From: an uncultured delta proteobacterium
GTDB taxonomy: Bacteria > Myxococcota_A > Polyangia > Polyangiales > Houyiibacteriaceae
Direction of reading: 5' to 3'
Length of the DNA stretch: 64,000 nucleotides
Assembly: GCA_963699755.1 (NCBI GenBank)
Contig: CAVOVB010000002.1
Location: 800,001-864,000, forward strand
Shown here: positions 1 through 64,000 of the stretch, piece after piece
Position numbering within the stretch: the stretch's first letter is position 1
Layout of the letters: each line of letters starts with the position of its first letter
Notes under the pieces: model-generated
What the model saw: only the letters and a program-made list of their open reading frames with translations
Told to the model about the DNA's origin: nothing
Database searches by the model: none
Translations under genes and position numbers: made by a program

Positions 1-915
1 CGCAACCAGCACCCAGGAGTCGCCGTTCTTGAAGCTCTGCAAGGCACGCTGCCTCGCGCCCTGTGACTTGTTGCCGTGAATGGCTTCGGCACCGATGCCG
101 GCGTTCCCGAGCTTCCGGGCCACCTTGTTCGCGCCATGCTTGGTGCGGGTGAACACGATCGCCCGGGACACCTCGTCATCTCGGAGCAAATGCTCGAGCA
201 TGCGCTGCTTGTCGCCGGTGCCGACCATGACGACGCGCTGGTCGATTTCCTTCACGGTCACCTCTTTGGGCGACACATCGATGCGAACCGGATCGTCGAG
301 GATGTCTCGGGCGAGCGCTGCAACCGCATGTGGCATCGTGGCCGAAAAGAGAAGCGACTGACGGCTTTTCGGGGTCTGCGCGACGATTCGTTTCACGTCG
401 CGGATGAATCCCATGTCCAGCAGCCGGTCGGCTTCGTCGAGCACCAGCACGTCGACCTCCGAAAGATCGATGTGGCGCTGACCTGCCAGGTCGAGCAGCC
501 GGCCGGGAGTCGCGACCACCACGTCGAGTCCCTCTTTGAGGGCTTTGATCTGCGGGTTCGCGCTCACGCCACCGAAGATGAATGCGTGACGAAGCTTGGT
601 GTACTTGCCAAAGCGCTCGAGCTCATCGTGAATTTGGAGGGCGAGCTCGCGAGTGGGCGCAAGAATGAGCGCGCGCGGCCGCCGGGGTCGCGCTGGCGAG
701 TTTTCTTCCTCCAGACGCTGTAACAGAGGCAACGCGAACGCTGCCGTTTTGCCGGTCCCGGTCTGAGCGATGCCCAGTAGGTCTCTCTCCTGCAACAGAT
801 GCGGGATGGCCTGGGTTTGGATCGGCGTGGGCTCTGTGTAGCCCACGTCTCTCAGGGCTCGGCGAAATTTTTCGCCGAGCCCGAGAGATGAGAAGTCGTT
901 AAGACTCGTGGTCAT
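1..915 (-). CDS. DEAD-box ATP-dependent RNA helicase (RhlE/DeaD-like), runs off the window edge
   Basis: Manual minus-strand translation from ATG 915: MTTSLNDFSSLGL...PTPIQTQAIP...AQTGTGKTAAF...VLVLDEADRLLDMGF (Q motif, Walker A, DEAD). Missing from the ORF track because it is truncated. Confidence 0.95.
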   Translation of the reverse strand, partial: MTTSLNDFSSLGLGEKFRRALRDVGYTEPTPIQTQAIPHLLQERDLLGIAQTGTGKTAAFALPLLQRLEEENSPARPRRPRALILAPTRELALQIHDELERFGKYTKLRHAFIFGGVSANPQIKALKEGLDVVVATPGRLLDLAGQRHIDLSEVDVLVLDEADRLLDMGFIRDVKRIVAQTPKSRQSLLFSATMPHAVAALARDILDDPVRIDVSPKEVTVKEIDQRVVMVGTGDKQRMLEHLLRDDEVSRAIVFTRTKHGANKVARKLGNAGIGAEAIHGNKSQGARQRALQSFKNGDSWVLVA

Positions 916-924
916 GCGTACCGC

Positions 925-1206
925 TTACCAACGATTGTCGGAGCGGCGGTCGTTTCGGGGACGATCATTGGCCGTATCGACACGGATTGTGCGACCGTCG
1001 AGCGTGGAGTTGTTGAGCTCCTCGACCGCGCGGCTCGCACTGGCTTCGTCCTCGAACGTCACGAAGCCGAAGCCCCGCGAGCGACCGGTTTCCCGGTCCG
1101 TAATCACCTTGGCTTCGGCGACGGTGCCACATGCCTCGAAAGCCTGCTGAAGCTCACTGTCTGTCGTGTTCCAGCTCAGGCCACCTACGAATAGTTTCTT
1201 GCTCAT
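925..1206 (-). CDS. RRM (RNP-1) RNA-binding protein
   Basis: KLFVGGLSW (RNP2) and RSRGFGFVTF (RNP1). Confidence 0.95.
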   Translation of the reverse strand: MSKKLFVGGLSWNTTDSELQQAFEACGTVAEAKVITDRETGRSRGFGFVTFEDEASASRAVEELNNSTLDGRTIRVDTANDRPRNDRRSDNRW

Positions 1207-1454
1207 TCTGTCTGTCTCTCTCTGATCTATCTGCGCAGCATCAGCCGGGAACTGTCCCGTGCATCTACTCCGCGTCTCTAACTTGCCGATGTCTTCTACG
1301 AACCGTTTAGCCGTTGTTTCGAATCACGGTGCGGGTCTGGTAGGAACAGGTCGGCAGCGTGCTGGCAGCCCACGATGGGCTCCCGCGTCCTTGGTGGACG
1401 ATTGGGGCAAGGTAGCAGTTGCTCTGCGCTTGTCCAGCGAGCCACCAATCGTGC

Positions 1455-2948
1455 CTAGGAACCGCGTTTTCGCCGACCCCGGGGCGGGTGGGCTCCCGGC
1501 CCGAGGTAGCGATCCTCGGGAATGCCGTATTCGAGCAGGATTTGCGGGTTCGCACGGCGAGCGGCCTCGAGATCGAGAGTTAGGACCCAGCCGTCCCCCA
1601 CGACGATTCGCAGCCACTGGCCCTTCGCCTGGTCGACGATCGAAGCCAGGTGCCGGAGATCGCGCGGAACCAGTCCGTTGACGAGTCGGATGGTCTCGCC
1701 TCCCCAGTCCTGGTAGCCGCGGTTGACTGGGTGGGGGAGGACCTGCCCCAGCAAGATCACCTCGCGACGCTCCTTGGTGACCAGATTGTTCACCACCGCA
1801 TAGTTCAGCGAATCCGGGTAGACCGAGTCGGGGCCTTTGATCATGTCTTCGCTCAACGGTTGGAACAGCAGGCCTGCAAACTGGAAATACCGCGGCCATT
1901 CGGTGGTGCGCCGGCCGGGCACCAAGGGCGAATGCGGCGTGAGCTTGATGGTCTTCTGGAGCTTCTTGCCGCCTCGCAGAATGGTGACGGCCACCTCGTC
2001 TCCGACCTGTTTGCTCTGGAAAGCGAGCTCGTAGTCGACCCTGCCGATGCCCGGCCAGGACACCGTGAGGTCGTTTGCGACGGCCCGGCCGTCGACGGAG
2101 AGAAGCACGTCCCGGGGTTGAAGCACTCCGTAGGAAGGCCCCCCGTAGTCGACCCGGGTCACGAGCGCGCCCGTCGCGGAGGGACGCATCCGAGCCGCGC
2201 GCCGCTGCGCATCGCTTTCCATGTCCTGAACGTCGATGCCGGGCCGTGGGAAGCCGTCATAGTGGCCATCCGATACGTCTTCGAGGAAGTGGCGAATGAC
2301 TGGGCTCGGAATCATGTAACCCACGTTGTCGGCGTCATCCATGCCTTGCATAGCGATCCCGATGACCGATCCGTCGCTCACGACCGGGCCTCCGCTGTTC
2401 CCCTCGTTGATCGCTGCGTCGATCTGGACCGATAGCAGCTTGCGCCCGGACTGCGTGTACGTGTCGAGCTCGACGCGAGAGACGATCCCCGAGGTAATCG
2501 ACAGCGTCACCCCGCCGATGGGGAAACCATAGGCCACTACCTTTTGCTCGAGCTTTGGCATCTCGCCGATCGGCACGGCAGAGGCGCCTTCGAAGAAACG
2601 CGGCTCGTCGACCTCGACCAAAGCCAAGTCGGCGTCGTGGCTGATGAACCGCACCTTCCCTTGGAATCGCTCGCTTCCGTCGGCGCGCTTCACCTCGATG
2701 CCGACGGCGCTCTCGACGACGTGGGCGTTGGTAAGGATGCGCCGGTCGTCGATGATCACTCCGGAACCGGAATAGACCTCGGTGCCCTCGGTTTGCCAAG
2801 GTATGTCTGTGTCCGGGGGATCCGCATAGACGGAGAGCTGCACCACGCTGGTGGCGATGGACGCCCCGTCTGCATGGCCAAGCCCTGGCCAAGCGCAGGC
2901 AGCTCCGATGGTCAGCGCCGCGATGGCTGCGTGCATGATTGCGTTCAT
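1455..2948 (-). CDS. Secreted Deg/HtrA-family serine protease with PDZ domains (Deg2-like)
   Basis: Signal peptide, LTNAHVV, DLAL, AAINEGNSGGP, C-terminal PDZ-like regions. Confidence 0.9.
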   Translation of the reverse strand: MNAIMHAAIAALTIGAACAWPGLGHADGASIATSVVQLSVYADPPDTDIPWQTEGTEVYSGSGVIIDDRRILTNAHVVESAVGIEVKRADGSERFQGKVRFISHDADLALVEVDEPRFFEGASAVPIGEMPKLEQKVVAYGFPIGGVTLSITSGIVSRVELDTYTQSGRKLLSVQIDAAINEGNSGGPVVSDGSVIGIAMQGMDDADNVGYMIPSPVIRHFLEDVSDGHYDGFPRPGIDVQDMESDAQRRAARMRPSATGALVTRVDYGGPSYGVLQPRDVLLSVDGRAVANDLTVSWPGIGRVDYELAFQSKQVGDEVAVTILRGGKKLQKTIKLTPHSPLVPGRRTTEWPRYFQFAGLLFQPLSEDMIKGPDSVYPDSLNYAVVNNLVTKERREVILLGQVLPHPVNRGYQDWGGETIRLVNGLVPRDLRHLASIVDQAKGQWLRIVVGDGWVLTLDLEAARRANPQILLEYGIPEDRYLGPGAHPPRGRRKRGS

Positions 2949-3011
2949 GGCTGCGAATCTTCAGCGCTGAGGTGGACGGCGGTCAAGCGGAAATCATGAT
3001 ACGAAGCGTCC

Positions 3012-4064
3012 ATGCGCGTCGACACGTTTAGCTCCGAAGTCAACGATTGGTCCAAGATCGCTGCGGCGGCTCAGCTGGCCGAGACCCGTGGCTTCGACGG
3101 CTTCGCGATCCCAGAGATCACCAACGACCCCATTCTCAATGCGGCCATCGCGGCAAACGCGACCAAACGCATCCATGCGCGCACCGCGATCGCCGTGGCT
3201 TTTCCGCGAAGCCCCATGGTGGTGGCCGAGCAGGCCTGGTCGATCCAAACCAACTCGGGCGGGCGCTTCGGACTCGGGCTCGGCACGCAGGTCAGGGCGC
3301 ACAACGAGCGACGGTTCAGCACGCCTTGGAAGGCTCCGCGAAGCCGAATGATCGAGTATGTGATGTCGCTCCGTGCGATTTGGCGTTGCTGGGAGCTTGG
3401 CGAGCGACTGAGCTACGAGGGCGAGCACTATCGGTTCTCGCTCATGACGCCGGAGTTCACCCCGCCTAAGTCGAACCTGCCGATGGTGCCCATCTATCTC
3501 GCAGCGGTTCGGCCCAAGATGGTCGAGTCGGCTGCCAGCATCGCGGACGGCCTTCGCCTGCACTTCTTCTGCACGAAGAAGTATTTGCAAGAGGTCACTT
3601 GGCCTGCGATCGAGCGTGGCTTGGCGGCGAGCGGGCGCTCGCGAAGCGAGCTCGAAGTTTGTGGGGGCGGCTTCATCATCACCGGCCCGGACGAAGAGGC
3701 CGTCATGAAGAACCGCGAGTGGGTGCGCTACCGCGTCGCGTTTTACGGCTCGACTCCAGCGTATCTGCCGGTGATGTCGCTACACGGCTGGGACGATCTG
3801 GCACAGAAGCTCAATCAGATGTCCAAGACCGGGCAGTGGAAGACGATGGCGGCCGAGGTCCCGGACGATGTGGTCGACGAATTTGGGGTCTTCGCGACCC
3901 ATGAAAACCTTCCGAAGGCGATTGAAGCGCGATTCGGCGGCATCTCGGACACGGTGGAGCTTGGCTTCGAAGACGACACGGACCCGGACCATGCCCGAAG
4001 CATCATCGAGCGGGTCCAGCAGATCGAGAGCCGCTTCGAGGCTCACGCGAATCACTACGGCTAG
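3012..4064 (+). CDS. LLM-class (probably F420-dependent) oxidoreductase
   Basis: AIAVAFPRSP, SGGRFGLGLGTQVRAHNERRF, FYGSTPAY motifs. Confidence 0.88.
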   Translation: MRVDTFSSEVNDWSKIAAAAQLAETRGFDGFAIPEITNDPILNAAIAANATKRIHARTAIAVAFPRSPMVVAEQAWSIQTNSGGRFGLGLGTQVRAHNERRFSTPWKAPRSRMIEYVMSLRAIWRCWELGERLSYEGEHYRFSLMTPEFTPPKSNLPMVPIYLAAVRPKMVESAASIADGLRLHFFCTKKYLQEVTWPAIERGLAASGRSRSELEVCGGGFIITGPDEEAVMKNREWVRYRVAFYGSTPAYLPVMSLHGWDDLAQKLNQMSKTGQWKTMAAEVPDDVVDEFGVFATHENLPKAIEARFGGISDTVELGFEDDTDPDHARSIIERVQQIESRFEAHANHYG

Positions 4065-5824
4065 TTCCTGTTCTTGCTCAATACCAGGAGCGCCGTTTCT
4101 GCGGCGAGGTTTGCGTCCTCGTCGTCGCCGATGATGCGGCCCTCGGTGTCGTCGTAGTAGCGTGCCCGCTCGACGGTGACGCCCATCTTTTCGCAGAGCT
4201 CGAGCATGTCGCGAATCGACGGGAAGCGGCGGTTCGGGGTGTTGTACCACTCATAGGAGTACGAGCCTGGCGCCTTGGGCGCGCGGCCTTCGAGGCCGAA
4301 CATCTCGCGAAGGGTGCGATGGGCGAAATTGGTGAAGCCTACGATGGCGCGACGACCGACCCGGAGGGCGTCCTCGAGCAGGCGCTCGACGTTGGGGACC
4401 GCTTGAAGGGTCGACGAGAGCACGACGTAGTCGAAGCGGTTGTCGTCGAACTCTGGCAGGCCGACGTTCAAGTCGTAGTCGATGGCCTCCACGCCGTGTT
4501 GCATGGTTGCTGCGATGAGCTCCGTGCTGACTTCGACGCCACAAAGGAGCGGCGCACCGCGTTGCTTGAGGCGCGCCAAGAGGTCCCCCTCCCCGCAGCC
4601 CAGGTCGAGCACCGAGCTCCCAGGGGGAATCAGCTCGAGAATGCGATCGTCTTCGAAGCTCACGCGCGGCGGCCGCGGAGCTGGTGCGCCGAGCTTGGCC
4701 GCGACCAGGGGGCCGAATGCTTCGATGTCATTCGAGAGCAGGAAGCTATCGTGCCCGCCGTCGGTTTCGATTTCGCAGTACGAAACCGGCTGACCCAGCG
4801 TGGTCATGAGGGCGACGAGCTCGCGTGACTGGGCCGGTGGAAAGAGCCAATCACTGGAGAAGGAAATGACCAACCAATCACACTGGGCGGCGCGGAACGC
4901 CTCGAGCCGCTTCTCGCGCGTCTCACCGAGATCGAAGTTGTCCATCGCCAGCGTGACCGTCACATAGGAGTTCGCGTCGAAGCGGCCCACGAACTGCTTG
5001 CCCTGATACGCGAGGTAGGAACCGACCGAGAAGCGCTTCTCGAAGTCGGTGACGATGTCCCGGGGCGAATGCCGGTCGAGGTCGAACTTCCGGGTCATCG
5101 CTTCAGACGAGAGATAGGTGATGTGGCCGAGCATCCGCGCGAGCGCTAGACCCGTCTGCGGGAAGTCGCCGGTGCCGTAGTACTGGCCGCCATGGAAGTG
5201 TGGGTCGGTCTGGATGGCGTTGCGGCCGACGACGTCGAACGCGATCGCCTGCGCCGTGACCCGGGCGGAGGCGGCGATGGGGATCGCCGTTTCGACGTAC
5301 TCGGGGTAGCGCGTCGCCCAGCAGAGCGTCTGGTGGCCTCCGAGCGAACCGCCGATGACGGCGCGCAAGCGCTTGATGCCGAGCAAGTCGATGAGCCGCT
5401 TCTGCACGTCGACCATGTCTTCGACGGTGACGAGGGGGAAGTCGCTGCCGTAGGGAGCACCCGTCGCGGGATTGATGGTCCCCGGTCCGGTCGTGCCCCG
5501 GCAGCCACCGAGGACGTTGGAGCAGATGACGAAGAGTCGGTCGGTGTCGACGGCCTTTCCCGGGCCAACGAGCCCTTCCCACCAGCCCGGATCGTCCTCC
5601 TCGTCGTGCGGGGCCAAGTGCGAGTCACCGGTGATCGCATGGCAGATGAGCACCGCGTTGCTGCCGTGCGCGTCGAGCTGGCCATAAGTCTCGTAAGCGA
5701 CCTCGACGCTTGGAAGCACGCCGCCATGCTGGAGCCGCATCGGCGTCGGGAAGACGGCTGTCTGCACGTGGCGAAGCGGCTTCCCGCTCCGCAGCGAATC
5801 GGTGCTTTCGAACTCGGCGACCAC
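4061..5824 (-). CDS. metX: Homoserine O-acetyltransferase MetX fused to a C-terminal MetW-like methyltransferase domain
   Basis: CHAITGD, GGSLGG nucleophile, GHDSFL; then VLDLGCGEG...YEWYNTPNRRF (MetW). Confidence 0.92.
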   Translation of the reverse strand: MVAEFESTDSLRSGKPLRHVQTAVFPTPMRLQHGGVLPSVEVAYETYGQLDAHGSNAVLICHAITGDSHLAPHDEEDDPGWWEGLVGPGKAVDTDRLFVICSNVLGGCRGTTGPGTINPATGAPYGSDFPLVTVEDMVDVQKRLIDLLGIKRLRAVIGGSLGGHQTLCWATRYPEYVETAIPIAASARVTAQAIAFDVVGRNAIQTDPHFHGGQYYGTGDFPQTGLALARMLGHITYLSSEAMTRKFDLDRHSPRDIVTDFEKRFSVGSYLAYQGKQFVGRFDANSYVTVTLAMDNFDLGETREKRLEAFRAAQCDWLVISFSSDWLFPPAQSRELVALMTTLGQPVSYCEIETDGGHDSFLLSNDIEAFGPLVAAKLGAPAPRPPRVSFEDDRILELIPPGSSVLDLGCGEGDLLARLKQRGAPLLCGVEVSTELIAATMQHGVEAIDYDLNVGLPEFDDNRFDYVVLSSTLQAVPNVERLLEDALRVGRRAIVGFTNFAHRTLREMFGLEGRAPKAPGSYSYEWYNTPNRRFPSIRDMLELCEKMGVTVERARYYDDTEGRIIGDDEDANLAAETALLVLSKNRN

Positions 5825-5838
5825 GAGAGCCGGTTAGC

Positions 5839-7149
5839 CTACCCCACGGCGGCCGCAAGTGCTTGATCGATGTCCGCGATGATGTCTTTGACATCCTCGA
5901 TGCCGACCGAAACACGCACGTACTCGGGCACGACACCGGTCTGCTGCTGCTCGGCGGGACTGAGCTGCTGGTGGGTGGTCGAAGCCGGATGGATGACCAG
6001 CGTCTTGGCGTCGCCGATGTTGGCCAGGTGCGAGCAGAGCTTTACCGAGTTGATGAACTTCTTGCCCGCTTCCATGCCGCCCTTGATGCCAAAGCCGAGG
6101 ATCGCGCCTTTGCCGTCCGGCAAGTAGTGATTGGCGAGCTCGTTATCGGGATGGGAAGGGAGCCCCGGGTAGTTCACCCACTCGACCGCATCGTGCTTTT
6201 CGAGGTGCTCGGCGACCGCCTGCGCGTTCTCGCAATGACGCGGCATCCTGAGGTGAAGCGTCTCGAGCCCCTGCAGGAAGAGGAACGCGGCGAAGGGGCT
6301 CATTGCCGCTCCCGTGTCGCGCAGCCAGTGGGTGCGAATCTGGACGTTGTAGACGATGTTTCCCATCGGGGCGAGAGCGTCCGCGAGGACCGCGCCGTGG
6401 TAGTTCGGCGAGGGCCCACAAAACTCCGGCCACTTGTCGCGGTTGTCGGTCCACTGGAACTTGCCCGAATCGACGATCGCGCCGCCGATGTGGGTGCCGT
6501 GGCCGCCGATGAACTTGGTCGTCGAGTAGACGTTGATGTCGATCCCGTGTTCGAAGGGACGGAAGAGGTACGGCGTCATCACGGTGTTGTCGCAGATGAG
6601 CGGAATGGCGCCGTAGGGAGCGCTATGCGCCGCCTCGGCAATGGCTTTGAAGTTTGGCACGTCGTTCTTGGGGTTCCCGATCGATTCGATGTAGACGAGC
6701 CGCGTCTTCTCGTCGACCAGGTCGTGAATCTGCTCGGGGTGCGCCGGGTCGAAGAAGCGAACCTCGACGCCGAGGTTGTTGAAGGTATTGTTGAACAGCG
6801 TCCAGGTACCGCCGTAGAGGCTCGTGGCGGAGACGAAGTTTTGCCCGGAGTGGCAGAGAGTGAGAATGGCCGCGTTGATCGCCGACTGGCCCGACGCGAA
6901 ACCGAGGCCGGTGACGCCGCCGTCGAGCGCCGCCAGACGCTTTTCGAGGACGTCGACGGTCGGATTCATCAGGCGGGAGTAGATGTTCCCAAACTCGGCA
7001 AGCCCAAAGAGCGCGGCCGCATGGTCGGTATCGTTGAAGACGTACGACGTGGTCGCGTAGATCGGCACGGCGCGCGAGTTGGTGGTGGGGTCGGGTTCCT
7101 GGCCAGCGTGAAGCGCACGCGTGCCCAGGCCGTAGTTCTCTTCAGTCAT
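5839..7149 (-). CDS. metY: O-acetylhomoserine aminocarboxypropyltransferase (sulfhydrylase)
   Basis: PIYATTSYVF, GNIYSRLMNPT, STTKFIGGHG (PLP Lys), HPASTTHQQL; GAGGT RBS before ATG 7149. Confidence 0.95.
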   Translation of the reverse strand: MTEENYGLGTRALHAGQEPDPTTNSRAVPIYATTSYVFNDTDHAAALFGLAEFGNIYSRLMNPTVDVLEKRLAALDGGVTGLGFASGQSAINAAILTLCHSGQNFVSATSLYGGTWTLFNNTFNNLGVEVRFFDPAHPEQIHDLVDEKTRLVYIESIGNPKNDVPNFKAIAEAAHSAPYGAIPLICDNTVMTPYLFRPFEHGIDINVYSTTKFIGGHGTHIGGAIVDSGKFQWTDNRDKWPEFCGPSPNYHGAVLADALAPMGNIVYNVQIRTHWLRDTGAAMSPFAAFLFLQGLETLHLRMPRHCENAQAVAEHLEKHDAVEWVNYPGLPSHPDNELANHYLPDGKGAILGFGIKGGMEAGKKFINSVKLCSHLANIGDAKTLVIHPASTTHQQLSPAEQQQTGVVPEYVRVSVGIEDVKDIIADIDQALAAAVG

Positions 7150-7298
7150 ATCGAATACCTCGTTGCTGATGCGCGAGTGGAAGTGCTGGGGGCGGCGAGG
7201 ATAACGCGACTTCGGCGCAGAGTCAGCGCCCATTGAAGCCAAGTCGCAAGACTTGCGCCTCTGGGGCTGCGGAAACCGCAAAAACACGGTCATTTCAG

Positions 7299-7314
7299 TG
7301 GCATGGGCATTGCA
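7299..7314 (+). promoter_or_regulatory. sigma54 (-24/-12) promoter
   Basis: TGGCATGGGCATTGCA has GG-N10-GC spacing, 25 nt before ATG 7339. Confidence 0.65.
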
Positions 7315-7338
7315 TTGCTCACCGGAAAAGTGGGCGCG

Positions 7339-8457
7339 ATGCGCCTGCGGGAGGTTCTCGTGTTGAAACGCCTTTCGTGGATTCTCTTATCAACGGCGGC
7401 GCTGCTGGTGCTTGCCACGGGTTCGATTCACTGCAGCGGCAGCACTGTGCCGGAAGGCAAGGACTGCGTCACGCGAGAGGACTGCCTGAACAACAACTGG
7501 ACCAACAACCAGTGCAGCCGGCTCGACGGCCACTGGGAGTGCGACATGGGGGTTTGCTTTCCGGTCTGCGATGAGTGCGCGACCGTGGCTCAATGCCTCG
7601 GCGAGTGGACGCTCGACTGCAACGGTCATTTCGCCTGCACCGAGGGGCAGTGCGAACAGGTCTGCGATTCCGTGGGTTGCGGAAACGATCTCTGTGCGCC
7701 TGCCGGCGGCGAGACCGCGGAAAGCTGCCCGCCCGATTGCGCCGCTCCCTGCGAGACGGCCGGCGACTGCACAGCGACCGGCGTCTGGGACGAGCCCTGT
7801 GAAGGCCGATGGGAATGCCAGTCGCAGGATTGCGTCGGAGTCTGCGACTACGAGAGCTGCGGCAACGGGAGCTGCGACACCGCCCAGGGAGAAAACGAGG
7901 ACAGTTGCCCCGGGGACTGCGTCGACGGTTGCCGGAGCCTCGTCCCGAGCGACTGCTTCTCCGAGCAGTGGGCGCCCACGATTTGCCAAGGTCGCTGGAA
8001 TTGCTTGCAGGGGACCTGTCAGAAGATCTGCGACGACATCAACTGCGGCGACGGCATCTGCTGGGGCCTCAATGGTGAAAACGAAGACTCCTGCTTCGAG
8101 GATTGCCTTGGCGGCCCGTGCGAGGAGCTGATCGATTGTCTCGGACAGCGATGGTACAAGACCGGTTCCGGTACTCAGCCGTCGTGCCAAGGCCACTGGC
8201 AGTGCAACCCGGCGGACCCGCCCGGTCAACTCACGACCGGTGCCTGCGAAGCGGTGTGCGACGACGCGTCAGGAGGCGGCTGTGGGGACGGCACCTGCGA
8301 CACCCTCAACGGCGAGACTCCCACGAGCTGCCTCGTCGACTGCGGCAGCGGCTACTCCTGCACCAAGAGTGAGGACTGCAACTCGCTCACGCGTCCGAGC
8401 GGCTGCACGGGCGACTGGATCTGCGCGAGCCTCATTTGTGTGCCGCTTTGTGAGTAG
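7339..8457 (+). CDS. Secreted Cys-rich repeat protein (myxobacterial type)
   Basis: Hydrophobic leader, four repeats of C..G.W.C..G.C...CD...CG(D/N)G.C....GE....C..DC. Confidence 0.8.
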   Translation: MRLREVLVLKRLSWILLSTAALLVLATGSIHCSGSTVPEGKDCVTREDCLNNNWTNNQCSRLDGHWECDMGVCFPVCDECATVAQCLGEWTLDCNGHFACTEGQCEQVCDSVGCGNDLCAPAGGETAESCPPDCAAPCETAGDCTATGVWDEPCEGRWECQSQDCVGVCDYESCGNGSCDTAQGENEDSCPGDCVDGCRSLVPSDCFSEQWAPTICQGRWNCLQGTCQKICDDINCGDGICWGLNGENEDSCFEDCLGGPCEELIDCLGQRWYKTGSGTQPSCQGHWQCNPADPPGQLTTGACEAVCDDASGGGCGDGTCDTLNGETPTSCLVDCGSGYSCTKSEDCNSLTRPSGCTGDWICASLICVPLCE

Positions 8458-8611
8458 CCCGCCGAGATCAACGAACGGCTGAATCGGTGATCCAGCTCAC
8501 CGGGTAGATCGTTTGTGGTCCGTGCGCGTCTTTGAATGCATGAGTGGACGAAAACTCATGGGCAGTGGGCCTCCGGATTTGCCAGTATCTTTGAGGAGGC
8601 GGGGACCAGGA

Positions 8612-9334
8612 ATGGAAGCAGGCAGTAAGGATTCGCTAGCGGATCAGCTCTTGGAGCTACACAACATTCAGGCGGCACGCGTGGCGGCTGAAGAGGAAGC
8701 CCGGTTTCGGGCGGCCGAAGACGCGAGACGGCGTGCCGAGGCAGAGGCCGAGCGGCGCCAACACGAAGCGGAAGCACGCCTGCAAGCCGAAGAAGAGAGC
8801 CGCCTGGCCGCAGAGCGCACGCGGCGTGAAGAAGAAGAACGCCGGCGCCGCGAAGCCAAGGAGGCCGAGCTCCGGGTTCAGCTCCAAGAAGCGGCCAAGG
8901 CACGCGCTGCCGAACAGCAGCGCATGCTCGCGCACGAAAAAGAGATGGCGGCGATCACCGCCGTCGAGAAGAACAAGATCCGCGCGCGCCGCATCGTTGC
9001 GAGCGCTGCCCTGTTCCTCGTGCTTGCTTCGCTCGGCGGCTACGCGTTCATCGTGAAGCCAGCGCTCGAGCGCCAAGCTATGGCCACCGAGATGGCCCAG
9101 CAACAGCAACGCCGGGCCGCGATGGACAAGGAGCAGGCCGAGGCCGCCCTACTCTCCGAGAAGGAGCGCGCGGAAGCAGCCGAACGCGACAAGGAATCGC
9201 TCAAGGCCCGCCTCGAGAAGAAGGAAGTGGCCCGGCAAAAGGCCGCGGCCGCGCCGCACAAGCCCAGGGCACGCCCAGCCCAAAAGCCAGGCTGTGCCCC
9301 GGACGACCCGCTTTGCGGGATCCCGCTCGACTGA
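8612..9334 (+). CDS. Ala/Glu/Arg-rich coiled-coil membrane protein with C-terminal DDPLCG motif
   Basis: Coiled coil, one TM helix, CAPDDPLCGI tail; start uncertain (8513 or 8612). Confidence 0.7.
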   Translation: MEAGSKDSLADQLLELHNIQAARVAAEEEARFRAAEDARRRAEAEAERRQHEAEARLQAEEESRLAAERTRREEEERRRREAKEAELRVQLQEAAKARAAEQQRMLAHEKEMAAITAVEKNKIRARRIVASAALFLVLASLGGYAFIVKPALERQAMATEMAQQQQRRAAMDKEQAEAALLSEKERAEAAERDKESLKARLEKKEVARQKAAAAPHKPRARPAQKPGCAPDDPLCGIPLD

Positions 9335-9370
9335 GGGGAGCAGCGCTCGCGCAGCAGCGTGGCTGGCTCA

Positions 9371-10579
9371 CTACTTCACGCGAACGATGAAGTCATCCTC
9401 GCTGCCGAGGGGCGGACCGGTCAAGACCTCGTCCCATTCGGTTTGTCCGAGCACGTGACGGCGGCCGAAGGCGAGGACATAGGCGGTGAGCACCGGAATC
9501 GCCTCCCGGGTGTCGATGAACTCCGGCCCGCAGCCGTCCTCCGTCGCATCGGGCCGAAAGATGTTGAGCACCGTCGGAGTGAGATCGTGGCAAATGGTGA
9601 TGAAGGTGAAGTGTGCGCCCTTGGGCATCTCCACCCAAAGGTCGTCGGGATGGTCGAGACCCATCCAGGCGGGCTCCGCGTTCTGTTCGTAGGTCGTCGT
9701 TTGGTCGAGACGGCCGGTCATCAGCATCGTGGGAACCTCCAGCTGCGCGAACCCGTCCTCAGCGAGGGAGCCGATGGCCGGCGCCTGAGGCGCCAGGGCA
9801 ACGATGCGCTCGTCGAGGAAGCCGGCGCGGTACGCTGCCTCGACGTCGGGGTTCGCAATCACATCGCAATTCTCGCTCACGACGCCGTCGCAGCCCGCCG
9901 CTAATTCATCGAAGTCTACGCTCGCGCCGCCGACGGCAAAGGTCGTGTAGCCGCCAAAGCTGTGCCCGAAGAGAAACACACTCGAGGTGTCTACTTTGTT
10001 GGCGAGCTCGTCACCGCTGAGGCCTGACTCGAACTCGTCGATGACCGCGCTGATGTCGTTTGGCCGGTCGAGCGCCGAACGCGCGAAGGGATCGAAGCCC
10101 AACAAGAAATCGAAAGCGGTATTGCCGGTGTGGTTAGGCGCCACGAGCACCCAGCCGTGCGACGCCATGAGCTCGCCGTAGGGATAGGTGAGCAAGCTTT
10201 CGCCGGCGTTGCCATGTGAGTGGACGACGAAGGGCAAATCCGCTTCGTCGATCACCGGCGGTCCAGCGAGCGCATATCCAGAGGGCACGACGATCCCTCC
10301 GACCGAGTATTCCGCCGGTGGCGCATCTGAGCCGCTCTGCGCCGGGTACCATACCCGCAAGAGGAGCTCGCGGGGCTCCATCGTAGCGGCTGCACTGTAG
10401 GTCATCGTGATCTCGCGGAAGCCGACCTCGAACGGCCCTTGCTCGAAGAGCTCGTCGGGGTTTGCGACAGCGGTCGTCGAGCCGGAATCGCTGCCGCAAC
10501 CGATGATGGAGCTGAGAAAGACTGCAACCGCGCCGGCGGTCGCGCTAAACGAAGAAAGGGCACGCATACGGGGCCGCAT
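9371..10579 (-). CDS. Alpha/beta hydrolase lipoprotein (dienelactone hydrolase/PAF-acetylhydrolase-like)
   Basis: Lipobox IIGC, VWYPA, HSHG, GHSFGG, AHFTF; start uncertain. Confidence 0.85.
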   Translation of the reverse strand: MRPRMRALSSFSATAGAVAVFLSSIIGCGSDSGSTTAVANPDELFEQGPFEVGFREITMTYSAAATMEPRELLLRVWYPAQSGSDAPPAEYSVGGIVVPSGYALAGPPVIDEADLPFVVHSHGNAGESLLTYPYGELMASHGWVLVAPNHTGNTAFDFLLGFDPFARSALDRPNDISAVIDEFESGLSGDELANKVDTSSVFLFGHSFGGYTTFAVGGASVDFDELAAGCDGVVSENCDVIANPDVEAAYRAGFLDERIVALAPQAPAIGSLAEDGFAQLEVPTMLMTGRLDQTTTYEQNAEPAWMGLDHPDDLWVEMPKGAHFTFITICHDLTPTVLNIFRPDATEDGCGPEFIDTREAIPVLTAYVLAFGRRHVLGQTEWDEVLTGPPLGSEDDFIVRVK

Positions 10580-10714
10580 GATAATGGGAATCGCCCCGGC
10601 ACGCGAGGCAAAGGCTGGCGCGCCCGGATCGAAAGCGAAATTACGCGCGTGGCACTTTTTCTTTGCACCCCGCGAAGGGGAGGGACTAAGAACCACCTGG
10701 AGCTGGAAGAGGGC

Positions 10715-10876
10715 ATGAGTAGCGACAGGGGAAATCTCGTCATGTGTGGTGTCTGCGAAGAGCGCGTGGCCGAGCTGGTGGCTGACGACGGCCGGGTGCT
10801 GTGTAGCGTGTGCAAGCTCGAAGAAATGGGCGAGCGCTCGTGTTCCGAGAAGGACAGCGACTGGCGGGATGCTTAA
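10715..10876 (+). CDS. Small CxxC...CxxC zinc-finger protein (53 aa)
   Basis: MSSDRGNLVMCGVCEERVAELVADDGRVLCSVCKLEE; purine-rich RBS; paralog at 37754-37912. Confidence 0.65.
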   Translation: MSSDRGNLVMCGVCEERVAELVADDGRVLCSVCKLEEMGERSCSEKDSDWRDA

Positions 10877-10877
10877 G

Positions 10878-11582
10878 TTAAGCCCAGCGGGGGAGTCCGT
10901 CGTAGACGACCACTCCGTCGACCAGCTCGATCACACGCTCGCATCGCCGGGCGAGATTCGAATCGTGGGTCACGATCAAGAAGGCCGTCGAGCTCTCTAG
11001 GTTTCGTCGGCGTAGGAGCTCGAAGACTTGGTCGGAGGTCTCGGTGTCGAGGTTTCCGGTCGGCTCGTCGGCCAGCACCAGTGGTGGGTCGTTCATCAGG
11101 GCTCTAGCCACCGCGACGCGCTGCTGCATCCCGCCCGAAAGCTGGCGCGGCCAGGCCTCGGCCCAATCCCCGAGTCCCATCGCATCGAGGAGCCCTCGTG
11201 CCGGTGCCTTCATGCTGGCTTGAAAGCCTCCTCGCGCGGCTGCGCTCGGGAGCATGACATTTTCGATGACACTGAGCCCAGGCAGGAGGTGATGGGATTG
11301 GAAGATGAACCCGAGCTTCTCCCCGCGAAGTGCGGTGAGCGCTCGGTCGTCTAGCTTTTCGACCGCACGGCCTTCAATCGCGATCCGTCCTTTCGTGGGC
11401 CGGTCGAGGAGGCCGATCAGATTGAGCAAGGTGCTCTTGCCGGAGCCCGACGGTCCGACGAGCGCAACGAGCTCGCCGTCGCCGATCGAGAGATCGATGC
11501 CATGGAGAACCTCGGTCGTGACGCCGTCCATGTAGGATTTGCGAACGCCTTCCAAGTGGAGCAATGGGCTCGGGCTGTTCAT
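10878..11582 (-). CDS. ABC transporter ATP-binding protein (LolD/MacB-type)
   Basis: [28 protein letters not shown]. Confidence 0.95.
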
Positions 11583-12772
11583 TCGTCGCCTCGAATGGCG
11601 GCGGCCGGGTCCAGGTTTGCGGCCCTTCGCGCCGGCAGGTAGGCAGCGAAGATGCCGGTGGCGACGGAAACCATCACCGCGGTGAACAGAAGCCGAGGTG
11701 TCACCGTGATGTCGAAGAGCGCGCTCGACTCGATCAGCTCGCCGGCGACCGCGCCGAGCATCGTTCCGAGCAGGGCGCCGGCGAGACCGAAGAGCAGGCC
11801 TTGGCAGAGGAAGACCGCAAGCACGGTGCGGCGCGAGGTACCGACGGCGCGAAGGATTCCGATTTGACCTCTTCGTTGAACGACGGTGACGCTGAGGACG
11901 CTGGCGATGCCCATGGCCACTGCAAGCAAGACGAAGATCCGAATCATGGTCGTCGAGGCGTCCTGCGAGCGAAGGCCGGTAAGCAGGTCCCGGTTGCGTT
12001 CCATCCAGCTTTCCGTTGGAACGCCGAGTCGGGCTTCGAGCTCTGCTGCGATCCGCTCGGCTTCGTAGACCTCGCTCACGCGGGCCTCGATTTCGGTGAT
12101 GTCGCCCACTCGGTTGAGAAGCGTCTGGGCATTACGTAGGGACATCACCAGCCAGCGCCCGTTGACAACCTCGTTGCCAATATCGAAGACACCCACGATT
12201 CGGAGCAGGCTCTCTCGGTCGCCGCTTCGTACGCGTACCGGATCGCCTACGTGCGCGCCGAGCTTCTGCGCAAGGGTCGTGCCGATGACCGCCTCTTCGC
12301 CACCGAGCCGGTAAGTACCTTCGATGAGGTTTGCTCGAAGGTCGACGATTTGACGCAAACGATCAGCATCGGCGCCGACCACCTCGACCGCTTCCTCGGC
12401 CGCACCTCGGTACGCGAGCGCGGAGCCGGTGACCTTTGGGCAGGTCGCGACCACGCCCTCGGTCGCTTCTACGCGCCGCACGGCTCGCTGCCATTGGTCG
12501 AATGGCCTTCGGCGCGGCTCGGAGGGCTCGACCCGTCGCACGAATGCGACGCCGGGCTCGGCCATGAGCGCACGAGGCGACGCTTCCTCTGGCGCAACCG
12601 TGATGTGCGCCTGGCTGCCGAGCGTTTGCGCGAGCAGGTTGACTTGAAGGCCCTCGATGATGGCAGAGACGAAGACGAAGGCGGCGATTCCAATCGTGAC
12701 GCCGGCGAGGATCAAAAGCGATTGTGTCCGGCCTTCGCGCAAAAATCTCCAAGCGAGCTGGAGCGCGAGCAC
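11579..12772 (-). CDS. ABC transporter permease (FtsX/MacB/LolE family)
   Basis: N-terminal TM, large periplasmic loop, QIGILRAVG, PARRAANLDP. Confidence 0.92.
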   Translation of the reverse strand: MLALQLAWRFLREGRTQSLLILAGVTIGIAAFVFVSAIIEGLQVNLLAQTLGSQAHITVAPEEASPRALMAEPGVAFVRRVEPSEPRRRPFDQWQRAVRRVEATEGVVATCPKVTGSALAYRGAAEEAVEVVGADADRLRQIVDLRANLIEGTYRLGGEEAVIGTTLAQKLGAHVGDPVRVRSGDRESLLRIVGVFDIGNEVVNGRWLVMSLRNAQTLLNRVGDITEIEARVSEVYEAERIAAELEARLGVPTESWMERNRDLLTGLRSQDASTTMIRIFVLLAVAMGIASVLSVTVVQRRGQIGILRAVGTSRRTVLAVFLCQGLLFGLAGALLGTMLGAVAGELIESSALFDITVTPRLLFTAVMVSVATGIFAAYLPARRAANLDPAAAIRGDE

Positions 12773-14022
12773 TAGCCTGCCCCTCTTGCTTCCAGCTCGA
12801 GCGCGGGTCGCGTCTTGCGCACACGAACCGGATCGCCCTCCTCGATGGGAAGCCCTGGCGGAAGCACGCGGTCCTCTTCGCTCAGGCCCGACACGATTTC
12901 GACGAGATCATCGCCTTCGAGCCCAAGCTCGATGTCTCGGCGCCGCGCCTCGCCACCTTCGGCAACCATCAGCCATGGGGCTTCGCCGCCGAGGTCTCGG
13001 ACCAGCCAACTCGGGACCAGCAGTGCGTTCTCGGCGCGCCCCACTTCAATTTCAACGGTCACGGTCATGTCGGGCCGCAAGTCCGACTCGTCATCGATGG
13101 TGAGGTCCACTTCGACGGTGCCGCGGATCGGGTCGACCGACGGGGCGATCCGGTCGATCGAGGCGTCGATGCGCTGGTCTGGAAAGGCTTCGGCGGAAAT
13201 CAGCGCGTGTTGACCGAGTCGCAGCAAAGCGAGGTTGGATTCGTCTGGCTGGATGCGGACTTCCAAGGGCCCGTCCCCTGCAAAGGTCACCAGGGCCTCT
13301 CCGGGCTGAACGACTTCGCCGCGCTCGACGTGTCGTTTGAGGACGACTCCGGGCAAGGGAGCGCGGATCCGGGTCTGTTCGACCGCGACCTGTGCAGCCG
13401 TGAGGCGCGCTTGCGCCCGGGCGAGCGCTGCAGCCGCCACGGCCACGTCGCTTCCTTTGGGCGCGGCCGCCGCCACTTCGAGGGAAGCCGAGATTCGCTT
13501 GCTGCGGGTTTGGTCGCGGTCGCGGCGGGCGCGCTCGAGGCTGAGCTCGCTGACGGCGCCGGTTCCGAAGAGCTTGTCCTGCCGGCGATATTCCGTCTCG
13601 GCTTGTGTGGCTTCGATGCTAGCCTGTCGAAGCGCTTCGACGGCCATTGCCCTGCCGAGGCCTTGCACGCGTGCAAGCCGCGCCTCCGCTTCGGTGACCG
13701 AGGCTTCCGCCTCGGCGAGACTGGCAAGCGCATCTTCATCGGCAAGACGCACCAGTAGCGCGTCGGCCTCGACGCGATCGCCGTCGTCGACCAGCAGCTC
13801 CGCGACCGTCCCGGGGATCATGGCGCCGAGCTTGGACTGGCGGCGTTGAACGACCCGACCGGAGGTCACGATGGTCTGCACCATTGGGCGCCGGACCGCG
13901 GTGAGCGCTTCGACGCGCGGACCCTCGGTTTCGCGGAAGAGCCACCAGGCGCTCCCCGCCAGGACAAGCGCAAGCGGCACAATCCAAAAGAGCTGGAGCC
14001 TGCGGCCCGTCACTGGCTCCAT
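12772..14022 (-). CDS. Efflux periplasmic adaptor (membrane fusion) subunit
   Basis: TM anchor, lipoyl halves (GTVAELLVDDGDRV; IRAPLPGVV), coiled coil; operon with the ABC genes. Confidence 0.9.
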   Translation of the reverse strand: MEPVTGRRLQLFWIVPLALVLAGSAWWLFRETEGPRVEALTAVRRPMVQTIVTSGRVVQRRQSKLGAMIPGTVAELLVDDGDRVEADALLVRLADEDALASLAEAEASVTEAEARLARVQGLGRAMAVEALRQASIEATQAETEYRRQDKLFGTGAVSELSLERARRDRDQTRSKRISASLEVAAAAPKGSDVAVAAAALARAQARLTAAQVAVEQTRIRAPLPGVVLKRHVERGEVVQPGEALVTFAGDGPLEVRIQPDESNLALLRLGQHALISAEAFPDQRIDASIDRIAPSVDPIRGTVEVDLTIDDESDLRPDMTVTVEIEVGRAENALLVPSWLVRDLGGEAPWLMVAEGGEARRRDIELGLEGDDLVEIVSGLSEEDRVLPPGLPIEEGDPVRVRKTRPALELEARGAG

Positions 14023-14070
14023 CTATCGCAAACTCGTCGCCTTGTCAGGTGATGTGGTGCTCGTAGTCGG

Positions 14071-16047
14071 CTACTTGCCCCGCCCGCTGCGGGTCGGCCC
14101 TGCCCGGCGGCCTCCGCGACCGTACGGCGGATTGTGGCTGCGCTCACGTCGACGCTTTTCGTGGATGGAGAGGGCGCCCTTCCCGGATGCCGGCGGAATG
14201 AGGTGCCGGTCGGTGCTGCCGATCAGGTCGCCGCGTTTGGCTTTGATGAGTGCTTCGCGGGCCAGGTCGTGTTGGGCGAGGTCCCAGTATTGAAGGAGCG
14301 CTTTTTGCATCCGCTTTTCGCGTAGGCTCTTGGCGACGTAGACCGGCTCTTGGGTGAATGGGTCGAGGCCGGTGGCGTACATGCTGGTGGCCATGCTCAT
14401 GGGCGTTGGGATGAAGTCCTGCACCTGGCGGGGGCGCAGGCCGCGTTTCTTCAAGTAGAGGGCGAGCTCGATCATCGAGTGCGTCGTCGAGCCTGGGTGC
14501 CCGCTGATGTAATAGGGGACGAGGTGTTGGTCCTTGCCGGTCTTCTGGCTGGCGCAGTCGAACATTTCGGCGAAGCGCTCGTAGCTTTCGGCGCCGGGCT
14601 TTTTCATTTTGTCGAGGACGTCTTCGTCGACGTGCTCGGGGGCGACCGAGAGCTGGCCACCGGTGTGGTGCTCGGCGAGAACCTCGACGAACTCGGGGCT
14701 CAGCTCAGCCAAGTCGTAACGGACGCCCGAAGCGATGAAGGCCTTCTTGATTCCCTTTTCTTTTCGAACTCTGGCGAGCAGCTGCACCAAGGGCCCGTGG
14801 TCGGTGACGAGGTTTTCGCAAACGCCTGGATGCACACAGCTGAGGCGGCGGCAGGCCTTTTCGATGCGCTCGTCTTTGCACTTCATCTGGTACATGTTCG
14901 CGGTCGGGCCACCGACATCGCTGATGACGCCCGCAAAGCCCTCCATGCGGCGGAGCGCGCGCACTTCGCGCAGGACGCTCTCTTCGCTGCGGGACTGAAT
15001 CACCCTCCCCTCGTGCTCGGTGATCGAACAGAAGCTGCAGCCGCCGAAGCAGCCGCGCATGGTGACGATGCTGTGCTTGACCGTTTCGTACGCGGGGATG
15101 GCTTCTTCGTAGGACGGGTGCGGGTAGCGTGTGAAGGGCAAGTCGTAGAGCCCGTCCATGATTTCGGTGCTGAGCGGTTCGGCGGGAGGGTTGAGGTAGA
15201 TGGCCTCGTGACCATGCGGCTGGATGAGCGGGCGGCCGTTGCCCGGGTTGGTTTCTTTTTGAAACGCGCCGCTCATTTCGCTGAAGCGTTCTTTGCTCTC
15301 CTTGATTTCCTCGTAGCTCGGCAAGAACACCGGCATGCCGTCGCGAATGAAACGGCTGGGCTCGATGTCTTCCCACTGGCCTTTGCGCAGAACGTGAGCC
15401 GTGCCGCGGACCTTGCGGAGCCCGTCCAGGGCCTCGCCGGCCGCAAGCCGATCGGCGACCTCCCAGACGGGGCGCTCGCCCATACCGAAGATCAGCATGT
15501 CGGCTTTCGAATCGAGCAAGACGCTGCGGCGGATCGAATCGCTCCAGTAGTCGTAGTGGGCGATGCGGCGGAGGGAAGCCTCGATGCCACCGAGGATGAT
15601 CGGGACGCCTGGGAAGGCCTGCCTGCAGAGGTTGCCGTAGACGATGCTCGCGCGATTGGGGCGCATGTTGGTGCGGCCGCCCGGGGAGTATTGATCTTCG
15701 GAGCGCACCTTCTTTTGGGCGGTCAGCTTGTTGAGCATGCTGTCCAAGTTGCCGCTGGTGATGCCGACGAAGAGCCGGGGCGGCCCCATGCGAAGGACGT
15801 CGGCGGTGTCGTGCCACTTGGGCTGGGCGATCATGCCGACACGGTAGCCACGACCTTCGAGGAAGCGGCCGATGAGGGCGCCACCGAAGGCCGGGTGATC
15901 GACGTAGGCATCGCCATTGACGATGAGGATGTCGAGCTCATCCCAGCCGCGCGCGTTCATTTCTTCGCGTGTGGTGGGCAGGTAGGCGCTCCGGTCCGGC
16001 CGGCTCGAACCCCGCTTGCCTTTTCGCGTGAGGGAGACGAGGGCCAT
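14071..16047 (-). CDS. ygiQ: YgiQ-family radical SAM protein
   Basis: GDAYVDHPAFG, GGIEASLRR, RGCFGGCSFC (CxxxCxxC), QVQDFIPTP. Confidence 0.93.
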   Translation of the reverse strand: MALVSLTRKGKRGSSRPDRSAYLPTTREEMNARGWDELDILIVNGDAYVDHPAFGGALIGRFLEGRGYRVGMIAQPKWHDTADVLRMGPPRLFVGITSGNLDSMLNKLTAQKKVRSEDQYSPGGRTNMRPNRASIVYGNLCRQAFPGVPIILGGIEASLRRIAHYDYWSDSIRRSVLLDSKADMLIFGMGERPVWEVADRLAAGEALDGLRKVRGTAHVLRKGQWEDIEPSRFIRDGMPVFLPSYEEIKESKERFSEMSGAFQKETNPGNGRPLIQPHGHEAIYLNPPAEPLSTEIMDGLYDLPFTRYPHPSYEEAIPAYETVKHSIVTMRGCFGGCSFCSITEHEGRVIQSRSEESVLREVRALRRMEGFAGVISDVGGPTANMYQMKCKDERIEKACRRLSCVHPGVCENLVTDHGPLVQLLARVRKEKGIKKAFIASGVRYDLAELSPEFVEVLAEHHTGGQLSVAPEHVDEDVLDKMKKPGAESYERFAEMFDCASQKTGKDQHLVPYYISGHPGSTTHSMIELALYLKKRGLRPRQVQDFIPTPMSMATSMYATGLDPFTQEPVYVAKSLREKRMQKALLQYWDLAQHDLAREALIKAKRGDLIGSTDRHLIPPASGKGALSIHEKRRRERSHNPPYGRGGRRAGPTRSGRGK

Positions 16048-16090
16048 GGCGCACCTTGCCTACCGACGGCCGGACGCGCAAACGTACGCC

Positions 16091-17389
16091 ATGAAGGACC
16101 CGGAAGAACCTCGCCCCCAGGCCGGAGACCGGGTAACCCTCGAGGTCGAATCGCTCCTGCCGTCGGGCGAAGGGGTCTGTGGACGGACGCGTATCGCGGG
16201 GGCATTTCCGGGGGAACGGGTCGTCGCGCGGGTCGATCACGTCGGCAAGCACGCGACCTTTGCGACGACCTTGGAAGTCAAACGCGGCCGAGTGGGACGG
16301 CGGCTGCCTCCATGCCCTCGTCATGTCGATGCCAAGGACGGGCGCTGCACCGGCTGTGCCTTGATGGCGCTCGAGGAGGTCGATCAGCGGGCGCTTCTTC
16401 GGGAGATGCTGCTTGCACAATACAGGCTCGAGGTTGGTGAGCTGGCCGCGGCGCCAAAGTCGCTCGGCTATCGCTGGAGCGCCAAGCGGATCGCGTTCGG
16501 CGGGCCGGGGAACTTGCGCCTCGGAAGCTTCATGCGGGGCACCAACCGGCCGGCGGACATGGAGGGCTGCCTGGTCGACCATCCGTTGATCGCAGCGGCA
16601 GCGGATGAGCTCGCAGAAGCCGCCCGTGATCTGGGCATCGCGGCGCACGATGAGGAACGGAAGCGACTTGGGCTTCGCGCCGTCTGGTTGCGGACCAATG
16701 CAAGAGAGGTGCTGGCGACGCTGGTCACGAGCGAAGCGAACGAGGACGAGCTCCGGCGGCTGAGCCCTCGGCTCACGCTCTGTGACGGCTTGACGGTGTG
16801 CTTTCATCGTGAGGGTGGCAACGCGCTTCGGGGCGCGGACGCGATGCTGATCCGGGGTCTGGAGGCACTCGATGTGCACGGCACGCAGATCGGTCCGCTC
16901 GGCTTCTTGCAGCCGAATCCAGAGGTCGCGGAGCAGATGTACGATGAGCTCGTCGATGGGATCGAGGGCGGCCGCGTCTTGGACCTCTATGCCGGCTCGG
17001 GCGCGACGACGCGTCGGCTCGGGGCGCTTGCCGGTGAGGTCTTGCCTTGCGAATCTCATCCGGAGGCTGCGCGCAGCCTCGGCGTCGAAGCGGAAACCGC
17101 CGAAGCCTTTCTTGCGCGGCAGACCGATGCACCGGATGCGGTGGTCGCGAACCCTCCTCGAAAGGGACTTGGGACTCTGGTGACCCGCGAGCTGCTTCGG
17201 CTTCTTCCCGCGCGGATTCAGGTGATGGCATGCGGGCCCGCGGGGCTGGCGCAGGACATCGCGGCGCTCGCCGGGGGCTACCGCTTGGAGAGCCTGCGCG
17301 CGTACGACAGCTTGCCGCAGACGCCGCATGTCGAGCTCATCGCCAAGCTGGTCCGGATCAGGAAGATGGATTGCTGCGTCACATTGTGA
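16091..17389 (+). CDS. TRAM-domain RNA (uracil-5) methyltransferase, RlmD/TrmA family
   Basis: Cys cluster CPRH...CTGC, FLQPN, LDLYAGSG, NPPRKG, MACGP, PQTPHVE; alternative start 16046. Confidence 0.85.
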   Translation: MKDPEEPRPQAGDRVTLEVESLLPSGEGVCGRTRIAGAFPGERVVARVDHVGKHATFATTLEVKRGRVGRRLPPCPRHVDAKDGRCTGCALMALEEVDQRALLREMLLAQYRLEVGELAAAPKSLGYRWSAKRIAFGGPGNLRLGSFMRGTNRPADMEGCLVDHPLIAAAADELAEAARDLGIAAHDEERKRLGLRAVWLRTNAREVLATLVTSEANEDELRRLSPRLTLCDGLTVCFHREGGNALRGADAMLIRGLEALDVHGTQIGPLGFLQPNPEVAEQMYDELVDGIEGGRVLDLYAGSGATTRRLGALAGEVLPCESHPEAARSLGVEAETAEAFLARQTDAPDAVVANPPRKGLGTLVTRELLRLLPARIQVMACGPAGLAQDIAALAGGYRLESLRAYDSLPQTPHVELIAKLVRIRKMDCCVTL

Positions 17390-17415
17390 TACATCGCGTT
17401 TATGGATGTATCACA
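17385..17415. repeat. Perfect 11-bp inverted repeat (operator or hairpin)
   Basis: TGTGATACATC-N9-GATGTATCACA. Confidence 0.7.
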
Positions 17416-18979
17416 CCGGCCTTTCGTTCAGCGAAAAACCCAAGGAAATCAAACACCTGATTGGGGCTCCTCTCTTCGGCATTGGCTGGCCGCGATCGAC
17501 GCCGTGTTGCGGGCCGTCGAGGAGACGGTCTGGCGGGTGCGGCGCGAAGCCCTGGACGCGTATGGGGCAGGCCGCAAGGAGTGCTCGGATTGGGCCGGCG
17601 GGTTTCGGGATGCGCAGGGGGCGTTCCAGAGTTGGCAACAGCAGACGGCGCGCCTCGTCGGTATCAGCTGGGTGCTGACAAAGATCGCCGCGGCGTACCG
17701 ATTGCATCTGACGCGGGCCGCATTCGTGAGCCGACGGCGTGCCGCCTCGATGCTCGAGCGGCTGCATTCGAAGAACGCGGAGCGCTTCACCGAAGTCTGC
17801 ATCTCGCACGGCGGGGGCGTTCTCAAAGTAGGCCAGTTGTTGTCCTCGCGTCCCGACCTGATGCCGCGCGTTTGGATCGACGCACTGTCGGTCCTTCAAG
17901 ACAGCGTCCCCGCGGAAGACGAAGCGCGCATGGTCGCGATGCTCGAGGAGGAGATCGGGGGATCGCTCGAAGACGTATTCCTCGATTTCGAGAAGACGCC
18001 GATCGCTTCAGCGAGCATCGGGCAAGTGCACCGTGCGGTGCTCAAGGACGACACGCGGGTCGCGGTCAAGCTACAGAGGCCGTCGATCGATGCGGTCATC
18101 GACCTCGATATGCGGATATTGGCTTCCTTCCTGGACGCGATGAAAGCCTCGTTGCCGCCTGCAGACTACGCAACCATCGTCCGCGAAGTGCGTGCGACGA
18201 TCAGCGCAGAGGTCGATTACGACGCCGAGCGCGCACACACCGCTGCGGTTGGCGACTACCTCGCTACGTTAGAAGGGGTTCGCGCGCCGAGGCCAGTTGG
18301 CGCCCATCAGAGCAGGCAGGTTCTCGTGACCGAATTCATTGCCGGCGAGAAAGTCACCTCCGTCCTCGACCGGCTGGCCGAAGCCCGGGAGGCGGGCGAC
18401 GAAAGCGCCGACAACGAGATCTCACGCTTGGTGAACAAGCTGATTGAAGCGTACGCGCGCCAAATCTTGGACTTCGGGCGATTCCAGGCCGATCCGCACC
18501 CGGGCAATCTCTTGGTCGAGCCTGACGGCGGCTTAGTGATTCTCGATTTCGGATGCACCAAGATCCTCGCACCCGAGGCGCGTCGTGCCTACGCGCGACT
18601 GCTCCAGGCCTTCTTCGTGCAAGACACGCGACGTGTGACACAGATGCTTGAGGAGCTCGGGTTCCGGACGCAAAGCGGGCGCCCGGACACCTTGCTCTGG
18701 TTCGCCGACTTGATGCTCGACGAGTTGCGCTCGGAGGGGAGTGCCCTTCGCCAAGGGGTTTCGAGCGCGGAGATGATCGATGAATGGATCCGGCTTCTGC
18801 GTGCGGTCGAACAAGATCCGGTCGTGCGCGTTCCGGATCATTTCGTGATGATCGGCCGCGTCGTCGCCACGCTTGGCGGACTCATCATGCACTACCGACC
18901 GACCCTTGATATTCAGCGTATCATGCTGCCAGCTCTGATGTCGGCCCTCTCGGGGAGCGAGCCGGGGTTGAGCAGATAG
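17402..18979 (+). CDS. ABC1/AarF/UbiB-family atypical kinase
   Basis: LKVGQLLSSRPD, ASASIGQVH, VAVKLQRP, QADPHPGN, LDFG; start uncertain. Confidence 0.9.
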   Translation: MDVSHRPFVQRKTQGNQTPDWGSSLRHWLAAIDAVLRAVEETVWRVRREALDAYGAGRKECSDWAGGFRDAQGAFQSWQQQTARLVGISWVLTKIAAAYRLHLTRAAFVSRRRAASMLERLHSKNAERFTEVCISHGGGVLKVGQLLSSRPDLMPRVWIDALSVLQDSVPAEDEARMVAMLEEEIGGSLEDVFLDFEKTPIASASIGQVHRAVLKDDTRVAVKLQRPSIDAVIDLDMRILASFLDAMKASLPPADYATIVREVRATISAEVDYDAERAHTAAVGDYLATLEGVRAPRPVGAHQSRQVLVTEFIAGEKVTSVLDRLAEAREAGDESADNEISRLVNKLIEAYARQILDFGRFQADPHPGNLLVEPDGGLVILDFGCTKILAPEARRAYARLLQAFFVQDTRRVTQMLEELGFRTQSGRPDTLLWFADLMLDELRSEGSALRQGVSSAEMIDEWIRLLRAVEQDPVVRVPDHFVMIGRVVATLGGLIMHYRPTLDIQRIMLPALMSALSGSEPGLSR

Positions 18980-19005
18980 CTCGACCGTGGCAGGAGAGCG
19001 ATGCG

Positions 19006-19917
19006 ATGGAGCAGAAGGAGCTCACGATCCATGGGAAGCGCCTGACCTATCGACTGGCTGGCAAAGGCCCGCTGGTGCTTCTGATTCACGGTATGGCCGG
19101 CAGCGCCACGACTTGGAAGCAGGTCATGCCGGCGCTGAGCGAGCGTTTCACCGTGCTGGCCCCGGATCTCTTTGGGCACGGCCAGTCCGACAAGACGAAG
19201 GGCGACTACTCGCTTGGGGCCATGGCCTCTGTGTTGCGCGATCTGGTCGTGGCGTTGGGATACAAGCGCGCCACGGTGGTTGGGCAGTCCTACGGGGGTG
19301 GGATCGCGATGCAGTTTGCATATCAATACCCCGAACGCTGCGAGCGGTTGGTGCTCGTCGATGCGGGCGGGCTTGGCAGCGAAGTCAATCCGCTCCTCCG
19401 GATGCTGACGCTTCCGGGCTCAGAAGCGGTATTGCTCGTGGCCTGCGCGCCACCGGTGCGGCGCGTCGTCGAAGCGATCGGCCGGATCGCGCTCCGGAAG
19501 AAGCTCGAGGGTGCGACGGTGATTCCCGAGCTCTGGCGAAGCTATTCGTCCCTCGGGGACGTCGATGCGCGTCGCGCGTTCCTTCGCACGCTGCGCGCAG
19601 TCATCGACCCGCGCGGTCAATCGGTGAGCGCGAACGACAAGCTCTACCTCGCCGCGGGGATGCCCACGCTCATCATCTGGGGTGAGGAGGATCGCGTCAT
19701 TCCCGTCGAGCATGCCTACCGAGCCCACACGGCCATCGCGGGGAGCTGGCTCGAAATCATCGAAGGCGTGGGACACTATCCACACTGCGAAGCGCCGGAG
19801 CGTTTCGTCACCGCGCTTACGGAATTCATCGAGTCGACTCGGCCCGCCCGAATCAAGGTGTCACGGAGACGAATCCTTCGGCCGCCCTCTGCCTCCGGGG
19901 GCGATTCCAGTAGGTGA
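19006..19917 (+). CDS. Alpha/beta fold hydrolase
   Basis: LIHGMAG, GQSYGG, GHYPHCE; RBS GGAG. Confidence 0.92.
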   Translation: MEQKELTIHGKRLTYRLAGKGPLVLLIHGMAGSATTWKQVMPALSERFTVLAPDLFGHGQSDKTKGDYSLGAMASVLRDLVVALGYKRATVVGQSYGGGIAMQFAYQYPERCERLVLVDAGGLGSEVNPLLRMLTLPGSEAVLLVACAPPVRRVVEAIGRIALRKKLEGATVIPELWRSYSSLGDVDARRAFLRTLRAVIDPRGQSVSANDKLYLAAGMPTLIIWGEEDRVIPVEHAYRAHTAIAGSWLEIIEGVGHYPHCEAPERFVTALTEFIESTRPARIKVSRRRILRPPSASGGDSSR

Positions 19918-19982
19918 TGGGTCACGCTTGGTTGAATCTCGTTTTGGCTGGTCGTAGGCTGGCAGTCTGGCCGGGTACTCTC

Positions 19983-20312
19983 ATGTCTGACGACTGTGCG
20001 CTCAAGGCGACCATGCATGCGACCCCCGCGGAGGCGCTTGCGGCGTTGGAGCGAGCGTTTGCGAGGTCCCATGTGTTCTTGACCGAGGCGCATCAGCTCG
20101 GAGGGCTGGCTTTGGTGCTGCACTGGGACATGGAGGGGGACCATCGGCAGCTTCTGGTCGACGCGTTGCTCGAAGAATCGGTGGCGCTCGATGAGAGCGC
20201 GTTCGAGTCGCTGCAAGGGCCTTGGGACGGGGTGCTAACCGGCTCGCTTCACGTGACGCTCGAACACGGGGGGCGGGATAGCAAGGTCGATGTGCCGGCG
20301 GTGCCGGGCTGA
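19983..20312 (+). CDS. Hypothetical protein
   Basis: Co-oriented ORF with plausible composition, no recognised motif. Confidence 0.4.
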   Translation: MSDDCALKATMHATPAEALAALERAFARSHVFLTEAHQLGGLALVLHWDMEGDHRQLLVDALLEESVALDESAFESLQGPWDGVLTGSLHVTLEHGGRDSKVDVPAVPG

Positions 20313-20407
20313 GGTCGTTGATGGCTTCGCGATCTTGGTCGGCTCGGGTCGGTGGGCTCTTTTCGATTTCGCGCCGTTTGGTACAGCTCATGGTAGGAGG
20401 TCAGGAT

Positions 20408-21667
20408 ATGTTGATTTCGTCGTTTGGTCTTGTTGCAACGGCGTTTGTCGGCGTGGGAACGCTGAGCGTCGTCACAGTTCGGCGTCCACTCGCGGGAGCA
20501 AGCGCTGGCCTTGCATTGGCACTGCTCGCGGGCCTCGCTCCGCCGAGTCAGGCCGACGCGGCGGAGCTTCGCTACGAGAAGGAGGGCACGGTCAAGGTCG
20601 CCGAAGGCGAGTCCATCGACGACACGGTGTTTCTCGCTGGGAAGACGGCCATCGTGGCGGGCGTGGTGGACGGTGACGTCTTCGCAGCGGCCGAGCGGGT
20701 GGAGATCACGGGGACCGTACGCGGCAATATCTATAGCGCCGCTGAGACGGTCACGATTGCCGGCGAGGTCGGCGGAAACGTGCACGCCGCGGGCAAGAGC
20801 ATCGAGGTGGACAGCAAGGTTGGTGGCTCGGCCTTCTTGGCCGGCCGGAACGTCATCGTAACGGAAGACAGCGAGCTTGCGCGCGGCGGCTACTTCGCCG
20901 GCGAGACGGTGCGGAGCAAAGGGCGAGTCGGCCGAGACTTAATTTTTGCCGCCGAGACGATGGAACTGAGCGGAAGCGTCGAGCGCAATGTGCGCGGCTA
21001 CGGGAGCGAGGTCACCGTGAGCTCCAGCGGTTCCGTCGGTGGCGACCTCCAGCTGACCGTTCCGTCGCAGGATGCTGTGGAAGTCGACGACGGTGCGATC
21101 GTGAGCGGCGAGACCATCATCGACATCGAAGAGAAGGAAGACAGACGCGCGTTTCTGTACCCCGGATTCTACTTCGGGGTGCTGGCCAAGGCGCTCGCGA
21201 TGCTCCTCATGGGCCTCGTCCTCGTCAGGCTCTTCCCTTCGCTGCTGCCGCCCGCGCCGGAGTCGAGCAAAGAGGTGTTGCGCGATATGGGGTTCGGCTT
21301 CGTTGCGCTGGTCGCGACCCCCGTGGTCATGCTCCTCATCGCGCTCACGCTGATCGGAATCCCGGTCTCCATCGTGCTCGGCATGGTGTACGCGGTGCTG
21401 CTGTTTCTCTCGACGCTCGTCGTGGCTTACTTCGCCGCGCTGCGCCTCCCCACGCCGGACCACCGTCGGCTCGTTCTCAACACGGGAGCGAGCCTCTTGG
21501 CCATTCTCTTCGTGGTGGCGATCCCGTTCGTGGGTCCCGGCCTCAACTTCTTGGTGCACATCTTCGGGATGGGCTGTCTCGTGGTGCATCTGAGGAAGCT
21601 GTACACGGCGAGTCGTGGCTTCATGGACTCCCCGACGAGCCAGCCGGGCCTGCTCGCCACGGAGTAA
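20408..21667 (+). CDS. Bactofilin-like beta-helix repeat protein with C-terminal TM domain
   Basis: Repeated G.V.GDV/GNV units then multiple TM helices (LIGIP); AGGAGG RBS. Confidence 0.8.
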   Translation: MLISSFGLVATAFVGVGTLSVVTVRRPLAGASAGLALALLAGLAPPSQADAAELRYEKEGTVKVAEGESIDDTVFLAGKTAIVAGVVDGDVFAAAERVEITGTVRGNIYSAAETVTIAGEVGGNVHAAGKSIEVDSKVGGSAFLAGRNVIVTEDSELARGGYFAGETVRSKGRVGRDLIFAAETMELSGSVERNVRGYGSEVTVSSSGSVGGDLQLTVPSQDAVEVDDGAIVSGETIIDIEEKEDRRAFLYPGFYFGVLAKALAMLLMGLVLVRLFPSLLPPAPESSKEVLRDMGFGFVALVATPVVMLLIALTLIGIPVSIVLGMVYAVLLFLSTLVVAYFAALRLPTPDHRRLVLNTGASLLAILFVVAIPFVGPGLNFLVHIFGMGCLVVHLRKLYTASRGFMDSPTSQPGLLATE

Positions 21668-21698
21668 ACGGTCGGGCAGGCCTCGTTTCGGCCGTCGT

Positions 21699-22480
21699 TC
21701 AGAACAGGCGGAGCGGGGCGTATCGGGGGAGCGTCTGGAGCTCCATGTCGGGGTCGGCGGCTTCTTTGGCTTGAAGGAACGGGAGAAGCTGCTCTGAGCC
21801 TTTGGAGAGGAGTGCCGCTGCGCGGACCATGCCGGTGAATGGTCCATCGATGGTACCGGTGGGGCTGTTCCAGTGGACGAGGACGAGGCGGCTGGGGTTG
21901 TGCGTTCGACCGACTCCGTCCAATAAGCCTCGCGGTAAGCGTTGGTTTGGGAACCGAGCGCCGGGAAGGAACCCTCGTAGACGGCAACGGTGAAGTTGTA
22001 GTCGCGCTCAAACATGGAGATCGAGAGCCGTCGGCGCCCATCGGCAGCCACTGAATCAATGTATCGACGCCCCAGATCGGTCGCGCCGCCGTGAGGCCGA
22101 GCTGGTTGCCTGGCTCTCCGTTGAGCAATTTATTGGGTGCGATCGGACCACTGTCGGCGATGAGATAGCTCCGTTCGACGCCTTCGATCCCATTGCGAAG
22201 GAACGGATGATGGTTGACGGAGCCCACGCCGCCTGCGCTGCAACCGCCGACCATCATCTTGGGAACGGACGGGAACATTCGATTGAGCTCTTCAATGACC
22301 AGCAGCATGTTCTGATGGCCCATGTGATGGAACTCGGCGTCCCGGCCGACGCCGTCCGGATCGACGTTGGTCTGTACCCTGCTGCCGAGGTAGGTATCGC
22401 CGGTGCAGTGGAGGATGAAGACCCTGTTCCAGTCGCCCATGGGGTTGATGTCCGTGTTCGACGAGAGCACCGGGGAGCCG
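21699..22480 (-). pseudogene. Pectinacetylesterase/Notum-like hydrolase remnant, 5'-truncated and frameshifted
   Basis: FILHCTGDTYLG, GCSAGG, ADSGP in one frame; continuation jumps frames; no N-terminus before the LysR stop. Confidence 0.7.
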
Positions 22481-22481
22481 C

Positions 22482-23441
22482 CTAGGGAACCTCGGAGGTG
22501 ACGTCGAGCACGAGCTCACGGAGCCAGCGGTGCGGCGGGTCTTCGGTGAAGCGCGGGTGCCAGATCATGGTGATGGCGTGCTCGGGGATGTCGAGCGGGG
22601 CGGGATGGGACGCGAGGGTCGACGCGGCGGAGCACTTGCTGAGGCTCTTGGGGGCGGTGAGGACGAGGTCGCTTTGGGCGATGACTTCGAGGGCGGTGGC
22701 GAAGTGGGGGACACGGAGGGCGATGCGGCGCTCGAGACCTCGTGCGTGCAGGATCCGATCGACGACACCGGGGCCCTCGCCTCCTGGTGAGACGAGGATG
22801 TGATTGAGGCCTGTGTAGGCTTTGAGTGTCAGCTTGCGTCGGCCTTCGAGCGCGGGGTGATCGCGGCGGACGAAGCATCGGAAGGAGTCGCGGAAGAGGC
22901 TTCGGCTTTGGAGCTCGGGGTCGACTTGGGTGCCGAGGTCGAAGGGGTGTGGGCCAAGGAGCACGGGGTAGACCGCGAGGTCGATGTCGCCGGTTTCGAG
23001 GCTGTCGCTCAGGCGCTTCGGCATGGGGACGATTGCGAGATCGAGGCACGGTGCTGCTTGGCTGAGGCGTCGGAGGAGCGTCGGTAAGACGAGCGCGTCG
23101 AACAAGTCGGGGGACACGATGCGGAAGATGCGGCTTGCCTGTTCGGGCTCGAAGGGCCGCGGGTCGGCGAGGGTACGCGCGAGGCTGACCAGACCGCTGC
23201 GCAGAGGAACGGATAGGGCTTCGGCGCGCGGGGTAAGCAGCATGCCGCCTCGGCCGCGAACCAAGAGTGGGTCGCCAAAGAGCTCGCGGAGGCGACGCAG
23301 GGTGTGGCTCATCGCAGACTGGGTCACGCCTGCCCGCTCGGCGGCCTTGGTGACGCTTCGCTCGCGGGCCAGGGCGTCGAGGGCGACCAGGAGGTTCAGG
23401 TCGATGCCGTGAAGGGCGTCTGCAGTATGAGTTTCGCTCAT
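22482..23441 (-). CDS. LysR-family transcriptional regulator
   Basis: IDLNLLVALDAL..ERSVTKAA...TQSAMSHTLRRLR..FGDPL. Confidence 0.95.
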   Translation of the reverse strand: MSETHTADALHGIDLNLLVALDALARERSVTKAAERAGVTQSAMSHTLRRLRELFGDPLLVRGRGGMLLTPRAEALSVPLRSGLVSLARTLADPRPFEPEQASRIFRIVSPDLFDALVLPTLLRRLSQAAPCLDLAIVPMPKRLSDSLETGDIDLAVYPVLLGPHPFDLGTQVDPELQSRSLFRDSFRCFVRRDHPALEGRRKLTLKAYTGLNHILVSPGGEGPGVVDRILHARGLERRIALRVPHFATALEVIAQSDLVLTAPKSLSKCSAASTLASHPAPLDIPEHAITMIWHPRFTEDPPHRWLRELVLDVTSEVP

Positions 23442-23515
23442 GTCGACATAGAAACAAGTCATTGGATTCATGTCAACGGCCGCCGCAGAGTAGGGGCTGC
23501 CAAGAGGAGGCAGTC

Positions 23516-24205
23516 ATGAAAAAGACAAAGAAAGTGTTGGTAGTTGGAGCCACGGGCGGCACGGGCCGCGCCACGATCGATGCGCTCGTCAAGCGCGGAA
23601 ACCGGGTGACGGCGTTCTCCCGGCACGCCGAGTCGCTCGAAATCGACTCGGAGCAGGTGACGTTGCAGAACGGGGATGCCACCAATCCAGACGACGTGGA
23701 CCGCGCGGTGGTGGGCCATGATGCGGTGATCGTCACGCTTGGGATTACCGAGAATCCGATACGCGTTCGTTTGTTTGGTGCTGCAGGCACACCGCTCGAC
23801 GTGCGGTCAGCGGGCACGCGGAACGTGATCGCGGCGATGCAGAAGCACGGCGTTCGCCGACTCGTCGTGCAGTCGTCGTATGGGGTCGGCGCGACGCGCG
23901 GGAGCTTGCGCTGGGTGGACCGCTTATTCTTCAGCCTCTTGCTGAAGCCACAGATCGCCGACACCGAGGTGCAAGAGATTGAAGTGCGCGAGAGCGGGGT
24001 CGATTGGGTGCTGGCGCAGCCGGTGCACCTGACCGACGAGCAGAGCGACGAGATGCCCTTCGCATCGGCGGATGGGGAAGTGCGTGGTTGGAAGATCTCG
24101 CGTAAGGGCGTCGCGCAGTTCTTGGCGCGTGCGGTGCAGACGTCTGACTACGTCAGACGCTCGGTGGCGCTGTCGGGAGCGGGGGTGTCGGCGGCGGCGG
24201 CGTGA
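23516..24205 (+). CDS. NAD(P)H-binding atypical SDR (flavin reductase-like)
   Basis: VVGATGGTG, ISRKGVA; GAGGAGG RBS; divergent from LysR. Confidence 0.9.
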   Translation: MKKTKKVLVVGATGGTGRATIDALVKRGNRVTAFSRHAESLEIDSEQVTLQNGDATNPDDVDRAVVGHDAVIVTLGITENPIRVRLFGAAGTPLDVRSAGTRNVIAAMQKHGVRRLVVQSSYGVGATRGSLRWVDRLFFSLLLKPQIADTEVQEIEVRESGVDWVLAQPVHLTDEQSDEMPFASADGEVRGWKISRKGVAQFLARAVQTSDYVRRSVALSGAGVSAAAA

Positions 24206-24220
24206 CCGGTGAGATTCGGC

Positions 24221-24505
24221 TCAGTCGGAGCTCGAGAAGAAGCGTTTGACTGCGCTGGTGAATCCCTCGAATTTGTCGTCGAGGTCCTTGGTGAGGTTCG
24301 ACCATGCCTCGTCGCCGGCGTCTGCGAGCTTTGCGGCCTTGGCTTTAGCGGCATTGAGCTTCTTCTGCAGGTCGTTGATCTGCTTCTCGGCATTCAACCT
24401 GGCGTCCGCGCCCGCTCCCTTGAGGTTGGCGCGCGCTCCATCGAGCTTGGCCTGGTACCCTTCGAGCTTGGCTTCAACTTTTTGGCGATAGGCGTCTGAG
24501 CTCAT
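24221..24505 (-). CDS. Small coiled-coil protein
   Basis: AYRQKVEAKL...AGDEAW pattern; AGGAG RBS. Confidence 0.8.
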   Translation of the reverse strand: MSSDAYRQKVEAKLEGYQAKLDGARANLKGAGADARLNAEKQINDLQKKLNAAKAKAAKLADAGDEAWSNLTKDLDDKFEGFTSAVKRFFSSSD

Positions 24506-24630
24506 CTCTGCTCTCCTTTGTGGATGATGGGCGACTCTAGGCTTTGGGGCTCACGTTGGCTAGGCGAGGGTAGCGGCCTTGGTCTTGGTTCTCGGTTGAC
24601 AGCCGAGACAGGCTGTCGAAACCTCGTGCG

Positions 24631-27060
24631 ATGCCAGACCGCAGAAAGACCCCAATCCAGCGACCCAACTCTCGCCAGACCTCGATCCGTGCGCTCTGTT
24701 TCGCCGTGATGGCAAGCACGGTGCTGCCTGCCTGCGAGAAGCCGCCTTCGAGCGTGCCCGAAGTGGATGCGGCGACGGATGCGGTGGTGGGCGACGCCGC
24801 GGTGACGGCGGCAGAAGGCGACGCGGCCACCGCAGCGCAAGGCACGCCCGAGTTCAAGGGGAAGATCGCGCGGAGTTACGCCGATTCGGTGGAGTGGTGG
24901 GCACCGCCCACCGTTCCGCCACAGGGAGCGCCCAATGTCATCATCTTCTTGCTCGATGACACGGGCTTCGCCCAGATCGGGTCGTTCGGAGGTCTGATTG
25001 AAACCCCCAACATCGATCGGCTCGCCGAGGGAGGCCTCCGTTACAACGACTTCCACACGACGGCTCTCTGCTCGCCGAGTCGCGCAACGCTGATGGCAGG
25101 GCGCAACCCGCATGCGATCGGCCTCGGAAGCCATGCGCTCACGGCGATGGGCTTCCCTGGCTACAACGCGATGGTTCCTCCGACGGCGAAGTCGGTGGCG
25201 AACTACCTCGAAGAGCAGGGCTATGTGAACTACGCGCTCGGCAAGTGGGACCACACCCCGCTCTACGAAGTCTCGCAGGTCGGGCCCTTCGACCGCTGGC
25301 CAAGCGACGAGGGCTTTGCGCACGCGTACACCTTCATGGCGGCCGACGTCCATCAGTTCATCCCGGTGATGTGGGACGACCATCACCCCGAGCCCTATCG
25401 CAAGACCGAGCACCTCGACAAAGACCTCGCGAACCGGGCGATCGAATGGATCACGGGACACAAATCCATCCAACCCGACCTCCCCTTCATGATGCTCTGG
25501 GCCTCGGGGTCGATGCACTCGCCGCATCAGGCGCCCGACGCTTACCTCGACAAGTACAAGGGCAAGTTCGACATGGGCTGGGACGCGGCCCGTGAGCAGA
25601 TCCTCGCAAACCAAAAGCGCTTGGGGATCGTCCCGGACAATACCAAGCTGACCGACCGTATCCCGGAGATCCCAGCGTGGGATACGCTCTCCGACAAAGA
25701 AAAGAAGCTCTACACGCGACAGATGGAAGTCTTTGCCGCGCAGCTCGAGTTTTGCGACGCGCAGATCGGGCGCGTGGTCGACGCGCTCGAGCGGATCGGA
25801 GAGCTCGACAACACGCTGATCTTCGTGACCTCGGACAACGGGGCGAGCGGTGAAGGCGGGCTCGCTGGTACGTTCAACGAGACCTACGTGCTCAACGGTC
25901 TGCAAACGCCGTTCGACGCCAACTTCCGCCATCTCGGGCGCTGGGGCCAGTGGGACACTTATCCGCATTATCACGCCGGCTGGGCCATGGCGGGCAATAC
26001 GCCGTTTCGCTACTTCAAGCAGAGCGAGCACCGTGGCGGGCAGCATGATCCGCTGGTCGTCCACTGGCCGAATGGCATCGAGGCCAAAGGCGAGATCCGT
26101 CGCCAGTATCATCACATCAGCGATATCGCTCCGACGATCATGGAAGCCGCCAAGATCGAGCGGCCCGAAAGCTACCACGGGGTCAAGCAGCAACCGTTCA
26201 CCGGCGTAGCGATGAACTACTCGTTCGACGACGCGAACGCCCCCAACGCGAAGCAGCGACAGTACTACGAGATGTTCGGAAACCGCGCCATCTGGGTCGA
26301 TGGCTGGAAGGCCGTGACGCTACACGCGAACCGAATGCCGTGGGACGTCAACGTCGTGCTCCCTTTCGACCAGGACAAGTGGGAGCTCTATCACGTGGCG
26401 GAGGACTTTTCGGAAAGCACGAATCTCGCCGATGAAAACCCGGAGAAGCTCGAGGAGCTGAAAGAGATTTTCGACGAAGAGGCCTGGGCCAACAACGTGT
26501 ATCCCCTCTACGACGACATGATCCAGCGCCTCGCCAAACAGCAGGACCGGCTCTTCGGCGACCGCACCGAGTTCGTCTACTTCGCGCCGGGCGCGTTCCG
26601 AATCGGGGAGAAGGCTTCGGCCCCGGTCAAGAATCGCTCGCACGAAATCGTCACCAAGGTCGACCTCGAGGGCAACGAGCAGGGGGTCATCGTTGCCGTC
26701 GGCGGCATGACCGGTGGTTTCTCGATGTACATCAAGGACCACAAGCTCCACTACGACTACAACTACCTCGACGGTGTGCACTATCACCTCGTTTCGAAGC
26801 GGCTGCCGACAGGTGAGACCGAGCTGAAGTTCAAGTTCATCAAGACCGGAGAGTTCGCGGGCACGGGCGAGCTCTTCGTCAACGGAGAGAAGGTCGGCTC
26901 GGTGGACATGCCAAAGATGCACATCAGCACCTACTCGCTGGCGGAGACGTTCGACCTGGGTCGCGACACCGGGACGCAGGTCGACAAAGCCTACGAGGGT
27001 GGACCGTTTCCATTCACCGGTGAGCTCGACCGGGTGACGATCACGCTCGCCGACCGGTGA
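24631..27060 (+). CDS. Arylsulfatase (lipoprotein)
   Basis: LLDDTG, CSPSR formylglycine motif, GKWDH, SDNGAS; lipobox LPAC. Confidence 0.93.
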   Translation: MPDRRKTPIQRPNSRQTSIRALCFAVMASTVLPACEKPPSSVPEVDAATDAVVGDAAVTAAEGDAATAAQGTPEFKGKIARSYADSVEWWAPPTVPPQGAPNVIIFLLDDTGFAQIGSFGGLIETPNIDRLAEGGLRYNDFHTTALCSPSRATLMAGRNPHAIGLGSHALTAMGFPGYNAMVPPTAKSVANYLEEQGYVNYALGKWDHTPLYEVSQVGPFDRWPSDEGFAHAYTFMAADVHQFIPVMWDDHHPEPYRKTEHLDKDLANRAIEWITGHKSIQPDLPFMMLWASGSMHSPHQAPDAYLDKYKGKFDMGWDAAREQILANQKRLGIVPDNTKLTDRIPEIPAWDTLSDKEKKLYTRQMEVFAAQLEFCDAQIGRVVDALERIGELDNTLIFVTSDNGASGEGGLAGTFNETYVLNGLQTPFDANFRHLGRWGQWDTYPHYHAGWAMAGNTPFRYFKQSEHRGGQHDPLVVHWPNGIEAKGEIRRQYHHISDIAPTIMEAAKIERPESYHGVKQQPFTGVAMNYSFDDANAPNAKQRQYYEMFGNRAIWVDGWKAVTLHANRMPWDVNVVLPFDQDKWELYHVAEDFSESTNLADENPEKLEELKEIFDEEAWANNVYPLYDDMIQRLAKQQDRLFGDRTEFVYFAPGAFRIGEKASAPVKNRSHEIVTKVDLEGNEQGVIVAVGGMTGGFSMYIKDHKLHYDYNYLDGVHYHLVSKRLPTGETELKFKFIKTGEFAGTGELFVNGEKVGSVDMPKMHISTYSLAETFDLGRDTGTQVDKAYEGGPFPFTGELDRVTITLADR

Positions 27061-27084
27061 GCGGCTGGAAAAATCAGCCCTTCC

Positions 27085-27630
27085 TCAGCCCCGTCGTTGG
27101 ATCCAGGCCACGTACGCTTCGAGCATCTTTTGGAGAAGCGCTCGGGTCTGCTCGTCTTCGAGGCGTCCGTCTCGGATCCGCTCGTGCGCCTTCCCGACGA
27201 GCACCTCGGGGTGAGGAAAGACTTCGGAGAGGGTGCCGAGCAGGACCTGCTTGAGCTGCCCCTGCGCGCGCGCGGTGCCGACGATGCCTGGAGCGGCGCC
27301 GATGATTGCAACCGGTTTGTGCGCGAGCACCGATTTGAAACCCGGACGCGAGGCCCAGTCGATCGCGTTCTTGAGGACGCCGGGGATGCCGAAGTTGTAC
27401 TCGGGCGTGGCGATCAGCAGCCCGTCTGCACGGGCGATCTGGCTCTTGAACGCTTGCACCGCGGCGGGCCCTCCGTCGACGTCGAGGTCGCCGTTGTAGA
27501 GCGGGATGTCCGCGATGGACGCGACCGAAAGGACGGCTCCCTTGGGCAAGAGCGTTGCGGCGGAGTGAAGCAGGGCGGTGTTCCAGGAGCCCGCTCTCAG
27601 GCTGCCGGAGATTCCAAGGAGCTCGGTCAT
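27085..27630 (-). CDS. NADPH-dependent FMN reductase (ChrR-like)
   Basis: GSLRAGSWN, TPEYNFGIPGVLKNAIDWASR. Confidence 0.93.
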   Translation of the reverse strand: MTELLGISGSLRAGSWNTALLHSAATLLPKGAVLSVASIADIPLYNGDLDVDGGPAAVQAFKSQIARADGLLIATPEYNFGIPGVLKNAIDWASRPGFKSVLAHKPVAIIGAAPGIVGTARAQGQLKQVLLGTLSEVFPHPEVLVGKAHERIRDGRLEDEQTRALLQKMLEAYVAWIQRRG

Positions 27631-27653
27631 GTTCCCTTTCTCCTAGCCCGGAT

Positions 27654-28346
27654 TCACGGCATGTCGAAAAGGAGGAGCTCGCTGTCGCCCATGGATTGAA
27701 TCGCGATCGGCCCGGCTTCGCTGAAGGACGCGCCGTCTCCCTCGCAGAGCTCGGTGCCCTCGACGACGAGAGCGCCGCGCACGACCTGCAGCCAGGCGTG
27801 CCGGCCCTGGGCGAGCTCGTGGGTCACCGCTTCGCCGTCTCGCAGGACCGACGCGAACATGGCGATGTCCTGCTGAATCTGCACCGAGCCCTGGGCACCG
27901 TCGCGGGACGCCACCAGTCGAAGCGTGCCGAGGCGCTCGTCCCCGAAGAATTTTCGCTCATAGCCGGGCTCGAGCCCGTTCTCTTCGGGAAGCACCCAGA
28001 TCTGCAGGAACCGAACCGGATCGGACGGGGAGTGGTTGTACTCGCTGTGCGTGACGCCGGTGCCCGCCCGCATGCGCTGCACGTCTCCGGGTCGAATGAT
28101 CGAGCCGTTGCCCATGCTGTCCTTGTGCTCGAGCGCGCCGCTGACGACGTAGGAGATGATCTCCATGTCCCGGTGGGGGTGGGTCGAGAAACCCTCGCCG
28201 CCGACCACGCGATCGTCGTTGATGACCCGCAGCGACCGGAAGCCCATGTGCTCCGGGTCATGGTAATTGGCGAACGAGAACGTGTGGCTCGAGTCGAGCC
28301 AGCCGTGATTGGCGTGGCCGCGGTCCTGGCTCCGTCTGATTTGCAT
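27654..28346 (-). CDS. Pirin-family protein (YhhW-like)
   Basis: HGWLDSSHTFSF, THPHRDMEI, GVTHSEYN, LQIW; AAGGAGG RBS. Confidence 0.93.
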   Translation of the reverse strand: MQIRRSQDRGHANHGWLDSSHTFSFANYHDPEHMGFRSLRVINDDRVVGGEGFSTHPHRDMEIISYVVSGALEHKDSMGNGSIIRPGDVQRMRAGTGVTHSEYNHSPSDPVRFLQIWVLPEENGLEPGYERKFFGDERLGTLRLVASRDGAQGSVQIQQDIAMFASVLRDGEAVTHELAQGRHAWLQVVRGALVVEGTELCEGDGASFSEAGPIAIQSMGDSELLLFDMP

Positions 28347-28486
28347 CCCGGGCTGTCCTCCTTGGGCCGAATATCGGTCCATTGAACATGGGCGCAAGAG
28401 GGGTCTTCGCGAACGACTTCCTTCGCGATCGGTCCGCAGCCTGCGGCTTGTGTGTGTTTGCCGCTGCACTGGTGTAGGTAGAGAGG

Positions 28487-29968
28487 GTGACTTGGCTGGT
28501 GCGCGCTCGATCGATTTCGATGACGGTCATCGTGGGCTTGCTCGCGGCGGGGCTCGGGGGGTGCGGCCGGGAGCAGGCGCTCGGGGCCTCGTTTGATTAC
28601 GAGATGCCGGCGCGCTTCGCGGTGCCTGCGCTTCGCGCGCCCGAGGAGCAGGCGGAGTACGAGGTCTATGTCGATGGGCCTCTTCAGCCGGAGGCGTGGC
28701 GCGTGCGCTTTGATGCGTGCGGCTCGACCGGCTCGCCGGTGACGTACAGCTGGAGAGTCGACGGCGACGAGGTTGGCGTGGAGACGCGCTGCAACGGCTT
28801 CGAATATGATTTCCCCGCAGAGGGGGAGTATTCGGTCTCGCTCGTGGTCGAGGACGGCGGCGGCGATCAGATGGAGGAGACCCAGGTCATCGAGGTGCGG
28901 GATCTGCTCATCTTCGGCCTCGGAGACTCGTACGGATCGGGGGAAGGCAGCCCCGACGTGAGGGAGCTGGATGAGGGCGGCGTGCAGTGGCAGAACAATC
29001 GCTGTCACCGGTCCGCAGAGTCAGGGCAGGCGCGCGCGGCGCAGATGATCGAAGAGGCGGACCCGCACACCTCGGTGACCTTCGTCCACCTGGCCTGCTC
29101 GGGAGGCCGGATCCACCGAGCCTTGCTCGAGTCTTATGATGGAATCGAGCCAGACGGCACAGCCGCTGCGCCGCAGATCGACCGGGTCGCGGAGCTCGCG
29201 GGTGACTCCGAGATCGACGCGCTCTTCGTGTCGATCGGCGGCAATGACATCAACTTCTCCAACGTGGTCGAGGCCTGCGTCCTCGGCACAGACTGTCATT
29301 TGGGCACTCCGAGCATCGATTCCCTTCTCGAGAGCACCGCCTCGTTGGCGTGTGGTTTTCTTGGGTCGTTCGAAGACGAGTGCAAGAGCTATTTGGATCC
29401 GGACACGATCGATCTGGACTTGCTCGATGCGCGAGCGATCTTCGAGATTGGATCCAAGGACGAGTACGTCGACGGCGTGGACCTGCGCCAGGACGGTCTC
29501 GACGACCTGCCCAGCAATTATGATGACCTCGCTCAAGCGATCGTCGGCACGCTTGGGATGGATCCCACACGCGTGTACTTGACCGAGATCCCCGACGTGA
29601 CCCGCGATGAGTTCGGGGACCTCTGTGCGTGGCCGACGGAGCTCCCCGGGTACTTGGAGAGCCTGCGCATCGCCGCGCAACAGGTGCCCGGGGTGACGGA
29701 AGCCGAGATGGAATGGGCGAGCACCTCCGTGTTGACCGAGCTCCGCGCCGCGATGCGGGTCGCTGCCGACAAACATGGCTGGCAGTTCGTCGATGGCGTG
29801 GACGCGCGCTTCGCGGGCCACGGGTACTGCTCCGACGTGACTTGGCTCATTCGTCTCCAGAACACCTTTCAGTTTCAGGGCGACCCAAATGGCGCGCTCC
29901 ATCCGAACCCCGCGGGGTATGGGGCCTATGCGGATGCCATCGTCGAGGCCTTCGCCGCGGCTCAGTAG
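28487..29968 (+). CDS. PKD-domain SGNH/GDSL hydrolase lipoprotein
   Basis: Lipobox LGGC, PKD-like region, GDSYGSGEG, SIGGND, LHPN. Confidence 0.85.
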   Translation: MTWLVRARSISMTVIVGLLAAGLGGCGREQALGASFDYEMPARFAVPALRAPEEQAEYEVYVDGPLQPEAWRVRFDACGSTGSPVTYSWRVDGDEVGVETRCNGFEYDFPAEGEYSVSLVVEDGGGDQMEETQVIEVRDLLIFGLGDSYGSGEGSPDVRELDEGGVQWQNNRCHRSAESGQARAAQMIEEADPHTSVTFVHLACSGGRIHRALLESYDGIEPDGTAAAPQIDRVAELAGDSEIDALFVSIGGNDINFSNVVEACVLGTDCHLGTPSIDSLLESTASLACGFLGSFEDECKSYLDPDTIDLDLLDARAIFEIGSKDEYVDGVDLRQDGLDDLPSNYDDLAQAIVGTLGMDPTRVYLTEIPDVTRDEFGDLCAWPTELPGYLESLRIAAQQVPGVTEAEMEWASTSVLTELRAAMRVAADKHGWQFVDGVDARFAGHGYCSDVTWLIRLQNTFQFQGDPNGALHPNPAGYGAYADAIVEAFAAAQ

Positions 29969-30864
29969 TGGATGCCGATACCGAGGATGAAGTGATTGGT
30001 CCAGACTGAGGTCTCCACGGTTCGGCCGTTGATGTTCCAGCTGGGTGTGAAGTAGGTCGCGCGGTATTCGAGGATGACTGAGATCCAGCCCGAAGCGACG
30101 AGCCGGATTCCGACGCGCGCATCGAGGCCGGGATCGACCGAGGTGTTGGTCTCTACGCGCGCGGTGCCGAGGGCCGCCACGCCTTCGGCGAGCTTCGCCG
30201 TCGAGAGGACGAGGGAGGGGCCGATGGCCAGGTACGGTTGGGCACGACCGTTCGGATGCTCCGGGGTCTTGACCAAGGGTGCGCGAAACATGAGAAGCGC
30301 CGAGATCGGGATCGCATTGACCTCGTAGGGGCTTTGGATGCCCCAGGATTGGACGAAGACGGAGAAGTCCCCTGAAACGCCGAGCCAGGGAAAGCGGCCG
30401 ACGAACCAGCCGACCCTGAGCCCTCCGACCGGTGACTTCGTGCTCGAGCATTCCGCTCCGCACAAGAGGCTCTCTTCTTGAACGACGCCGTCGAGCGTGA
30501 GCGTGGCATCCGTCGTGACGGCCGCGCCGAGGTAGATATCCGAGAACACTTCGCCGCGGCGCGTTCGTTTGGGAGGTTTCTGCTCTTGGCCCTGCGCGCT
30601 CGGGCTGCTGACCGGGCCCTTGCTATGGGGCTGTGCGCTCGCGCCGAGGGAGAAGGCCGCAAGAAAGGCTGCGGTGATCGCTACGAGGTACGTCCGGCTT
30701 CGCGCCGTGAGGGTTGTGGTGGCGGGATGGATGGGTGGAGGATACCTGGGGGGTTGCGATCGGCGGAGAAACCGGCCGCCACTACACGGGCGTGCCAATT
30801 GGGACGGGCTGGAATTCGCTTGGTGAACCTTCGTCGCGACCCCGGTGGGCCAGGACATGGGCAT
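29962..30864 (-). CDS. Outer-membrane beta-barrel protein
   Basis: Signal-like segment ending ASA-Q, alternating beta strands, C-terminal LGIGIHY; true start unclear. Confidence 0.7.
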   Translation of the reverse strand: MPMSWPTGVATKVHQANSSPSQLARPCSGGRFLRRSQPPRYPPPIHPATTTLTARSRTYLVAITAAFLAAFSLGASAQPHSKGPVSSPSAQGQEQKPPKRTRRGEVFSDIYLGAAVTTDATLTLDGVVQEESLLCGAECSSTKSPVGGLRVGWFVGRFPWLGVSGDFSVFVQSWGIQSPYEVNAIPISALLMFRAPLVKTPEHPNGRAQPYLAIGPSLVLSTAKLAEGVAALGTARVETNTSVDPGLDARVGIRLVASGWISVILEYRATYFTPSWNINGRTVETSVWTNHFILGIGIHY

Positions 30865-31014
30865 CGGGGCGAGGAAGGGGTGTGAGACGCGTTCCCCGAG
30901 CTCGTCGATGCCTTCGAGGCGCGCGTCTGGAGACTTGGCTTCGCAGAATCTCAGGGGGTGCGGGTTTCGAATGCATATACTGAATCGATGGGCTGTGGCG
31001 CGAAAAGATAGGAG

Positions 31015-31487
31015 ATGCTGGCGCGCATGACTCCGGCCGTGGTGCTTGCGCTGGCCGTGGGCTCGATGGCGGGTGCGTTGGCGACGGTGGCATCGGTGGC
31101 GCTGGCGGGATAGCCGGCTCGGTCGGCACCGGGGCAGCTGTCGGGTCGGGAGGCTCGATTGCGCCCGCTGGCATTATCGACAAGGACGGCATTCTCATCA
31201 TCGAGAACAGGACCATCTCGGGCAATAGCGGCGCCGTCTTGCACGAAGACGGTTCGTACTCCAACGGCTACGGCATCCTCAACGGGGGCACGCTGACGAT
31301 AACGAACAGCACGGTGGGAGCGAACGCAGTCGGGGCTTGGACAATCGCCGCGAGGCGATGGTGACGAACAGCGTGATCGATCGACACCACCCCCACAGCG
31401 ATGTGAGAGGCGACCGAAGACCAGCGGGGCAAACCTCGACCCGCGGGCGCCATGTGCGACGTGGGGGCGTTCGAGCTGCAGCCGTAG
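31015..31487 (+). pseudogene. Decayed lipoprotein with choice-of-anchor-Q-like C-terminus
   Basis: Leader broken by a frameshift at the lipobox, Gly-rich linker, GILNGGTLTITNSTV beta-helix fragment, end DQRGKPRPAGAMCDVGAFELQP* (31419-31487). Confidence 0.75.
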
Positions 31488-31735
31488 GTTTTACGGGTAG
31501 CCGACTGCGCGGCCTGTGGTCTTTGCCGTGTCTTGTTTCGTTCTTGGTCTGAGGGTCGACCGAGCCGCTACGCTCGCGTTCGGGGGCGCGACTGGCGAAC
31601 ATTTCGACCCATCATCTGACTAGACGAACAGGGGTGGAAAATTACCTGTGACCGATAGTGTGCGGGTCGGTCACAGTTGGACGCTGGTCGGGCGGCCGGA
31701 ATTTCAAAAACGGGGCGAATTTGGAGGTTTGCGAT

Positions 31736-31751
31736 TGGCACGGCTGATGCA
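31736..31751 (+). promoter_or_regulatory. sigma54 promoter
   Basis: TGGCACGGCTGATGCA (GG-N10-GC) upstream of ATG 31813. Confidence 0.65.
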
Positions 31752-31812
31752 CCTAGATCCGCGCTGAGAAGGGCGCTGCCAGGCATCTGGGTAGTGCAAA
31801 GGGAGCGGGAAC

Positions 31813-33507
31813 ATGCAAGCGAATGACTTCTCAGAGCTTCTCGAACAACTCGCGCGCTCGGAGCGTGATGGACATCGATACCGGAGCAGTGACTCGGTTG
31901 CGGAGCTGACCTACGGCGCGCTCATCGCAGAAGCAGACCAGCTGGCTCGAGGCATGCACGCTCTTGGAGCTCGTCGCGGCGACCGAGTGGGGCTGGTGTT
32001 GCATCGTGCGGAGGACTTCGTCCCCGCGTTTCTCGGCTGCGTTCGCGCGGGGTTCATCGCGGTGCCTCTCTATCCACCACTGACGCTGGGGCAGCTCGCC
32101 TCCTGGGCCGAGACGACGGGACGCATGTTGGCGACAGCAGGCGCGAGCCTGCTCCTTGCCGACCCACCCGTCGCCTACACGCTTCGCTCTTTGCGCGATG
32201 AGGTGCCGTCACTACGCGAAGTGGTCTCGATCGCTGAGCTGCCCGACGCTGGGGAGCTGCGGCTTGGCCCCGCGAGCGATGACCAAGTCGTATTCCTTCA
32301 GTTCACCTCGGGGAGCACGTCTGCGCCTCGCGGTGTTCGCGTGACGCACGGAAGCCTTTGGGCGAATGCGCACGCGATCATGGTGGACGGATTGCACGCG
32401 AGCCCTGAAGACCGCGGCGTGAGCTGGCTCCCGCTCTACCACGACATGGGCCTGATCGGGTTCGTGATGGCTCCGCTCGTCACGCTGACTCCTGTGACCT
32501 TCATCTCCACCCTCGATTTCCTGAAGCGACCGGAAGTATGGGTGAGGACCCTGTCCGAAGACCGGGGAACGATCTCCTTTGCGCCCAACTTCGGTTATGC
32601 CTTGACTGCGCGGCGCACGACGTCGACAGAGGGACTGGACCTGTCGTCGGTGCGCGTGCTCGGCTGCGGTGCCGAGCCGATCCAGCCCGACGCGATCGAG
32701 CGTTTCTTCGAGCGCTTTTCGGAGGCGGGTTTGAAACCGAGCGCTTTTCTATCCTGCTACGGCTTGGCCGAAACCACCCTGGCCGTCACCTTCGCGGGGA
32801 TGGAGGACGAGCTCAAGGTCGACCAGCTCGACTTCGAGCCGGAGCCCTCGGCACAAGACCACGACCACGACCAAGATGATTCAGGACTACATCGGCTCGA
32901 GCACCGCATCCCGGTGGTGTCGTGCGGACGCCCCCTGCCCCGCCATCGCGTTTCGATCCTCGGCGCAGACGGCAAGCCACTTCCCGAGCGTCGAGTCGGC
33001 GAGGTCTTCGTGGAGGGGCCGAGCGTGACGGACGGTTACTGGGGCGACGAAGAGGCGGCGGACCGCGTCTTCGTCAAGGGCGGCGTCAAGACAGGAGACC
33101 TCGGCTACCTGTCGGACGGCGAGCTCTACGTGACGGGTCGTTTGAAAGACACCCTCATCGTCCGCGGCCGCAACTACGATCCGACTCCCATCGAGATCGC
33201 GGCGGGTCGCGTCGATGGCGTACGCACCGGCAACGTGGCCGCGTTTTCCGTTTCGGGCGACCTCAGCGAGCGAATCGTCGTCGCCGCCGAGTACCGCGAG
33301 GGCGATCTGGACGCCATCGAGTCGGAAATCGTCCGCGCAGTGCAGCGCGCGGTCGGCCTCACTGTGGACGAGGTGGTGCTGATCGAGCCGGGCTCGTTGC
33401 CCAAGACCACGAGCGGCAAGCTCCAACGCTCGGCGACCCGAGAACAGTATCTCGACGGTACGCTCGGCCTAGTGCGCCGCCGGACGGACGCGTCTGCGGT
33501 TGCTTGA
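31813..33507 (+). CDS. Fatty acyl-AMP ligase
   Basis: FLQFTSGSTSAPRG, SWLPLYHDMGLIG, CYGLAE, TGDLG, PKTTSGK. Confidence 0.9.
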   Translation: MQANDFSELLEQLARSERDGHRYRSSDSVAELTYGALIAEADQLARGMHALGARRGDRVGLVLHRAEDFVPAFLGCVRAGFIAVPLYPPLTLGQLASWAETTGRMLATAGASLLLADPPVAYTLRSLRDEVPSLREVVSIAELPDAGELRLGPASDDQVVFLQFTSGSTSAPRGVRVTHGSLWANAHAIMVDGLHASPEDRGVSWLPLYHDMGLIGFVMAPLVTLTPVTFISTLDFLKRPEVWVRTLSEDRGTISFAPNFGYALTARRTTSTEGLDLSSVRVLGCGAEPIQPDAIERFFERFSEAGLKPSAFLSCYGLAETTLAVTFAGMEDELKVDQLDFEPEPSAQDHDHDQDDSGLHRLEHRIPVVSCGRPLPRHRVSILGADGKPLPERRVGEVFVEGPSVTDGYWGDEEAADRVFVKGGVKTGDLGYLSDGELYVTGRLKDTLIVRGRNYDPTPIEIAAGRVDGVRTGNVAAFSVSGDLSERIVVAAEYREGDLDAIESEIVRAVQRAVGLTVDEVVLIEPGSLPKTTSGKLQRSATREQYLDGTLGLVRRRTDASAVA

Positions 33508-33617
33508 GTGAGCGAGGGAAGCCTGGCGTTTCCAATGCACCGAGGAAGAGCTTTGCTGTCCGCGGCGTCTGTGGGTATAGACCCTTCCCTTCGAAGCTCG
33601 AGGGGAGGAGGAAAGCG

Positions 33618-33965
33618 ATGGCGCGGCACGTTGTATGCAAGGAATCGGAGCTGGCGGTTGGTGAGAAGAAGCCTTTCAAAGCCGGCGACGCGAGCATTCT
33701 CGTCTATCACTTAGAGGATGGCTTTTACGCGACGCAAGCCAGCTGTACGCACGTCTTCGCGCCGCTTGCGCGTGGCAAGATCATCGACGGGAGCCGCATT
33801 CGCTGTCCGCTTCATCGCGCCGAGTTCGATATTCGGACGGGCGAGGTCCAGACCTGGGCCAACTTCCCACCCGGCATCCAGCTGCTCAATGTCGTGCGCA
33901 GCGAAAAGGCGTTGAAGACCTATCACGCGTCTGTGGAAAACGGTGAGGTGGTGGTGGAGCTGTAG
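33618..33965 (+). CDS. Rieske [2Fe-2S] ferredoxin
   Basis: CTH...CPLH; GGAGG RBS. Confidence 0.9.
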   Translation: MARHVVCKESELAVGEKKPFKAGDASILVYHLEDGFYATQASCTHVFAPLARGKIIDGSRIRCPLHRAEFDIRTGEVQTWANFPPGIQLLNVVRSEKALKTYHASVENGEVVVEL

Positions 33966-33984
33966 CGGGGACGGCTCACCGCGC

Positions 33985-34905
33985 TCAAGGCGTGCTCCGC
34001 GCCGTTTGATACGCTTGGCGCAGGACTTCGACGGAGCGGTTCAGAGCCTCTCGTTCTTCTGCATCCATTTCGGGCTCGATGACCTCGACGGCGCCCGTTC
34101 GGCCGACGATCGTCGGGAGTGAGATCGCAACGTCACGAATTCCGGCGGCGCCTTCCTGAACGCGCGAGATGGTCAGAATCCGTCGGCCTGCTCCCCGAAG
34201 CGTCCAGCGGAGCAGCGCCGCGGTCACGAGGCCGATGGCGTGGTTGGTGGAGCCTTTTCTCGCAATGATCTCGTAGGCAGCATTGCGGACGTCGTGTGCG
34301 ATCGACAGCTCCTTTTCGCGGCTCCAACCTGGCCGCGTCCGAAGCCGCACCCCACCGAGCTGGGCGCCCGACCAAAGCGCCACGGACGAGTCGCCGTGCT
34401 CGCCGACCACCTGGGCGTGAATCGAGCGCGGCTCCAAATCGAGCGCTCGTCCAAGCGCCTCTCGGAGTCGTGCGGTGTCGAGCATCGTTCCGGTACCGAT
34501 GACCCGCGGCAGGGGCAGACCCGAAGCCTCGGCGGCCACTTGCGTCATGACGTCGACCGGGTTGGTGACGATGACCAACATTCCTTGCATCGCGGACAAG
34601 CGCTGCGCAATCTCGTGCACGATCGTGGCGTTGACCCGAAGCAAATCGAGTCGGCTCTCCTTTGGACCGCCCCCCTTCCCTGCCGCGATGATGACCGCAT
34701 CTGCGTCGAGCATCTCGTCAATCGGAGCGGCCCGGACAGACGCAGTCGGATAGAAGGCCGCGCCGTGCGCGAGGTCCATCGCTTCCCCTTCGGCAAGGCC
34801 CGGCTTGGCGTCGTCGAGCAGTAGCTCCGTTGCCAGCCCGCTATTGAGGATGGATGAGGCCACGCTCGCCCCGACCCAACCCATGCCCACGATGCCTATC
34901 TTCAT
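33985..34905 (-). CDS. ldh: L-lactate/malate dehydrogenase family
   Basis: GMGWVG, ESRLDL, TNPVD, LDTARLR, GEHGDS. Confidence 0.88.
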   Translation of the reverse strand: MKIGIVGMGWVGASVASSILNSGLATELLLDDAKPGLAEGEAMDLAHGAAFYPTASVRAAPIDEMLDADAVIIAAGKGGGPKESRLDLLRVNATIVHEIAQRLSAMQGMLVIVTNPVDVMTQVAAEASGLPLPRVIGTGTMLDTARLREALGRALDLEPRSIHAQVVGEHGDSSVALWSGAQLGGVRLRTRPGWSREKELSIAHDVRNAAYEIIARKGSTNHAIGLVTAALLRWTLRGAGRRILTISRVQEGAAGIRDVAISLPTIVGRTGAVEVIEPEMDAEEREALNRSVEVLRQAYQTARSTP

Positions 34906-35250
34906 TGCTACCCTCCGTTGATACTATCGATTGGCCCCTCCATCGAGTAGAGCTATCGGTATTCGAGACCGTGGGAATCACGGGTGCCGACGGGTGATCT
35001 GTCCGGCAAGCGACCTTGGGCGAACTGAAAAGAAAACGCAGCGCAAATGCTGCGCTGTGTTCGGCCGACCGGCGAAAAGGCCAAGCCTTCTCAGGCGCCA
35101 TCGGGGCGATCGCGGCGCAAGCGGCTAGCCGTCCACCGAAACGGGTCCACTCCAAACGGAATCTCGCGTTCTTCATCCGGATCGATTGGAACGCTTGTCG
35201 ACCGTCACTGTAGTTTGGGAGAGGTGGGCCCGAGGCGGTATGCTCTAGGC

Positions 35251-35700
35251 ATGCACCGGGTGATGGGCTGGCCTACTACTACCGCATACGTCGAGATCGA
35301 CCATCCGTGGATCTCGAACGATCTAATGCCCATCTACCGATGGACCTTTCCTGCGGAGGCCACCGACGAAGAGCTCAGCGCCTGCCTTCGGGCACGCGAA
35401 GACTGGGCGGTTTTTGCGCGCTACCCGATGGCCTGGGTCATCGACCTCTCGAACGTCACCAAGGCGCCTGCCACCCAGCGTAGGGCGTTTGCCGAGCATC
35501 TCAAACGATTCGAAGAATTCAGTGCGCGCTGGAACACGGGCTCGGCGCTGATCGTGCCGAGTGGGTGGCTTCGCGGGCTTGTGACCGCGGTGTTTTGGAT
35601 CTCCCCGCCGAAGTTCCCGTACCAACTTTTCTCGGGGCCTATCGAGGCAGAACGTTGGGCAAAGAAGCAGCTCGCCGCAGAAATCGCTGAGCTAGACTAA
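35251..35700 (+). CDS. Myxobacterial STAS/SEC14-like small protein
   Basis: VIDLS...PATQRR...SALIVPS..LRGLVTAVFW pattern; TATGCT 6 nt before ATG. Confidence 0.65.
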   Translation: MHRVMGWPTTTAYVEIDHPWISNDLMPIYRWTFPAEATDEELSACLRAREDWAVFARYPMAWVIDLSNVTKAPATQRRAFAEHLKRFEEFSARWNTGSALIVPSGWLRGLVTAVFWISPPKFPYQLFSGPIEAERWAKKQLAAEIAELD

Positions 35701-35809
35701 GTGCTGCCCCGCCGAAGCCTCGAACGAGTGAACAATTGCGCATAGACATCACCAGAGTTCGGTGGTTGCATCGGATGGCGACCGTCCTCAACAATGGCAG
35801 TCAGCGTGC

Positions 35810-36238
35810 ATGGCCTCTTGGAAGAACAGCATCGTGATTCACGCGCCCACCGATCGAGTGTTCGCGTATGTCGATGAGCCAAGGACCTTGGTCGATTGGC
35901 TGCCGAGCATGTTTGAAGTTCGGAATGTGATCGGGTCCGGCGCGGGGCAGCAGTACGAGTGGACGTACAAGATGGCAGGGCTTCTGCTCCGCGGGCAGAG
36001 CACGGTCATCGAGCATGTTCCCAATGAACGCGCCGTGCATCAGAACATCGGAATGATCAGCGCAATTTGGGGATACACCGTCGAACAGCACCAAGAAGGG
36101 ACGGCACTGACGATCGACGTCCAGTACAGCATCCCCATTCCGGTGCTGGGTAAGCTGGCGGAGCACATCGCAATCAGGCGGAACAAGCGCGAGTTCGACA
36201 TGGCACTGACCAACGTCAAGGAGACGCTGGAAGGCTAG
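35810..36238 (+). CDS. SRPBCC (polyketide cyclase) family protein, copy 1
   Basis: IHAPTDRVFAYV..P..W; paralog of 42826-43254. Confidence 0.85.
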   Translation: MASWKNSIVIHAPTDRVFAYVDEPRTLVDWLPSMFEVRNVIGSGAGQQYEWTYKMAGLLLRGQSTVIEHVPNERAVHQNIGMISAIWGYTVEQHQEGTALTIDVQYSIPIPVLGKLAEHIAIRRNKREFDMALTNVKETLEG

Positions 36239-36281
36239 GCAAGTGAGACGCCGACGAGGTGAGGGGATCGCTGCCCGATTC

Positions 36282-37349
36282 CTACGGCAACCCCGCCATG
36301 GCCACTGGACCGGACATCGCCTCCGACTCCGGACGGCGCTCCCAGTGCCCGTCCTTTCGAAGCGTCATGTCGACTGGGTACGCGTCGTCCAGGAACTGCG
36401 CGAGCCCGGCAAAGAAGGCGAGGTGATCGTATGCGTTCGGTCGTCGGACGCGAAGCTCGAGACCGACCTCGGCGATGTGATCGGCTTCGAGAACACCGAG
36501 GATCTCCCAATTGTCTCGGCGGTGGTTCTCGAGCCCTGGATAGGCTTGATCTTGGTACTCAGGCGGGAGGTTTCCGAAGAACGAACCGCTGACGGTCACC
36601 AGGCCATCGTTGGGGCCACCACCCTCCTCGGGATCGGTTTGATGGATATCCTCGTATTCCGGACGCAGCCACGGATGAACGATGTCGCGGCAGCCGGAAT
36701 CGCCGGCGACGGCATAGTAGCGGACGTTGGGATCGTCCTCGATGATCCGGGTGAAGTGCTCAAGCATGAACCTGCGCTTGAGCGCCTTCACCGCGCGGTC
36801 CGTGTCCTGCTGCTCTCCCCGAATGAGGGCCGTGATGAGGTTGAGGGAGCGCATAAGAGCCTTGACGGCTTGTTTGTGCCCAGGAATGTCTTGCACGACG
36901 GCGTCGGCAATGACCGAGCCAAAGTAGGGTGTGGCAATGATGGTAACGGAGGCGACGTGGGCACCATAGCCAAACCCGAAGAGCGGGCCGACGGGTGTCT
37001 CGTGTGGGCCCGTGAAAGGCGCGACGAGCACGCGGGCATCGAGGCCGCCTTGACCATGGCCTAAGAGGTGTAGCTTCTCGGCTGGGGTCTGCGTGCGGAT
37101 CTTCTCAATAGCGCTGAACCACTGCTTGGCGCGGTCGAGTGGATCTTCGAACGGCGCCACTTGGGGCGCAAAGAGTTGATAGCCCATTGCGCGGAGTTGC
37201 CGGCGCACATTGGTGAAATACTCGAGCCACACCTGTTTGCCGGGTCCGAGCTCTCGAAACCCCGCAAACCCGTGCATGAGCACGATGGGTTCACCAAACA
37301 CCTCACCTGGCGACGGCGTGGGTTCCAAGGCTCGGAACGCCGACTTCAT
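36282..37349 (-). CDS. Triacylglycerol lipase/esterase-family protein with Gly at the catalytic Ser position
   Basis: PIVLMHGFAG, GHGQGGLDAR, IATPYFGS, NDGLV, ADH. Confidence 0.8.
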   Translation of the reverse strand: MKSAFRALEPTPSPGEVFGEPIVLMHGFAGFRELGPGKQVWLEYFTNVRRQLRAMGYQLFAPQVAPFEDPLDRAKQWFSAIEKIRTQTPAEKLHLLGHGQGGLDARVLVAPFTGPHETPVGPLFGFGYGAHVASVTIIATPYFGSVIADAVVQDIPGHKQAVKALMRSLNLITALIRGEQQDTDRAVKALKRRFMLEHFTRIIEDDPNVRYYAVAGDSGCRDIVHPWLRPEYEDIHQTDPEEGGGPNDGLVTVSGSFFGNLPPEYQDQAYPGLENHRRDNWEILGVLEADHIAEVGLELRVRRPNAYDHLAFFAGLAQFLDDAYPVDMTLRKDGHWERRPESEAMSGPVAMAGLP

Positions 37350-37444
37350 TAGGGCTCTTGCCGCGAATGGAGCCGCGCGAACAAGCGACTCCGCGAATTT
37401 GAGCTCTTTCCTCGCAACTACCCCCTTTCGCGACTAACAAACCG

Positions 37445-37460
37445 CGCATGCGGCGTGCCA
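37445..37460 (-). promoter_or_regulatory. Possible sigma54 promoter of the lipase-like gene
   Basis: Minus strand TGGCACGCCGCATGCG (GG-N10-GC). Confidence 0.5.
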
Positions 37461-37753
37461 ATCGCGAACGCCCGTTTTCTTAGGGGGCTTGCCTCGCCAG
37501 GCGGCGAAACGGATGCGCATGTTGACTGCCGGGCGCAACCCTGACGCGTGGGGTCTTGCGGGGATCGCTCTGCCCTTCCCCCGATCCGTCCAACCGAGCG
37601 GTGCGAGCTGTCGGCTCCGGCATGCAAACTTCAGATGGGAGCGAGTCGGCGTGGATAGGCGATGCCTGCGTGATGCAGGACCGTTGGTGCGTCAACCTTA
37701 GCGACGCCGCGATCTGGTACAGCGTCGCCGTGACGGCACTTGCAGACGGCTGC

Positions 37754-37912
37754 TCACTCGTCAGGATCTGGCTCCTGCTCCCGACGCAATTTGGTCCCAC
37801 TCTCGAGGAGATGGCACTCGCTGCAGAGCGCTCGCTTCTCGTCGACCAGGATCTCTGCCACCTGTTCCCCGCACGCCTCGCAAATGACAATGCTCGCCAC
37901 GTCTTCTGGCAC
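37754..37912 (-). CDS. Small CxxC...CxxC zinc-finger protein, paralog of 10715-10876
   Basis: VICEACGEQVAEILVDEKRALCSECHLLE; GTG start inferred. Confidence 0.6.
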   Translation of the reverse strand: MPEDVASIVICEACGEQVAEILVDEKRALCSECHLLESGTKLRREQEPDPDE

Positions 37913-38320
37913 TGGGAATTTCTTAGCACGTGGTTCCCGGGCGTGCCTCGGATTCCAAGCCTTCCGTCGAGCGAACTCTGCGTCTGGTTGCCGGTTCGGC
38001 AATGAGAACAATTACGTATGTCAGAAACGGACATGCGACCGTAGATTGAATTGGTGGACGCTGCGGGCGCTTCTTTCCTCGAGGAGGCCGCCTGCGTGGG
38101 TGTGTGTTCACGCAATTGGGATTGCGGCTGACGTGCGGTGCGTCGTGCATCCTCACCTCGACTGGGACCCGAGGCGCGGAGGCGGCGGGAGCTGGACACC
38201 TAGGGCCCCCCGAACGTGGCACCCATCGCACGTTGTGAGTTGCGTCATCGCTCTAGGGTCCTCCTTTGCCTACCGGCGCGGATTCGGGGTCGGGTTGCGA
38301 GCTCAGGCGCCCTCGGGGGT

Positions 38321-38369
38321 CCGCGAAGCACAGGTCTCTTAGACGGGGCGAGAGACCTCTACTTCACGG
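38321..38369 (+). promoter_or_regulatory. Two-stem leader hairpin, copy 1
   Basis: CCGCGAAG/CTTCACGG outer stem (one mismatch), AGGTCTCT/AGAGACCT inner stem, before the DUF3768 gene. Confidence 0.55.
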
Positions 38370-38395
38370 CCCCCAACAAACAAAGCGTGGAAACC

Positions 38396-38725
38396 ATGAG
38401 CCCCAAGGAGAAGATCGCGTTGCTGAACGACAAGGCTCGGACGGGGCTGCTGCCCGGATCGACGAGCGTGTTTCTGACGCGGAGGGTGGCCGCCCTGCCC
38501 GAAGAGATTTCAACTCTGCGCCGCACCGCAGCCGAGTTCGACGCTTTCACCGAAGACAACGATCCTTACCGGGAGCGTGATTTCGGGGCCGTGGAGCTGG
38601 CCGGAGAACGTTACTTCTGGAAGATCGACTACTACGATCGAACGCTTCGGTTCGGAGCCGAAGACCCATCCGACACCACCGAGACCGTGCGTGTCCTGAC
38701 CCTCATGCACGCAAGTGAGTACTGA
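38396..38725 (+). CDS. DUF3768-family protein
   Basis: IALLND..R, FDAFTEDNDPYRERDFG, FWKIDYYD, RVLTLMHASEY. Confidence 0.9.
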   Translation: MSPKEKIALLNDKARTGLLPGSTSVFLTRRVAALPEEISTLRRTAAEFDAFTEDNDPYRERDFGAVELAGERYFWKIDYYDRTLRFGAEDPSDTTETVRVLTLMHASEY

Positions 38726-38726
38726 G

Positions 38727-38972
38727 ATGACCTGCGCAACCGAGAACCGTGAGTTCGATTGGGTCTGCCCCGAATGCGGCAGCGATGACTGCGAAGTGAC
38801 CGCTTGGGTGCATGTGAACTCGAACGAAGTGTGCGAGGGCGAAGGGCCAGGCGAGCAGCATTGGTGCCCTCAATGCGAGGACCATCCTCGCCGGCTGGTG
38901 CAGCGAAGGGAGTTCGATTCGCGTCGACAGGGACAGAAGAAAACCGCTTCATTCGAGGAGCTTGGCGATTGA
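38727..38972 (+). CDS. Zinc-ribbon hypothetical protein
   Basis: CPECGSDD...WCPQCE; coupled to the DUF3768 stop. Confidence 0.7.
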   Translation: MTCATENREFDWVCPECGSDDCEVTAWVHVNSNEVCEGEGPGEQHWCPQCEDHPRRLVQRREFDSRRQGQKKTASFEELGD

Positions 38973-38974
38973 AT

Positions 38975-39003
38975 TTGACAAAATAGACGGAATAGACCAA
39001 GAT
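38975..39003 (+). promoter_or_regulatory. sigma70 promoter of TA operon 1
   Basis: TTGACA-17 bp-CAAGAT; spacer holds tandem AATAGAC; ATG 39011 lies 7 nt downstream. Confidence 0.7.
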
Positions 39004-39010
39004 GAAATCC

Positions 39011-39616
39011 ATGGGTGCCACGAAAAAGAGCAAGGTCGAGTCGCTGGCCGCGGTGGTTCGCGAAGAAGCCAGGCGATTGAAGCCGAAGGAGATCGAACGG
39101 CTGGTGCGGCACCCGAAAGTGGTCCGTCGTGCGTTGGCGTTTGCGGCCGAAACGCTCGCCGAGGATGTGGACGCGGACGTGGCGCCGGTTCAAGTCCTTG
39201 GGCGTGGAGGCCGCGCCAAGACGGTGCCCGCGGCGGAGGCACGTCGCCGGTTGGCAGCTCGTACCCGATCTGTCGAGGAGGATGCACTTCTGAGCTCCGA
39301 GGAGTTCGCGAAGAAGGCAGGACTCAAGAACCGGCAATCGGTGCACAACTGGCTCAAGAAAGGGCGCGTGGTCGGCTGGACGGGTGCGAAACGCGGGGTC
39401 GTGTTTCCCGCGGCGCAGCTCGACGACCGAGGACGGCTCCCCGAGGGACTCGAAGAGGTCCTCGCGCTCTTTGACGACGGGTATGCGGCGTGGGTCTGGT
39501 TGAGGACGCCCTTGCCGGCCCTCGACGGTCAAACGCCACTCGCGAGACTACGTGCCGGCGAGCGCGAGACGGTGCTCGAAGCCGCACGAGGGGATGCTCA
39601 AGGTGACTTTGCGTGA
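39011..39616 (+). CDS. Xre/MbcA/ParS-type antitoxin with HTH
   Basis: HTH (NRQSVHNWLKKG), FPAAQ, WVWLRTPLPALDGQTPLARL; GTGA overlap with the RES gene; alternative start 39002. Confidence 0.8.
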   Translation: MGATKKSKVESLAAVVREEARRLKPKEIERLVRHPKVVRRALAFAAETLAEDVDADVAPVQVLGRGGRAKTVPAAEARRRLAARTRSVEEDALLSSEEFAKKAGLKNRQSVHNWLKKGRVVGWTGAKRGVVFPAAQLDDRGRLPEGLEEVLALFDDGYAAWVWLRTPLPALDGQTPLARLRAGERETVLEAARGDAQGDFA

Positions 39617-40203
39617 GCCGGGGGTATAGCGTCCAACGGATTTCGACGCGGCTTGTCGAGATTGAGCTCGATTCCGTCTACCGACTGATTCGAAAGAAGC
39701 ACCGCCGGCGCCCGCTTCGGGTCGTGCCCACGCCGAGCCGGTTCAGCGACCCGAACGGGCAATACGCGGTGCTCTACGCGGCCGAATCGGTGCGGTGTAG
39801 TTCCTGGGAGGCGCTTGGGCGAAATCGCTTCACCCGCAAGAAGCAGCGCGAGCTGCCTCGTTTCGAGGTGGAGGACCGCGTGATTGCGACGCTTCGTTCG
39901 ACGGAGCCCCTGGCCCTGGTGGACCTTCGGGCCGATGGACCGGTGCGAATCGCGGCTCCGACCGGTGTTGCCCACGATGCGAATCATGCTGCGGCGCGCG
40001 CGCTTTCCGCCGCGACGCATGCGGGGGTGCCCGCCGCCGACGGGTTCGTTTATCACTCGAGGTTTACGGGGGACGCGTGCGTTGCCGTGTTCTCTCGGGC
40101 TCTTGGCAAGCTTGATGCCGTGGCCGTGGAGCCGCTCATACGAAGCGCGGACTTCCTCGATGCGCTCGATGACTACGACATCACACTGACGACGCCCTCG
40201 TGA
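39613..40203 (+). CDS. RES-domain toxin
   Basis: SRFSDP..YAVLYAAES...WEAL...DGFVYHSRF. Confidence 0.85.
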   Translation: MSRGYSVQRISTRLVEIELDSVYRLIRKKHRRRPLRVVPTPSRFSDPNGQYAVLYAAESVRCSSWEALGRNRFTRKKQRELPRFEVEDRVIATLRSTEPLALVDLRADGPVRIAAPTGVAHDANHAAARALSAATHAGVPAADGFVYHSRFTGDACVAVFSRALGKLDAVAVEPLIRSADFLDALDDYDITLTTPS

Positions 40204-40401
40204 ACCCCTCGGACCTTGACGGCGAGCAAACGAAAGCCCCGTTTCAACGGGATTCATGTTTTCTTCGCAGGTGAGCGCGGAAGCATTGATCGTCGGGTGC
40301 GCTCGGCACCGAACCCCGGTTTCCCTCCTTTTTTCTCCTGGTCCTGTGCCTCGGAAGTTCGTGTGAACGAGGCACTCGCCCATTTCAAACGGAGGAACCC
40401 G

Positions 40402-40635
40402 ATGATTCAGAAGATCACTCAACAAGACGCCCGCCTTCTCGCGACTCGGGACGCCGTGCGCGCCATGGAACAAAGCGACTACGACGGCGTGAGCTGCGCG
40501 TGCTCCGAGGGCTTTGACGACCACCGCTTCGAGGGGCTCGGCGACGTGATTCTGTTGAACCCCGGGCTCGAGATCTCGGAGAACATCGTCCAGGCCTACG
40601 ACGCGGTGTACCGGGAGACCTGGCAGCGCGGTTAG
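40402..40635 (+). CDS. Hypothetical protein (77 aa)
   Basis: GGAGG RBS preceded by a GTGCCTCG/CGAGGCAC hairpin (40346-40375). Confidence 0.65.
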   Translation: MIQKITQQDARLLATRDAVRAMEQSDYDGVSCACSEGFDDHRFEGLGDVILLNPGLEISENIVQAYDAVYRETWQRG

Positions 40636-40681
40636 TGCCCTCGCTCCGCGGGCTGAAGCCCGCGCGGCCTCGCCGTTCGCG

Positions 40682-40725
40682 CCGTGAGCCAGCTCTCCGA
40701 ATCGGGCGAAAGAGCTGCCTCACGG
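40682..40725 (+). promoter_or_regulatory. Two-stem leader hairpin, copy 2
   Basis: CCGTGA/TCACGG and CAGCTCT/AGAGCTG stems followed by AAAGGAGA RBS of radC. Confidence 0.65.
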
Positions 40726-40743
40726 CGCGAAAGGAGAGTCTCG

Positions 40744-41199
40744 ATGTCCGAGCCAAACGCCCAAACCGACGACCTGCACATCATCCGCGAGGTTCATTTG
40801 AACTACAGCCAAGACCGGCCCGTCCAGGCGCCGCTCACCGACAGCGATGCTGCGGCGGCGTTTCTTCGCGGGGTCGTGAAAGACACCACCCCAGAGCACG
40901 CGGTGGCCATCTACCTCGACCCGAAGAACCGCCCGCTTGGTTGGCGCATCGTTTCGATCGGCACCGACGTTTCGGCGCCTGTGAAGCCGCTCCTGGTCTT
41001 GCAGCCCGCGGTGTTGCTCGGGGCCAGTGCGATGATCTTTGCGCACAACCACCCTTCGGGAGACCTCGAACCGAGCCCGGAAGACAAGAAGCTGGCGGAG
41101 ATGCTGTGCCAGGCCTGCACGCTGCTTGGCCTTCGGCTATTGGACAACCTCATCTGGACCGAGCTCGGAAGCACGAGCTACGGGCCGTACGCGAGGTAG
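40744..41199 (+). CDS. radC: RadC-like JAB domain protein (short, mobile-element type)
   Basis: EHAVAIYLD..N, AHNHPSGDLEPSPED. Confidence 0.9.
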   Translation: MSEPNAQTDDLHIIREVHLNYSQDRPVQAPLTDSDAAAAFLRGVVKDTTPEHAVAIYLDPKNRPLGWRIVSIGTDVSAPVKPLLVLQPAVLLGASAMIFAHNHPSGDLEPSPEDKKLAEMLCQACTLLGLRLLDNLIWTELGSTSYGPYAR

Positions 41200-41292
41200 C
41201 AGAGGGCTGCACGATGAAGAACGTGAGACAAGCCGGGGGAACCGAAACGCCGTAATCGCGTGTACAGTGCAACACTTTGCGCATGCTCCGGC

Positions 41293-42288
41293 CTACATTA
41301 CTAGCTCGTTTCGCTGAATCAGCGCGGCAATCTGTTGCGCTTCACCTTCCGTCAACTGCGGTTGCGGGCTACGAACGCGGTTACCGATCGGATGACCGAG
41401 CTGTCGCAGGGTTTCCTTGATCACTGCGACCCGGGATTGGGGCTTGCTCTTGAGGGCGATCGGCGAGTGGAACAACAGCTTAAACGCGGCTCGCTGAAGC
41501 GATACGGGCGGGCCTAGGTCATTCATGAGCGGAATAAGATTCAAAATCTTGTCCTGCAAGCCCTGGGCGCGACCGACATCCTGACTGAGACAGGCGTCGT
41601 AGGTTTCGACGATCAGTCTCGGAGCCACAGACGGAAGAATCGCCATGGCACCTGCGCCACCACGTTTCAGAGTATCCGAGATGGCGAAGCTATGACCCGC
41701 AAAAATCGACTTCCGGTGGCCAGTGCGGAGCGTGCCCGTGCAGTCGATGTGAGCGCCCATCGCCCTCATATTGACGATGCTGTCTTTCATGCCGACCATT
41801 CCCTCGATCGACAGCAGCTTTGCAATCTGCTGCGGAGAGAAGAAGAGACCCGTCGCCTGTGGAAAGTGATAGTAGAAAATCGGCTTGCATGACGCGTCAC
41901 AAAGCAGCGAGAAACAATCATATACCGCGTCGAATCCGACGGTAAAGTAGGTGGGCACGATCACAAGAAAGCCGTCGACGTCCCAACGGCCGACCTCCTC
42001 TATGAACTTCAGGGTTTCGAGCCTGCTACCAAACCCGGCCCCAACCACCAATGGAACGCGACCAGCCACTGCTTCGATGGCGTCCTTCGTAACCTTGGTC
42101 CTTTCTTCGTAGCTCAGGTACGCAAACTCGCTGCCGCTGCCTAGGATGACCACGCCGTGGCAACCGCTCTCGACGTAGTAGTTGAGGAGGTGCTTTAACC
42201 CGGCGCTATCGAGTTCCTCGTTGTCCTTGAGCGGCGTCGGGACAATCACGTAAATGCCACGGGGGGAGTCGCCGATTTCCGTTGCCAT
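41293..42288 (-). CDS. Dihydrodipicolinate synthase/N-acetylneuraminate lyase family
   Basis: PTPL, LGSGSEF, FYYHFPQATG, GMKDS (Schiff-base Lys). Confidence 0.88.
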   Translation of the reverse strand: MATEIGDSPRGIYVIVPTPLKDNEELDSAGLKHLLNYYVESGCHGVVILGSGSEFAYLSYEERTKVTKDAIEAVAGRVPLVVGAGFGSRLETLKFIEEVGRWDVDGFLVIVPTYFTVGFDAVYDCFSLLCDASCKPIFYYHFPQATGLFFSPQQIAKLLSIEGMVGMKDSIVNMRAMGAHIDCTGTLRTGHRKSIFAGHSFAISDTLKRGGAGAMAILPSVAPRLIVETYDACLSQDVGRAQGLQDKILNLIPLMNDLGPPVSLQRAAFKLLFHSPIALKSKPQSRVAVIKETLRQLGHPIGNRVRSPQPQLTEGEAQQIAALIQRNELVM

Positions 42289-42494
42289 GGAGCTCACAGG
42301 CGAATGGTAACCCCAAATGCGCTTCTTTGGATCTGAGAAGGTCGGACTGTGCTCGGTGGAGTTCTCGGGATAGAGCGGCGGGAATACCTCTTGCCCCTGC
42401 TCCTTTGTGTCGCGCGACTGTTCTCCGAAGCTCTGCTCGGCGCGGCCAGGGTTCTCCAAGGCGGGCGCTCCATTCCCCGCTTTGCGGTGAACGC

Positions 42495-42690
42495 GCCCGC
42501 GGTCTTGCTCGGCGCGAACGCCATGATCTTCGCCCACAATCATCCTTCTGGAGATCTTCAGCCGAGCCCCGAAGACAAGAAGCTGGCCGAGACGCTCTGC
42601 CAGGCCTGTACTCTGCTGGGCCTCCGACTTCTCGACAACCTCATCTGGACCGAGCTCGGAAGCACGAGCTACGGGCCGTACGCGCGATGA
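42495..42690 (+). pseudogene. 3' fragment of a second radC copy
   Basis: Nearly identical peptide to 41004-41199 (PAVLLGA...YGPYAR); no 5' half. Confidence 0.85.
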
Positions 42691-42825
42691 GGTGGATCCA
42701 GGGATGGGCCAACAGAAGCACCGTCAAGCCAAGCGAACAATTACGTATAGATTGGTTTGCCCTCGCGTGTTCTGGTGAGCGCAGACATCAGCGAAAACGA
42801 TCCCGCAATGAAGGAGGATGAAAGC

Positions 42826-43254
42826 ATGCCCAGAATAACCAAGAGCATCGATATTGGCGCACCTGTCGAGAAGGCATTCGCATACCTGGCGGACTCCCGA
42901 AACCTCCCCGAGTGGTTCGTAGGCGTCTCCGAAGTGACCGACGTAAGCGGCTCGGGCGTTGGCCAGCATAACCGCTGGACGTACACCATGATCGGGATTC
43001 CGTTCCGCGGAGAGAGCACGCTTACCGAGCACGTCCCAAACCAGCGTTTGGTCTTCGAGCAAAAGGGGGGAATGACCAGCACCATCACGTTCACCTTCGC
43101 ACCGCTCGAGAGCGGCACGAAGCTGGGCTTCGACGTCGACTACACCATCCCAGTTCCCGTCTTGGGGAAGCTGGCCGAGAAAGCCGTGTTCAAGCGAAAC
43201 CAAAGAGAGGCCGCTATGTCGATGGAGAACATCAAGGAACGATTGGAGGTCTAG
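42826..43254 (+). CDS. SRPBCC family protein, copy 2
   Basis: IDIGAPVEKAFAYL; shares YTIPVPVLGKLAE with copy 1; AAGGAGG RBS. Confidence 0.88.
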   Translation: MPRITKSIDIGAPVEKAFAYLADSRNLPEWFVGVSEVTDVSGSGVGQHNRWTYTMIGIPFRGESTLTEHVPNQRLVFEQKGGMTSTITFTFAPLESGTKLGFDVDYTIPVPVLGKLAEKAVFKRNQREAAMSMENIKERLEV

Positions 43255-43338
43255 GGCGCCGTCCAATTCCACGAGCGTTCCGGCCCCGATCCATCTGCAG
43301 CCTTGACCCGCGCCGTGCGGTGAAGGCACACCCCATGA

Positions 43339-43656
43339 ATGGCCGAGGCGACCCCTGCCGATTGGCGCGACACCTGCGAGCATTGCGGACGCGCATTTGA
43401 CGCGGGCGAGCCGCGGTGGCTCGAGCAGCGGCGCTACTTCGTTCACACCGAATGCGCGCGGTGGGAGCGATGGGAGACGCCGCCCTACCTCTGGAAGCTC
43501 AAGGAGCTGAGGAAGAGGTATCGCGTCGCGAGCTCCGAGGAGCGCGGGTCCATCGCACATGCAGGACGCGCGATTCGGGAGATGGAGCGGGCTTGGCCCG
43601 CGGATGCCCCCGCGTACGTGAGCCGGGTCCTGGCCGCGGTGCGTCGCGTGGGTTGA
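43339..43656 (+). CDS. Hypothetical protein with CxxC...HxxC
   Basis: CEHC...VHTEC. Confidence 0.6.
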   Translation: MAEATPADWRDTCEHCGRAFDAGEPRWLEQRRYFVHTECARWERWETPPYLWKLKELRKRYRVASSEERGSIAHAGRAIREMERAWPADAPAYVSRVLAAVRRVG

Positions 43657-43782
43657 CCCAGCCAGGTGCTGAAGCCGACCTCGTCGCGCCCTTCTCAATG
43701 CTCCCCCCGGTCCCTGGTCAACCGCGTTGCCCCTGCTGCTTCGGCATGTCCGCGAGGGTGTGCTCGGCGCGCCCTGGGTTCT

Positions 43783-43836
43783 CCGTGGGCCGAGGAGACA
43801 GCTCTCCTGCTTCGGTGAGAGAGCTGCCATCCACGG
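43783..43836 (+). promoter_or_regulatory. Two-stem leader hairpin, copy 3
   Basis: CCGTGG/CCACGG and CAGCTCTC/GAGAGCTG stems, TTCG in the loop. Confidence 0.7.
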
Positions 43837-43858
43837 CACACCAACAAAGGAGAACACC

Positions 43859-44050
43859 ATGAGCACCAAGAAGCACAGCATCTACGTCATCCAGGAAGGC
43901 ACCCAGGGCAAGAGCTACTGGAACCGAGCCGGAGTTGCGTTTTTGAACAAGGACGGGAGCTTCACGTTGAAGCTCGACATCCTCCCTCAGACGAAGTTCC
44001 AGCTCCGCGAGGAACAGCCCGTCACCGAGGAGCATGTAACGGCCGAGTAG
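43859..44050 (+). CDS. Small DUF736-like (putative nucleic-acid-binding) protein, copy 1
   Basis: MSTKKH.IYVI...KSYWNRAGVAF.NKDGSFT.KLDI.P; AAAGGAGA RBS; four copies in the window; family assignment tentative. Confidence 0.8.
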   Translation: MSTKKHSIYVIQEGTQGKSYWNRAGVAFLNKDGSFTLKLDILPQTKFQLREEQPVTEEHVTAE

Positions 44051-44064
44051 CGGCCGGCCCACGG

Positions 44065-44089
44065 CAACCAGGGCGCCCTGCCCCGGTTG
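44065..44089 (+). repeat. CAACCAGGGC hairpin, copy 1 of 6
   Basis: CAACCAGGGC-GCCCT-GCCC(C/T)GGTTG; also at 48090, 51319, 54301, 55774, 58697. Confidence 0.85.
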
Positions 44090-44223
44090 TCGCTCGCACG
44101 CACAGAAAACGCAGAAGCTGCGCCCAGAATCGCCCTGCAGGAAAGAATTACGTATAGCGCGGCGCAATCCGGCGACCCCATGTTGCCTATGACCCCTCTG
44201 TGCGGGTCGGCCGGGGGTTTCTC

Positions 44224-44700
44224 ATGCGGTACTTGATTGGCTTTGTGTTGGCGCTGGCGTCGGTGGCTTCGCCTCTGAGCGTCGGCGCACAAGCCGGTGA
44301 GGAAGCGGTACCGAAGGTTGCCTTGGCTATCCATACGCAGCATCGTCTGCCGCCGCAACTGATGTTGCGGGCGAGCTATTACCTATACCTCGATGCCGAT
44401 GAGAAAGGCCGTTCACGGGTTGAGCAGTGGCACCCTGAAGCTTTCGTTGACCCTTCCGAGCCCGAGCCGACGAGCACGCCAGAGGAACAAGACGGGTTCA
44501 GTCATCCTGTCTACGTTGACCCCGTTTCGGGCGCGCCCTTGGCCGTCCCCGAAGACCCGCAAGTGCCGACCGCGCCACTGAAGGAAGAACAAGAGCGTAA
44601 GAGGAGGCGGCGAATTGGCATCGGGGTTGGCGTCTCCGTTGCTGTCGTTGTTATTCTGGCTGTGGTCGGGGGCGTGGCGGCGGGGCTTCGTGACTTGTGA
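44224..44700 (+). CDS. MRYL-leader exported protein with C-terminal TM anchor
   Basis: MRYLIGFVLALASVASPLSVGAQ; WHPEAFVDP; RRRRIGIGVGVS. Confidence 0.8.
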   Translation: MRYLIGFVLALASVASPLSVGAQAGEEAVPKVALAIHTQHRLPPQLMLRASYYLYLDADEKGRSRVEQWHPEAFVDPSEPEPTSTPEEQDGFSHPVYVDPVSGAPLAVPEDPQVPTAPLKEEQERKRRRRIGIGVGVSVAVVVILAVVGGVAAGLRDL

Positions 44701-44758
44701 GCCACGCCGCGAGGCGGGCGGCACCATGTGCAACGTCGGCGCGTTTGGGACGTAGCAG

Positions 44759-44907
44759 CGCACCCGCTGCGCCCCCACGCCCCAAACGCAAAAGGTGCAC
44801 GCCGTAACCTGAGATTCCCGAACGAAACGGGGCTTCCACCTGGCACGCCTGATGCACCTACGTAGCCGCACTTAGGGGCGCATAACGCCGCAACCGGGGA
44901 GGTTGTT
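44759..44907 (+). repeat. Cassette upstream repeat (box B + sigma54 promoter + RBS), copy 1
   Basis: CGCACCCGCTGCGCCCCCACGCCCAAACGCAAA...TGGCACGCCTGATGCA (44841-44856)...ACTTAG...GGGAGGT. Confidence 0.85.
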
Positions 44908-45342
44908 ATGAAGCTGAAAAGGCTACTTTGGATCGGAGCTGCGCTTGTGACGGTTCCGTTCGCGAGTGGCTGCGGGTACGGGTGTACTGATAGGGGCTGC
45001 TTTGCCGGAATAGAGGTTGCCCTCGTGCCGAGTGTCAGCTCCACATACGACGTCGAGCTTGTTCTGGATGGCGTCGTTGATGCGTTCACATGCATCAAGA
45101 CCGAAGACGGTTGGTCGGTCGGCGACTCGACTGAGGGTGTGCTGTGGTTTGGGTGCGACGGCTCCGGGTTTCACGTACACGCAACTCCCGAAACGTTGGG
45201 GATTTCGGTCGCTGCCCAAGATGGAAGCTGGACGGGGTCCATAAGCGAGAGCCCGGACTACCGGTTTTATCAACCCAACGGAGCTAAGTGCGACGGAGCG
45301 TACGGCTGCGACCAAGCAGAGCTGACCGTACCGAAGGGATGA
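44908..45342 (+). CDS. Hypothetical lipoprotein
   Basis: Lipobox ASGC; YQPNGAKC motif; GGAGG RBS. Confidence 0.8.
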   Translation: MKLKRLLWIGAALVTVPFASGCGYGCTDRGCFAGIEVALVPSVSSTYDVELVLDGVVDAFTCIKTEDGWSVGDSTEGVLWFGCDGSGFHVHATPETLGISVAAQDGSWTGSISESPDYRFYQPNGAKCDGAYGCDQAELTVPKG

Positions 45343-45353
45343 AACTTCAACGA

Positions 45354-45502
45354 CGCACCCGCTGCGCCCCCACGCCCCAAACGCAAACGCTGCGTGTCAC
45401 GCCAAAGGAATCACCAGCAAAAACCGACCCCTCACCGTGGCACGCCTGATGCAGCCTCATCGACCGACTTAGTTGCGCTCTGCGCCTGAACGGGAGGTCG
45501 TC
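45354..45502 (+). repeat. Cassette upstream repeat, copy 2
   Basis: Same box B and TGGCACGCCTGATGCA (45438-45453). Confidence 0.85.
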
Positions 45503-45985
45503 ATGCGGTATTTAGCTGGCTTTGTGTTGGTGGCGGCGTTGGTGGCTTCGCCGCTGAGCGTGGGCGCGCAAGGCGGTCAGGAAGCGCCCGCAGTGGAGCT
45601 TCAAGTGGACGAGGCTGGGGTAGAAGTTGTGCCGAGCCGGCCAGGGACAATTGACGGATACACGCTTGAGGAGATGCAGCTTCGTGTGAAGCGAGCGAAA
45701 ATCGGGCTCTGGAGCACGGCGGGCGCGACCGTCGTAGGGGGCGTGATCATTGGCGCCTGGTGGAATTGCGAGCATCGCGATGAACCGGCGGACGATGCCT
45801 TCTTTGCTTGCCCGGGAGCACTCTTTTCGGGCGTTGCCGTAGGTTTCTCAGGAGCCGTGGGGATGATCGTCACGGGTGCTTTGTTGGGCGCTCGCAAGCG
45901 AAAGCTGCGCGAACTGCAGGAAGCGCACTACGGAACACCGCGCAGAGTCCAATGGGACCTGGCACGGTCGCGGCTCGTGTTCTGA
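45503..45985 (+). CDS. MRYL-leader membrane protein
   Basis: MRYLAGFVLVAALVASPLSVGAQ; two TM segments; ends VQWDLARSRLVF. Confidence 0.8.
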   Translation: MRYLAGFVLVAALVASPLSVGAQGGQEAPAVELQVDEAGVEVVPSRPGTIDGYTLEEMQLRVKRAKIGLWSTAGATVVGGVIIGAWWNCEHRDEPADDAFFACPGALFSGVAVGFSGAVGMIVTGALLGARKRKLRELQEAHYGTPRRVQWDLARSRLVF

Positions 45986-45998
45986 GGGGAGGTTCACC

Positions 45999-46562
45999 AT
46001 GCGGTATTTAGTTGGCTTTGGAGCCCTTCTAGTTGCGTTGGGGACATGGGGAGTAGCGGGGTGCGGGGAGTCGCTTATTCCGTGTGATGATTTGGGAGCC
46101 GGCTGCGCCCTGAGCGATGGCAGCGTGGGCGTGTGCACGCATGAAGGCTGCAGAAAGGAGTCGGGGCCAATCTCGTGCAAACACGGTTACGCCAATCTAT
46201 ACGACTGGGAAGACGGAACTCTCTGCCGGTCATCGGATCTGCGAGAGGGCACGTGTCTCGACGGCGTGTGCGGAGGCGAACACTTCTGCGAAGGCGTCGT
46301 GTGCGACGAACCAGACAACCTCTGCGAAAGCGATCAATTCTGCAACTGGGAGGGGGTCTGCGAGTTCCGGCAAGTTACGAAATGCAACGATCGGAGCGAT
46401 TGCACGTCCGACAAGTGCGATTCTGACGTAGGGTGCGTCTACATCAATCGCCCTAACGGCGCTGAGTGCGTCTTGCCGGGTGCAGACTGGTTCTGCTGCG
46501 GGCTCGGATTAGCTTGTTGCGACTATGGAACTTGCAGGGACGGCGTCTGCATTGATGAGTGA
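45999..46562 (+). CDS. MRYL-leader Cys-rich lipoprotein
   Basis: MRYLVGF...VAGC; CNDRSDCTSDKC-type repeats; GGAGG RBS. Confidence 0.8.
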   Translation: MRYLVGFGALLVALGTWGVAGCGESLIPCDDLGAGCALSDGSVGVCTHEGCRKESGPISCKHGYANLYDWEDGTLCRSSDLREGTCLDGVCGGEHFCEGVVCDEPDNLCESDQFCNWEGVCEFRQVTKCNDRSDCTSDKCDSDVGCVYINRPNGAECVLPGADWFCCGLGLACCDYGTCRDGVCIDE

Positions 46563-46593
46563 CGCCGGTGCGTTTGAGGTGCAGCCGTAGCCA

Positions 46594-46737
46594 CGCACCC
46601 GCTGCGCCCCCGCGCCCCAAACGCAAAGCCTGCGCGCATCGGTAGCGGATTCCACTGCAAAAGCTGGGCTCCCACCTGGCACGCCTGATGCAGTTACATA
46701 GCCGCACTTAGGGTCACGCTGCACCGGGGAGGTCGTC
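46594..46737 (+). repeat. Cassette upstream repeat, copy 3
   Basis: Same box B and TGGCACGCCTGATGCA (46677-46692). Confidence 0.85.
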
Positions 46738-47424
46738 GTGCGGTACCTATTCGGATTCCTGTGCATTTGGGCGTTGGGAGCGGTTGCGCTGGTCGGGTGC
46801 AGCGAGGAAACGCCCCTGCCATTGGAATGCGTGCAGGACGAGGATTGCGATGACGCCAACGAATGCACGGATGATAGCTGCGTAGAGAAGCGGAGATGGT
46901 TCGAAGGGAAGTACTACGGTAGGTGCGAAAACTCTGCGGTTGAATACGGAGAATGTGACTTCGACGGTCTCGACGATGCCCTCGGTGGTCTAGACGGCAT
47001 TTGTGTCGCAGGGGTCTGCGAGAAGAACCCGTGCGATGATGGCAACGAGTGCACCCACGACCTATACGATTTCGAAGGTTCGTGCGACCATATCGGATGT
47101 GGCGGGTGCCAACCCTGCGACCGTAATGGGGAGCCTGGCATCTGCGATGGTGACGTTTGCGCAGAGTATCCCTGCAATGACGGCGTCATTTGCGAAGATG
47201 GTGACCTATGCACCTACGATTTTTGCGATTACACAGACGGAATGTGCGACTTCAATCCGGTGTGTCTCAGCGGTCAATGCAGAGTTGCCTCGTGCGATCC
47301 AACCGATGGGTCATGTACCTTCACTCCGGCGCCAGACGGAACGCCGTGCTCCTGCGGGGGCGTGATCTGCATTTGCCCCGGCACTTACGTCTGCAGCAGC
47401 GGCGCTTGCGTATGCCAGCTCTAA
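46738..47424 (+). CDS. MRYL-leader Cys-rich lipoprotein with CDDGNECT repeats
   Basis: (V)RYLFGFLCIWALGAVALVGC; CDDANECTDD, CDDGNECTHD, CEDGDLCTYD. Confidence 0.82.
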   Translation: MRYLFGFLCIWALGAVALVGCSEETPLPLECVQDEDCDDANECTDDSCVEKRRWFEGKYYGRCENSAVEYGECDFDGLDDALGGLDGICVAGVCEKNPCDDGNECTHDLYDFEGSCDHIGCGGCQPCDRNGEPGICDGDVCAEYPCNDGVICEDGDLCTYDFCDYTDGMCDFNPVCLSGQCRVASCDPTDGSCTFTPAPDGTPCSCGGVICICPGTYVCSSGACVCQL

Positions 47425-47807
47425 AGGGAGGCACGCGACGTGGGTGCGTTTGAGGCGCAGCCGTAGCTCTCGAATAGCGGCGCTTGCTCGGGGTTGAGCG
47501 GCCTCATCTCCGCCTCGCATGTACATCAATCGCGGTTGCGGCGCCGCCGCCGGCAGAGTCCGATCGGCCGAGCGCGTGACATCGCTGTGAAGCGACCGTC
47601 CGTGTCGGCGACCCCTCTCTGGTCCAGCCTGCCGATGTGTCCCTCGGGCTCTGCCATGCCTCCAAAGGTCTACTCCGTGCGCCCTGCGTTCTCCCAAGCC
47701 GTGCGCTCCCTTCCCCGCTCTCACGCCCTACACTCTCGCAACCGAGTGCCAGCGGAGCTGTCACAGCGTTTGCCAAGGTTCCAGTTGCTTCGCGGTGAGC
47801 GCGCCGG

Positions 47808-47862
47808 CCGTGGGCCGAGGAGACAGCTCTCCTGCTTCGAGTGAGAGAGCTGCCATCCACGG
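47808..47862 (+). promoter_or_regulatory. Two-stem leader hairpin, copy 4
   Basis: Near-identical to 43783-43836. Confidence 0.7.
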
Positions 47863-47884
47863 CACACAAGAAAAGGAGAACACC

Positions 47885-48076
47885 ATGAGCACCAAGAAGC
47901 ACACCATCTACGTCATCCAGGAAGGCAACCAGGGCAAGAGCTACTGGAACCGCGCGGGGGTTGCGTTCTTGAACAAGGACGGGAGCTTCACGTTCAAGCT
48001 CGACATCCTTCCTCAGACGAAGTTCCAGCTTCGCGAGGAACAGCCGCTCGCCAAGGAGAAAGCCGCCGCCGAGTAG
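47885..48076 (+). CDS. Small DUF736-like protein, copy 2
   Basis: MSTKKHTIYVIQEGNQGKSYWNRAGVAFLNKDGSF. Confidence 0.8.
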   Translation: MSTKKHTIYVIQEGNQGKSYWNRAGVAFLNKDGSFTFKLDILPQTKFQLREEQPLAKEKAAAE

Positions 48077-48176
48077 CGGCAGCCCGCGGCAACCAGGGCG
48101 CCCTGCCCTGGTTGCCGCGGGGCCTCCATGAACTTAGGCCTTCACCTGCGATCCTCCGTTTGATACGATCGTTCCG

Positions 48177-48392
48177 ATGCATTTCCTGGAGTGGGTCGAA
48201 GAAGCGGAGTCGCTGCTCAGGCGCGATGGCGTCTGGCCCGATCAAGACGACGTCCGCGCTCGCGGTGTGCTTGAGGAAGCTGCCCTCCGAGGCCCCGAGC
48301 CCCTCGTCCACGCCGTCCGCGCGCTACGGCGGGACCAAGAGCTTTGCGAGACGGAGCTCCGCACCCGCCAGCGATCCTCGGCTCCTTCTTGA
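48177..48392 (+). CDS. Leaderless 'WVEEAES' small protein, copy 1
   Basis: Paralog of 54391 and 55868; TGATACGAT 7 nt before ATG. Confidence 0.7.
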   Translation: MHFLEWVEEAESLLRRDGVWPDQDDVRARGVLEEAALRGPEPLVHAVRALRRDQELCETELRTRQRSSAPS

Positions 48393-48412
48393 AAGGCCCT
48401 GAGCACTAGGAC

Positions 48413-48440
48413 TTGACATCACGCATTTTCACCCTATTCT
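48413..48440 (+). promoter_or_regulatory. sigma70 promoter of TA operon 2
   Basis: TTGACA-16 bp-TATTCT in an AT-rich patch. Confidence 0.6.
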
Positions 48441-48463
48441 GAGTGATAGATAATGTGATTTTG

Positions 48464-48814
48464 ATGCAATTCCGCGCCTTCATCGACGACAACCACTTCT
48501 CTCCTTCGAAGATTGCCGAGGCCCTGAGAACGACGAAAGGCGAGATCTCGGAAACCCTCGGACTCGCCTCGGATGCGTTGACGCGGCGGCAGCGGATGGA
48601 GGCTGTGAAGACGCAGACCCGGCTTCGAGAGATGCTCGAGATCCTGAACCGCGTCGAGTCCGTGACCGGATCGCTCCTCGGAGCTTACGCGTGGTTTCGC
48701 TCGGAGCCGCTCCCTGGGTTCGGGGGGCAGACGCCCGATCAACTGGTTCGTGCGGGCAAGGCCAGCCAAGTGCACGCCTATCTCGATCGGGTGATGGCGG
48801 GTGGCTACGCATAG
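48464..48814 (+). CDS. Xre/MbcA/ParS-type antitoxin
   Basis: QTRLREMLEILNRV...AYAWFRSEPLPGFGGQTPDQLV. Confidence 0.88.
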   Translation: MQFRAFIDDNHFSPSKIAEALRTTKGEISETLGLASDALTRRQRMEAVKTQTRLREMLEILNRVESVTGSLLGAYAWFRSEPLPGFGGQTPDQLVRAGKASQVHAYLDRVMAGGYA

Positions 48815-49343
48815 CTGGGGAATCCGGTTTCAGGGATCGGTCTACCGCGCACACAATCCCGAATGGGCGTGGGATCCACTGTCAGGTGCGGGCGCCAAGC
48901 TCCACGGGGGTCGCTTCAACCGTCGAGGGCGTGCTGCGCTCTACACATCACTCGACGTGCTGGTCGCCGTGCGGGAGGTGAGCCCCCTCGGTGCGCCCTT
49001 TCATCCTCTGACCTTGTGCCAGTATCGGGTCGAGTGCGAAAACGTCTTCGATACCCGAGACCCCAAAGCAATGAAACGCGAGAAGGTTTCCGAGGATCAG
49101 CTCGAGTGTCCGTTCTGGAATCAGGAGATGCTCGAAGGGCAGGTCCCGGCATCGCATCGACTCGCCGAACGCCTCATCGAAAGAGGCTATGCCGCCATGA
49201 TCGTCCGTAGCTTTGCGGACGGCGTCGGTCCTGAGGATATGAATCTGGTTCTCTGGAAGTGGACGAAGCGGCGGCCCCACAGGATCATCCTCTTCGATCC
49301 CGATCGTAGGCTTCCGAAGGATGGCTCCTCGTGGAGGAAGTAG
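48801..49343 (+). CDS. RES-domain toxin
   Basis: YRAHNP.W...SGAGA..HGGRFN....ALYTS...REV...VRSFA...NLVLW. Confidence 0.88.
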   Translation: MATHSWGIRFQGSVYRAHNPEWAWDPLSGAGAKLHGGRFNRRGRAALYTSLDVLVAVREVSPLGAPFHPLTLCQYRVECENVFDTRDPKAMKREKVSEDQLECPFWNQEMLEGQVPASHRLAERLIERGYAAMIVRSFADGVGPEDMNLVLWKWTKRRPHRIILFDPDRRLPKDGSSWRK

Positions 49344-49522
49344 GGGTTATTGGCGGGCTTGTCTGGCACTTGGAAGACGACTGCGGCCGCGGTCGTGGCG
49401 GAGAAGCGTCGGGGCCCGCGGGAATGCCCCTCTTGCAGAGCTCGATTTGGATAGGGCTAGGCATCGCCTCCAGTTCGGGGGGGACGAAGCCGATCTTTCG
49501 TTCTACTCTCCGCGGGGAGCTC

Positions 49523-50335
49523 ATGATGTTTCCCGCCCCAAGACCCTTGGCCGAGGACTTCGGTCGTACGGAAGTGACCATCGATGGCGCCACCAAACCC
49601 GTTTGGCGAAGTGGCAACGGTCCCGGCGTGGTCATCATGCACGAGGTGCCAGGCATTACGCCTGAGGTGGCGCGGTTCGCCCGGATCGTGCGCGACCGCG
49701 GGTTCACCGTGTTCTTGCCGGAGATGTTTGGGACGGTCGATAAGCCGGTGAGCGGTGGGTACGCGATCGCTTCGATGCTTCACTGCTGCATCTCGCATGA
49801 GTTCCACGTTCTCGCGGCAGGCGGGTCTAGTCCCATTACCGACTGGCTCCGCAAGCTCTGTCATCAAGTGCATGAGGAGCTCGGTGGACCTGGGGTCGGT
49901 GCCCTCGGCATGTGCATGACCGGCAATTTCGCTCTTGCGCTGATGGTTGACCCTTCCGTTATGGCTCCCGTGTTGTCTCAGCCCTCGCTGCCTTTTCCGT
50001 TTGGAAAGAAGCGCAGCCGTGCGATTCACGTTTCACCCGAGCAGCTTGAGGCGATCAAGCGACGCGTGCGCGAAGAGAATGTCAAGGTGCTGGGTCTTCG
50101 GTTCACGGCCGATCGAGTCTGCACCCGCGCTCGTTTCGAGACGCTTCGCCGGGAGCTCGGCGAGGGATTCGAGGCAATCGAGATCGATTCCGGACCAGGC
50201 AATCCCTGGGGAATCAAGCAAATCGCGCACAGCGTCCTCACCGAAGAGCTCGTCGATGACGATGGGCATCCAACGAAGCAGGCGCTCGATCGCGTGCTCG
50301 GATTCTTCGAAGAGCGGCTCAGAGCGTCTGGCTAG
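49523..50335 (+). CDS. Dienelactone hydrolase family protein
   Basis: MHEVPGITP, GMCMTG (Cys nucleophile), LSQPS, AHSVLT. Confidence 0.85.
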   Translation: MMFPAPRPLAEDFGRTEVTIDGATKPVWRSGNGPGVVIMHEVPGITPEVARFARIVRDRGFTVFLPEMFGTVDKPVSGGYAIASMLHCCISHEFHVLAAGGSSPITDWLRKLCHQVHEELGGPGVGALGMCMTGNFALALMVDPSVMAPVLSQPSLPFPFGKKRSRAIHVSPEQLEAIKRRVREENVKVLGLRFTADRVCTRARFETLRRELGEGFEAIEIDSGPGNPWGIKQIAHSVLTEELVDDDGHPTKQALDRVLGFFEERLRASG

Positions 50336-50744
50336 CCAATATCGTCGCGTTGCGATGTGAGAAGATTCGGGACTAGCCCGCATCGTCGTGTCGGGATTGT
50401 GCCCACTGTAAGCCAGGCGTACGGCACGATTCTCGGGGTCTTCGCCTCGGACCGCCTCGACTGCATCGGCCACTTCCCTCACAAGCAAGGGAACGACGAA
50501 GTCCCCGGCTGGGTCCGCTCCGGCGCGAACTTCGATCTGAAACGCTTCGAGCTTCTTTGGGAGCGCGTCGCCAATTTCGTCGCGGCGCAGAGGCAGGCAA
50601 CGGTCACCGAGGAGGCATCGCCTCGTCCCGAGTCTCCCGCGGCTTGAGAGCTAGCTGCTCCACAGCTTGTCCGAAGGCGGTGCCGATCTTTTGATTGGTC
50701 CAATGCGCTTCGCGTGTAGCACGACAATGCCGTTCGCGACGTCG

Positions 50745-51012
50745 GACCGGCGCCCGCTCGCGGGTACGAGCACGCTCTTCTCCGGCCTCAGAGGCACCGG
50801 CAAGACCATGGCCGCCAAGGTGATCGGACGGACGCTCGAATTGGACGTCTATCGAACGAATCTCCCGGAGGTGGTCTCGAAGTGGGTTGGGGAGACCGAG
50901 AAGAACCTCTCGCGAATGTTCGCCCACGCGCAGCATAGCAAGGCGCTCTTGCTCTTTGACGAGGCTGACGCGCTCCTCGGGAAGTGCACATGAGTCTCTG
51001 ACGCGTACGACC
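50745..51012 (+). pseudogene. AAA+ ATPase internal fragment
   Basis: LFSGLRGTGKTMAA...VVSKWVGETEKNL...LLFDEADALLGK, then a stop, then VSDAYD. Confidence 0.8.
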
Positions 51013-51118
51013 CCCTCGAAACGCGCAGACTCACGAAAGAGGCTGAGCATGAATGGCCACGCGGCCCTCCGTACCTGTGCCCATATCGGATCGTCGTTGG
51101 GCTCGAACACCGCCCCCG

Positions 51119-51304
51119 CGCACCAAGAAGCACACCATCTACGTCATCAACACCACCGATAACGGCAAGAGCTACTGGAACCGCGCGGGGGTCGCCTTCG
51201 GGAACAGGGACGGGAGCTTCACGTTCAAGCTCGACATCTTTCCTCAGACGAAGTTCCAGCTTCGCGAAGAACAGCCCGCTACGAAAGCGGAGGCCGCCGA
51301 GTAG
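51119..51304 (+). pseudogene. DUF736-like copy 3 with the original start and leader lost
   Basis: GAACACCATGAGC replaced by GAACACCGCCCCCGCGC; rest of ORF intact; in frame with ATG 51053. Confidence 0.7.
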
Positions 51305-51561
51305 CGCCCTGCCCGCGGCAACCAGGGCGCCCTGCCCTGGTTGCTTGCTCACACGCATAGAAACCGAGGCGCACGTCCTGCGCGGTTTTCGGCCGACCGG
51401 TGAAAAGTCCAATCGTTCTCAGGAGCCGTCTCGTCGATGGAGGCGCAACCTTTGCGTACGCGAAATAGCTAAAGAATTACGTATAGCCACAGGTCCTACG
51501 GCGACCCAAGTCGCATTGTGTGACCGGCCCGAGCCGGCCGGGTGCAAGCGGGGAGGTTGTG

Positions 51562-54198
51562 ATGCGCTACTTATTCGGATTCCTATGTGTCTGCGCGCTC
51601 GGAGTGATGCCCTTGGCTGGGTGTACTGAGAGCAAACAAGAGCCGGACCTCGAGTGGCCGCCGAACGCGACGGTGTACTTCGATCAGTACGGCATCCTGA
51701 GCGCCGACTGCGCGACCGACGAAGACTGCGCGATGGTGATCGGCTACTACCACGCCGCGGATCGGTTCGTGCAGATGGATTTCCGGCGGCGATTTGCCAC
51801 GGGTCGGCTGACCGACATCATGGACAAGGCCGTCGCGCAGGTTTTCGGCGTCGCCGAGATTGCCGCCCAGAGCCGTGCTCTCTTTTCGACGCGTGATGGG
51901 CAGCCGGTAGAGGAGTTTGTCCTCTCGCGAGCATCGGACAAGACCATCGCGATGCTGGAGGCATACAGCGCGGGGGTCAATCAGTGGATTGACGACGTGC
52001 GCGACGGAAACAATGGAGCCGTTTTCCCCCGCGAGTTCGATGCCCCGTTATTCGTCTACGGCCCGGACGACATCCCCGAGTGGACCCCGCAAGACAGCAT
52101 CGCTGCAGTACTGGCCGCCATTGACCGAGAGTCCAACTTGGAGGACTACGAAGCGCTGGCGGGGGCCGCACGCGAGGCGATTCAGGACGACGATCGGTTC
52201 TTCGATCTATGGGCTACCCGTCCGCTCCCATCATCGATTCTTCCTCCGGGCTGGATGCCGGGAGCTTCTCAAGAGTCTTCTGCAAAGGCGCCGCCAATCA
52301 CCAAGCAAGAGCCCCAAAGTAACTCTCTTCATGCGGGTCGAGCGCTTCAGCGTCTCCACGACCGCCTGGCGCAAACGGAAGAGCTCTTCGGATCGATTCT
52401 CGGCACCGGTCTTGAGGGCGGCTCCAACAACTGGGCGATTGCTCCCTCACGGAGTGGGACGGGGAACGCTCTATTCGCTGCGGACGGGCATCTCAGGTTG
52501 AGCCAGCCCACCGAATGGTATTTCGCGCATCTCGATGCAAGAACGCACGGAAGCGGACAGCTCCACGTAGTTGGAGGGACCTCGGCGGCTTTACCATGGG
52601 TCATCTATGGTCAGAACGAGGACATCGCATGGGGATCGACGAGAACCTTTCTTGATATGAGCGATCTCTACATCGAGGAGCTCGCCACGGATGCGGAAGG
52701 CGCTCCAATCGGTGTGCGGTTCGAGAACGAGACGGTGCCGTTCACGCGGGTATCCTTCACTGTGACATTCAATGATGGAAGCACCGAAGAGCACGAGCTC
52801 CTCTTCGTCCCCCACCATGGGCCCGTGCGCGAGATCGACCTGGCCAACGGTGTCGCCGTCACACTTCGTTGGACGGGAAGTGATACCGATACGGACATCG
52901 AGTATCTGGGGGCGTTGAATGCAGCGGAAAGCGTGTTGGAAGCCCGAACCGCACTTGAGAACTCTACGACGCGAGGAGCCAATTTTGTGGTCATCGACAC
53001 CGAGGGCAACATTGGCTGGTTTCCCTACAACCGCGTCCCCAAACGTACCTGGGCAACGGATCTCCTCGGTGAAGCCCATCCCATGCTGCCGCTCGACGGC
53101 CGCTGCGAGACTCCAGAGCGCTGCTACGAATGGACCGAGTACTTCGCTTACGATGACCTTCCGCAAGCCTTGAATCCGAGCGAGGGCTTCATCGCCACGG
53201 CCAACAACGATATGACGGGGCACCTATTCGATGGTGACCCGACCAACGACGGCTATCCACCCTTGCAGACCGTACTCCCTATCCTTGGTGCTCGCCACAC
53301 TCGTATCGTAAGCCTGATCCAAGAGCTCGGCTCAGAGCAGACTGCAGAAACGATGCATCAAATTCAGCATGACACCTATTCGCTGCTCGCCGAGCGCATG
53401 CTGCCAAGCTTCATCGAAATCGCGGAGTCCGACATGACGACGTTGACAGAAGCGGGACAGAAGGTCCTGAACGCCCTCAAGTCGTGGGAATCGCTCACCT
53501 GCCCGACGGGTGTCGATGGCTACTACATGGACTCTCCGCTCACGGACGATTCCCGGGAGCTTCTCGAGTCGTCTGGTTGTGCCGCATTTCACGCCGTCTA
53601 CTACAAGTGCGATCTGGCGCCGAGGAATCAACCCACGTTCTACCGCTGGCTGTACTTCTACTCCGTGTATGATCCGAGCCGACTGCGTAGAGGGGATGTA
53701 TATTGGGATGATCCCGGCACTCCGGAAGAGGAGACGAAGTATCAAGTGATCGAGGAGTGCTTCGACCAGGCAGGGCGCTTGCTCATCGACGACCTCGGCC
53801 TAGGGAACGACGAGACGAAGTGGGTGTGGGGGCGCTTGCATGGGCTTGTTCTGACCTCCGATCTCGATGCCTTTCTTCAACCGCAGTACAACAACCCGCC
53901 TCCCGGCGGCACGCTCTTTGCGAACTCGGGTGGAGCTCTGACCATCAGCCCAACCAATCCTTCGTTAGGCTCATCTGGTTTCGTTCAGCGAAATGGCTCC
54001 GTGCAGCGCCTGATCTGCGAGGCGCTGCCGACAGGTCCGAGCTGCACCGTCGAGGTGCCAGGGGGGCAGTCCGGCCACATCACCTCGGAACACTACGACG
54101 ATCTGCTGTTCAAGTACCTCGATGGTGAGCCGATCGACCTGCCCTTTGACATCGACGAGGCGAAGGCCAACGCGGTGAGGACGGTCACCTTCGAGTAG
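51562..54198 (+). CDS. MRYL-leader penicillin acylase-family (Ntn hydrolase) lipoprotein
   Basis: MRYLFGFLCVCALGVMPLAGC; GYYHAADRFVQMD; GGSNNW autocleavage site; PGGQSG. Confidence 0.92.
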   Translation: MRYLFGFLCVCALGVMPLAGCTESKQEPDLEWPPNATVYFDQYGILSADCATDEDCAMVIGYYHAADRFVQMDFRRRFATGRLTDIMDKAVAQVFGVAEIAAQSRALFSTRDGQPVEEFVLSRASDKTIAMLEAYSAGVNQWIDDVRDGNNGAVFPREFDAPLFVYGPDDIPEWTPQDSIAAVLAAIDRESNLEDYEALAGAAREAIQDDDRFFDLWATRPLPSSILPPGWMPGASQESSAKAPPITKQEPQSNSLHAGRALQRLHDRLAQTEELFGSILGTGLEGGSNNWAIAPSRSGTGNALFAADGHLRLSQPTEWYFAHLDARTHGSGQLHVVGGTSAALPWVIYGQNEDIAWGSTRTFLDMSDLYIEELATDAEGAPIGVRFENETVPFTRVSFTVTFNDGSTEEHELLFVPHHGPVREIDLANGVAVTLRWTGSDTDTDIEYLGALNAAESVLEARTALENSTTRGANFVVIDTEGNIGWFPYNRVPKRTWATDLLGEAHPMLPLDGRCETPERCYEWTEYFAYDDLPQALNPSEGFIATANNDMTGHLFDGDPTNDGYPPLQTVLPILGARHTRIVSLIQELGSEQTAETMHQIQHDTYSLLAERMLPSFIEIAESDMTTLTEAGQKVLNALKSWESLTCPTGVDGYYMDSPLTDDSRELLESSGCAAFHAVYYKCDLAPRNQPTFYRWLYFYSVYDPSRLRRGDVYWDDPGTPEEETKYQVIEECFDQAGRLLIDDLGLGNDETKWVWGRLHGLVLTSDLDAFLQPQYNNPPPGGTLFANSGGALTISPTNPSLGSSGFVQRNGSVQRLICEALPTGPSCTVEVPGGQSGHITSEHYDDLLFKYLDGEPIDLPFDIDEAKANAVRTVTFE

Positions 54199-54211
54199 AA
54201 GGAGGACTGCG

Positions 54212-54280
54212 ATGGAGTCGCATCCAGAGGGCACGATGTGCGACCTCGGATCGTTTGAGCGCCAAACCGACGAGCCCTAG
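54212..54280 (+). other. Choice-of-anchor-Q-like tail remnant, possible 22-aa mini-ORF
   Basis: AGGAGG RBS then MESHPEGTMCDLGSFERQTDEP*. Confidence 0.55.
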
Positions 54281-54390
54281 CGCTGGAGCGTAGCCCACGG
54301 CAACCACGGCACCCTGCCCTGGTTGTCTGCCAGGGCCGAAGAGCCCCTTGACCCTTCTCCCAAGATCTTCGCTCTGGTACGATCGAGCCC

Positions 54391-54600
54391 ATGGATCTGT
54401 CGGACTGGGTCGAAGAAGCGGAATCGATCCTGCGATTGGACGGCTTATGGCCGGAACAGGATGAAGAGCGAGCTCGAGGCGTTCTCGAGGAAGCGGCATT
54501 GCAGGGTCCCGCGGCCGTTACTCAGGCGATCTACGTGCTTCGGCGAGAGCTGAGGGAACGAGGCCGAGGCGTTCGCGATCAAAGCGTCCCCTGCAGATAG
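54391..54600 (+). CDS. Leaderless 'WVEEAES' small protein, copy 2
   Basis: TGGTACGAT 7 nt before ATG. Confidence 0.7.
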   Translation: MDLSDWVEEAESILRLDGLWPEQDEERARGVLEEAALQGPAAVTQAIYVLRRELRERGRGVRDQSVPCR

Positions 54601-54758
54601 TAAATTCAAACGCCCTTTCGGCTTCGTGCGCCAGGCGACATAACGTCTAGTACCGCATCCCGACAGGCTAAGAGAGTTGGTGAAGGGCAAAACGGCAGCT
54701 CTCCGGGGACTTGCGCACCAGCAGGCTAGATTTGCCCAAGTGAAAGTAAATCTCTACA

Positions 54759-55589
54759 TCAGTCACCGGCGAAAGGCGGGTCACCGGGCGCGCGGTACTT
54801 GTCCAAGGGACTGCGCACGGCGTCACTGCCATAGTACCAACCGTTTCCATCGAGCTCTTCGAAGAGAAGGTGCATGGCGGAGCGCGTGCCCTCTTCTGGT
54901 GACTTCATCCCGAGGTCGGCGGGCGACTTGCCAGAGGACTCGGCGTAGGGCCGGGTCAGGTCTGTCTCAATAAACCCGGGCGTACATGCGTTGATGCGCA
55001 GCGAAGGGTGATTCTGCGCAAGGCACATGGTGAGGCTATTGGCGCAAGCCTTGGAGAGTCCATAGGCGTCTGCCTCGTCGCCGGCTTTGACTGCGGCGCT
55101 CATGAGCGCGTCGATGGCGCCCCACTCCACCTTCGGGTCCACAAAGAACCTTTGTTTGTCCTGATCACATTTGGCCACGTACATGGGCCCGGAAGCGGAT
55201 GTGATGTTCACCATGCGCCCCGAGCTTTTGTCGAGCAAAGACAGGAAGGAGTCGCTCACGCGTTTGATGCCGCGCACATTCACATTGAGTACGGTCTCAA
55301 GCGCGTCCGAACCGAGCCCAATGCCCGCGTTGTTGACGATGCCGTAGAGCGACTCCCCATTCACCGCTGCCTTTACTTGCTCCGCCGCTGCCGCCACGGA
55401 GTCGTCGCTTGCCACATCGAGCGCCACCACCTGCACTCGGTCGGAAGCGATGGTCTCACAAGCCTTCTTGCCGCGTTCCGCATCGCGAGACCCCAGAAAA
55501 ACGAAGGTATCATCGTGATTTCTTAAAATGGCCTGCACAATGGCGAGGCCGATTCCTTTGTTTGCTCCGGTTACCAAAATCCTTCGCAT
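54759..55589 (-). CDS. SDR oxidoreductase (carbonyl reductase-like)
   Basis: TGANKGIG, NNAG, YGLSK, PGFIETD; AGGAGG RBS. Confidence 0.92.
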   Translation of the reverse strand: MRRILVTGANKGIGLAIVQAILRNHDDTFVFLGSRDAERGKKACETIASDRVQVVALDVASDDSVAAAAEQVKAAVNGESLYGIVNNAGIGLGSDALETVLNVNVRGIKRVSDSFLSLLDKSSGRMVNITSASGPMYVAKCDQDKQRFFVDPKVEWGAIDALMSAAVKAGDEADAYGLSKACANSLTMCLAQNHPSLRINACTPGFIETDLTRPYAESSGKSPADLGMKSPEEGTRSAMHLLFEELDGNGWYYGSDAVRSPLDKYRAPGDPPFAGD

Positions 55590-55867
55590 ATCATCCTCCT
55601 GGAGTCAGAGGGGTACGAACTCCTCGAGCGAACCGCAAGGCCATGCACAAGATCCGGATCTTATTTCGCAACGGTCTTGCGAGCCGCGTCCAGATACGGG
55701 CGGCACCACGTGCGATGTCGGCGCGTTCGAGCGGCAGTCGGACGACCCCTAGCGCTAGCGCGCAGCGCACGGTCAACCAGGGCGCCCTGCCCTGGTTGTC
55801 TGCCAGGCCCCGTCGAAGAGCTTCTTGGCTCGTCTCCCAAGATCTTCGCTCTGATATGATCGTACTC

Positions 55868-56098
55868 ATGGATCTGGCGGACTGGGTCGAAGAAGCGGAG
55901 TCGCTCCTACGAAGGGACGGCCTACGGCCCGAAGAGGATGAAGAGCGAGCTCGAGGCGTTCTCGAGGAAGCGGCATTGCAGGGCCCCGCGGCCGTCACCC
56001 AGGCGATCTACGCGCTGCGAAGGGAGCTTCGCGACGCAGATCGACGCGTCCGCGGCCAAAGTGCGGCTGCAGGGTGGAAAACATTTCGCTGGCCATAG
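55868..56098 (+). CDS. Leaderless 'WVEEAES' small protein, copy 3
   Basis: TGATATGAT 7 nt before ATG. Confidence 0.7.
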   Translation: MDLADWVEEAESLLRRDGLRPEEDEERARGVLEEAALQGPAAVTQAIYALRRELRDADRRVRGQSAAAGWKTFRWP

Positions 56099-56163
56099 AC
56101 AAGGGGGCATTGCGCGGAGAGGATCTCGAAGATCTTCTCGCCGACGGGATACCGCCTCCACTC

Positions 56164-57312
56164 ATGAACGACGCATTCCATTCCGAGTATCCATCGATCG
56201 AGCACCTCCGGGAAAAGGCCCGAAAGCGCATGCCGGGATTCGCGTTCGACTACCTCGAGAGCGGTTGCAATTCCGACATCAACCTCGCGCGCAACACCGC
56301 GGACATCCGCAAAGTGCAATTGCGCCCGTACTACATCGGCCACTATGCGGGATCGAGTCTTCGGACCGAGCTCTTCGGGGTGAGCTACGAGGCCCCCTTC
56401 GGCATCGCTCCGATCGGTTTGCAGGGGCTGATGTGGCCAAAGGCGTGCGAGATCCTCGCCAAGGCCGCCCATGAGCACAGGATCCCCTTCGTCCTGAGCA
56501 CGGTGGGCACCGCCAGCATCGAGACGGTCGCCGAGCTCACGGAGGGACGCGCCTGGTTCCAGCTCTACCATCCCGCCGAGGACGAGCTGCGCGACAAGCT
56601 TCTCGAACGCGCCGCCGAGGCCGACATGCCGGTTCTCGTCATCCTCGCCGACACCCCGACCTTCGCCTATCGCCCGAGGGAGATCCGAAACGGGCTCTCC
56701 ATCCCGCCCCAGATGAATCTCCGCAACGTCCTCCAGATGATGACCCATCCGACCTGGTCGTTCTCGCAGCTCTTGGCCGGGGCTCCGGAGTTCAAAACGA
56801 TGCTCCCCTACCTTCCGAAGGGCCTGAGCATGAAACACCTCGGCCTCTTCATGAACCAGACGTTTTCCGGCCGACTCAACGAGGACAAGATCAAAGCCAT
56901 CCGCGACAAGTGGAAAGGCAAGCTGGTCGTGAAGGGCATCGTCACGGAAGAGGATGCCGAAAAGGTTCTCGCGCTCGGAGCGGACGGCTTCATTTGTTCC
57001 AACCACGGTGGGCGCCAACTCGACGCCGGGCAATCCACGATCAAGCCGATGACCGAGCTCGCCAAGAAGTACGGGGACCGGACCACGGTGATGATGGACA
57101 GCGGCCTGCGTTCCGGGCCGGACGTGGCCTGCGCGTTGGCAAGCGGCGCGAAATTCACCTTCCTCGGCCGCTCCTTCATGTATGGGGTCGGCGCCCTTGG
57201 AAAAGATGGAGGCTTGCACACCATCACGATGATCAAGCGCCAGCTTCAGCAGGTCATGGAGCAGTTGGGATGCGAACGCGTCGAGGACTTCCCCAAGCAC
57301 CTCATTTCGTGA
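56164..57312 (+). CDS. FMN-dependent alpha-hydroxy acid oxidase/dehydrogenase (LldD-like)
   Basis: AFDYLESG, WFQLY, VVKGI, SNHGGRQLD, DSGLRSG. Confidence 0.92.
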   Translation: MNDAFHSEYPSIEHLREKARKRMPGFAFDYLESGCNSDINLARNTADIRKVQLRPYYIGHYAGSSLRTELFGVSYEAPFGIAPIGLQGLMWPKACEILAKAAHEHRIPFVLSTVGTASIETVAELTEGRAWFQLYHPAEDELRDKLLERAAEADMPVLVILADTPTFAYRPREIRNGLSIPPQMNLRNVLQMMTHPTWSFSQLLAGAPEFKTMLPYLPKGLSMKHLGLFMNQTFSGRLNEDKIKAIRDKWKGKLVVKGIVTEEDAEKVLALGADGFICSNHGGRQLDAGQSTIKPMTELAKKYGDRTTVMMDSGLRSGPDVACALASGAKFTFLGRSFMYGVGALGKDGGLHTITMIKRQLQQVMEQLGCERVEDFPKHLIS

Positions 57313-57398
57313 GCGGATAGGGTTCGGAGGAGGCTGGCGCCTGATTGTCGGCCCTCACGTACAAGGCGCATTGAACCCGGCGCGGGACATGCCCCCCT

Positions 57399-57839
57399 TC
57401 AGAACACGATTGCCACAGCGCTCGTGCCGGACCGGTCAAAGGAACGATTAACCTGCCCCGCCGACACGCCCAGGGCCACGCCGACAATCAGAGCAGCAAC
57501 ACCAAGGGAGACGCCCACTCCGATGGCCACTCGCCGCCTACGCTGCTGCGCCTCCTCACGCTCGAGCTCTTCGACTGTCGGTGGTGCAGTTGGCGTCACC
57601 TCCAGACTGGCAGAATCGACCTCCAGCTGTAGCTCTGGCTGAGGCGCAGACTTGGTGGGGTCCACGAAGGCTTCGGGATGCCAACGCTCGAGGCGCGATC
57701 GGGTCGGCTCAGCCGATTGCACTGGCTTCTCCGCATTGGGCTCGGCCGACTTGCCTTCCGCTTCCGCTTGCGCCCCAACGCTCAGAGGCGAAGCCGTCAG
57801 CCACGCGAGCACGCACATCGATCTGAATAGGTAAAGCAT
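57399..57839 (-). CDS. MRYL-type-leader exported protein with C-terminal TM anchor
   Basis: MLYLFRSMCVLAWLTASPLSVGAQ; WHPEAFVDP; RRRRVAIGVGVS; GGAGG RBS. Confidence 0.75.
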   Translation of the reverse strand: MLYLFRSMCVLAWLTASPLSVGAQAEAEGKSAEPNAEKPVQSAEPTRSRLERWHPEAFVDPTKSAPQPELQLEVDSASLEVTPTAPPTVEELEREEAQQRRRRVAIGVGVSLGVAALIVGVALGVSAGQVNRSFDRSGTSAVAIVF

Positions 57840-57956
57840 CACAATCCCTCCGATTGCGCCCGCCCGTATCGAGTCGGTCACATGAGGCAAGTTGGGTCGC
57901 CGGGCGGCGCCGAGCCATACGTAATTCTTTACTTGCCAAGCGATGGCCCGCGCAGC

Positions 57957-57991
57957 TTTTGCGTTTGGGGCGTGGGCGCGCAACGGGTGCG
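57957..57991 (-). repeat. Box B, inverted copy 4
   Basis: Minus strand CGCACCCGTTGCGCGCCCACGCCCCAAACGCAAAA, followed by AATTACGTAT (57926-57917). Confidence 0.8.
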
Positions 57992-58491
57992 CGGTGCGGA
58001 GCTCGCCATCCTCGTCCAAGGCCGCGTGGAGATCGAGGGGGTGCGTCACATGCCTGGAGGTGAGCTACCCCATACGGTGCCACCGCTACCTGCAATACGC
58101 TTGACCCCGGCGGGAGGGGCACGACGATGTCGGAGCCGCCGTGGCCGTCGTCGAGAGAGGTGAAACGCTCGCCGTCAATAGATAGGGGGAGAGCCAGACT
58201 CGCTGCTTCGGACTCGACGGGTAACGGCGCGCTTCCATGGCTTTGTCCTTTTTGCCGTTTGCGGCGAAAAGGGCATCAGGAACGGCTCACGCTCTCAGTG
58301 GTGCAAGTTGCGTTCCTCCCAGATTCGTATGTCTTTCCATAGCGCGGAGCCGTTGCCGGATGCAGGATGCGCGTTCGCTCGTTGGTGTTGCACAAGTCCT
58401 GCGCGAATCGCGGAGACAAAAAGGATCAAACTAGACTTGTACGGGTGTCGGCTCCTGAGATCGGCTTGCTCCGTTCCCCTAGTCTCGCGGC

Positions 58492-58680
58492 ATGAGCACC
58501 AAGAAGCACACCGTCTACATCATCGAGACCAGCGACAAGCGCAAGAGTACCAAAACCGCGCGCGGTCGGCTTCGAGACCAAGGACGCGAGCTTCGCGTTC
58601 AAGCTCGACGTCTTCCCATAGACCAAGTTCCAGCCTCGCGAGGAAAAGCCCGCCGTTCAAGAGGAGGTCCTTGCCGAGTC
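58492..58680 (+). pseudogene. DUF736-like copy 4, frameshifted with a nonsense codon
   Basis: MSTKKHTVYII...; frame shifts before KDASFAFKLDVFP*TKFQ; hairpin follows at 58697. Confidence 0.8.
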
Positions 58681-58746
58681 ACTGCCGGCCTCCAGGCAAC
58701 CAGGGCGCCCTGCCCTGGTCGTCTGCCAAGTTTCGGGCCGCGGGTC

Positions 58747-59766
58747 CTAGGGCATGCGCGAGGCGATGTCTCTTGCGGTTTCAACGATGGTGTCGCGCAG
58801 CGGGCGCGCTCGCCAGTCGAGCCAGGTCCTCGCTTGCTGGTTGGAGAGGTCTATATGCTCGCCAAGCCGGGGAACGATCAGGGCGACGGCTTTGTCGAAC
58901 CGCCCAACGATGCGTACGAGCCAGTTGGGGAGAACCCGAGTCGGCACTTTGTAGCCGGCTGCTCTGATCTGCTCGGCGAGCTCGGCGTAGGAGCACTCTT
59001 CACCAAACAGAATGAATCGCTTTCCCGCCGCACCAGGCGCTCGCAGCGCGGCGACATGTGCGATCGCAACATCCCGCACGTCTACGATGGGCAGATACAG
59101 ACGCGGAACGCCAGGTATGTCACGGTGAAGCAACTTGCGAATGAGCTCGTTTGACGTGTTGTTGGTGCCGAGCAGCGACGGGCCCAGCACGTAGGCCGGG
59201 TTCATCACGGCCAGCTCCATGGGGGAATCTTCCGACAGGCCCTCGATGAATTCCCACGCTGCGCGCTCGGCGAGAGTCTTGCTCTTTTCATATGCCGCCA
59301 GCGGTTGGTCGAGGTCCGACCAGTCGCTCTCGTCGAGGGCCTCCCCGCGATCGCCTTTCTCGTTGTGAACGATCGCGGCGATGGACGAGGTCATGACCAC
59401 GCGTGAAACGCCTGCAGCCTGCGCGGCACGCAAGACGCGGAGAGTCCCATCTCGGGCAGGGCGGATGAGATCCTCCTCGTGCTCAGAGGGTGCCGCCGGC
59501 AGAGGCGAGGCCGTGTGAAGCACGTACTGAGCACCTTCGACCGCTGCCGACCATCCGTCGTCCTCGAGGAGGTTGGTGGCGACGAAGGATAAACGCGCTG
59601 CGGCCTCATCGTCGAGCGCGAGCGCCGCCCGGATCGCAGGTGCCTTGTCGAGGCTGCGCAGTGTCCCACGGACACGGTAGCCTTCGCGCAGCAGCTCGCG
59701 TATGCAGTGCAGCGCGATGAACCCCGAGGCCCCAGTCACCGTCACGAGTGTCGTGTTCTCCGTCAT
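58747..59766 (-). CDS. NAD-dependent epimerase/aldehyde reductase (extended SDR)
   Basis: VTGASGFIA, HTASP, YEKSKTLAE, VDVRDVA. Confidence 0.92.
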   Translation of the reverse strand: MTENTTLVTVTGASGFIALHCIRELLREGYRVRGTLRSLDKAPAIRAALALDDEAAARLSFVATNLLEDDGWSAAVEGAQYVLHTASPLPAAPSEHEEDLIRPARDGTLRVLRAAQAAGVSRVVMTSSIAAIVHNEKGDRGEALDESDWSDLDQPLAAYEKSKTLAERAAWEFIEGLSEDSPMELAVMNPAYVLGPSLLGTNNTSNELIRKLLHRDIPGVPRLYLPIVDVRDVAIAHVAALRAPGAAGKRFILFGEECSYAELAEQIRAAGYKVPTRVLPNWLVRIVGRFDKAVALIVPRLGEHIDLSNQQARTWLDWRARPLRDTIVETARDIASRMP

Positions 59767-60046
59767 CTGGTGTGTCTCCTCAGAATTCGATCGACCGGAG
59801 AATCGTCGATGTTTCCACGCTCGGGGTCAACCCAAACCTGCCCCCATGCTTCCGTTGCTCTCCGCGCTTTTCGCAACCGTCCGACCGTACCGTCCGGCGA
59901 TCTCGCGGTAGGCCAGTCTGTCCCTGTTTCGATGCTGAGCTGCGATGTCCTCAGGTGTCCGCTCCGTGCGGTCAGGAGTGTCCAAGGCACGAGCTGCTGG
60001 AACAGGGCGGGGGACAGTGAGCGCTTCGCCGGTGGGGGCCTCCGGA

Positions 60047-61195
60047 CTAGGTGAGCCCCTTGTTCGGGTTGATCAGGTATTTCTCGCCTGTCGCCTGCTT
60101 TCCGTAGACCGAGATGGCGTCGAGGGTCAGGGCTTCCGCGAGGGAAACTTCCTGCGTGTAGCTGCTCGCGAAGGTTGTCTTGATTTCGGCAGCAACGCGT
60201 TCCTTCAATTTCCGAGAAGCTTCGGGGCCGATCTTCTGGAGAAACGGAAACAGCAACCAGCCGCCCACGCCCCAGGCCATGCCAAAGCTTCGGGTGAGGA
60301 CGATGGGGCTGCGATCGAGGCCGCCATAAATGTAGACCTGCTTGTATGTGGTCGTGCCGTACGGGCTGTACGGGGCCCCTCTTGCACTCGCGGCCGCTTC
60401 CATGCAGGTGAGGATCTGCCCCGCCAGCGTGCCGCCGCCGATGGCGTCGAAGGCCAGTGTCGCGCCCGTGGCGATGAGCGCGTCGGTCAGATCTTTCATG
60501 AACGTCGGTTCGCTGGAGTTGCAAACATGGCTGGCACCCATGCCCCGGAGCAGCGCGACCTGTTCGGCTTTGCGCACGATGTTGACCAGCGGCACCTCAT
60601 CCGCGAGGCAGACCTTCTGCAGCATCTGGCCGAGATTGGAGGCCGCTGCGGTGTGTACGAGAGCGCTGTGGCCCTCGAGGCGCATGGTTTCGACCATGCC
60701 GAGCGACGTCAGAGGATTGACGAACCAGAACGCGCCCTGTGCTGGCGTGGTGCCGTCGGGCAAAGGAAGTGCCTGGTTTGCGGAAACGCAGCGGTACTGC
60801 GAGTACATGGCTCCGCCGATGATCCCGACGGTCTTGCCGATCAACGCCTGCGCGGACTTGTCGGCACCGGCCGCGACCACGATGCCGGCGCCTTCGTTAC
60901 CCACCGCCATCGACTTATCGACCCGGGCTGCCATTGCAGGCATGAGCTTGTCGGGAACGCTTGCGGTGACGACCGGACGATCCGCGCTGCCCGAGGCGCG
61001 CAGGGTCGTAGGGTCCGCGGCACCGAAGAGCAGGCCAAGATCGGACGGGTTGATCGGCGATGCTTCGACATGGACCAGCACCTCATCGTCTTTGGGTTCT
61101 GGGATAGGCACCGTCACGAGCGACAACTCGAGCGTGCCGTCCCGTTTGATGATCGATCGCAACTGCAGCGCGTCACCCGAAAGCTTCTTGGTCAT
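60047..61195 (-). CDS. MDR-family (zinc-binding-type) dehydrogenase/NADH oxidase
   Basis: EASPINPSDLG, GNEGAG, FVNPLT, HTAAASNLG. Confidence 0.9.
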   Translation of the reverse strand: MTKKLSGDALQLRSIIKRDGTLELSLVTVPIPEPKDDEVLVHVEASPINPSDLGLLFGAADPTTLRASGSADRPVVTASVPDKLMPAMAARVDKSMAVGNEGAGIVVAAGADKSAQALIGKTVGIIGGAMYSQYRCVSANQALPLPDGTTPAQGAFWFVNPLTSLGMVETMRLEGHSALVHTAAASNLGQMLQKVCLADEVPLVNIVRKAEQVALLRGMGASHVCNSSEPTFMKDLTDALIATGATLAFDAIGGGTLAGQILTCMEAAASARGAPYSPYGTTTYKQVYIYGGLDRSPIVLTRSFGMAWGVGGWLLFPFLQKIGPEASRKLKERVAAEIKTTFASSYTQEVSLAEALTLDAISVYGKQATGEKYLINPNKGLT

Positions 61196-61433
61196 GGTGT
61201 GGTCGATTCGGTGAGACCCTGACCGGAGCGGTCAGCGTCCAGGGCTGATTGTAAGAACAAACGCCCGTGCCGTGTTCCAGGAACTGAGCCTGGGAGCGAG
61301 AACGACGCGATTCGGGACCCGAATGGGCGAAGAGAGGGCGAAGCTCGCCACGGGGGTCCACAATGGAGCTTGCATGTTGGAGTGCATGTGGCTCGCCCGC
61401 TAGACTTCTGAATGGGAGCTTGGGGGACCTGGC

Positions 61434-62234
61434 ATGGCGAATAGCTCGACATTGAGTCGAATGGGACTCCTGGTCGGTGCGGGATTTCTGATCGCCGCGG
61501 CATTGCTGGTTTCGAACGCCCCGTCGGGCCTGAGGATGTTCGGACAGGGCGGGCACTACTCGAAGGTAGGCCAGTCGGTCGTCGAGAAGGTGCGCGACCT
61601 CGCGGCCCTGACCACGGTCGAGGTCGTCGAGTCCACGACCATCGACAAAGGCAACGACTTCGGCTGGCTCAACTGGGCGCGAGGCGACCGGGTCTTCATG
61701 TTCGTCGTCGCGAAGATCGGCGCCGGCATCGACTTCGAGCAGTTCTATACAGAGAGCTTCGAGGTCGACAGCGAGTCCGGCACCGTTTTCGTTCAGATGC
61801 CCCCCGCAGAGATTACCTACGTGGCCATCGACAACGCGCAAACGCAGGTCATCGACCGAGACACCGGCCTCTTCACCAAGGGCGACCCCAAGCTAGAGTC
61901 CGACGCAAGGCAGGTCGCAGAACAGGTCCTCCGAAACGCTGCCATCGAGGCGGGGATCCTCGACCGAGCGCAAAAGAACGCGCGCGCGATCATCGAGGGA
62001 CTGCTGCTCGAGCTCGGGTACACGCGCGTGGTGTTCGGGCGCGACCGGGTGTCAAGTATGCTGAGGCCGTCCGGCTCACGATTCAGACGCAACCAAGTCG
62101 GGCAGGAAACCCGCGAGCGTGCTCATCTCTTCGTGGCAATGGACGGCAAGCGCGCGACCGAAGGACATCCGAGCGAGGATCCGGCGAACCCAAGGACGGT
62201 TTCCGATTGCACCAGGTGCTTCGCTCCGATCTGA
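61434..62234 (+). CDS. DUF4230-domain protein (C-terminal ~60 aa probably read-through)
   Basis: TM anchor, KIGAGID, P.AEI, GILDRAQKNA, GYTRVVF. Confidence 0.8.
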   Translation: MANSSTLSRMGLLVGAGFLIAAALLVSNAPSGLRMFGQGGHYSKVGQSVVEKVRDLAALTTVEVVESTTIDKGNDFGWLNWARGDRVFMFVVAKIGAGIDFEQFYTESFEVDSESGTVFVQMPPAEITYVAIDNAQTQVIDRDTGLFTKGDPKLESDARQVAEQVLRNAAIEAGILDRAQKNARAIIEGLLLELGYTRVVFGRDRVSSMLRPSGSRFRRNQVGQETRERAHLFVAMDGKRATEGHPSEDPANPRTVSDCTRCFAPI

Positions 62235-62470
62235 GTGCCTGGGCGCTTGTCTTCCCAGGCCATCCAGACGTGGTCCCGCGGGTGCCAGCGTCTGTAGTGC
62301 TCGGTGGTCTGCATGTATTTCCCGAACCATCAGCCGATCATCTTTGGTGAAACGCCTGGCATGCGTGTGAGGACGGCGACGTGAAGAACGCCGTCGGGCA
62401 GCTGCTCGACCCCGCTGAGATAAGGCAGCGTTTCGGGGGTCAGGAGCGTGGGGAGGTCTTCGAGCTTCAT
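62076..62470 (-). pseudogene. PhlG/DAPG-hydrolase-like pseudogene
   Basis: VAVLTRMPGVSPKMIG*WFG...YRRWHPRDH, then in another frame HCHEEMSTLAGFLPDL; nonsense codon plus deletion/frameshift. Confidence 0.75.
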
Positions 62471-62685
62471 GTCGCGACCTGCATGAACAGGACCAGCCCG
62501 ACCAAAAGGATCGCGAACGCGGCCATCCCGTGTCGGCGCGTGGGAGCGGAGACGCCGCTGTTCTTGTCGATCCATTGCGGGAGGAACAACATCCACGCCT
62601 TGCCCGACTCACGGTATGCGCGGATCGACGCGTAGATGCTGTACCAAAATCCGACTATCAATAGAGCCAGTACGGGCTTGGACAT
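62467..62685 (-). CDS. Small membrane protein
   Basis: Two hydrophobic segments; ATGA overlap with the downstream pseudogene. Confidence 0.6.
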   Translation of the reverse strand: MSKPVLALLIVGFWYSIYASIRAYRESGKAWMLFLPQWIDKNSGVSAPTRRHGMAAFAILLVGLVLFMQVAT

Positions 62686-62691
62686 GGGCGC

Positions 62692-63090
62692 CTAGAGCGA
62701 GCACCAGGGGTGGCCGTCTTGGCCCGGAATGCAGCTTCCTTCCAGGACCTGTGGTGCGGGGCAGTCGGCGGCGAGGCAACGTTCGCACAGGCGGATTGGC
62801 AAAAAGAACGATGGCGAGCGTACCTTGCTGCCGTCAGCGATAGAGCCGATGGCTTGGAGTTGGGCCGTCAGCTCAGGAGCAGTCAGCTCGGGATCCAAAA
62901 CGGTGGGAGATTCGCAGCTTGCGTCCGGGCGGACGGCGCCGTGAATCGCGAGGGCCCCATCGAGCGGGTCGAAAGCCCCAACGCCGCCGCTTCCACCGGT
63001 GCCGCCGTCATCATGTCCACCAGTCGAGCCCGAGCATGCGACGGTGAGGACTGCGCCGACGATGAAGACCATTTCCGCAAACTTCGGCAC
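62692..63090 (-). CDS. Hypothetical lipoprotein, possibly truncated
   Basis: Lipobox TVAC then Gly-rich linker. Confidence 0.5.
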   Translation of the reverse strand: MPKFAEMVFIVGAVLTVACSGSTGGHDDGGTGGSGGVGAFDPLDGALAIHGAVRPDASCESPTVLDPELTAPELTAQLQAIGSIADGSKVRSPSFFLPIRLCERCLAADCPAPQVLEGSCIPGQDGHPWCSL

Positions 63091-63306
63091 TGCCGAAGGA
63101 GACTAGCATGGAACATGCCTCGCAATGCTCCGGCATCCTCGCGAGCTGGATCGGAGGATTAGACTAACGCCGAGGCGCGGCGGTCTCGAGCTCTGTGGTT
63201 GACCGTGTTTCCCTTCCCGACGTATTCTGGCGCTTCACTGATCTGCTGACCGTTCGCGTAAGCCTTCATCGTTGGCGGTCCCCATGCTCACGTGGAGGGT
63301 TCTCCG

Positions 63307-64000
63307 ATGTATTTGCACGTTTCGCAACTCAATGACCGCGCTCCGCTGCTGCTTCCCTCCGCCGCGTTGTTCGGACTGTTCCTGCTGGCGAGCCCCGCAT
63401 TGGCGGATGGCTCGCTGAGTGTCGGGACCTGTGTGCGCGACATCACACCCATCTCGCCAAGTCTGGCGACGGCCTACGAGGCCGCGTTCGGTGTGCCTGC
63501 CGTCGTCAATCACACCGACCCGATCTACATGGCCGGCTTTGGGAATGGCCGCGAGGCGACTGACTACAATGATCGCCTATGGGCGCGCGGCGTGGTGCTC
63601 GACCGGGGGGATTCGCGCGTTGCGATCGTCAGCATCGACTTGGTTGGGTACTTCAAGAACGAGGTCGACACGATCCGTGCGCTCGTCTCGCCTTCATCGG
63701 AGATCGACTTCGTCCTCGTGTCGAGCACGCACCAACACGAAGGGCCCGATACGCTCGGCTTGTGGGGCCCCGACGAGACCACCACGGGAATCGACTACGC
63801 CTACCTCGATTTCGTGAACACCGCCGTGGCGGACTGCATCGACGAAGCCTCGGCGAGCCGCGAGAAGGCGCGCATCTACTACGCCACCACCAACAGCGCA
63901 GGCCTCTCGCTGGGCGTTGATCCGGAGGACGATGGCTTCGGCGTGGCGGACGGCAAGGTGCTCGAAGGCGACGAGGCACTCGCCCCAGCCACCGAAGGTC
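63307..64000 (+). CDS. Secreted neutral/alkaline ceramidase-like protein, runs off the window edge
   Basis: Manual translation: signal ending ALA-D, DITP, YMAGFGNGR, DRLWARGVVL, STHQHEGPDTLGLWG; GGAGG RBS. Confidence 0.8.
   Translation, partial: MYLHVSQLNDRAPLLLPSAALFGLFLLASPALADGSLSVGTCVRDITPISPSLATAYEAAFGVPAVVNHTDPIYMAGFGNGREATDYNDRLWARGVVLDRGDSRVAIVSIDLVGYFKNEVDTIRALVSPSSEIDFVLVSSTHQHEGPDTLGLWGPDETTTGIDYAYLDFVNTAVADCIDEASASREKARIYYATTNSAGLSLGVDPEDDGFGVADGKVLEGDEALAPATEG

Follow-up and report, generated by a model that had tools for sequence, protein, structure and literature searches.

In a 64,000-nucleotide stretch of an uncultured delta proteobacterial chromosome (C2:800001-864000; hereafter, the window), a similar hairpin precedes genes of otherwise unrelated families, which raises the question of what a leader shared by such genes could do. 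The window holds a chromosomal remnant of a Trb-type conjugative element, an island rich in duplicated and broken gene copies (Table 1). As the first-pass annotation had reported, all four hairpins lie directly 5′ of an RBS and ATG. The leaders of small genes 1 and 2 are 95% identical and represent paralogous duplicates; the window therefore holds three independent hairpin contexts. No transfer genes were found in this chromosomal island, and for this reason the window copies may be silent.

Table 1. Hairpins, genes and repeats in the window
Feature	Position	Strand	Remarks
Hairpin before DUF3768	38315..38374	-	Sense core TCTC 38335-38338, 13-nt loop, GAGA 38352-38355
DUF3768 gene, 109 aa	38396..38725	+	Pfam PF12599, E 1.6e-32
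Small Cys-rich ORF	38727..38972	+	Follows DUF3768 in relatives too; no Pfam match
Different hairpin (GTGCCTCG/CGAGGCAC) before 77-aa ORF	40346..40375		Lacks the core; 8/8 relatives
77-aa ORF	40402..40635	+	Conserved between DUF3768 and radC; no Pfam match
Hairpin before radC	40669..40738	-	28-nt arms extend into RBS; core TCTC 40694-40697
Short radC, JAB domain, 151 aa	40744..41199	+	Pfam PF04002, E 7.2e-28
3′ fragment of second radC	42495..42690	+	Leader lost
Hairpin before small gene 1	43783..43836	-	49.6 bits with a model built from the DUF3768 and radC leaders alone
Small gene 1, 63 aa	43859..44050	+	Prediction gives a beta sheet of three strands; no Pfam match
Inverted repeat after small gene	44065..44089		CAACCAGGGC-N5-GCCCTGGTTG
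Hairpin before small gene 2	47808..47862	-	53.7 bits, DUF3768/radC-trained model
Small gene 2, 63 aa	47885..48076	+	86% identity to small gene 1
Third small-gene copy	51120..51304	+	5′ end and hairpin lost
Fourth small-gene copy	near 58493-58680		Broken

Architecture and covariation of the hairpin

Rather than the two-stem fold that had been proposed, the element is one long interrupted stem-loop of 45-100 nt. Its invariant core, TCTC-C-(loop)-GYGA-GAGA, measures about 12 nt and holds a fixed position relative to the start codon, with 30-43 nt between the core end and the ATG. The previously noted pattern CCGTG(A/G)..CTCT..AGAG..(T/C)CACGG describes three of the four copies, whereas the DUF3768 copy reads CCGCGAAG..CTTCACGG. 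Likewise, the exchange of CCGTGA/TCACGG for CCGTGG/CCACGG is present, but the CCGTG/CACGG outer stem to which it belongs is not the conserved portion of the hairpin; a C-G versus G-C swap adjoining the TCTC core (18 versus 5 sequences) is better supported. Nor do the loops vary freely, as had been thought: they span 11-14 nt, and in nearly all copies they open with C and end in GYGA.

When folded as DNA, the four window hairpins outperformed dinucleotide shuffles, with sense-strand z-scores between -2.2 and -4.5 and antisense-strand z-scores between -2.2 and -6.3 (DUF3768 hairpin, -2.16 plus and -3.67 minus; radC hairpin, -4.51 plus and -6.28 minus). The best fold of the DUF3768 hairpin was on the minus (template) strand, and this copy, itself part of the training set, scored 73.4 bits with the model. 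The suggested covariation was borne out. On the antisense strand, 93.5% of the cells were paired and 10 of 23 pairs had changed on both sides, the covariation score being 0.347 as compared to 0.163 for shuffled and at most 0.096 for slid alignments. Across the two classes of the phylum in which the hairpin occurs, 6 of 12 pairs had changed on both sides.

Conceivably, the leader was only moved between genes by recombination and has no present function. While the duplications and broken copies of the window island would suit such a history, the compensatory changes and the invariant core have been retained in both classes and in all five gene families. Shared ancestry alone, which we regard as highly improbable, is largely refuted for the family by the covariation, but it may hold for the window's own copies.

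Distribution and conjugative context

Genomes carrying the hairpin numbered 9 of 55 in the window's genus and 12 of 150 in a second class within the phylum (genome searches over 40 genomes applied strict filters with 29-84 candidates scored each, and weak copies may be missed). A loose pattern gave matches in all 55 genomes of the genus, no more than at the control level, and was discarded as uninformative. Five unrelated families follow the hairpin, namely radC, DUF3768, ardC, DUF6908 and the small gene of 63-75 aa. In the second class, 34 of 35 matches precede radC, ardC, DUF6908-type or small genes, a near-exclusive association with mobilome genes as had been anticipated. Among further traG elements from the same order, no match exceeded 13 bits. 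A pattern scan of GTDB genomes gave at least 119 matches, and none of the 80 examined was judged a true copy, which is no proof of absence. In viral contigs, none of 5 pattern matches was judged a true copy, and two strict patterns as well as a traG query gave no match; a BLAST search of one ardC leader against plasmids returned 11 weak matches, none of which spans the core.

The host elements of the relatives are Trb-type conjugative elements. DUF3768 relatives were found on 475 plasmid records, and 5 metagenome contigs carry kfrB-traG-traF next to the DUF3768-radC block. The element of genome G557 combines a trb operon, DUF2274, a DUF3363 relaxase and traG with four hairpins, located before a small gene, two radC genes and ardC. 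The hairpin genes are opposed to the relaxase operon in four of five elements (G557, G584, G543:C1 and G573) and co-directional with it in the fifth (G543:C18). We looked for a nic site, but neither this site nor the transfer polarity was identified; the mobC-relaxase of the G179 island, a multi-copy element also located elsewhere, was dropped as a polarity guide.

The small gene had been labelled DUF736-like. It has no Pfam match, and DUF736 (PF05284) was absent even at E values up to 1. The nearest DUF736 cluster in the Atlas (61% DUF736) scored 0.76 to the small gene, which is a lead only, to a possible distant kinship with DUF736. A fold search of the small protein with a model of pLDDT 69 gave a best Z of 2.7. 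Homologues of the small gene on chromosomes were matched in 100 of 151 genomes, a tally including the unpublished genome G123, which enters no other result, and such a hairpin was absent at the 27 homologue loci that were folded. The inverted repeat that follows the small gene occurs six times in the window (44065, 48090, 51319, 54301, 55774 and 58697) and nowhere else in the genome.

Judging from the shared leader sequences, DUF3768, DUF6908, short RadC and the unnamed 63-75 aa family likely form one regulon with ArdC. This putative membership would make these families candidate anti-defence or establishment proteins.

The probable folding strand and the nature of the proposed switch

Mismatched pairs of the A·C type on the sense strand are G·T on the template strand. 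In 38 leaders, A·C outnumbered G·T on the sense strand by 91 to 7 cells. In 75 leaders, the ratio was 146 to 5 cells, or 22 to 3 distinct family-column events (15 to 3 after dropping the near-invariant loop-closing column), although the hairpin copies are related, which inflates the significance of such counts, and some of the metagenome loci are duplicates of the genomes. No such bias was seen at fourfold positions within these genes (37 of 90 for G>A and 42 of 128 for C>T). Replication skew was rejected as its source, as the sense strand is locally rich in G and neutral sites show no imbalance. Because the mismatches are G·T on the template strand as opposed to A·C on the sense strand, and neutral sites are unbiased, the template strand is likely the strand that folds. 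Alternatively, the sense-strand A·C could reflect selection for a weaker sense fold.

With RNA parameters, 126 ordinary leaders of this genome folded better on the sense strand (+2.6 kcal/mol), whereas the three hairpin families favoured the antisense strand (-13.2, -4.0 and -7.3 kcal/mol). All 21 DUF3768 leaders of the close clade from metagenomes folded better antisense, compared to 17 of 48 distant DUF3768 leaders lacking the motif. For the leader of the 77-aa ORF, though it lacks the core, the template strand likewise gave the better fold. In the second class, RNA parameters favoured the antisense strand for 7 of 7 small-gene, 3 of 8 radC, 1 of 3 ardC and 0 of 1 DUF6908-type leaders, while the strand difference was about zero with DNA parameters, which were near neutral (-0.6) also for the small-gene leaders of the window's genus.

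The wobble bias is relevant to the idea that the leader works at the mRNA level, either as an attenuator or as a switch of translation, like EGeRS1 of pLS20, with an element-encoded protein binding the conserved apical core. Such a leader could block read-through, or it could toggle between pairing of the 5′ and 3′ arms, which leaves the RBS free, and pairing of UCUCC with GGAGA, which blocks it. The fixed place at the RBS and the stable sense-strand fold are consistent with this view, and so is the conserved TCTCC, whose complementarity to the RBS amounts to 7 pairs in most of the radC and ardC leaders. In addition, the small-gene loop contains cUUCGg on the sense strand, a sequence that stabilises RNA loops. 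The orientation also agrees with EGeRS1, where, as described in PMC8708921, it is the non-template strand that is transferred; EGeRS1 prevents read-through there, and its mechanism is left open. However, a structured sense RNA would be expected to gather G·U rather than A·C, and the opposite was observed; moreover, the alternative pairing would find no GGAGA partner in the DUF3768 leaders, and no terminator-like sites were found 3′ of the four window hairpins on the sense strand. We therefore consider the mRNA switch doubtful. The cis-regulatory RNA of the first-pass annotation thus stands as a shared, covarying cis element, but the wobble bias speaks against an RNA of the mRNA strand.

RNA-OUT of IS10 provides a precedent for an antisense RNA, and a short, hairpin-folded cis-antisense RNA covering the RBS of each gene would agree with the antisense wobble bias, which is stronger under RNA than under DNA parameters, and with the anti-RBS tail on the antisense strand. 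Yet this mode of control needs an antisense promoter in each of five unrelated coding regions, and a scan of the four sites in the window revealed no such promoter; nor does pairing require a shared invariant core. On balance, we deem it distinctly unlikely. Still less probable in our view is a double-stranded operator or cruciform bound by an element-encoded repressor, leading to zygotic induction as in the CUP and EGeRS2 regulons. A short invariant inverted core common to unrelated genes would fit an operator, and RHH-like genes (weak Pfam match) are present on the elements; on the other hand, spacer lengths range between 11 and 14 nt, covarying pairs extend over at least 20 positions outside the core, the mismatches show a strand bias, and there is no overlapping promoter.

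We tentatively favour, with a probability of roughly 0.4, a template-strand DNA hairpin that serves as a shared on-switch for the five gene families around transfer. Once the element becomes single-stranded, the hairpin would fold on the template DNA strand, the folded molecule presumably being DNA and not antisense RNA. A protein or polymerase would then read the invariant apical core, and the downstream genes would be co-induced around transfer. Since these genes mostly oppose the relaxase, the folding strand is more likely donor-retained or rolling-circle ssDNA than the incoming strand, except that the incoming strand could fold if the relaxases have opposite polarity. With genes opposing the relaxase, the transferred strand would, by analogy with RP4 (PMC7314908), be the coding strand; for the induced genes of RP4, no ssDNA promoters are known as far as that account goes.

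The suggestion of an ssDNA promoter fits with respect to the strand, but not with respect to the missing -35/-10 boxes (scored against the sigma-70 consensus, the four leaders of the window reached 6-7 of 12 matches at best, and a further scan gave no site) and the genes that oppose the relaxase in four of five elements. Possibly, though we rate it as unlikely, the hairpin is a new single-strand expression signal: a compact template-strand DNA hairpin lacking sigma-70 boxes, whose TCTC/GAGA apex would be read by an element-encoded factor and which would fire on the donor-retained or rolling-circle strand, so that ArdC, RadC and their partners are made at transfer. The hairpin is short and covarying with a core of about 12 nt, which makes strand and molecule testable with few oligonucleotides, and it can serve as a marker by which to recognise conjugative elements, or what remains of them, in uncultured Myxococcota.

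Comparison with known systems

The attC sites of integrons are bottom-strand-biased hairpins directly 5′ of ORFs in shuffled arrays, with RYYYAAC/GTTRRRY ends. The element described here shares the bottom-strand bias, the place directly before an ORF and the shuffled array. An attC identity was rejected, as these ends are absent from the alignments and the island lacks a tyrosine recombinase, with no PF00589 match within the window; unlike in integrons, only five gene families follow the hairpin. In the CUP repeats of IncN/IncW plasmids, one upstream repeat with a strong promoter and repressor operators is common to a regulon that includes ardC. EGeRS2 likewise is a single repeated upstream sequence of a regulon including ardC, but its description in PMC8708921 includes a strong promoter with repressor operators, none of which was seen here.

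In agreement with the supposed novelty, Rfam 15 gave no match at the gathering score for the window and 7 loci of related elements, the best weak match being mir-3158 (33.6 bits versus a threshold of 97). The Rfam radC motif RF01754 had no match at the gathering score and was not among the 6 matches at E values up to 10. As described in PMC2864571, this motif is also a structured element 5′ of radC in mobile DNA, but it differs in its rows of about 145-165 nt, its sequence and its occurrence in Proteobacteria. STAXI (RF01728) resembles our element as a repeated structure near anti-restriction and DNA-handling genes that poses the same RNA-versus-ssDNA question, but by the same description it is a tandem pseudoknot of Enterobacteriales, whereas our element has no Rfam match. 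We found no description of the motif in the literature; the supplement of a 224-motif paper (PMC5737381), which lies outside this coverage, may bear on its novelty.

EGeRS1 of the Bacillus pLS20 family, as described in PMC8708921, is a repeated GC-rich structured leader before establishment genes, ardC among them; like our element it has no housekeeping promoter, and in both the transferred strand probably equals the coding strand. Compared by description, EGeRS1 is a multi-branched structure of 420-750 bp in bacilli, as opposed to a single hairpin of 45-100 nt with a short invariant core in Myxococcota. Our findings also bear on the open question of how establishment genes are activated without Frpo boxes. 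The Frpo/ssi promoters of F and ColIb-P9, as described in PMC11541004, are hairpins 5′ of establishment and anti-restriction genes, and our element differs from them, again by description, in its compactness, in its lack of TTGACA/TATAAT-like boxes or an AT-rich UP element, and in genes that oppose the relaxase in four of five elements. Nonetheless, the template strand is implicated in both systems, and the sequences of the window's genus point to the template-strand folding that defines Frpo/ssi, more weakly so in the second class.

A hairpin common to unrelated mobilome genes

The four hairpins of the window were confirmed where the first-pass annotation had placed them, and their folding beats that of shuffled sequence on both strands. 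Instead of the "two-stem" fold proposed there, each copy is a single interrupted stem-loop, and the proposed sequence pattern applies to three copies but not to the DUF3768 copy, which reads CCGCGAAG/CTTCACGG. Pfam supported the gene calls for DUF3768 and RadC, whereas the two 63-aa "DUF736-like" genes had no Pfam match and are referred to here as small genes; close homologues of their product carry the NCBI labels Polyangiales or Myxococcales. Within the window's genome, the motif is confined to the window island.

A stricter pattern matched 13 of the 55 genomes of the genus, in part by chance, and a first covariance model, the structure line of which was mis-registered, gave strong matches in nine. 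In the aligned leaders the core reads CAG(C/G)TCTC-C-loop-GA-GAGA(G/C)CTG, where a swap from C-G to G-C separates the DUF3768 type from the other leader types. On the antisense strand, the DUF3768 and radC leaders have a 23-pair helix in common (93.5% of cells paired), both sides of which changed at 10 pairs, far exceeding shuffled and slid controls. Since a model built from these two leader types alone recovered the small-gene leaders at 35–55 bits, all three belong to one family. Among the best 95 rows were 76 distinct sites located before DUF3768 (32), small genes (27) and radC (17); two further sites stood before apparent broken small-gene remnants, and the remaining rows were duplicates or opposite-strand echoes.

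In a search of 150 genomes of the order with the mis-registered model, no match beyond the genus attained E 0.005. The corrected model matched in genome G457, from a second class within the phylum, and in 10 of 101 relatives of that genome, where the 12 matches comprised nine true copies and three unrelated ones. A third model returned 35 sites in 12 of 150 second-class genomes, 15 of them being training sequences; they preceded radC (18), small-gene homologues (10), ardC (3), DUF6908-type ORFs (3, one checked by Pfam) and, once, no intact ORF. Nearly invariant in both classes are TCTC-C, a loop of 11–14 nt with a GYGA end, and GAGA, positioned 30–43 nt upstream of the ATG, and 6 of 12 pairs display double-sided change when both classes are aligned. 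Second-class small genes are preceded by the DUF3768-type core, which is therefore not bound to a single gene family, and the leaders of distant DUF3768 genes and chromosomal small-gene homologues that we examined were without the core hairpin. The shared cis element suggested by the first-pass annotation is real, and five gene families carried by conjugative elements of Myxococcota have it in common.

Conjugative context and neighbouring features

The window island is heavily shuffled between relatives, and searching it for a tyrosine recombinase, tRNA, trbG, trbI or traG gave no match. On five metagenome contigs the DUF3768 block adjoins kfrB-traG, with traF present on three, and in genome G154 trbG-trbI share a contig with this block. 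The element of genome G557 carries a trb operon, DUF2274, a hairpin-small gene, two hairpin-radC units and a hairpin-ardC, and then, on the opposite strand, traG, relaxase and traF. Because of these contexts we regard the hairpin as part of Trb-type conjugative elements, and we infer that the window is a remnant of one.

Positions of hairpins and neighbouring features (window coordinates unless a genome, G, with contig, C, or a locus of relatives or metagenome contigs, L, is named)
Feature	Position
Hairpin before DUF3768	38315..38374
Hairpin before radC	40669..40738
Hairpin before small gene 1	43783..43836
Hairpin before small gene 2	47808..47862
Inverted repeat CAGGGC-GCCCT-GCCCTG	44065-44089, 48090, 51319, 54301, 55774, 58697; L458:9550
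Leader-small gene-repeat arrays	43783-58721; G084:C8, G128:C1, G178:C3, G179:C6
TGGCACG-N4-ATGCA	31736, 44841, 45438, 46677
(A/G)(A/C)AATTACGTAT	38009, 42738, 44145, 51474, 57927
77-aa ORF leader	40346-40375
105-aa ORF leader	about 43300-43338
Xre/RES toxin-antitoxin pairs	39002-40203, 48464-49343
kfrB-DUF3768 gap	L341:3520-3860; L327, L333, L334, L335
mobC-relaxase unit	L114:10195-10240; G000 C1, C7, others
Chromosomal small-gene homologue neighbourhoods	G000:C7:351848-352063, C1:1649510-1649725

An inverted repeat follows each small gene and, within the genome, is confined to the island; in the G543 element a copy also separates traF from the gene after it, close to the relaxase module. The repeat could act as an oriT repeat or operator. 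The leader-small gene-repeat unit occurs in 2–6 copies per island; the cargo behind each copy differs and often consists of lipoprotein-like genes with an MRYLxGF start. This cargo is shuffled between genomes in a cassette-like array; no integrase was found for it, and relaxase-driven recombination between repeat copies might explain it. Conserved leaders before cargo genes contain motifs resembling sigma-54 promoters, and similar TGGCAC..TGCA sequences are often found upstream of chromosomal small-gene homologues. The (A/G)(A/C)AATTACGTAT motif has 17 copies genome-wide, five of which lie in the island. The 77-aa and 105-aa ORF leaders form different hairpins, with the better fold antisense in 8/8 and 6/6 (RNA parameters).

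The island harbours insertions of two Xre/RES toxin-antitoxin pairs, and the G154 element holds a CBASS-like set (SAVED, SMODS, ThiF, JAB) between its small-gene copies and trbI. The kfrB-DUF3768 gap, in which a hairpin precedes kfrB and the block CCGTCCTCACCCCTGTTATCGGTTTTGCCCC is conserved, is a candidate oriT or promoter region. A mobC-relaxase unit, with an apparent 5′ tRNA gene fragment upstream by eye, matched in 44 of the 55 genomes (13 times in genome G000); traG searches of genomes with this unit gave no match. In G000, the chromosomal small-gene homologue and its flanking genes exist as two diverged copies, in agreement with a 9% contamination figure, and this assembly may be a mixture of two strains.

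Strand preference and proposed mechanism

Among non-Watson-Crick transitions, sense A·C (template G·T) prevailed by 91 versus 7 cells. Across 75 leaders the figures were 146 versus 5 cells and 22 versus 3 family-column events, or 15 versus 3 without the loop-closing column. Consensus energies were lower for the antisense than for the sense strand, both for DUF3768 (−30.3 versus −16.3) and radC (−37.2 versus −22.7). As controls, ordinary leaders displayed the reversed preference and neutral sites were balanced. The same bias was present in 21 of 21 later-found DUF3768 leaders, some of which duplicate those of the genomes. The likeliest reading, with a probability of about 0.42, is that a template-strand ssDNA structure would turn on the establishment genes. 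An antisense RNA folding in this way seems unlikely, and a duplex operator, set beside the strand bias, more unlikely still.

Counter-evidence came from the second-class radC and ardC leaders, where the bias was weak or zero, and from the small-gene leaders, where it was small under DNA parameters. Moreover, selection could instead favour a weaker sense-strand fold. An mRNA attenuator or translation switch is a possible, though less likely, alternative to the template-strand switch.

Relation to known leaders

Rfam searches, with the radC motif included, gave no match in the window and zero in seven loci of related elements; the hairpin has no Rfam family, and the alignment rows of the radC motif are longer and dissimilar in sequence. 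A literature search found no description of the hairpin. The ssDNA promoter idea of the first-pass annotation fits in that the hairpin resembles Frpo in position and, probably, in strand. However, the hairpin does not qualify as an Frpo: −35/−10 boxes, by which PMC11541004 defines Frpo candidates, were not found in the window leaders. The hairpin genes are also opposed to the relaxase in four of five elements. By analogy with RP4, as described in PMC7314908, this orientation would make the coding strand the transferred strand; a nic site was looked for and not found. The known kind to which the element belongs is the repeated structured leader of establishment genes. For the EGeRS1 genes of pLS20, PMC8708921 reports the coding strand as the transferred one, the same polarity as the RP4 analogy would give the hairpin genes.

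Follow-up and report, generated by a model that had tools for sequence, protein, structure and literature searches.

Integrons hold their cassette arrays with attC sites, and large chromosomal integrons also hold toxin-antitoxin pairs. In Borrelia, the erp/UHB genes share their expression parts and are diversified by recombination. Other gene families, including DUF3768, Xre/RES and RadC, are common on mobile elements. The locus considered here invites comparison with each of these. It lies in a 64,000-nucleotide window (C2:800-864 kb; features below are on the plus strand unless noted) of G000, a 5.35-Mb metagenome-assembled genome (MAG). A preliminary description had proposed ten units built from seven recurring modules (D, H, T, B, P54, PA and W), forming an integrase-free platform that captures genes and exchanges cargo at conserved flanks. 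All of these units and modules are present at the positions given, far beyond chance (six H-like sites against none in the control), and the modules, their spread, the mosaic they form, the cargo swaps and the ragged remnants are directly apparent, with no recombinase gene nearby. Of 55 genomes of the genus, 9 carry the same modules with reshuffled cargo, as do 119 metagenome stretches, and the array architecture recurs in eight other MAGs, in some of them on contigs of 400-720 kb. With moderate confidence, the region is read as a lineage-specific hypervariable island of exported-protein genes on the chromosome of a sediment myxobacterium from an uncultured Polyangiales genus.

This island would interleave two kinds of unit, namely lipoprotein and secreted-enzyme genes with a common expression kit, and the locus-specific D-H and W. 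Three parts are restricted to the array: D, which encodes a small beta protein; H, a hairpin of 25 nt; and W, which encodes a three-helix protein. For T, B, P54, PA and the signal peptide, further copies exist at other loci of the genome. The B box consists of two CGCA-N5-TGCG palindromes, followed 41-50 nt downstream by a good sigma-54 promoter (P54) of the form TGGCACG-N4-ATGCA, and rpoN is present in the genome. The pattern of the B box (34 nt) has seven matches genome-wide, four of them in the array, with a TGGCAC-N5-NTGCW site 41-50 nt downstream in six of the seven. B boxes with sigma-54-type promoters lie at 44759-44856 (two palindromes; TGGCACGCCTGATGCA at 44841-44856), 45354-45453 (TGGCACGCCTGATGCA at 45438-45453) and 46594-46692 (TGGCACGCCTGATGCA at 46677-46692). 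PA is a second promoter type whose core, AAGAATTACGTATAGC, has 14 sites genome-wide at up to two mismatches; a start codon can be called 60-142 nt downstream at 8 of these, and at +74 in three of the window's four. Cores in the window start at 44143, 51472 and 57929 (minus strand), the first within a promoter region (44107-44223) that comprises an operator (CGCAGAAGCTGCG, 44110-44122), the core (44143-44158) and a ribosome-binding site. The operator CGCA-N5-TGCG is common to B and PA, and at other loci PA cores precede SRPBCC genes and genes for secreted proteins. The MRYLFGF peptide is a lipoprotein signal, and the region encoding it (MRYLxGF) counts as a separate module; lipoprotein genes of the MRY type, accompanied by B-P54 or T, also lie at C2:366-368 kb, C3:3 kb, C6:0-3 kb and C10:17-18 kb. 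The 44 signal-peptide genes from nine arrays have either of these promoter types or are directly coupled in translation. The kit would thus consist of a single or paired operator (the pair being the B box), either promoter type, a ribosome-binding site and the MRYLFGF signal, and its recurrence suggests that the genes bearing it are regulated in common.

Many kit-bearing genes are followed by T, which the preliminary description had taken for a CDVGAFE tail remnant. That reading holds and can be made more specific: T corresponds to the 3' end of the choice-of-anchor Q domain NF041518, being what is left of beta-helix genes of the choice-of-anchor-Q type after 5' truncation to their final 9-25 codons. 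All four intact F6 beta-helix proteins match NF041518 above the cut-off and end in CDVGAFEVQP, and the window's five T copies retain only 9-25 codons, out of frame or after a stop codon, so that T is best described as a gene stump. Cargo A (44224-44700; signal peptide, C-terminal membrane anchor, family F1) overlaps the first T remnant (44694-44755, CEPRREAGGTMCNVGAFGT before the stop), which is out of frame with it. Cargo B, a lipoprotein gene, occupies 44908-45342, and the next unit (45503-46562) holds cargo C (45503-45985, with a MRYLAGF signal) and a translationally coupled Cys-rich lipoprotein gene (45999-46562), after which comes a T remnant reading DAGAFEVQP before its stop (46561-46591). 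Cassette E (46728-47498) comprises a ribosome-binding site, a Cys-rich lipoprotein gene (46738-47424), a TAA stop and an in-frame T (47437-47467). Further along, a PA core (51472-51487) precedes a penicillin-amidase-family lipoprotein gene (51562-54198; MRYLFGFLCVCALGVMPLAGC signal; PF01804, E 5e-123), and T remnants lie at 54212-54277 (ending in GTMCDLGSFERQTDEP and a stop) and at 55676-55752 (SCEPRPDTGGTTCDVGAFERQSDDP and a stop), the latter beside the start of an opposite-strand SDR gene (54759-55589). The inverted cassette (57399-57992, minus strand) has a B box (57949-57992), a PA core (57914-57929) and an F1-family cargo (57399-57839). Cargo had been called unrelated throughout, which does not apply to all of it: outside the signal peptide, cargo A and the inverted cargo share 44% identity, and a weak relationship (E 3e-4) links the two Cys-rich cargos.

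The locus-specific units begin with D, a 63-aa ORF with a predicted four-strand beta meander (pLDDT 82). In the D-H unit, the gene for this small beta protein is preceded by a structured leader and followed on its 3' side by H, a hairpin of very high stability. Its proposed likeness to DUF736 was not borne out, as D has no Pfam match even at E<=10 and a DUF736 match is found in 0 of 55 sampled superfamily members. Neither D nor W has a match in Pfam, PADLOC or PDB, and in PHROGs D has only one weak match, to a family of unknown function. D unit 1 (43783-44050) has its leader at 43783-43858 and its ORF at 43859-44050; D unit 2 (47606-48076) comprises a conserved upstream region with the leader and an ORF at 47885-48076. 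The D' remnant (51120-51304) lacks the leader and the first two codons, and D'' (58492-58721, including H at 58697-58721) lacks the leader and is frameshifted. W looks like a leaderless gene for a small three-helix protein: W1 (48177-48392, 71 aa) has a TGnTACGAT-like -10 element 7-9 nt before its ATG and no Shine-Dalgarno sequence, and W2 (54391-54600), modelled with the family alignment, gives a three-helix fold (pLDDT 82). W3 (55868-56098) overlaps the start of an FMN-dependent dehydrogenase gene (56074-57312).

H is exact at 48090-48114 (a copy with a longer stem, of 17 base pairs, and a fold energy of -45.3 kcal/mol, z -5.4), 51319-51343 and 55774-55798, has one mismatch at 44065-44089 and at 58697-58721, and two at 54301-54325. 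Allowing up to one mismatch per arm, the genome contains six H-like sites, all in the array, and its reversed counterpart none; the reversed H pattern is also absent across the 55 genomes, so that chance is excluded. H sits just 3' of a stop codon and 5' of the next promoter, where a terminator or 3' stabiliser would be placed. At the 3' end of the gene before it, H may act as a terminator, as an insulator or as a hairpin that binds a protein. H could instead be the recombination site of a cassette system, with segments between direct H repeats excised and re-inserted at other H copies, as in an integrase-less analogue of integrons or dif modules, and with the recombinase encoded elsewhere or represented by D, W or a 105-aa CxxC protein. 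We consider this very unlikely, despite a layout like that of a recombinase core site (inverted arms of 9-10 bp around an asymmetric centre of 5-7 nt) and a marked sequence constancy: H is confined to arrays, is exact in 30 of 49 copies from nine genomes, and has a mean pairwise identity of 0.96 over 24 units against 0.87 at D third codon positions. Exact copies were found at 27 loci in eight MAGs with Polyangiales or related labels in a one-per-species genome collection. The same reading would account for an orientation that is uniform per contig, including the window's six copies (the exception, 1 of 10 in G023, lies on another contig in the opposite sense), and for varied partners: among 33 array copies the left neighbour is D in 26, T in 5 and other sequence in 2, and the right neighbour PA in 16, W in 10 and other sequence in 7, with all combinations occurring among 80 metagenome copies. 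It would also fit the toxin-antitoxin pairs inside arrays, the co-occurrence of D, W and H (all seven genomes with array-type D have H, and eight of nine H-bearing genomes have W), and the five D remnants, which start at codon 3, 5, 12, 25 or 30 and always retain the H-adjoining end, with H still following.

Against a role for H in site-specific exchange, no recombinase lies in or beside four arrays, and the rest of the genome has no H-like site that could act as a primary site, such as one next to a recombinase gene. Sequence to the right of H diverges at varying points, either directly after GGTTG or after TCTGCCAGGG, and the edges of blocks conserved between species (46728-47498 and 44107-44745 among them) fall at ribosome-binding sites, lipoboxes and T stumps rather than at H. 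Conservation of about 90% across species covers the whole D unit, not H alone; it exceeds that of the flanking genes, which calls for gene conversion or exchange, or for constraint at the DNA level. The preliminary description had expected breakpoints at module edges. The remnant edges are scattered instead, at the D codons listed above and over 9-25 codons of T, an outcome it had itself named as speaking against its reading. Its prediction of circular junctions or empty sites likewise found no counterpart among short metagenome contigs. Some observations on H nevertheless run counter to the island reading preferred here: its constancy, as a simple terminator would need no conservation in both loop and stem; its orientation, uniform per contig apart from the one G023 copy; and its varied left and right partners, a pattern expected of a recombination site too.

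The left border of the array raises the separate question of mobility. It consists of DUF3768, an Xre/RES pair, a 90-aa ORF and, as its last gene, a RadC-like JAB gene (40744-41199; PF04002, E 5e-28). A second copy of the RadC 3' end (42495-42684) is a 190-bp direct repeat of 41004-41193 (86% identity, blastn), with a DHDPS-family gene (Pfam; 41293-42543, minus strand) between the two. There follow an SRPBCC gene (42775-43254, with a PA-like core upstream at 42736) and the 105-aa CxxC ORF (43339-43656), which together span 42775-43656. These genes have suggested a decayed mobile element (the accessory or leading region of an ICE), or several tandemly accreted ones, whose repeated backbone would comprise RadC, DUF3768, Xre/RES, SRPBCC, the 105-aa ORF and D-H, all else being cargo accumulated over time. 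Such an origin is unlikely in our judgement, and it would explain a good deal: the synteny of the left border in G000, G005, G020 and G060, its absence, with that of the adjoining lipase-like gene, from the three H-less genomes searched (G008, G014 and G011), the duplicated RadC end, the fourfold block of RadC', SRPBCC, ORF105 and D-H in G005 (D-H present in three), the patchy distribution, and an array in G023 placed between two genes that are adjacent in G020. An Xre/ParS-type antitoxin and RES toxin pair (48443-49343; PF09722, PF08808; NCBIfam) and a fragment of an IetA/IteA-like AAA ATPase defence gene (50667-50993) inside the array point the same way. Opposed to this are the Pfam scans of 24.6-64 kb of the window and of 140 kb from three relatives' arrays (G005, 60 kb; G020 and G023, 40 kb each), which returned no integrase, transposase, relaxase, conjugation or phage structural match. 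The 22 PF00589 matches of the genome all lie outside C2:800-864 kb, in agreement with the absence of an integrase noted earlier. There is no tRNA gene within the window and no D relative in a viral contig collection, and the GC content of the array (0.58-0.64) is not distinct from that of the rest of the window (0.60-0.68). Moreover, D types recur at matching positions across species, with IQEGTQG as the type of the first copy past the left border in G000 as well as in G005, which argues for long chromosomal residence.

Comparison with related genomes bears out the expectation that modules are kept and cargo differs. Cassette 46728-47498 (771 bp) is 97.5% identical to G005 143016-143785, against 79-87% for other aligned G000-G005 blocks; upstream of it lies a sigma-54 promoter in G000 and H-PA in G005, and it has its edges at the common ribosome-binding site and about 30 nt past T. 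Similarly, 44107-44745 shares 89.6% identity with G020 229262-228620, where the context differs. The slot between the signal peptide and T-H-W holds a beta-helix gene in G005, the penicillin acylase gene in G000 and a gene for an unrelated 399-aa protein in G020. One mature protein carries MRYLFGFLCIWALGAVALVGC in G000 and G005 and the signal peptide of gene 45999 in G023, with the break at the lipobox, and the signal of cargo B is MKLKRLLW in G000, against MRYLLGF in the homologues from G020 and G060. Module order also varies among species. These alignments indicate that cargo really is swapped between conserved flanks, and the exchange appears to include transfer between species. A chimeric metagenome assembly across the repeats of co-occurring relatives could in principle imitate such a mosaic, given that G000 is a MAG with 9% estimated contamination, that near-identical modules exist in related species and that metagenome contigs break at module edges. 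This is extremely unlikely, as the architecture recurs in the other MAGs and metagenome stretches and G005 shares the stop codon preceding the T remnant in cassette E. In addition, four sediment runs, which may come from the source sample and thus give support that is independent only in method, contain short contigs that agree at 99-100% with the junctions B-P54-cargo C-cargo (45356-46074), cargo-T-B (46112-46596), B-cargo E-T (46582-47464) and T-D leader (47437-47867).

On balance, we lean towards an island of co-regulated secreted-protein genes diversified through duplication and through homologous and illegitimate recombination. The reshuffling from species to species is most likely the work of ordinary recombination rather than of a dedicated cut-and-paste enzyme. 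The ancestral repeat was likely D-H-promoter-signal peptide-beta-helix gene-T, from which the mosaic would have arisen by duplication, deletion, inversion and replacement of gene bodies. Conserved segments would serve as homology arms, with the other crossover often illegitimate; a RecA-type mechanism would suit this pattern, and a dedicated recombinase would not be required. The result would be differently equipped proteins under common regulation and common export. The preliminary interpretation is therefore partly supported: the swaps and the varied module order stand, and the modules are not dedicated recombination sites, being promoters, operators, a lipoprotein signal and gene remnants in use at other loci as well. 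Its analogy with integron arrays is a loose one, because H is not attC-like and the cassettes bring their own promoters. The known parallel to the island is instead offered by the erp/UHB genes of Borrelia.

The units listed in the preliminary description were all recovered in the window by repeat finding, ORF listing and direct reading, with genes called by a codon-bias script; the source genome (G000) is a 5.35-Mb metagenome-assembled genome (MAG) of 11 contigs. The small beta-protein D, which has a structured leader, is encoded by three intact or nearly intact ORFs of 63 aa and one frameshifted copy, with the protein pattern MSTKKH.IYVI....GKSYWNRAGVAF.N.DGSFT.KLDI.PQTKFQLREE. The 25-nt hairpin H (CAACCAGGGCGCCCTGCCCTGGTTG) is present in six copies, every one on the + strand, together with three ORFs for the small three-helix protein W (69-76 aa). 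B boxes (paired CGCA-N5-TGCG palindromes) number four, one of them inverted, and there are three identical sites of the sigma-54-type promoter P54 (TGGCACGCCTGATGCA), three copies of the core of a second promoter type, PA, and five T stumps with a choice-of-anchor Q tail. When one mismatch per arm is allowed, H-like sites occur six times in the whole genome, all in the array, and not at all in a reversed-genome control.

When genes and modules are mapped in seven array pieces and in the related genome G060, the same blocks appear in differing order, among them D-H-PA-F9-MBL, F1-F5-F8, F6-T-H-W-glyoxalase and CarbReg-T-D-H (F numbers denote gene families, F6 being beta-helix lipoproteins). The left border of DUF3768, Xre/RES, a 90-aa ORF and RadC is syntenic in G000, G060 and two further array-bearing relatives, G005 and G020. 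Among 33 array copies of H, 26 have D on the left, five T and two another gene; on the right, 16 have a PA-type neighbour, ten a W-type one and seven a unique one. In 80 metagenome copies every left-right combination is present. That this mosaic arose as an assembly artefact is unlikely, given that eight other MAGs and metagenome stretches show the architecture and that contigs of four sediment runs, all of them short, match across the junctions at 99-100%. These contigs break at module edges. The listed contig joints have sides of 21-30 nt or unknown inserts and are probably from relatives.

Cargo replacement within the mosaic is real, as demonstrated by a slot holding three bodies, a cassette in two contexts and swapped signal peptides. 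G005 has an F6 beta-helix gene in the slot between the signal peptide and T-H-W, where G000 encodes a penicillin acylase and G020 an unrelated protein of 399 aa; homology ends on the left about 70 nt into the ORF and resumes on the right within the last 17 codons of F6. The cassette at 46728-47498, a Cys-rich lipoprotein with a T remnant, is 97.5% identical to its counterpart in G005 from the shared ribosome-binding site to about 30 nt after T, but is preceded by B-P54 in G000 and by H-PA in G005. Its protein homologue in the relative G023 carries the signal peptide of another Cys-rich lipoprotein gene (45999-46562 in the window), with the break at the lipobox and a longer T stump, and the signal peptide of the lipoprotein gene at 44908-45342 differs between G000 and G020/G060.

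The segments surrounding the cargo can largely be read as parts for expression and targeting. T corresponds to the C-terminal end of the choice-of-anchor Q domain NF041518 (NCBIfam), which is matched at the C-terminus by all four intact F6 proteins of related arrays with 56-69 bits (curated cut-off 25 bits). Intact F6 lipoproteins end in ..RPxxxxxxCDVGAFEVQP, and intact genes with this type of ending are also present elsewhere in G000. The window copies retain just 9-25 codons and lie out of frame or behind a stop codon, and are hence gene stumps. A 34-nt B-box pattern has seven matches in the genome, six of them with a TGGCAC-N5-NTGCW site 41-50 nt downstream; three of these six are outside the window, before MRY- or MSY-type lipoprotein genes. 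Sigma-54 promoters follow the consensus TGGCACG-N4-TTGCW, with GG at -24 and GC at -12. The P54 site fits 11 of 12 positions, all three copies in the window having both dinucleotides at the right spacing, and the genome encodes an rpoN DNA-binding domain (C6:133496, E 1e-66). The paired palindromes 41-50 nt upstream of the site are candidate activator sites. The sequence GGCGACCC was also considered as a sigma-54 site and rejected, its spacing being 2 nt too long. Consensus scans found neither a sigma-70-type promoter nor a T-tailed terminator at the modules.

The PA consensus, derived from 44 signal-peptide genes in nine arrays, is [CGCA-N5-TGCG] ... AAGAATTACGTATAGC ... GGCGACCCCACGTT..ATGACCGG.CCGGGAGGTTGTCATG. 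Its core occurs 14 times in G000, eight times with a start codon callable 60-142 nt downstream, and at three of the window's four cores the start codon is at +74. Genes downstream of the core include SRPBCC genes as well as secreted proteins at other loci, so the motif marks a gene set wider than exported proteins; the cores at 42736-42751 and G000:C3:470694 both precede SRPBCC (polyketide-cyclase-like) genes whose start codons lie 60-74 nt downstream. Genes at C1, C2:366 kb and C6 also carry the common N-terminus MRYLFGFLCVCALGVMPLVGC, a lipoprotein signal peptide. Since B, P54, PA, the signal peptide and T all recur elsewhere in the genome, they are not peculiar to the array, and are best described as putative parts of a dispersed gene set that serve expression and targeting, rather than as sites of this locus. 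We infer their function and regulation from the motifs alone. At G000:C10:17359-20208, a B-box/sigma-54-type cassette in front of an MSYLLGF lipoprotein gene is separated by about 700 nt from the gene for a tyrosine recombinase of 436 aa (18898-20208); no other cassette of this kind in G000 was seen so near a full-length integrase gene.

D, H and W have a narrower distribution. Clustered multicopy D-type genes co-occur with H, which is present in all seven genomes with array-type D. Within the collection of 55 genomes of the genus, H is found in nine (30 of 49 copies exact) and W in ten, eight of which carry H. A search of one genome per prokaryote species returned exact H in eight MAGs only (27 loci), which bear the labels Polyangiales, Polyangiaceae, Myxococcales or delta proteobacterium; it also occurs in 119 metagenome stretches. 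Close relatives of D and of W form more than 100 clusters each, all annotated as hypothetical, and a profile search (E<=0.001) places at least 1,624 representative proteins or clusters in public data with D, none being found among viral contigs. The preliminary description of D as DUF736-like is not borne out: D has no Pfam match even at E<=10, none of 55 sampled relatives matches PF05284 at E<=0.01, and the protein atlas gave only a lead of 0.75. No Pfam family was assigned to 53 of these relatives, and one overlaps a helix-hairpin-helix domain. The predicted folds (pLDDT 82 for both) are a four-strand beta meander for D and a three-helix bundle for W, and neither protein has an informative match in Pfam (E<=10), PADLOC, PDB sequence profiles, Foldseek, VIA-align or the protein atlas. 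PHROGs returned only one weak hit for D, of unknown function (E 0.005), and none for W. A likeness of the D fold to single beta-propeller blades (best Z 4.2) was dismissed as not meaningful. A housekeeping homologue, 33% identical to D, lies upstream of a ComEA-like gene in two places in G000. These near-identical loci (G000:C1:1649534-1649695 and G000:C7:351878-352027) encode a 71-aa distant homologue ahead of a ComEA-like helix-hairpin-helix gene, and the duplication may reflect MAG contamination (estimated at 9%) or a genuine second copy. The third W ORF (55868-56098) overlaps the annotated start of an FMN-dependent alpha-hydroxy-acid dehydrogenase gene (56074-57312) by 25 nt, and the true start of that gene may be further downstream.

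H folds into a GC-rich, perfect 10-bp stem with a 5-nt loop and without a T tail. It lies 14-20 nt past a stop codon, most often with a promoter module next in line; the leader of D is a conserved hairpin that ends in a CUUCGG loop. Pairwise comparison of 24 D-H units of eight genomes gave a mean identity of 0.96 for H, of 0.925, 0.925 and 0.867 at the first, second and third codon positions of D, and of 0.83 in the 50 nt that close the leader. Other blocks that align between G000 and D-H-bearing genomes are about 79-89% identical. Of the changes counted by hand in the 19 variant H copies, one is a compensatory double change, three are compatible with wobble pairing and about 11 are disruptive single changes. 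The array supplies two unannotated small-protein families beside an unusually conserved hairpin.

Among the ORFs of the window from 24.6 to 64 kb and of the related arrays in G005 (60 kb), G020 (40 kb) and G023 (40 kb), no family of recombinases or transposases was represented, apart from a small HTH_23 ORF in G023. Tyrosine recombinases (PF00589) have 22 matches in G000, none of them in C2:800-864 kb, in agreement with the earlier remark that IntI is lacking here. The 64-kb window has no tRNA gene. Stumps of D start at codon 3, 5, 12, 25 or 30, with H still next in all of them, and blocks conserved between species end at ribosome-binding sites, lipoboxes and T rather than at H. Recombination at module edges, as first proposed, is argued against by the scatter of the remnant edges among the D and T stumps. 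The lack of a recombinase and of a window tRNA gene, the scattered edges and the position of the block ends disfavour a dedicated site-specific system. The data fit recombination in which one crossover would be anchored in a conserved segment and the second would be illegitimate, with deletion, duplication and inversion adding to the mosaic. A plausible ancestral repeat would be D-H-PA-signal peptide-F6-T, an order found as two consecutive repeats in G020.

General recombination leaves unexplained why H is near-invariant and uniformly oriented and why the whole D unit is conserved above background. For this reason an H-based system is retained as a minority reading, although it is judged improbable. 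Here, H would be a directional site marking the 3' end of excisable, re-insertable units and, with D, W or a distantly encoded recombinase, would form a new cassette platform without a linked integrase. If so, a predatory or saprophytic myxobacterial lineage would swap and share secreted enzymes between species, and H as a recombination site would represent a new mobile-cassette mechanism.

A second alternative to anchored recombination, a decayed mobile element, draws on the border and context of the array. The border contains RadC, DUF3768 and toxin-antitoxin genes, is repeated four-fold as a block in G005, and its genes are absent from three H-less genomes searched. A synteny comparison with one H-less genome, G014, gave just one gene in common within 60 kb. 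The chromosomal context also differs in G023, where the array (L016-L017, C8:185-225 kb) lies between F22 and F21 genes that in G020 (L014, C1:210-213 kb) are adjacent with the array to one side. The array, or part of it, has moved. G023 has H copies on two other contigs as well. Within the conserved left border, an Xre/ParS-RES pair occupies 39002-40203, and a second pair inside the array (48443-49343) is assigned to the RES/Xre type II family by PF09722 (36 bits, cut-off 24.5) and PF08808 (87 bits, cut-off 23.2), NCBIfam subfamily models scoring below their own cut-offs. Such pairs are also seen in the related arrays of G005, G020 and G023. An AAA ATPase gene fragment at 50667-50993 resembles IetA/IteA anti-phage proteins (PADLOC E 2e-15, NCBIfam IteA E 9e-13), and is a gene remnant inside the array, as the match covers only about 70 domain residues. 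A 190-bp direct repeat of the RadC 3' end (41004-41193 and 42495-42684, 86% identity) surrounds a 1.3-kb segment in which a DHDPS-family gene (41293-42543) runs along the opposite strand. This arrangement looks like the joint of two copies of the border block. About 76 nt between the 90-aa ORF and RadC (40666-40741) gave hits on both strands to an Rfam miRNA model (E 0.009 and 0.018); these were rejected as spurious, the stretch being a long near-perfect palindrome, and nothing else was found by the Rfam scan of 40-60 kb at E<=1.

A limited set of keyword searches of the literature returned no description of the array. Among known systems, integron cassette arrays likewise consist of unrelated genes in one orientation, each followed by a conserved hairpin-forming element, and arrays of that type without an integrase (CALIN) resemble the present one in having no integrase nearby and toxin-antitoxin pairs within. 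attC sites are imperfect, 57-141 nt long and have bulged bases. The integron analogy drawn initially is a loose one: the unrelated genes, the one-way hairpin and the missing integrase are shared, but the hairpin itself is 25 nt long, near-perfect and follows some genes only, whereas attC lies 3' of every cassette. Nor are the conserved blocks bounded by H, and cargo genes have putative sigma-54-type or PA-type promoters and operators of their own, unlike promoterless integron cassettes served by one common promoter. The pdif sites recognised by XerC/XerD are 28 bp long, alternate in orientation and lie on plasmids. Acinetobacter pdif (dif) modules are described as shuffled by host XerC/XerD with no recombinase gene of their own, toxin-antitoxin modules being common (PMC13141974, PMC6449649, PMC5790767). 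The array similarly combines shuffling without its own recombinase gene with short conserved sites, but H is chromosomal, has symmetric arms and occurs as direct copies: all six in G000 point one way, as do those on each contig of the relatives, except that one of ten in G023 is opposite, on another contig. No second H-like (dif-like) site was found elsewhere in G000. CUP (conserved upstream) repeats of IncN plasmids, also named in the preliminary description, are promoter-bearing segments ahead of different genes and possible recombination substrates. The array has comparable segments, although on the chromosome and before exported proteins rather than in the leading region of a conjugative plasmid. 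Orphan toxin-immunity modules after cdiA/rhs are tandem 5'-truncated remnants with a conserved segment, thought to be swapped by homologous recombination. Tandem 5'-truncated remnants keeping a conserved segment are seen here too, but conservation here falls on signal peptides, promoters and 3' tails, and the cargo, made up of hydrolases and small secreted proteins, gave no sign of toxin-immunity logic. Each of these systems has single features in common with the array and fails testable defining ones.

The closest known pattern is that of the Borrelia burgdorferi erp genes (OspE/OspF/Elp, 'upstream homology box') on cp32 prophages, in which a conserved promoter, operator and lipoprotein leader are described as joined to many unrelated mature parts via repeated recombination (PMC10016077). 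These genes are reported to be co-expressed and their products co-localised, with one localisation sequence common to unrelated bodies (PMC10016077). In the array, unrelated cargo is similarly preceded by an operator, promoter, ribosome-binding site and MRYLFGF signal peptide that are conserved, with breaks at the lipobox. However, the likeness is one of evolutionary pattern only, no sequence homology being expected, and the array differs in its tandem chromosomal genes, as opposed to one allelic site per prophage, in its two promoter types, one sigma-54-type, and in its locus-specific modules D, H and W and 3' gene stumps T. In the array, an uncultured myxobacterial lineage from sediment is seen to diversify its exported enzymes and surface proteins by holding promoter, operator and signal peptide constant as a kit and replacing the protein body behind them, one cassette being near-identical in two species. 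This pattern is a bacterial counterpart of exon shuffling, earlier documented mainly in the surface lipoproteins of Borrelia.
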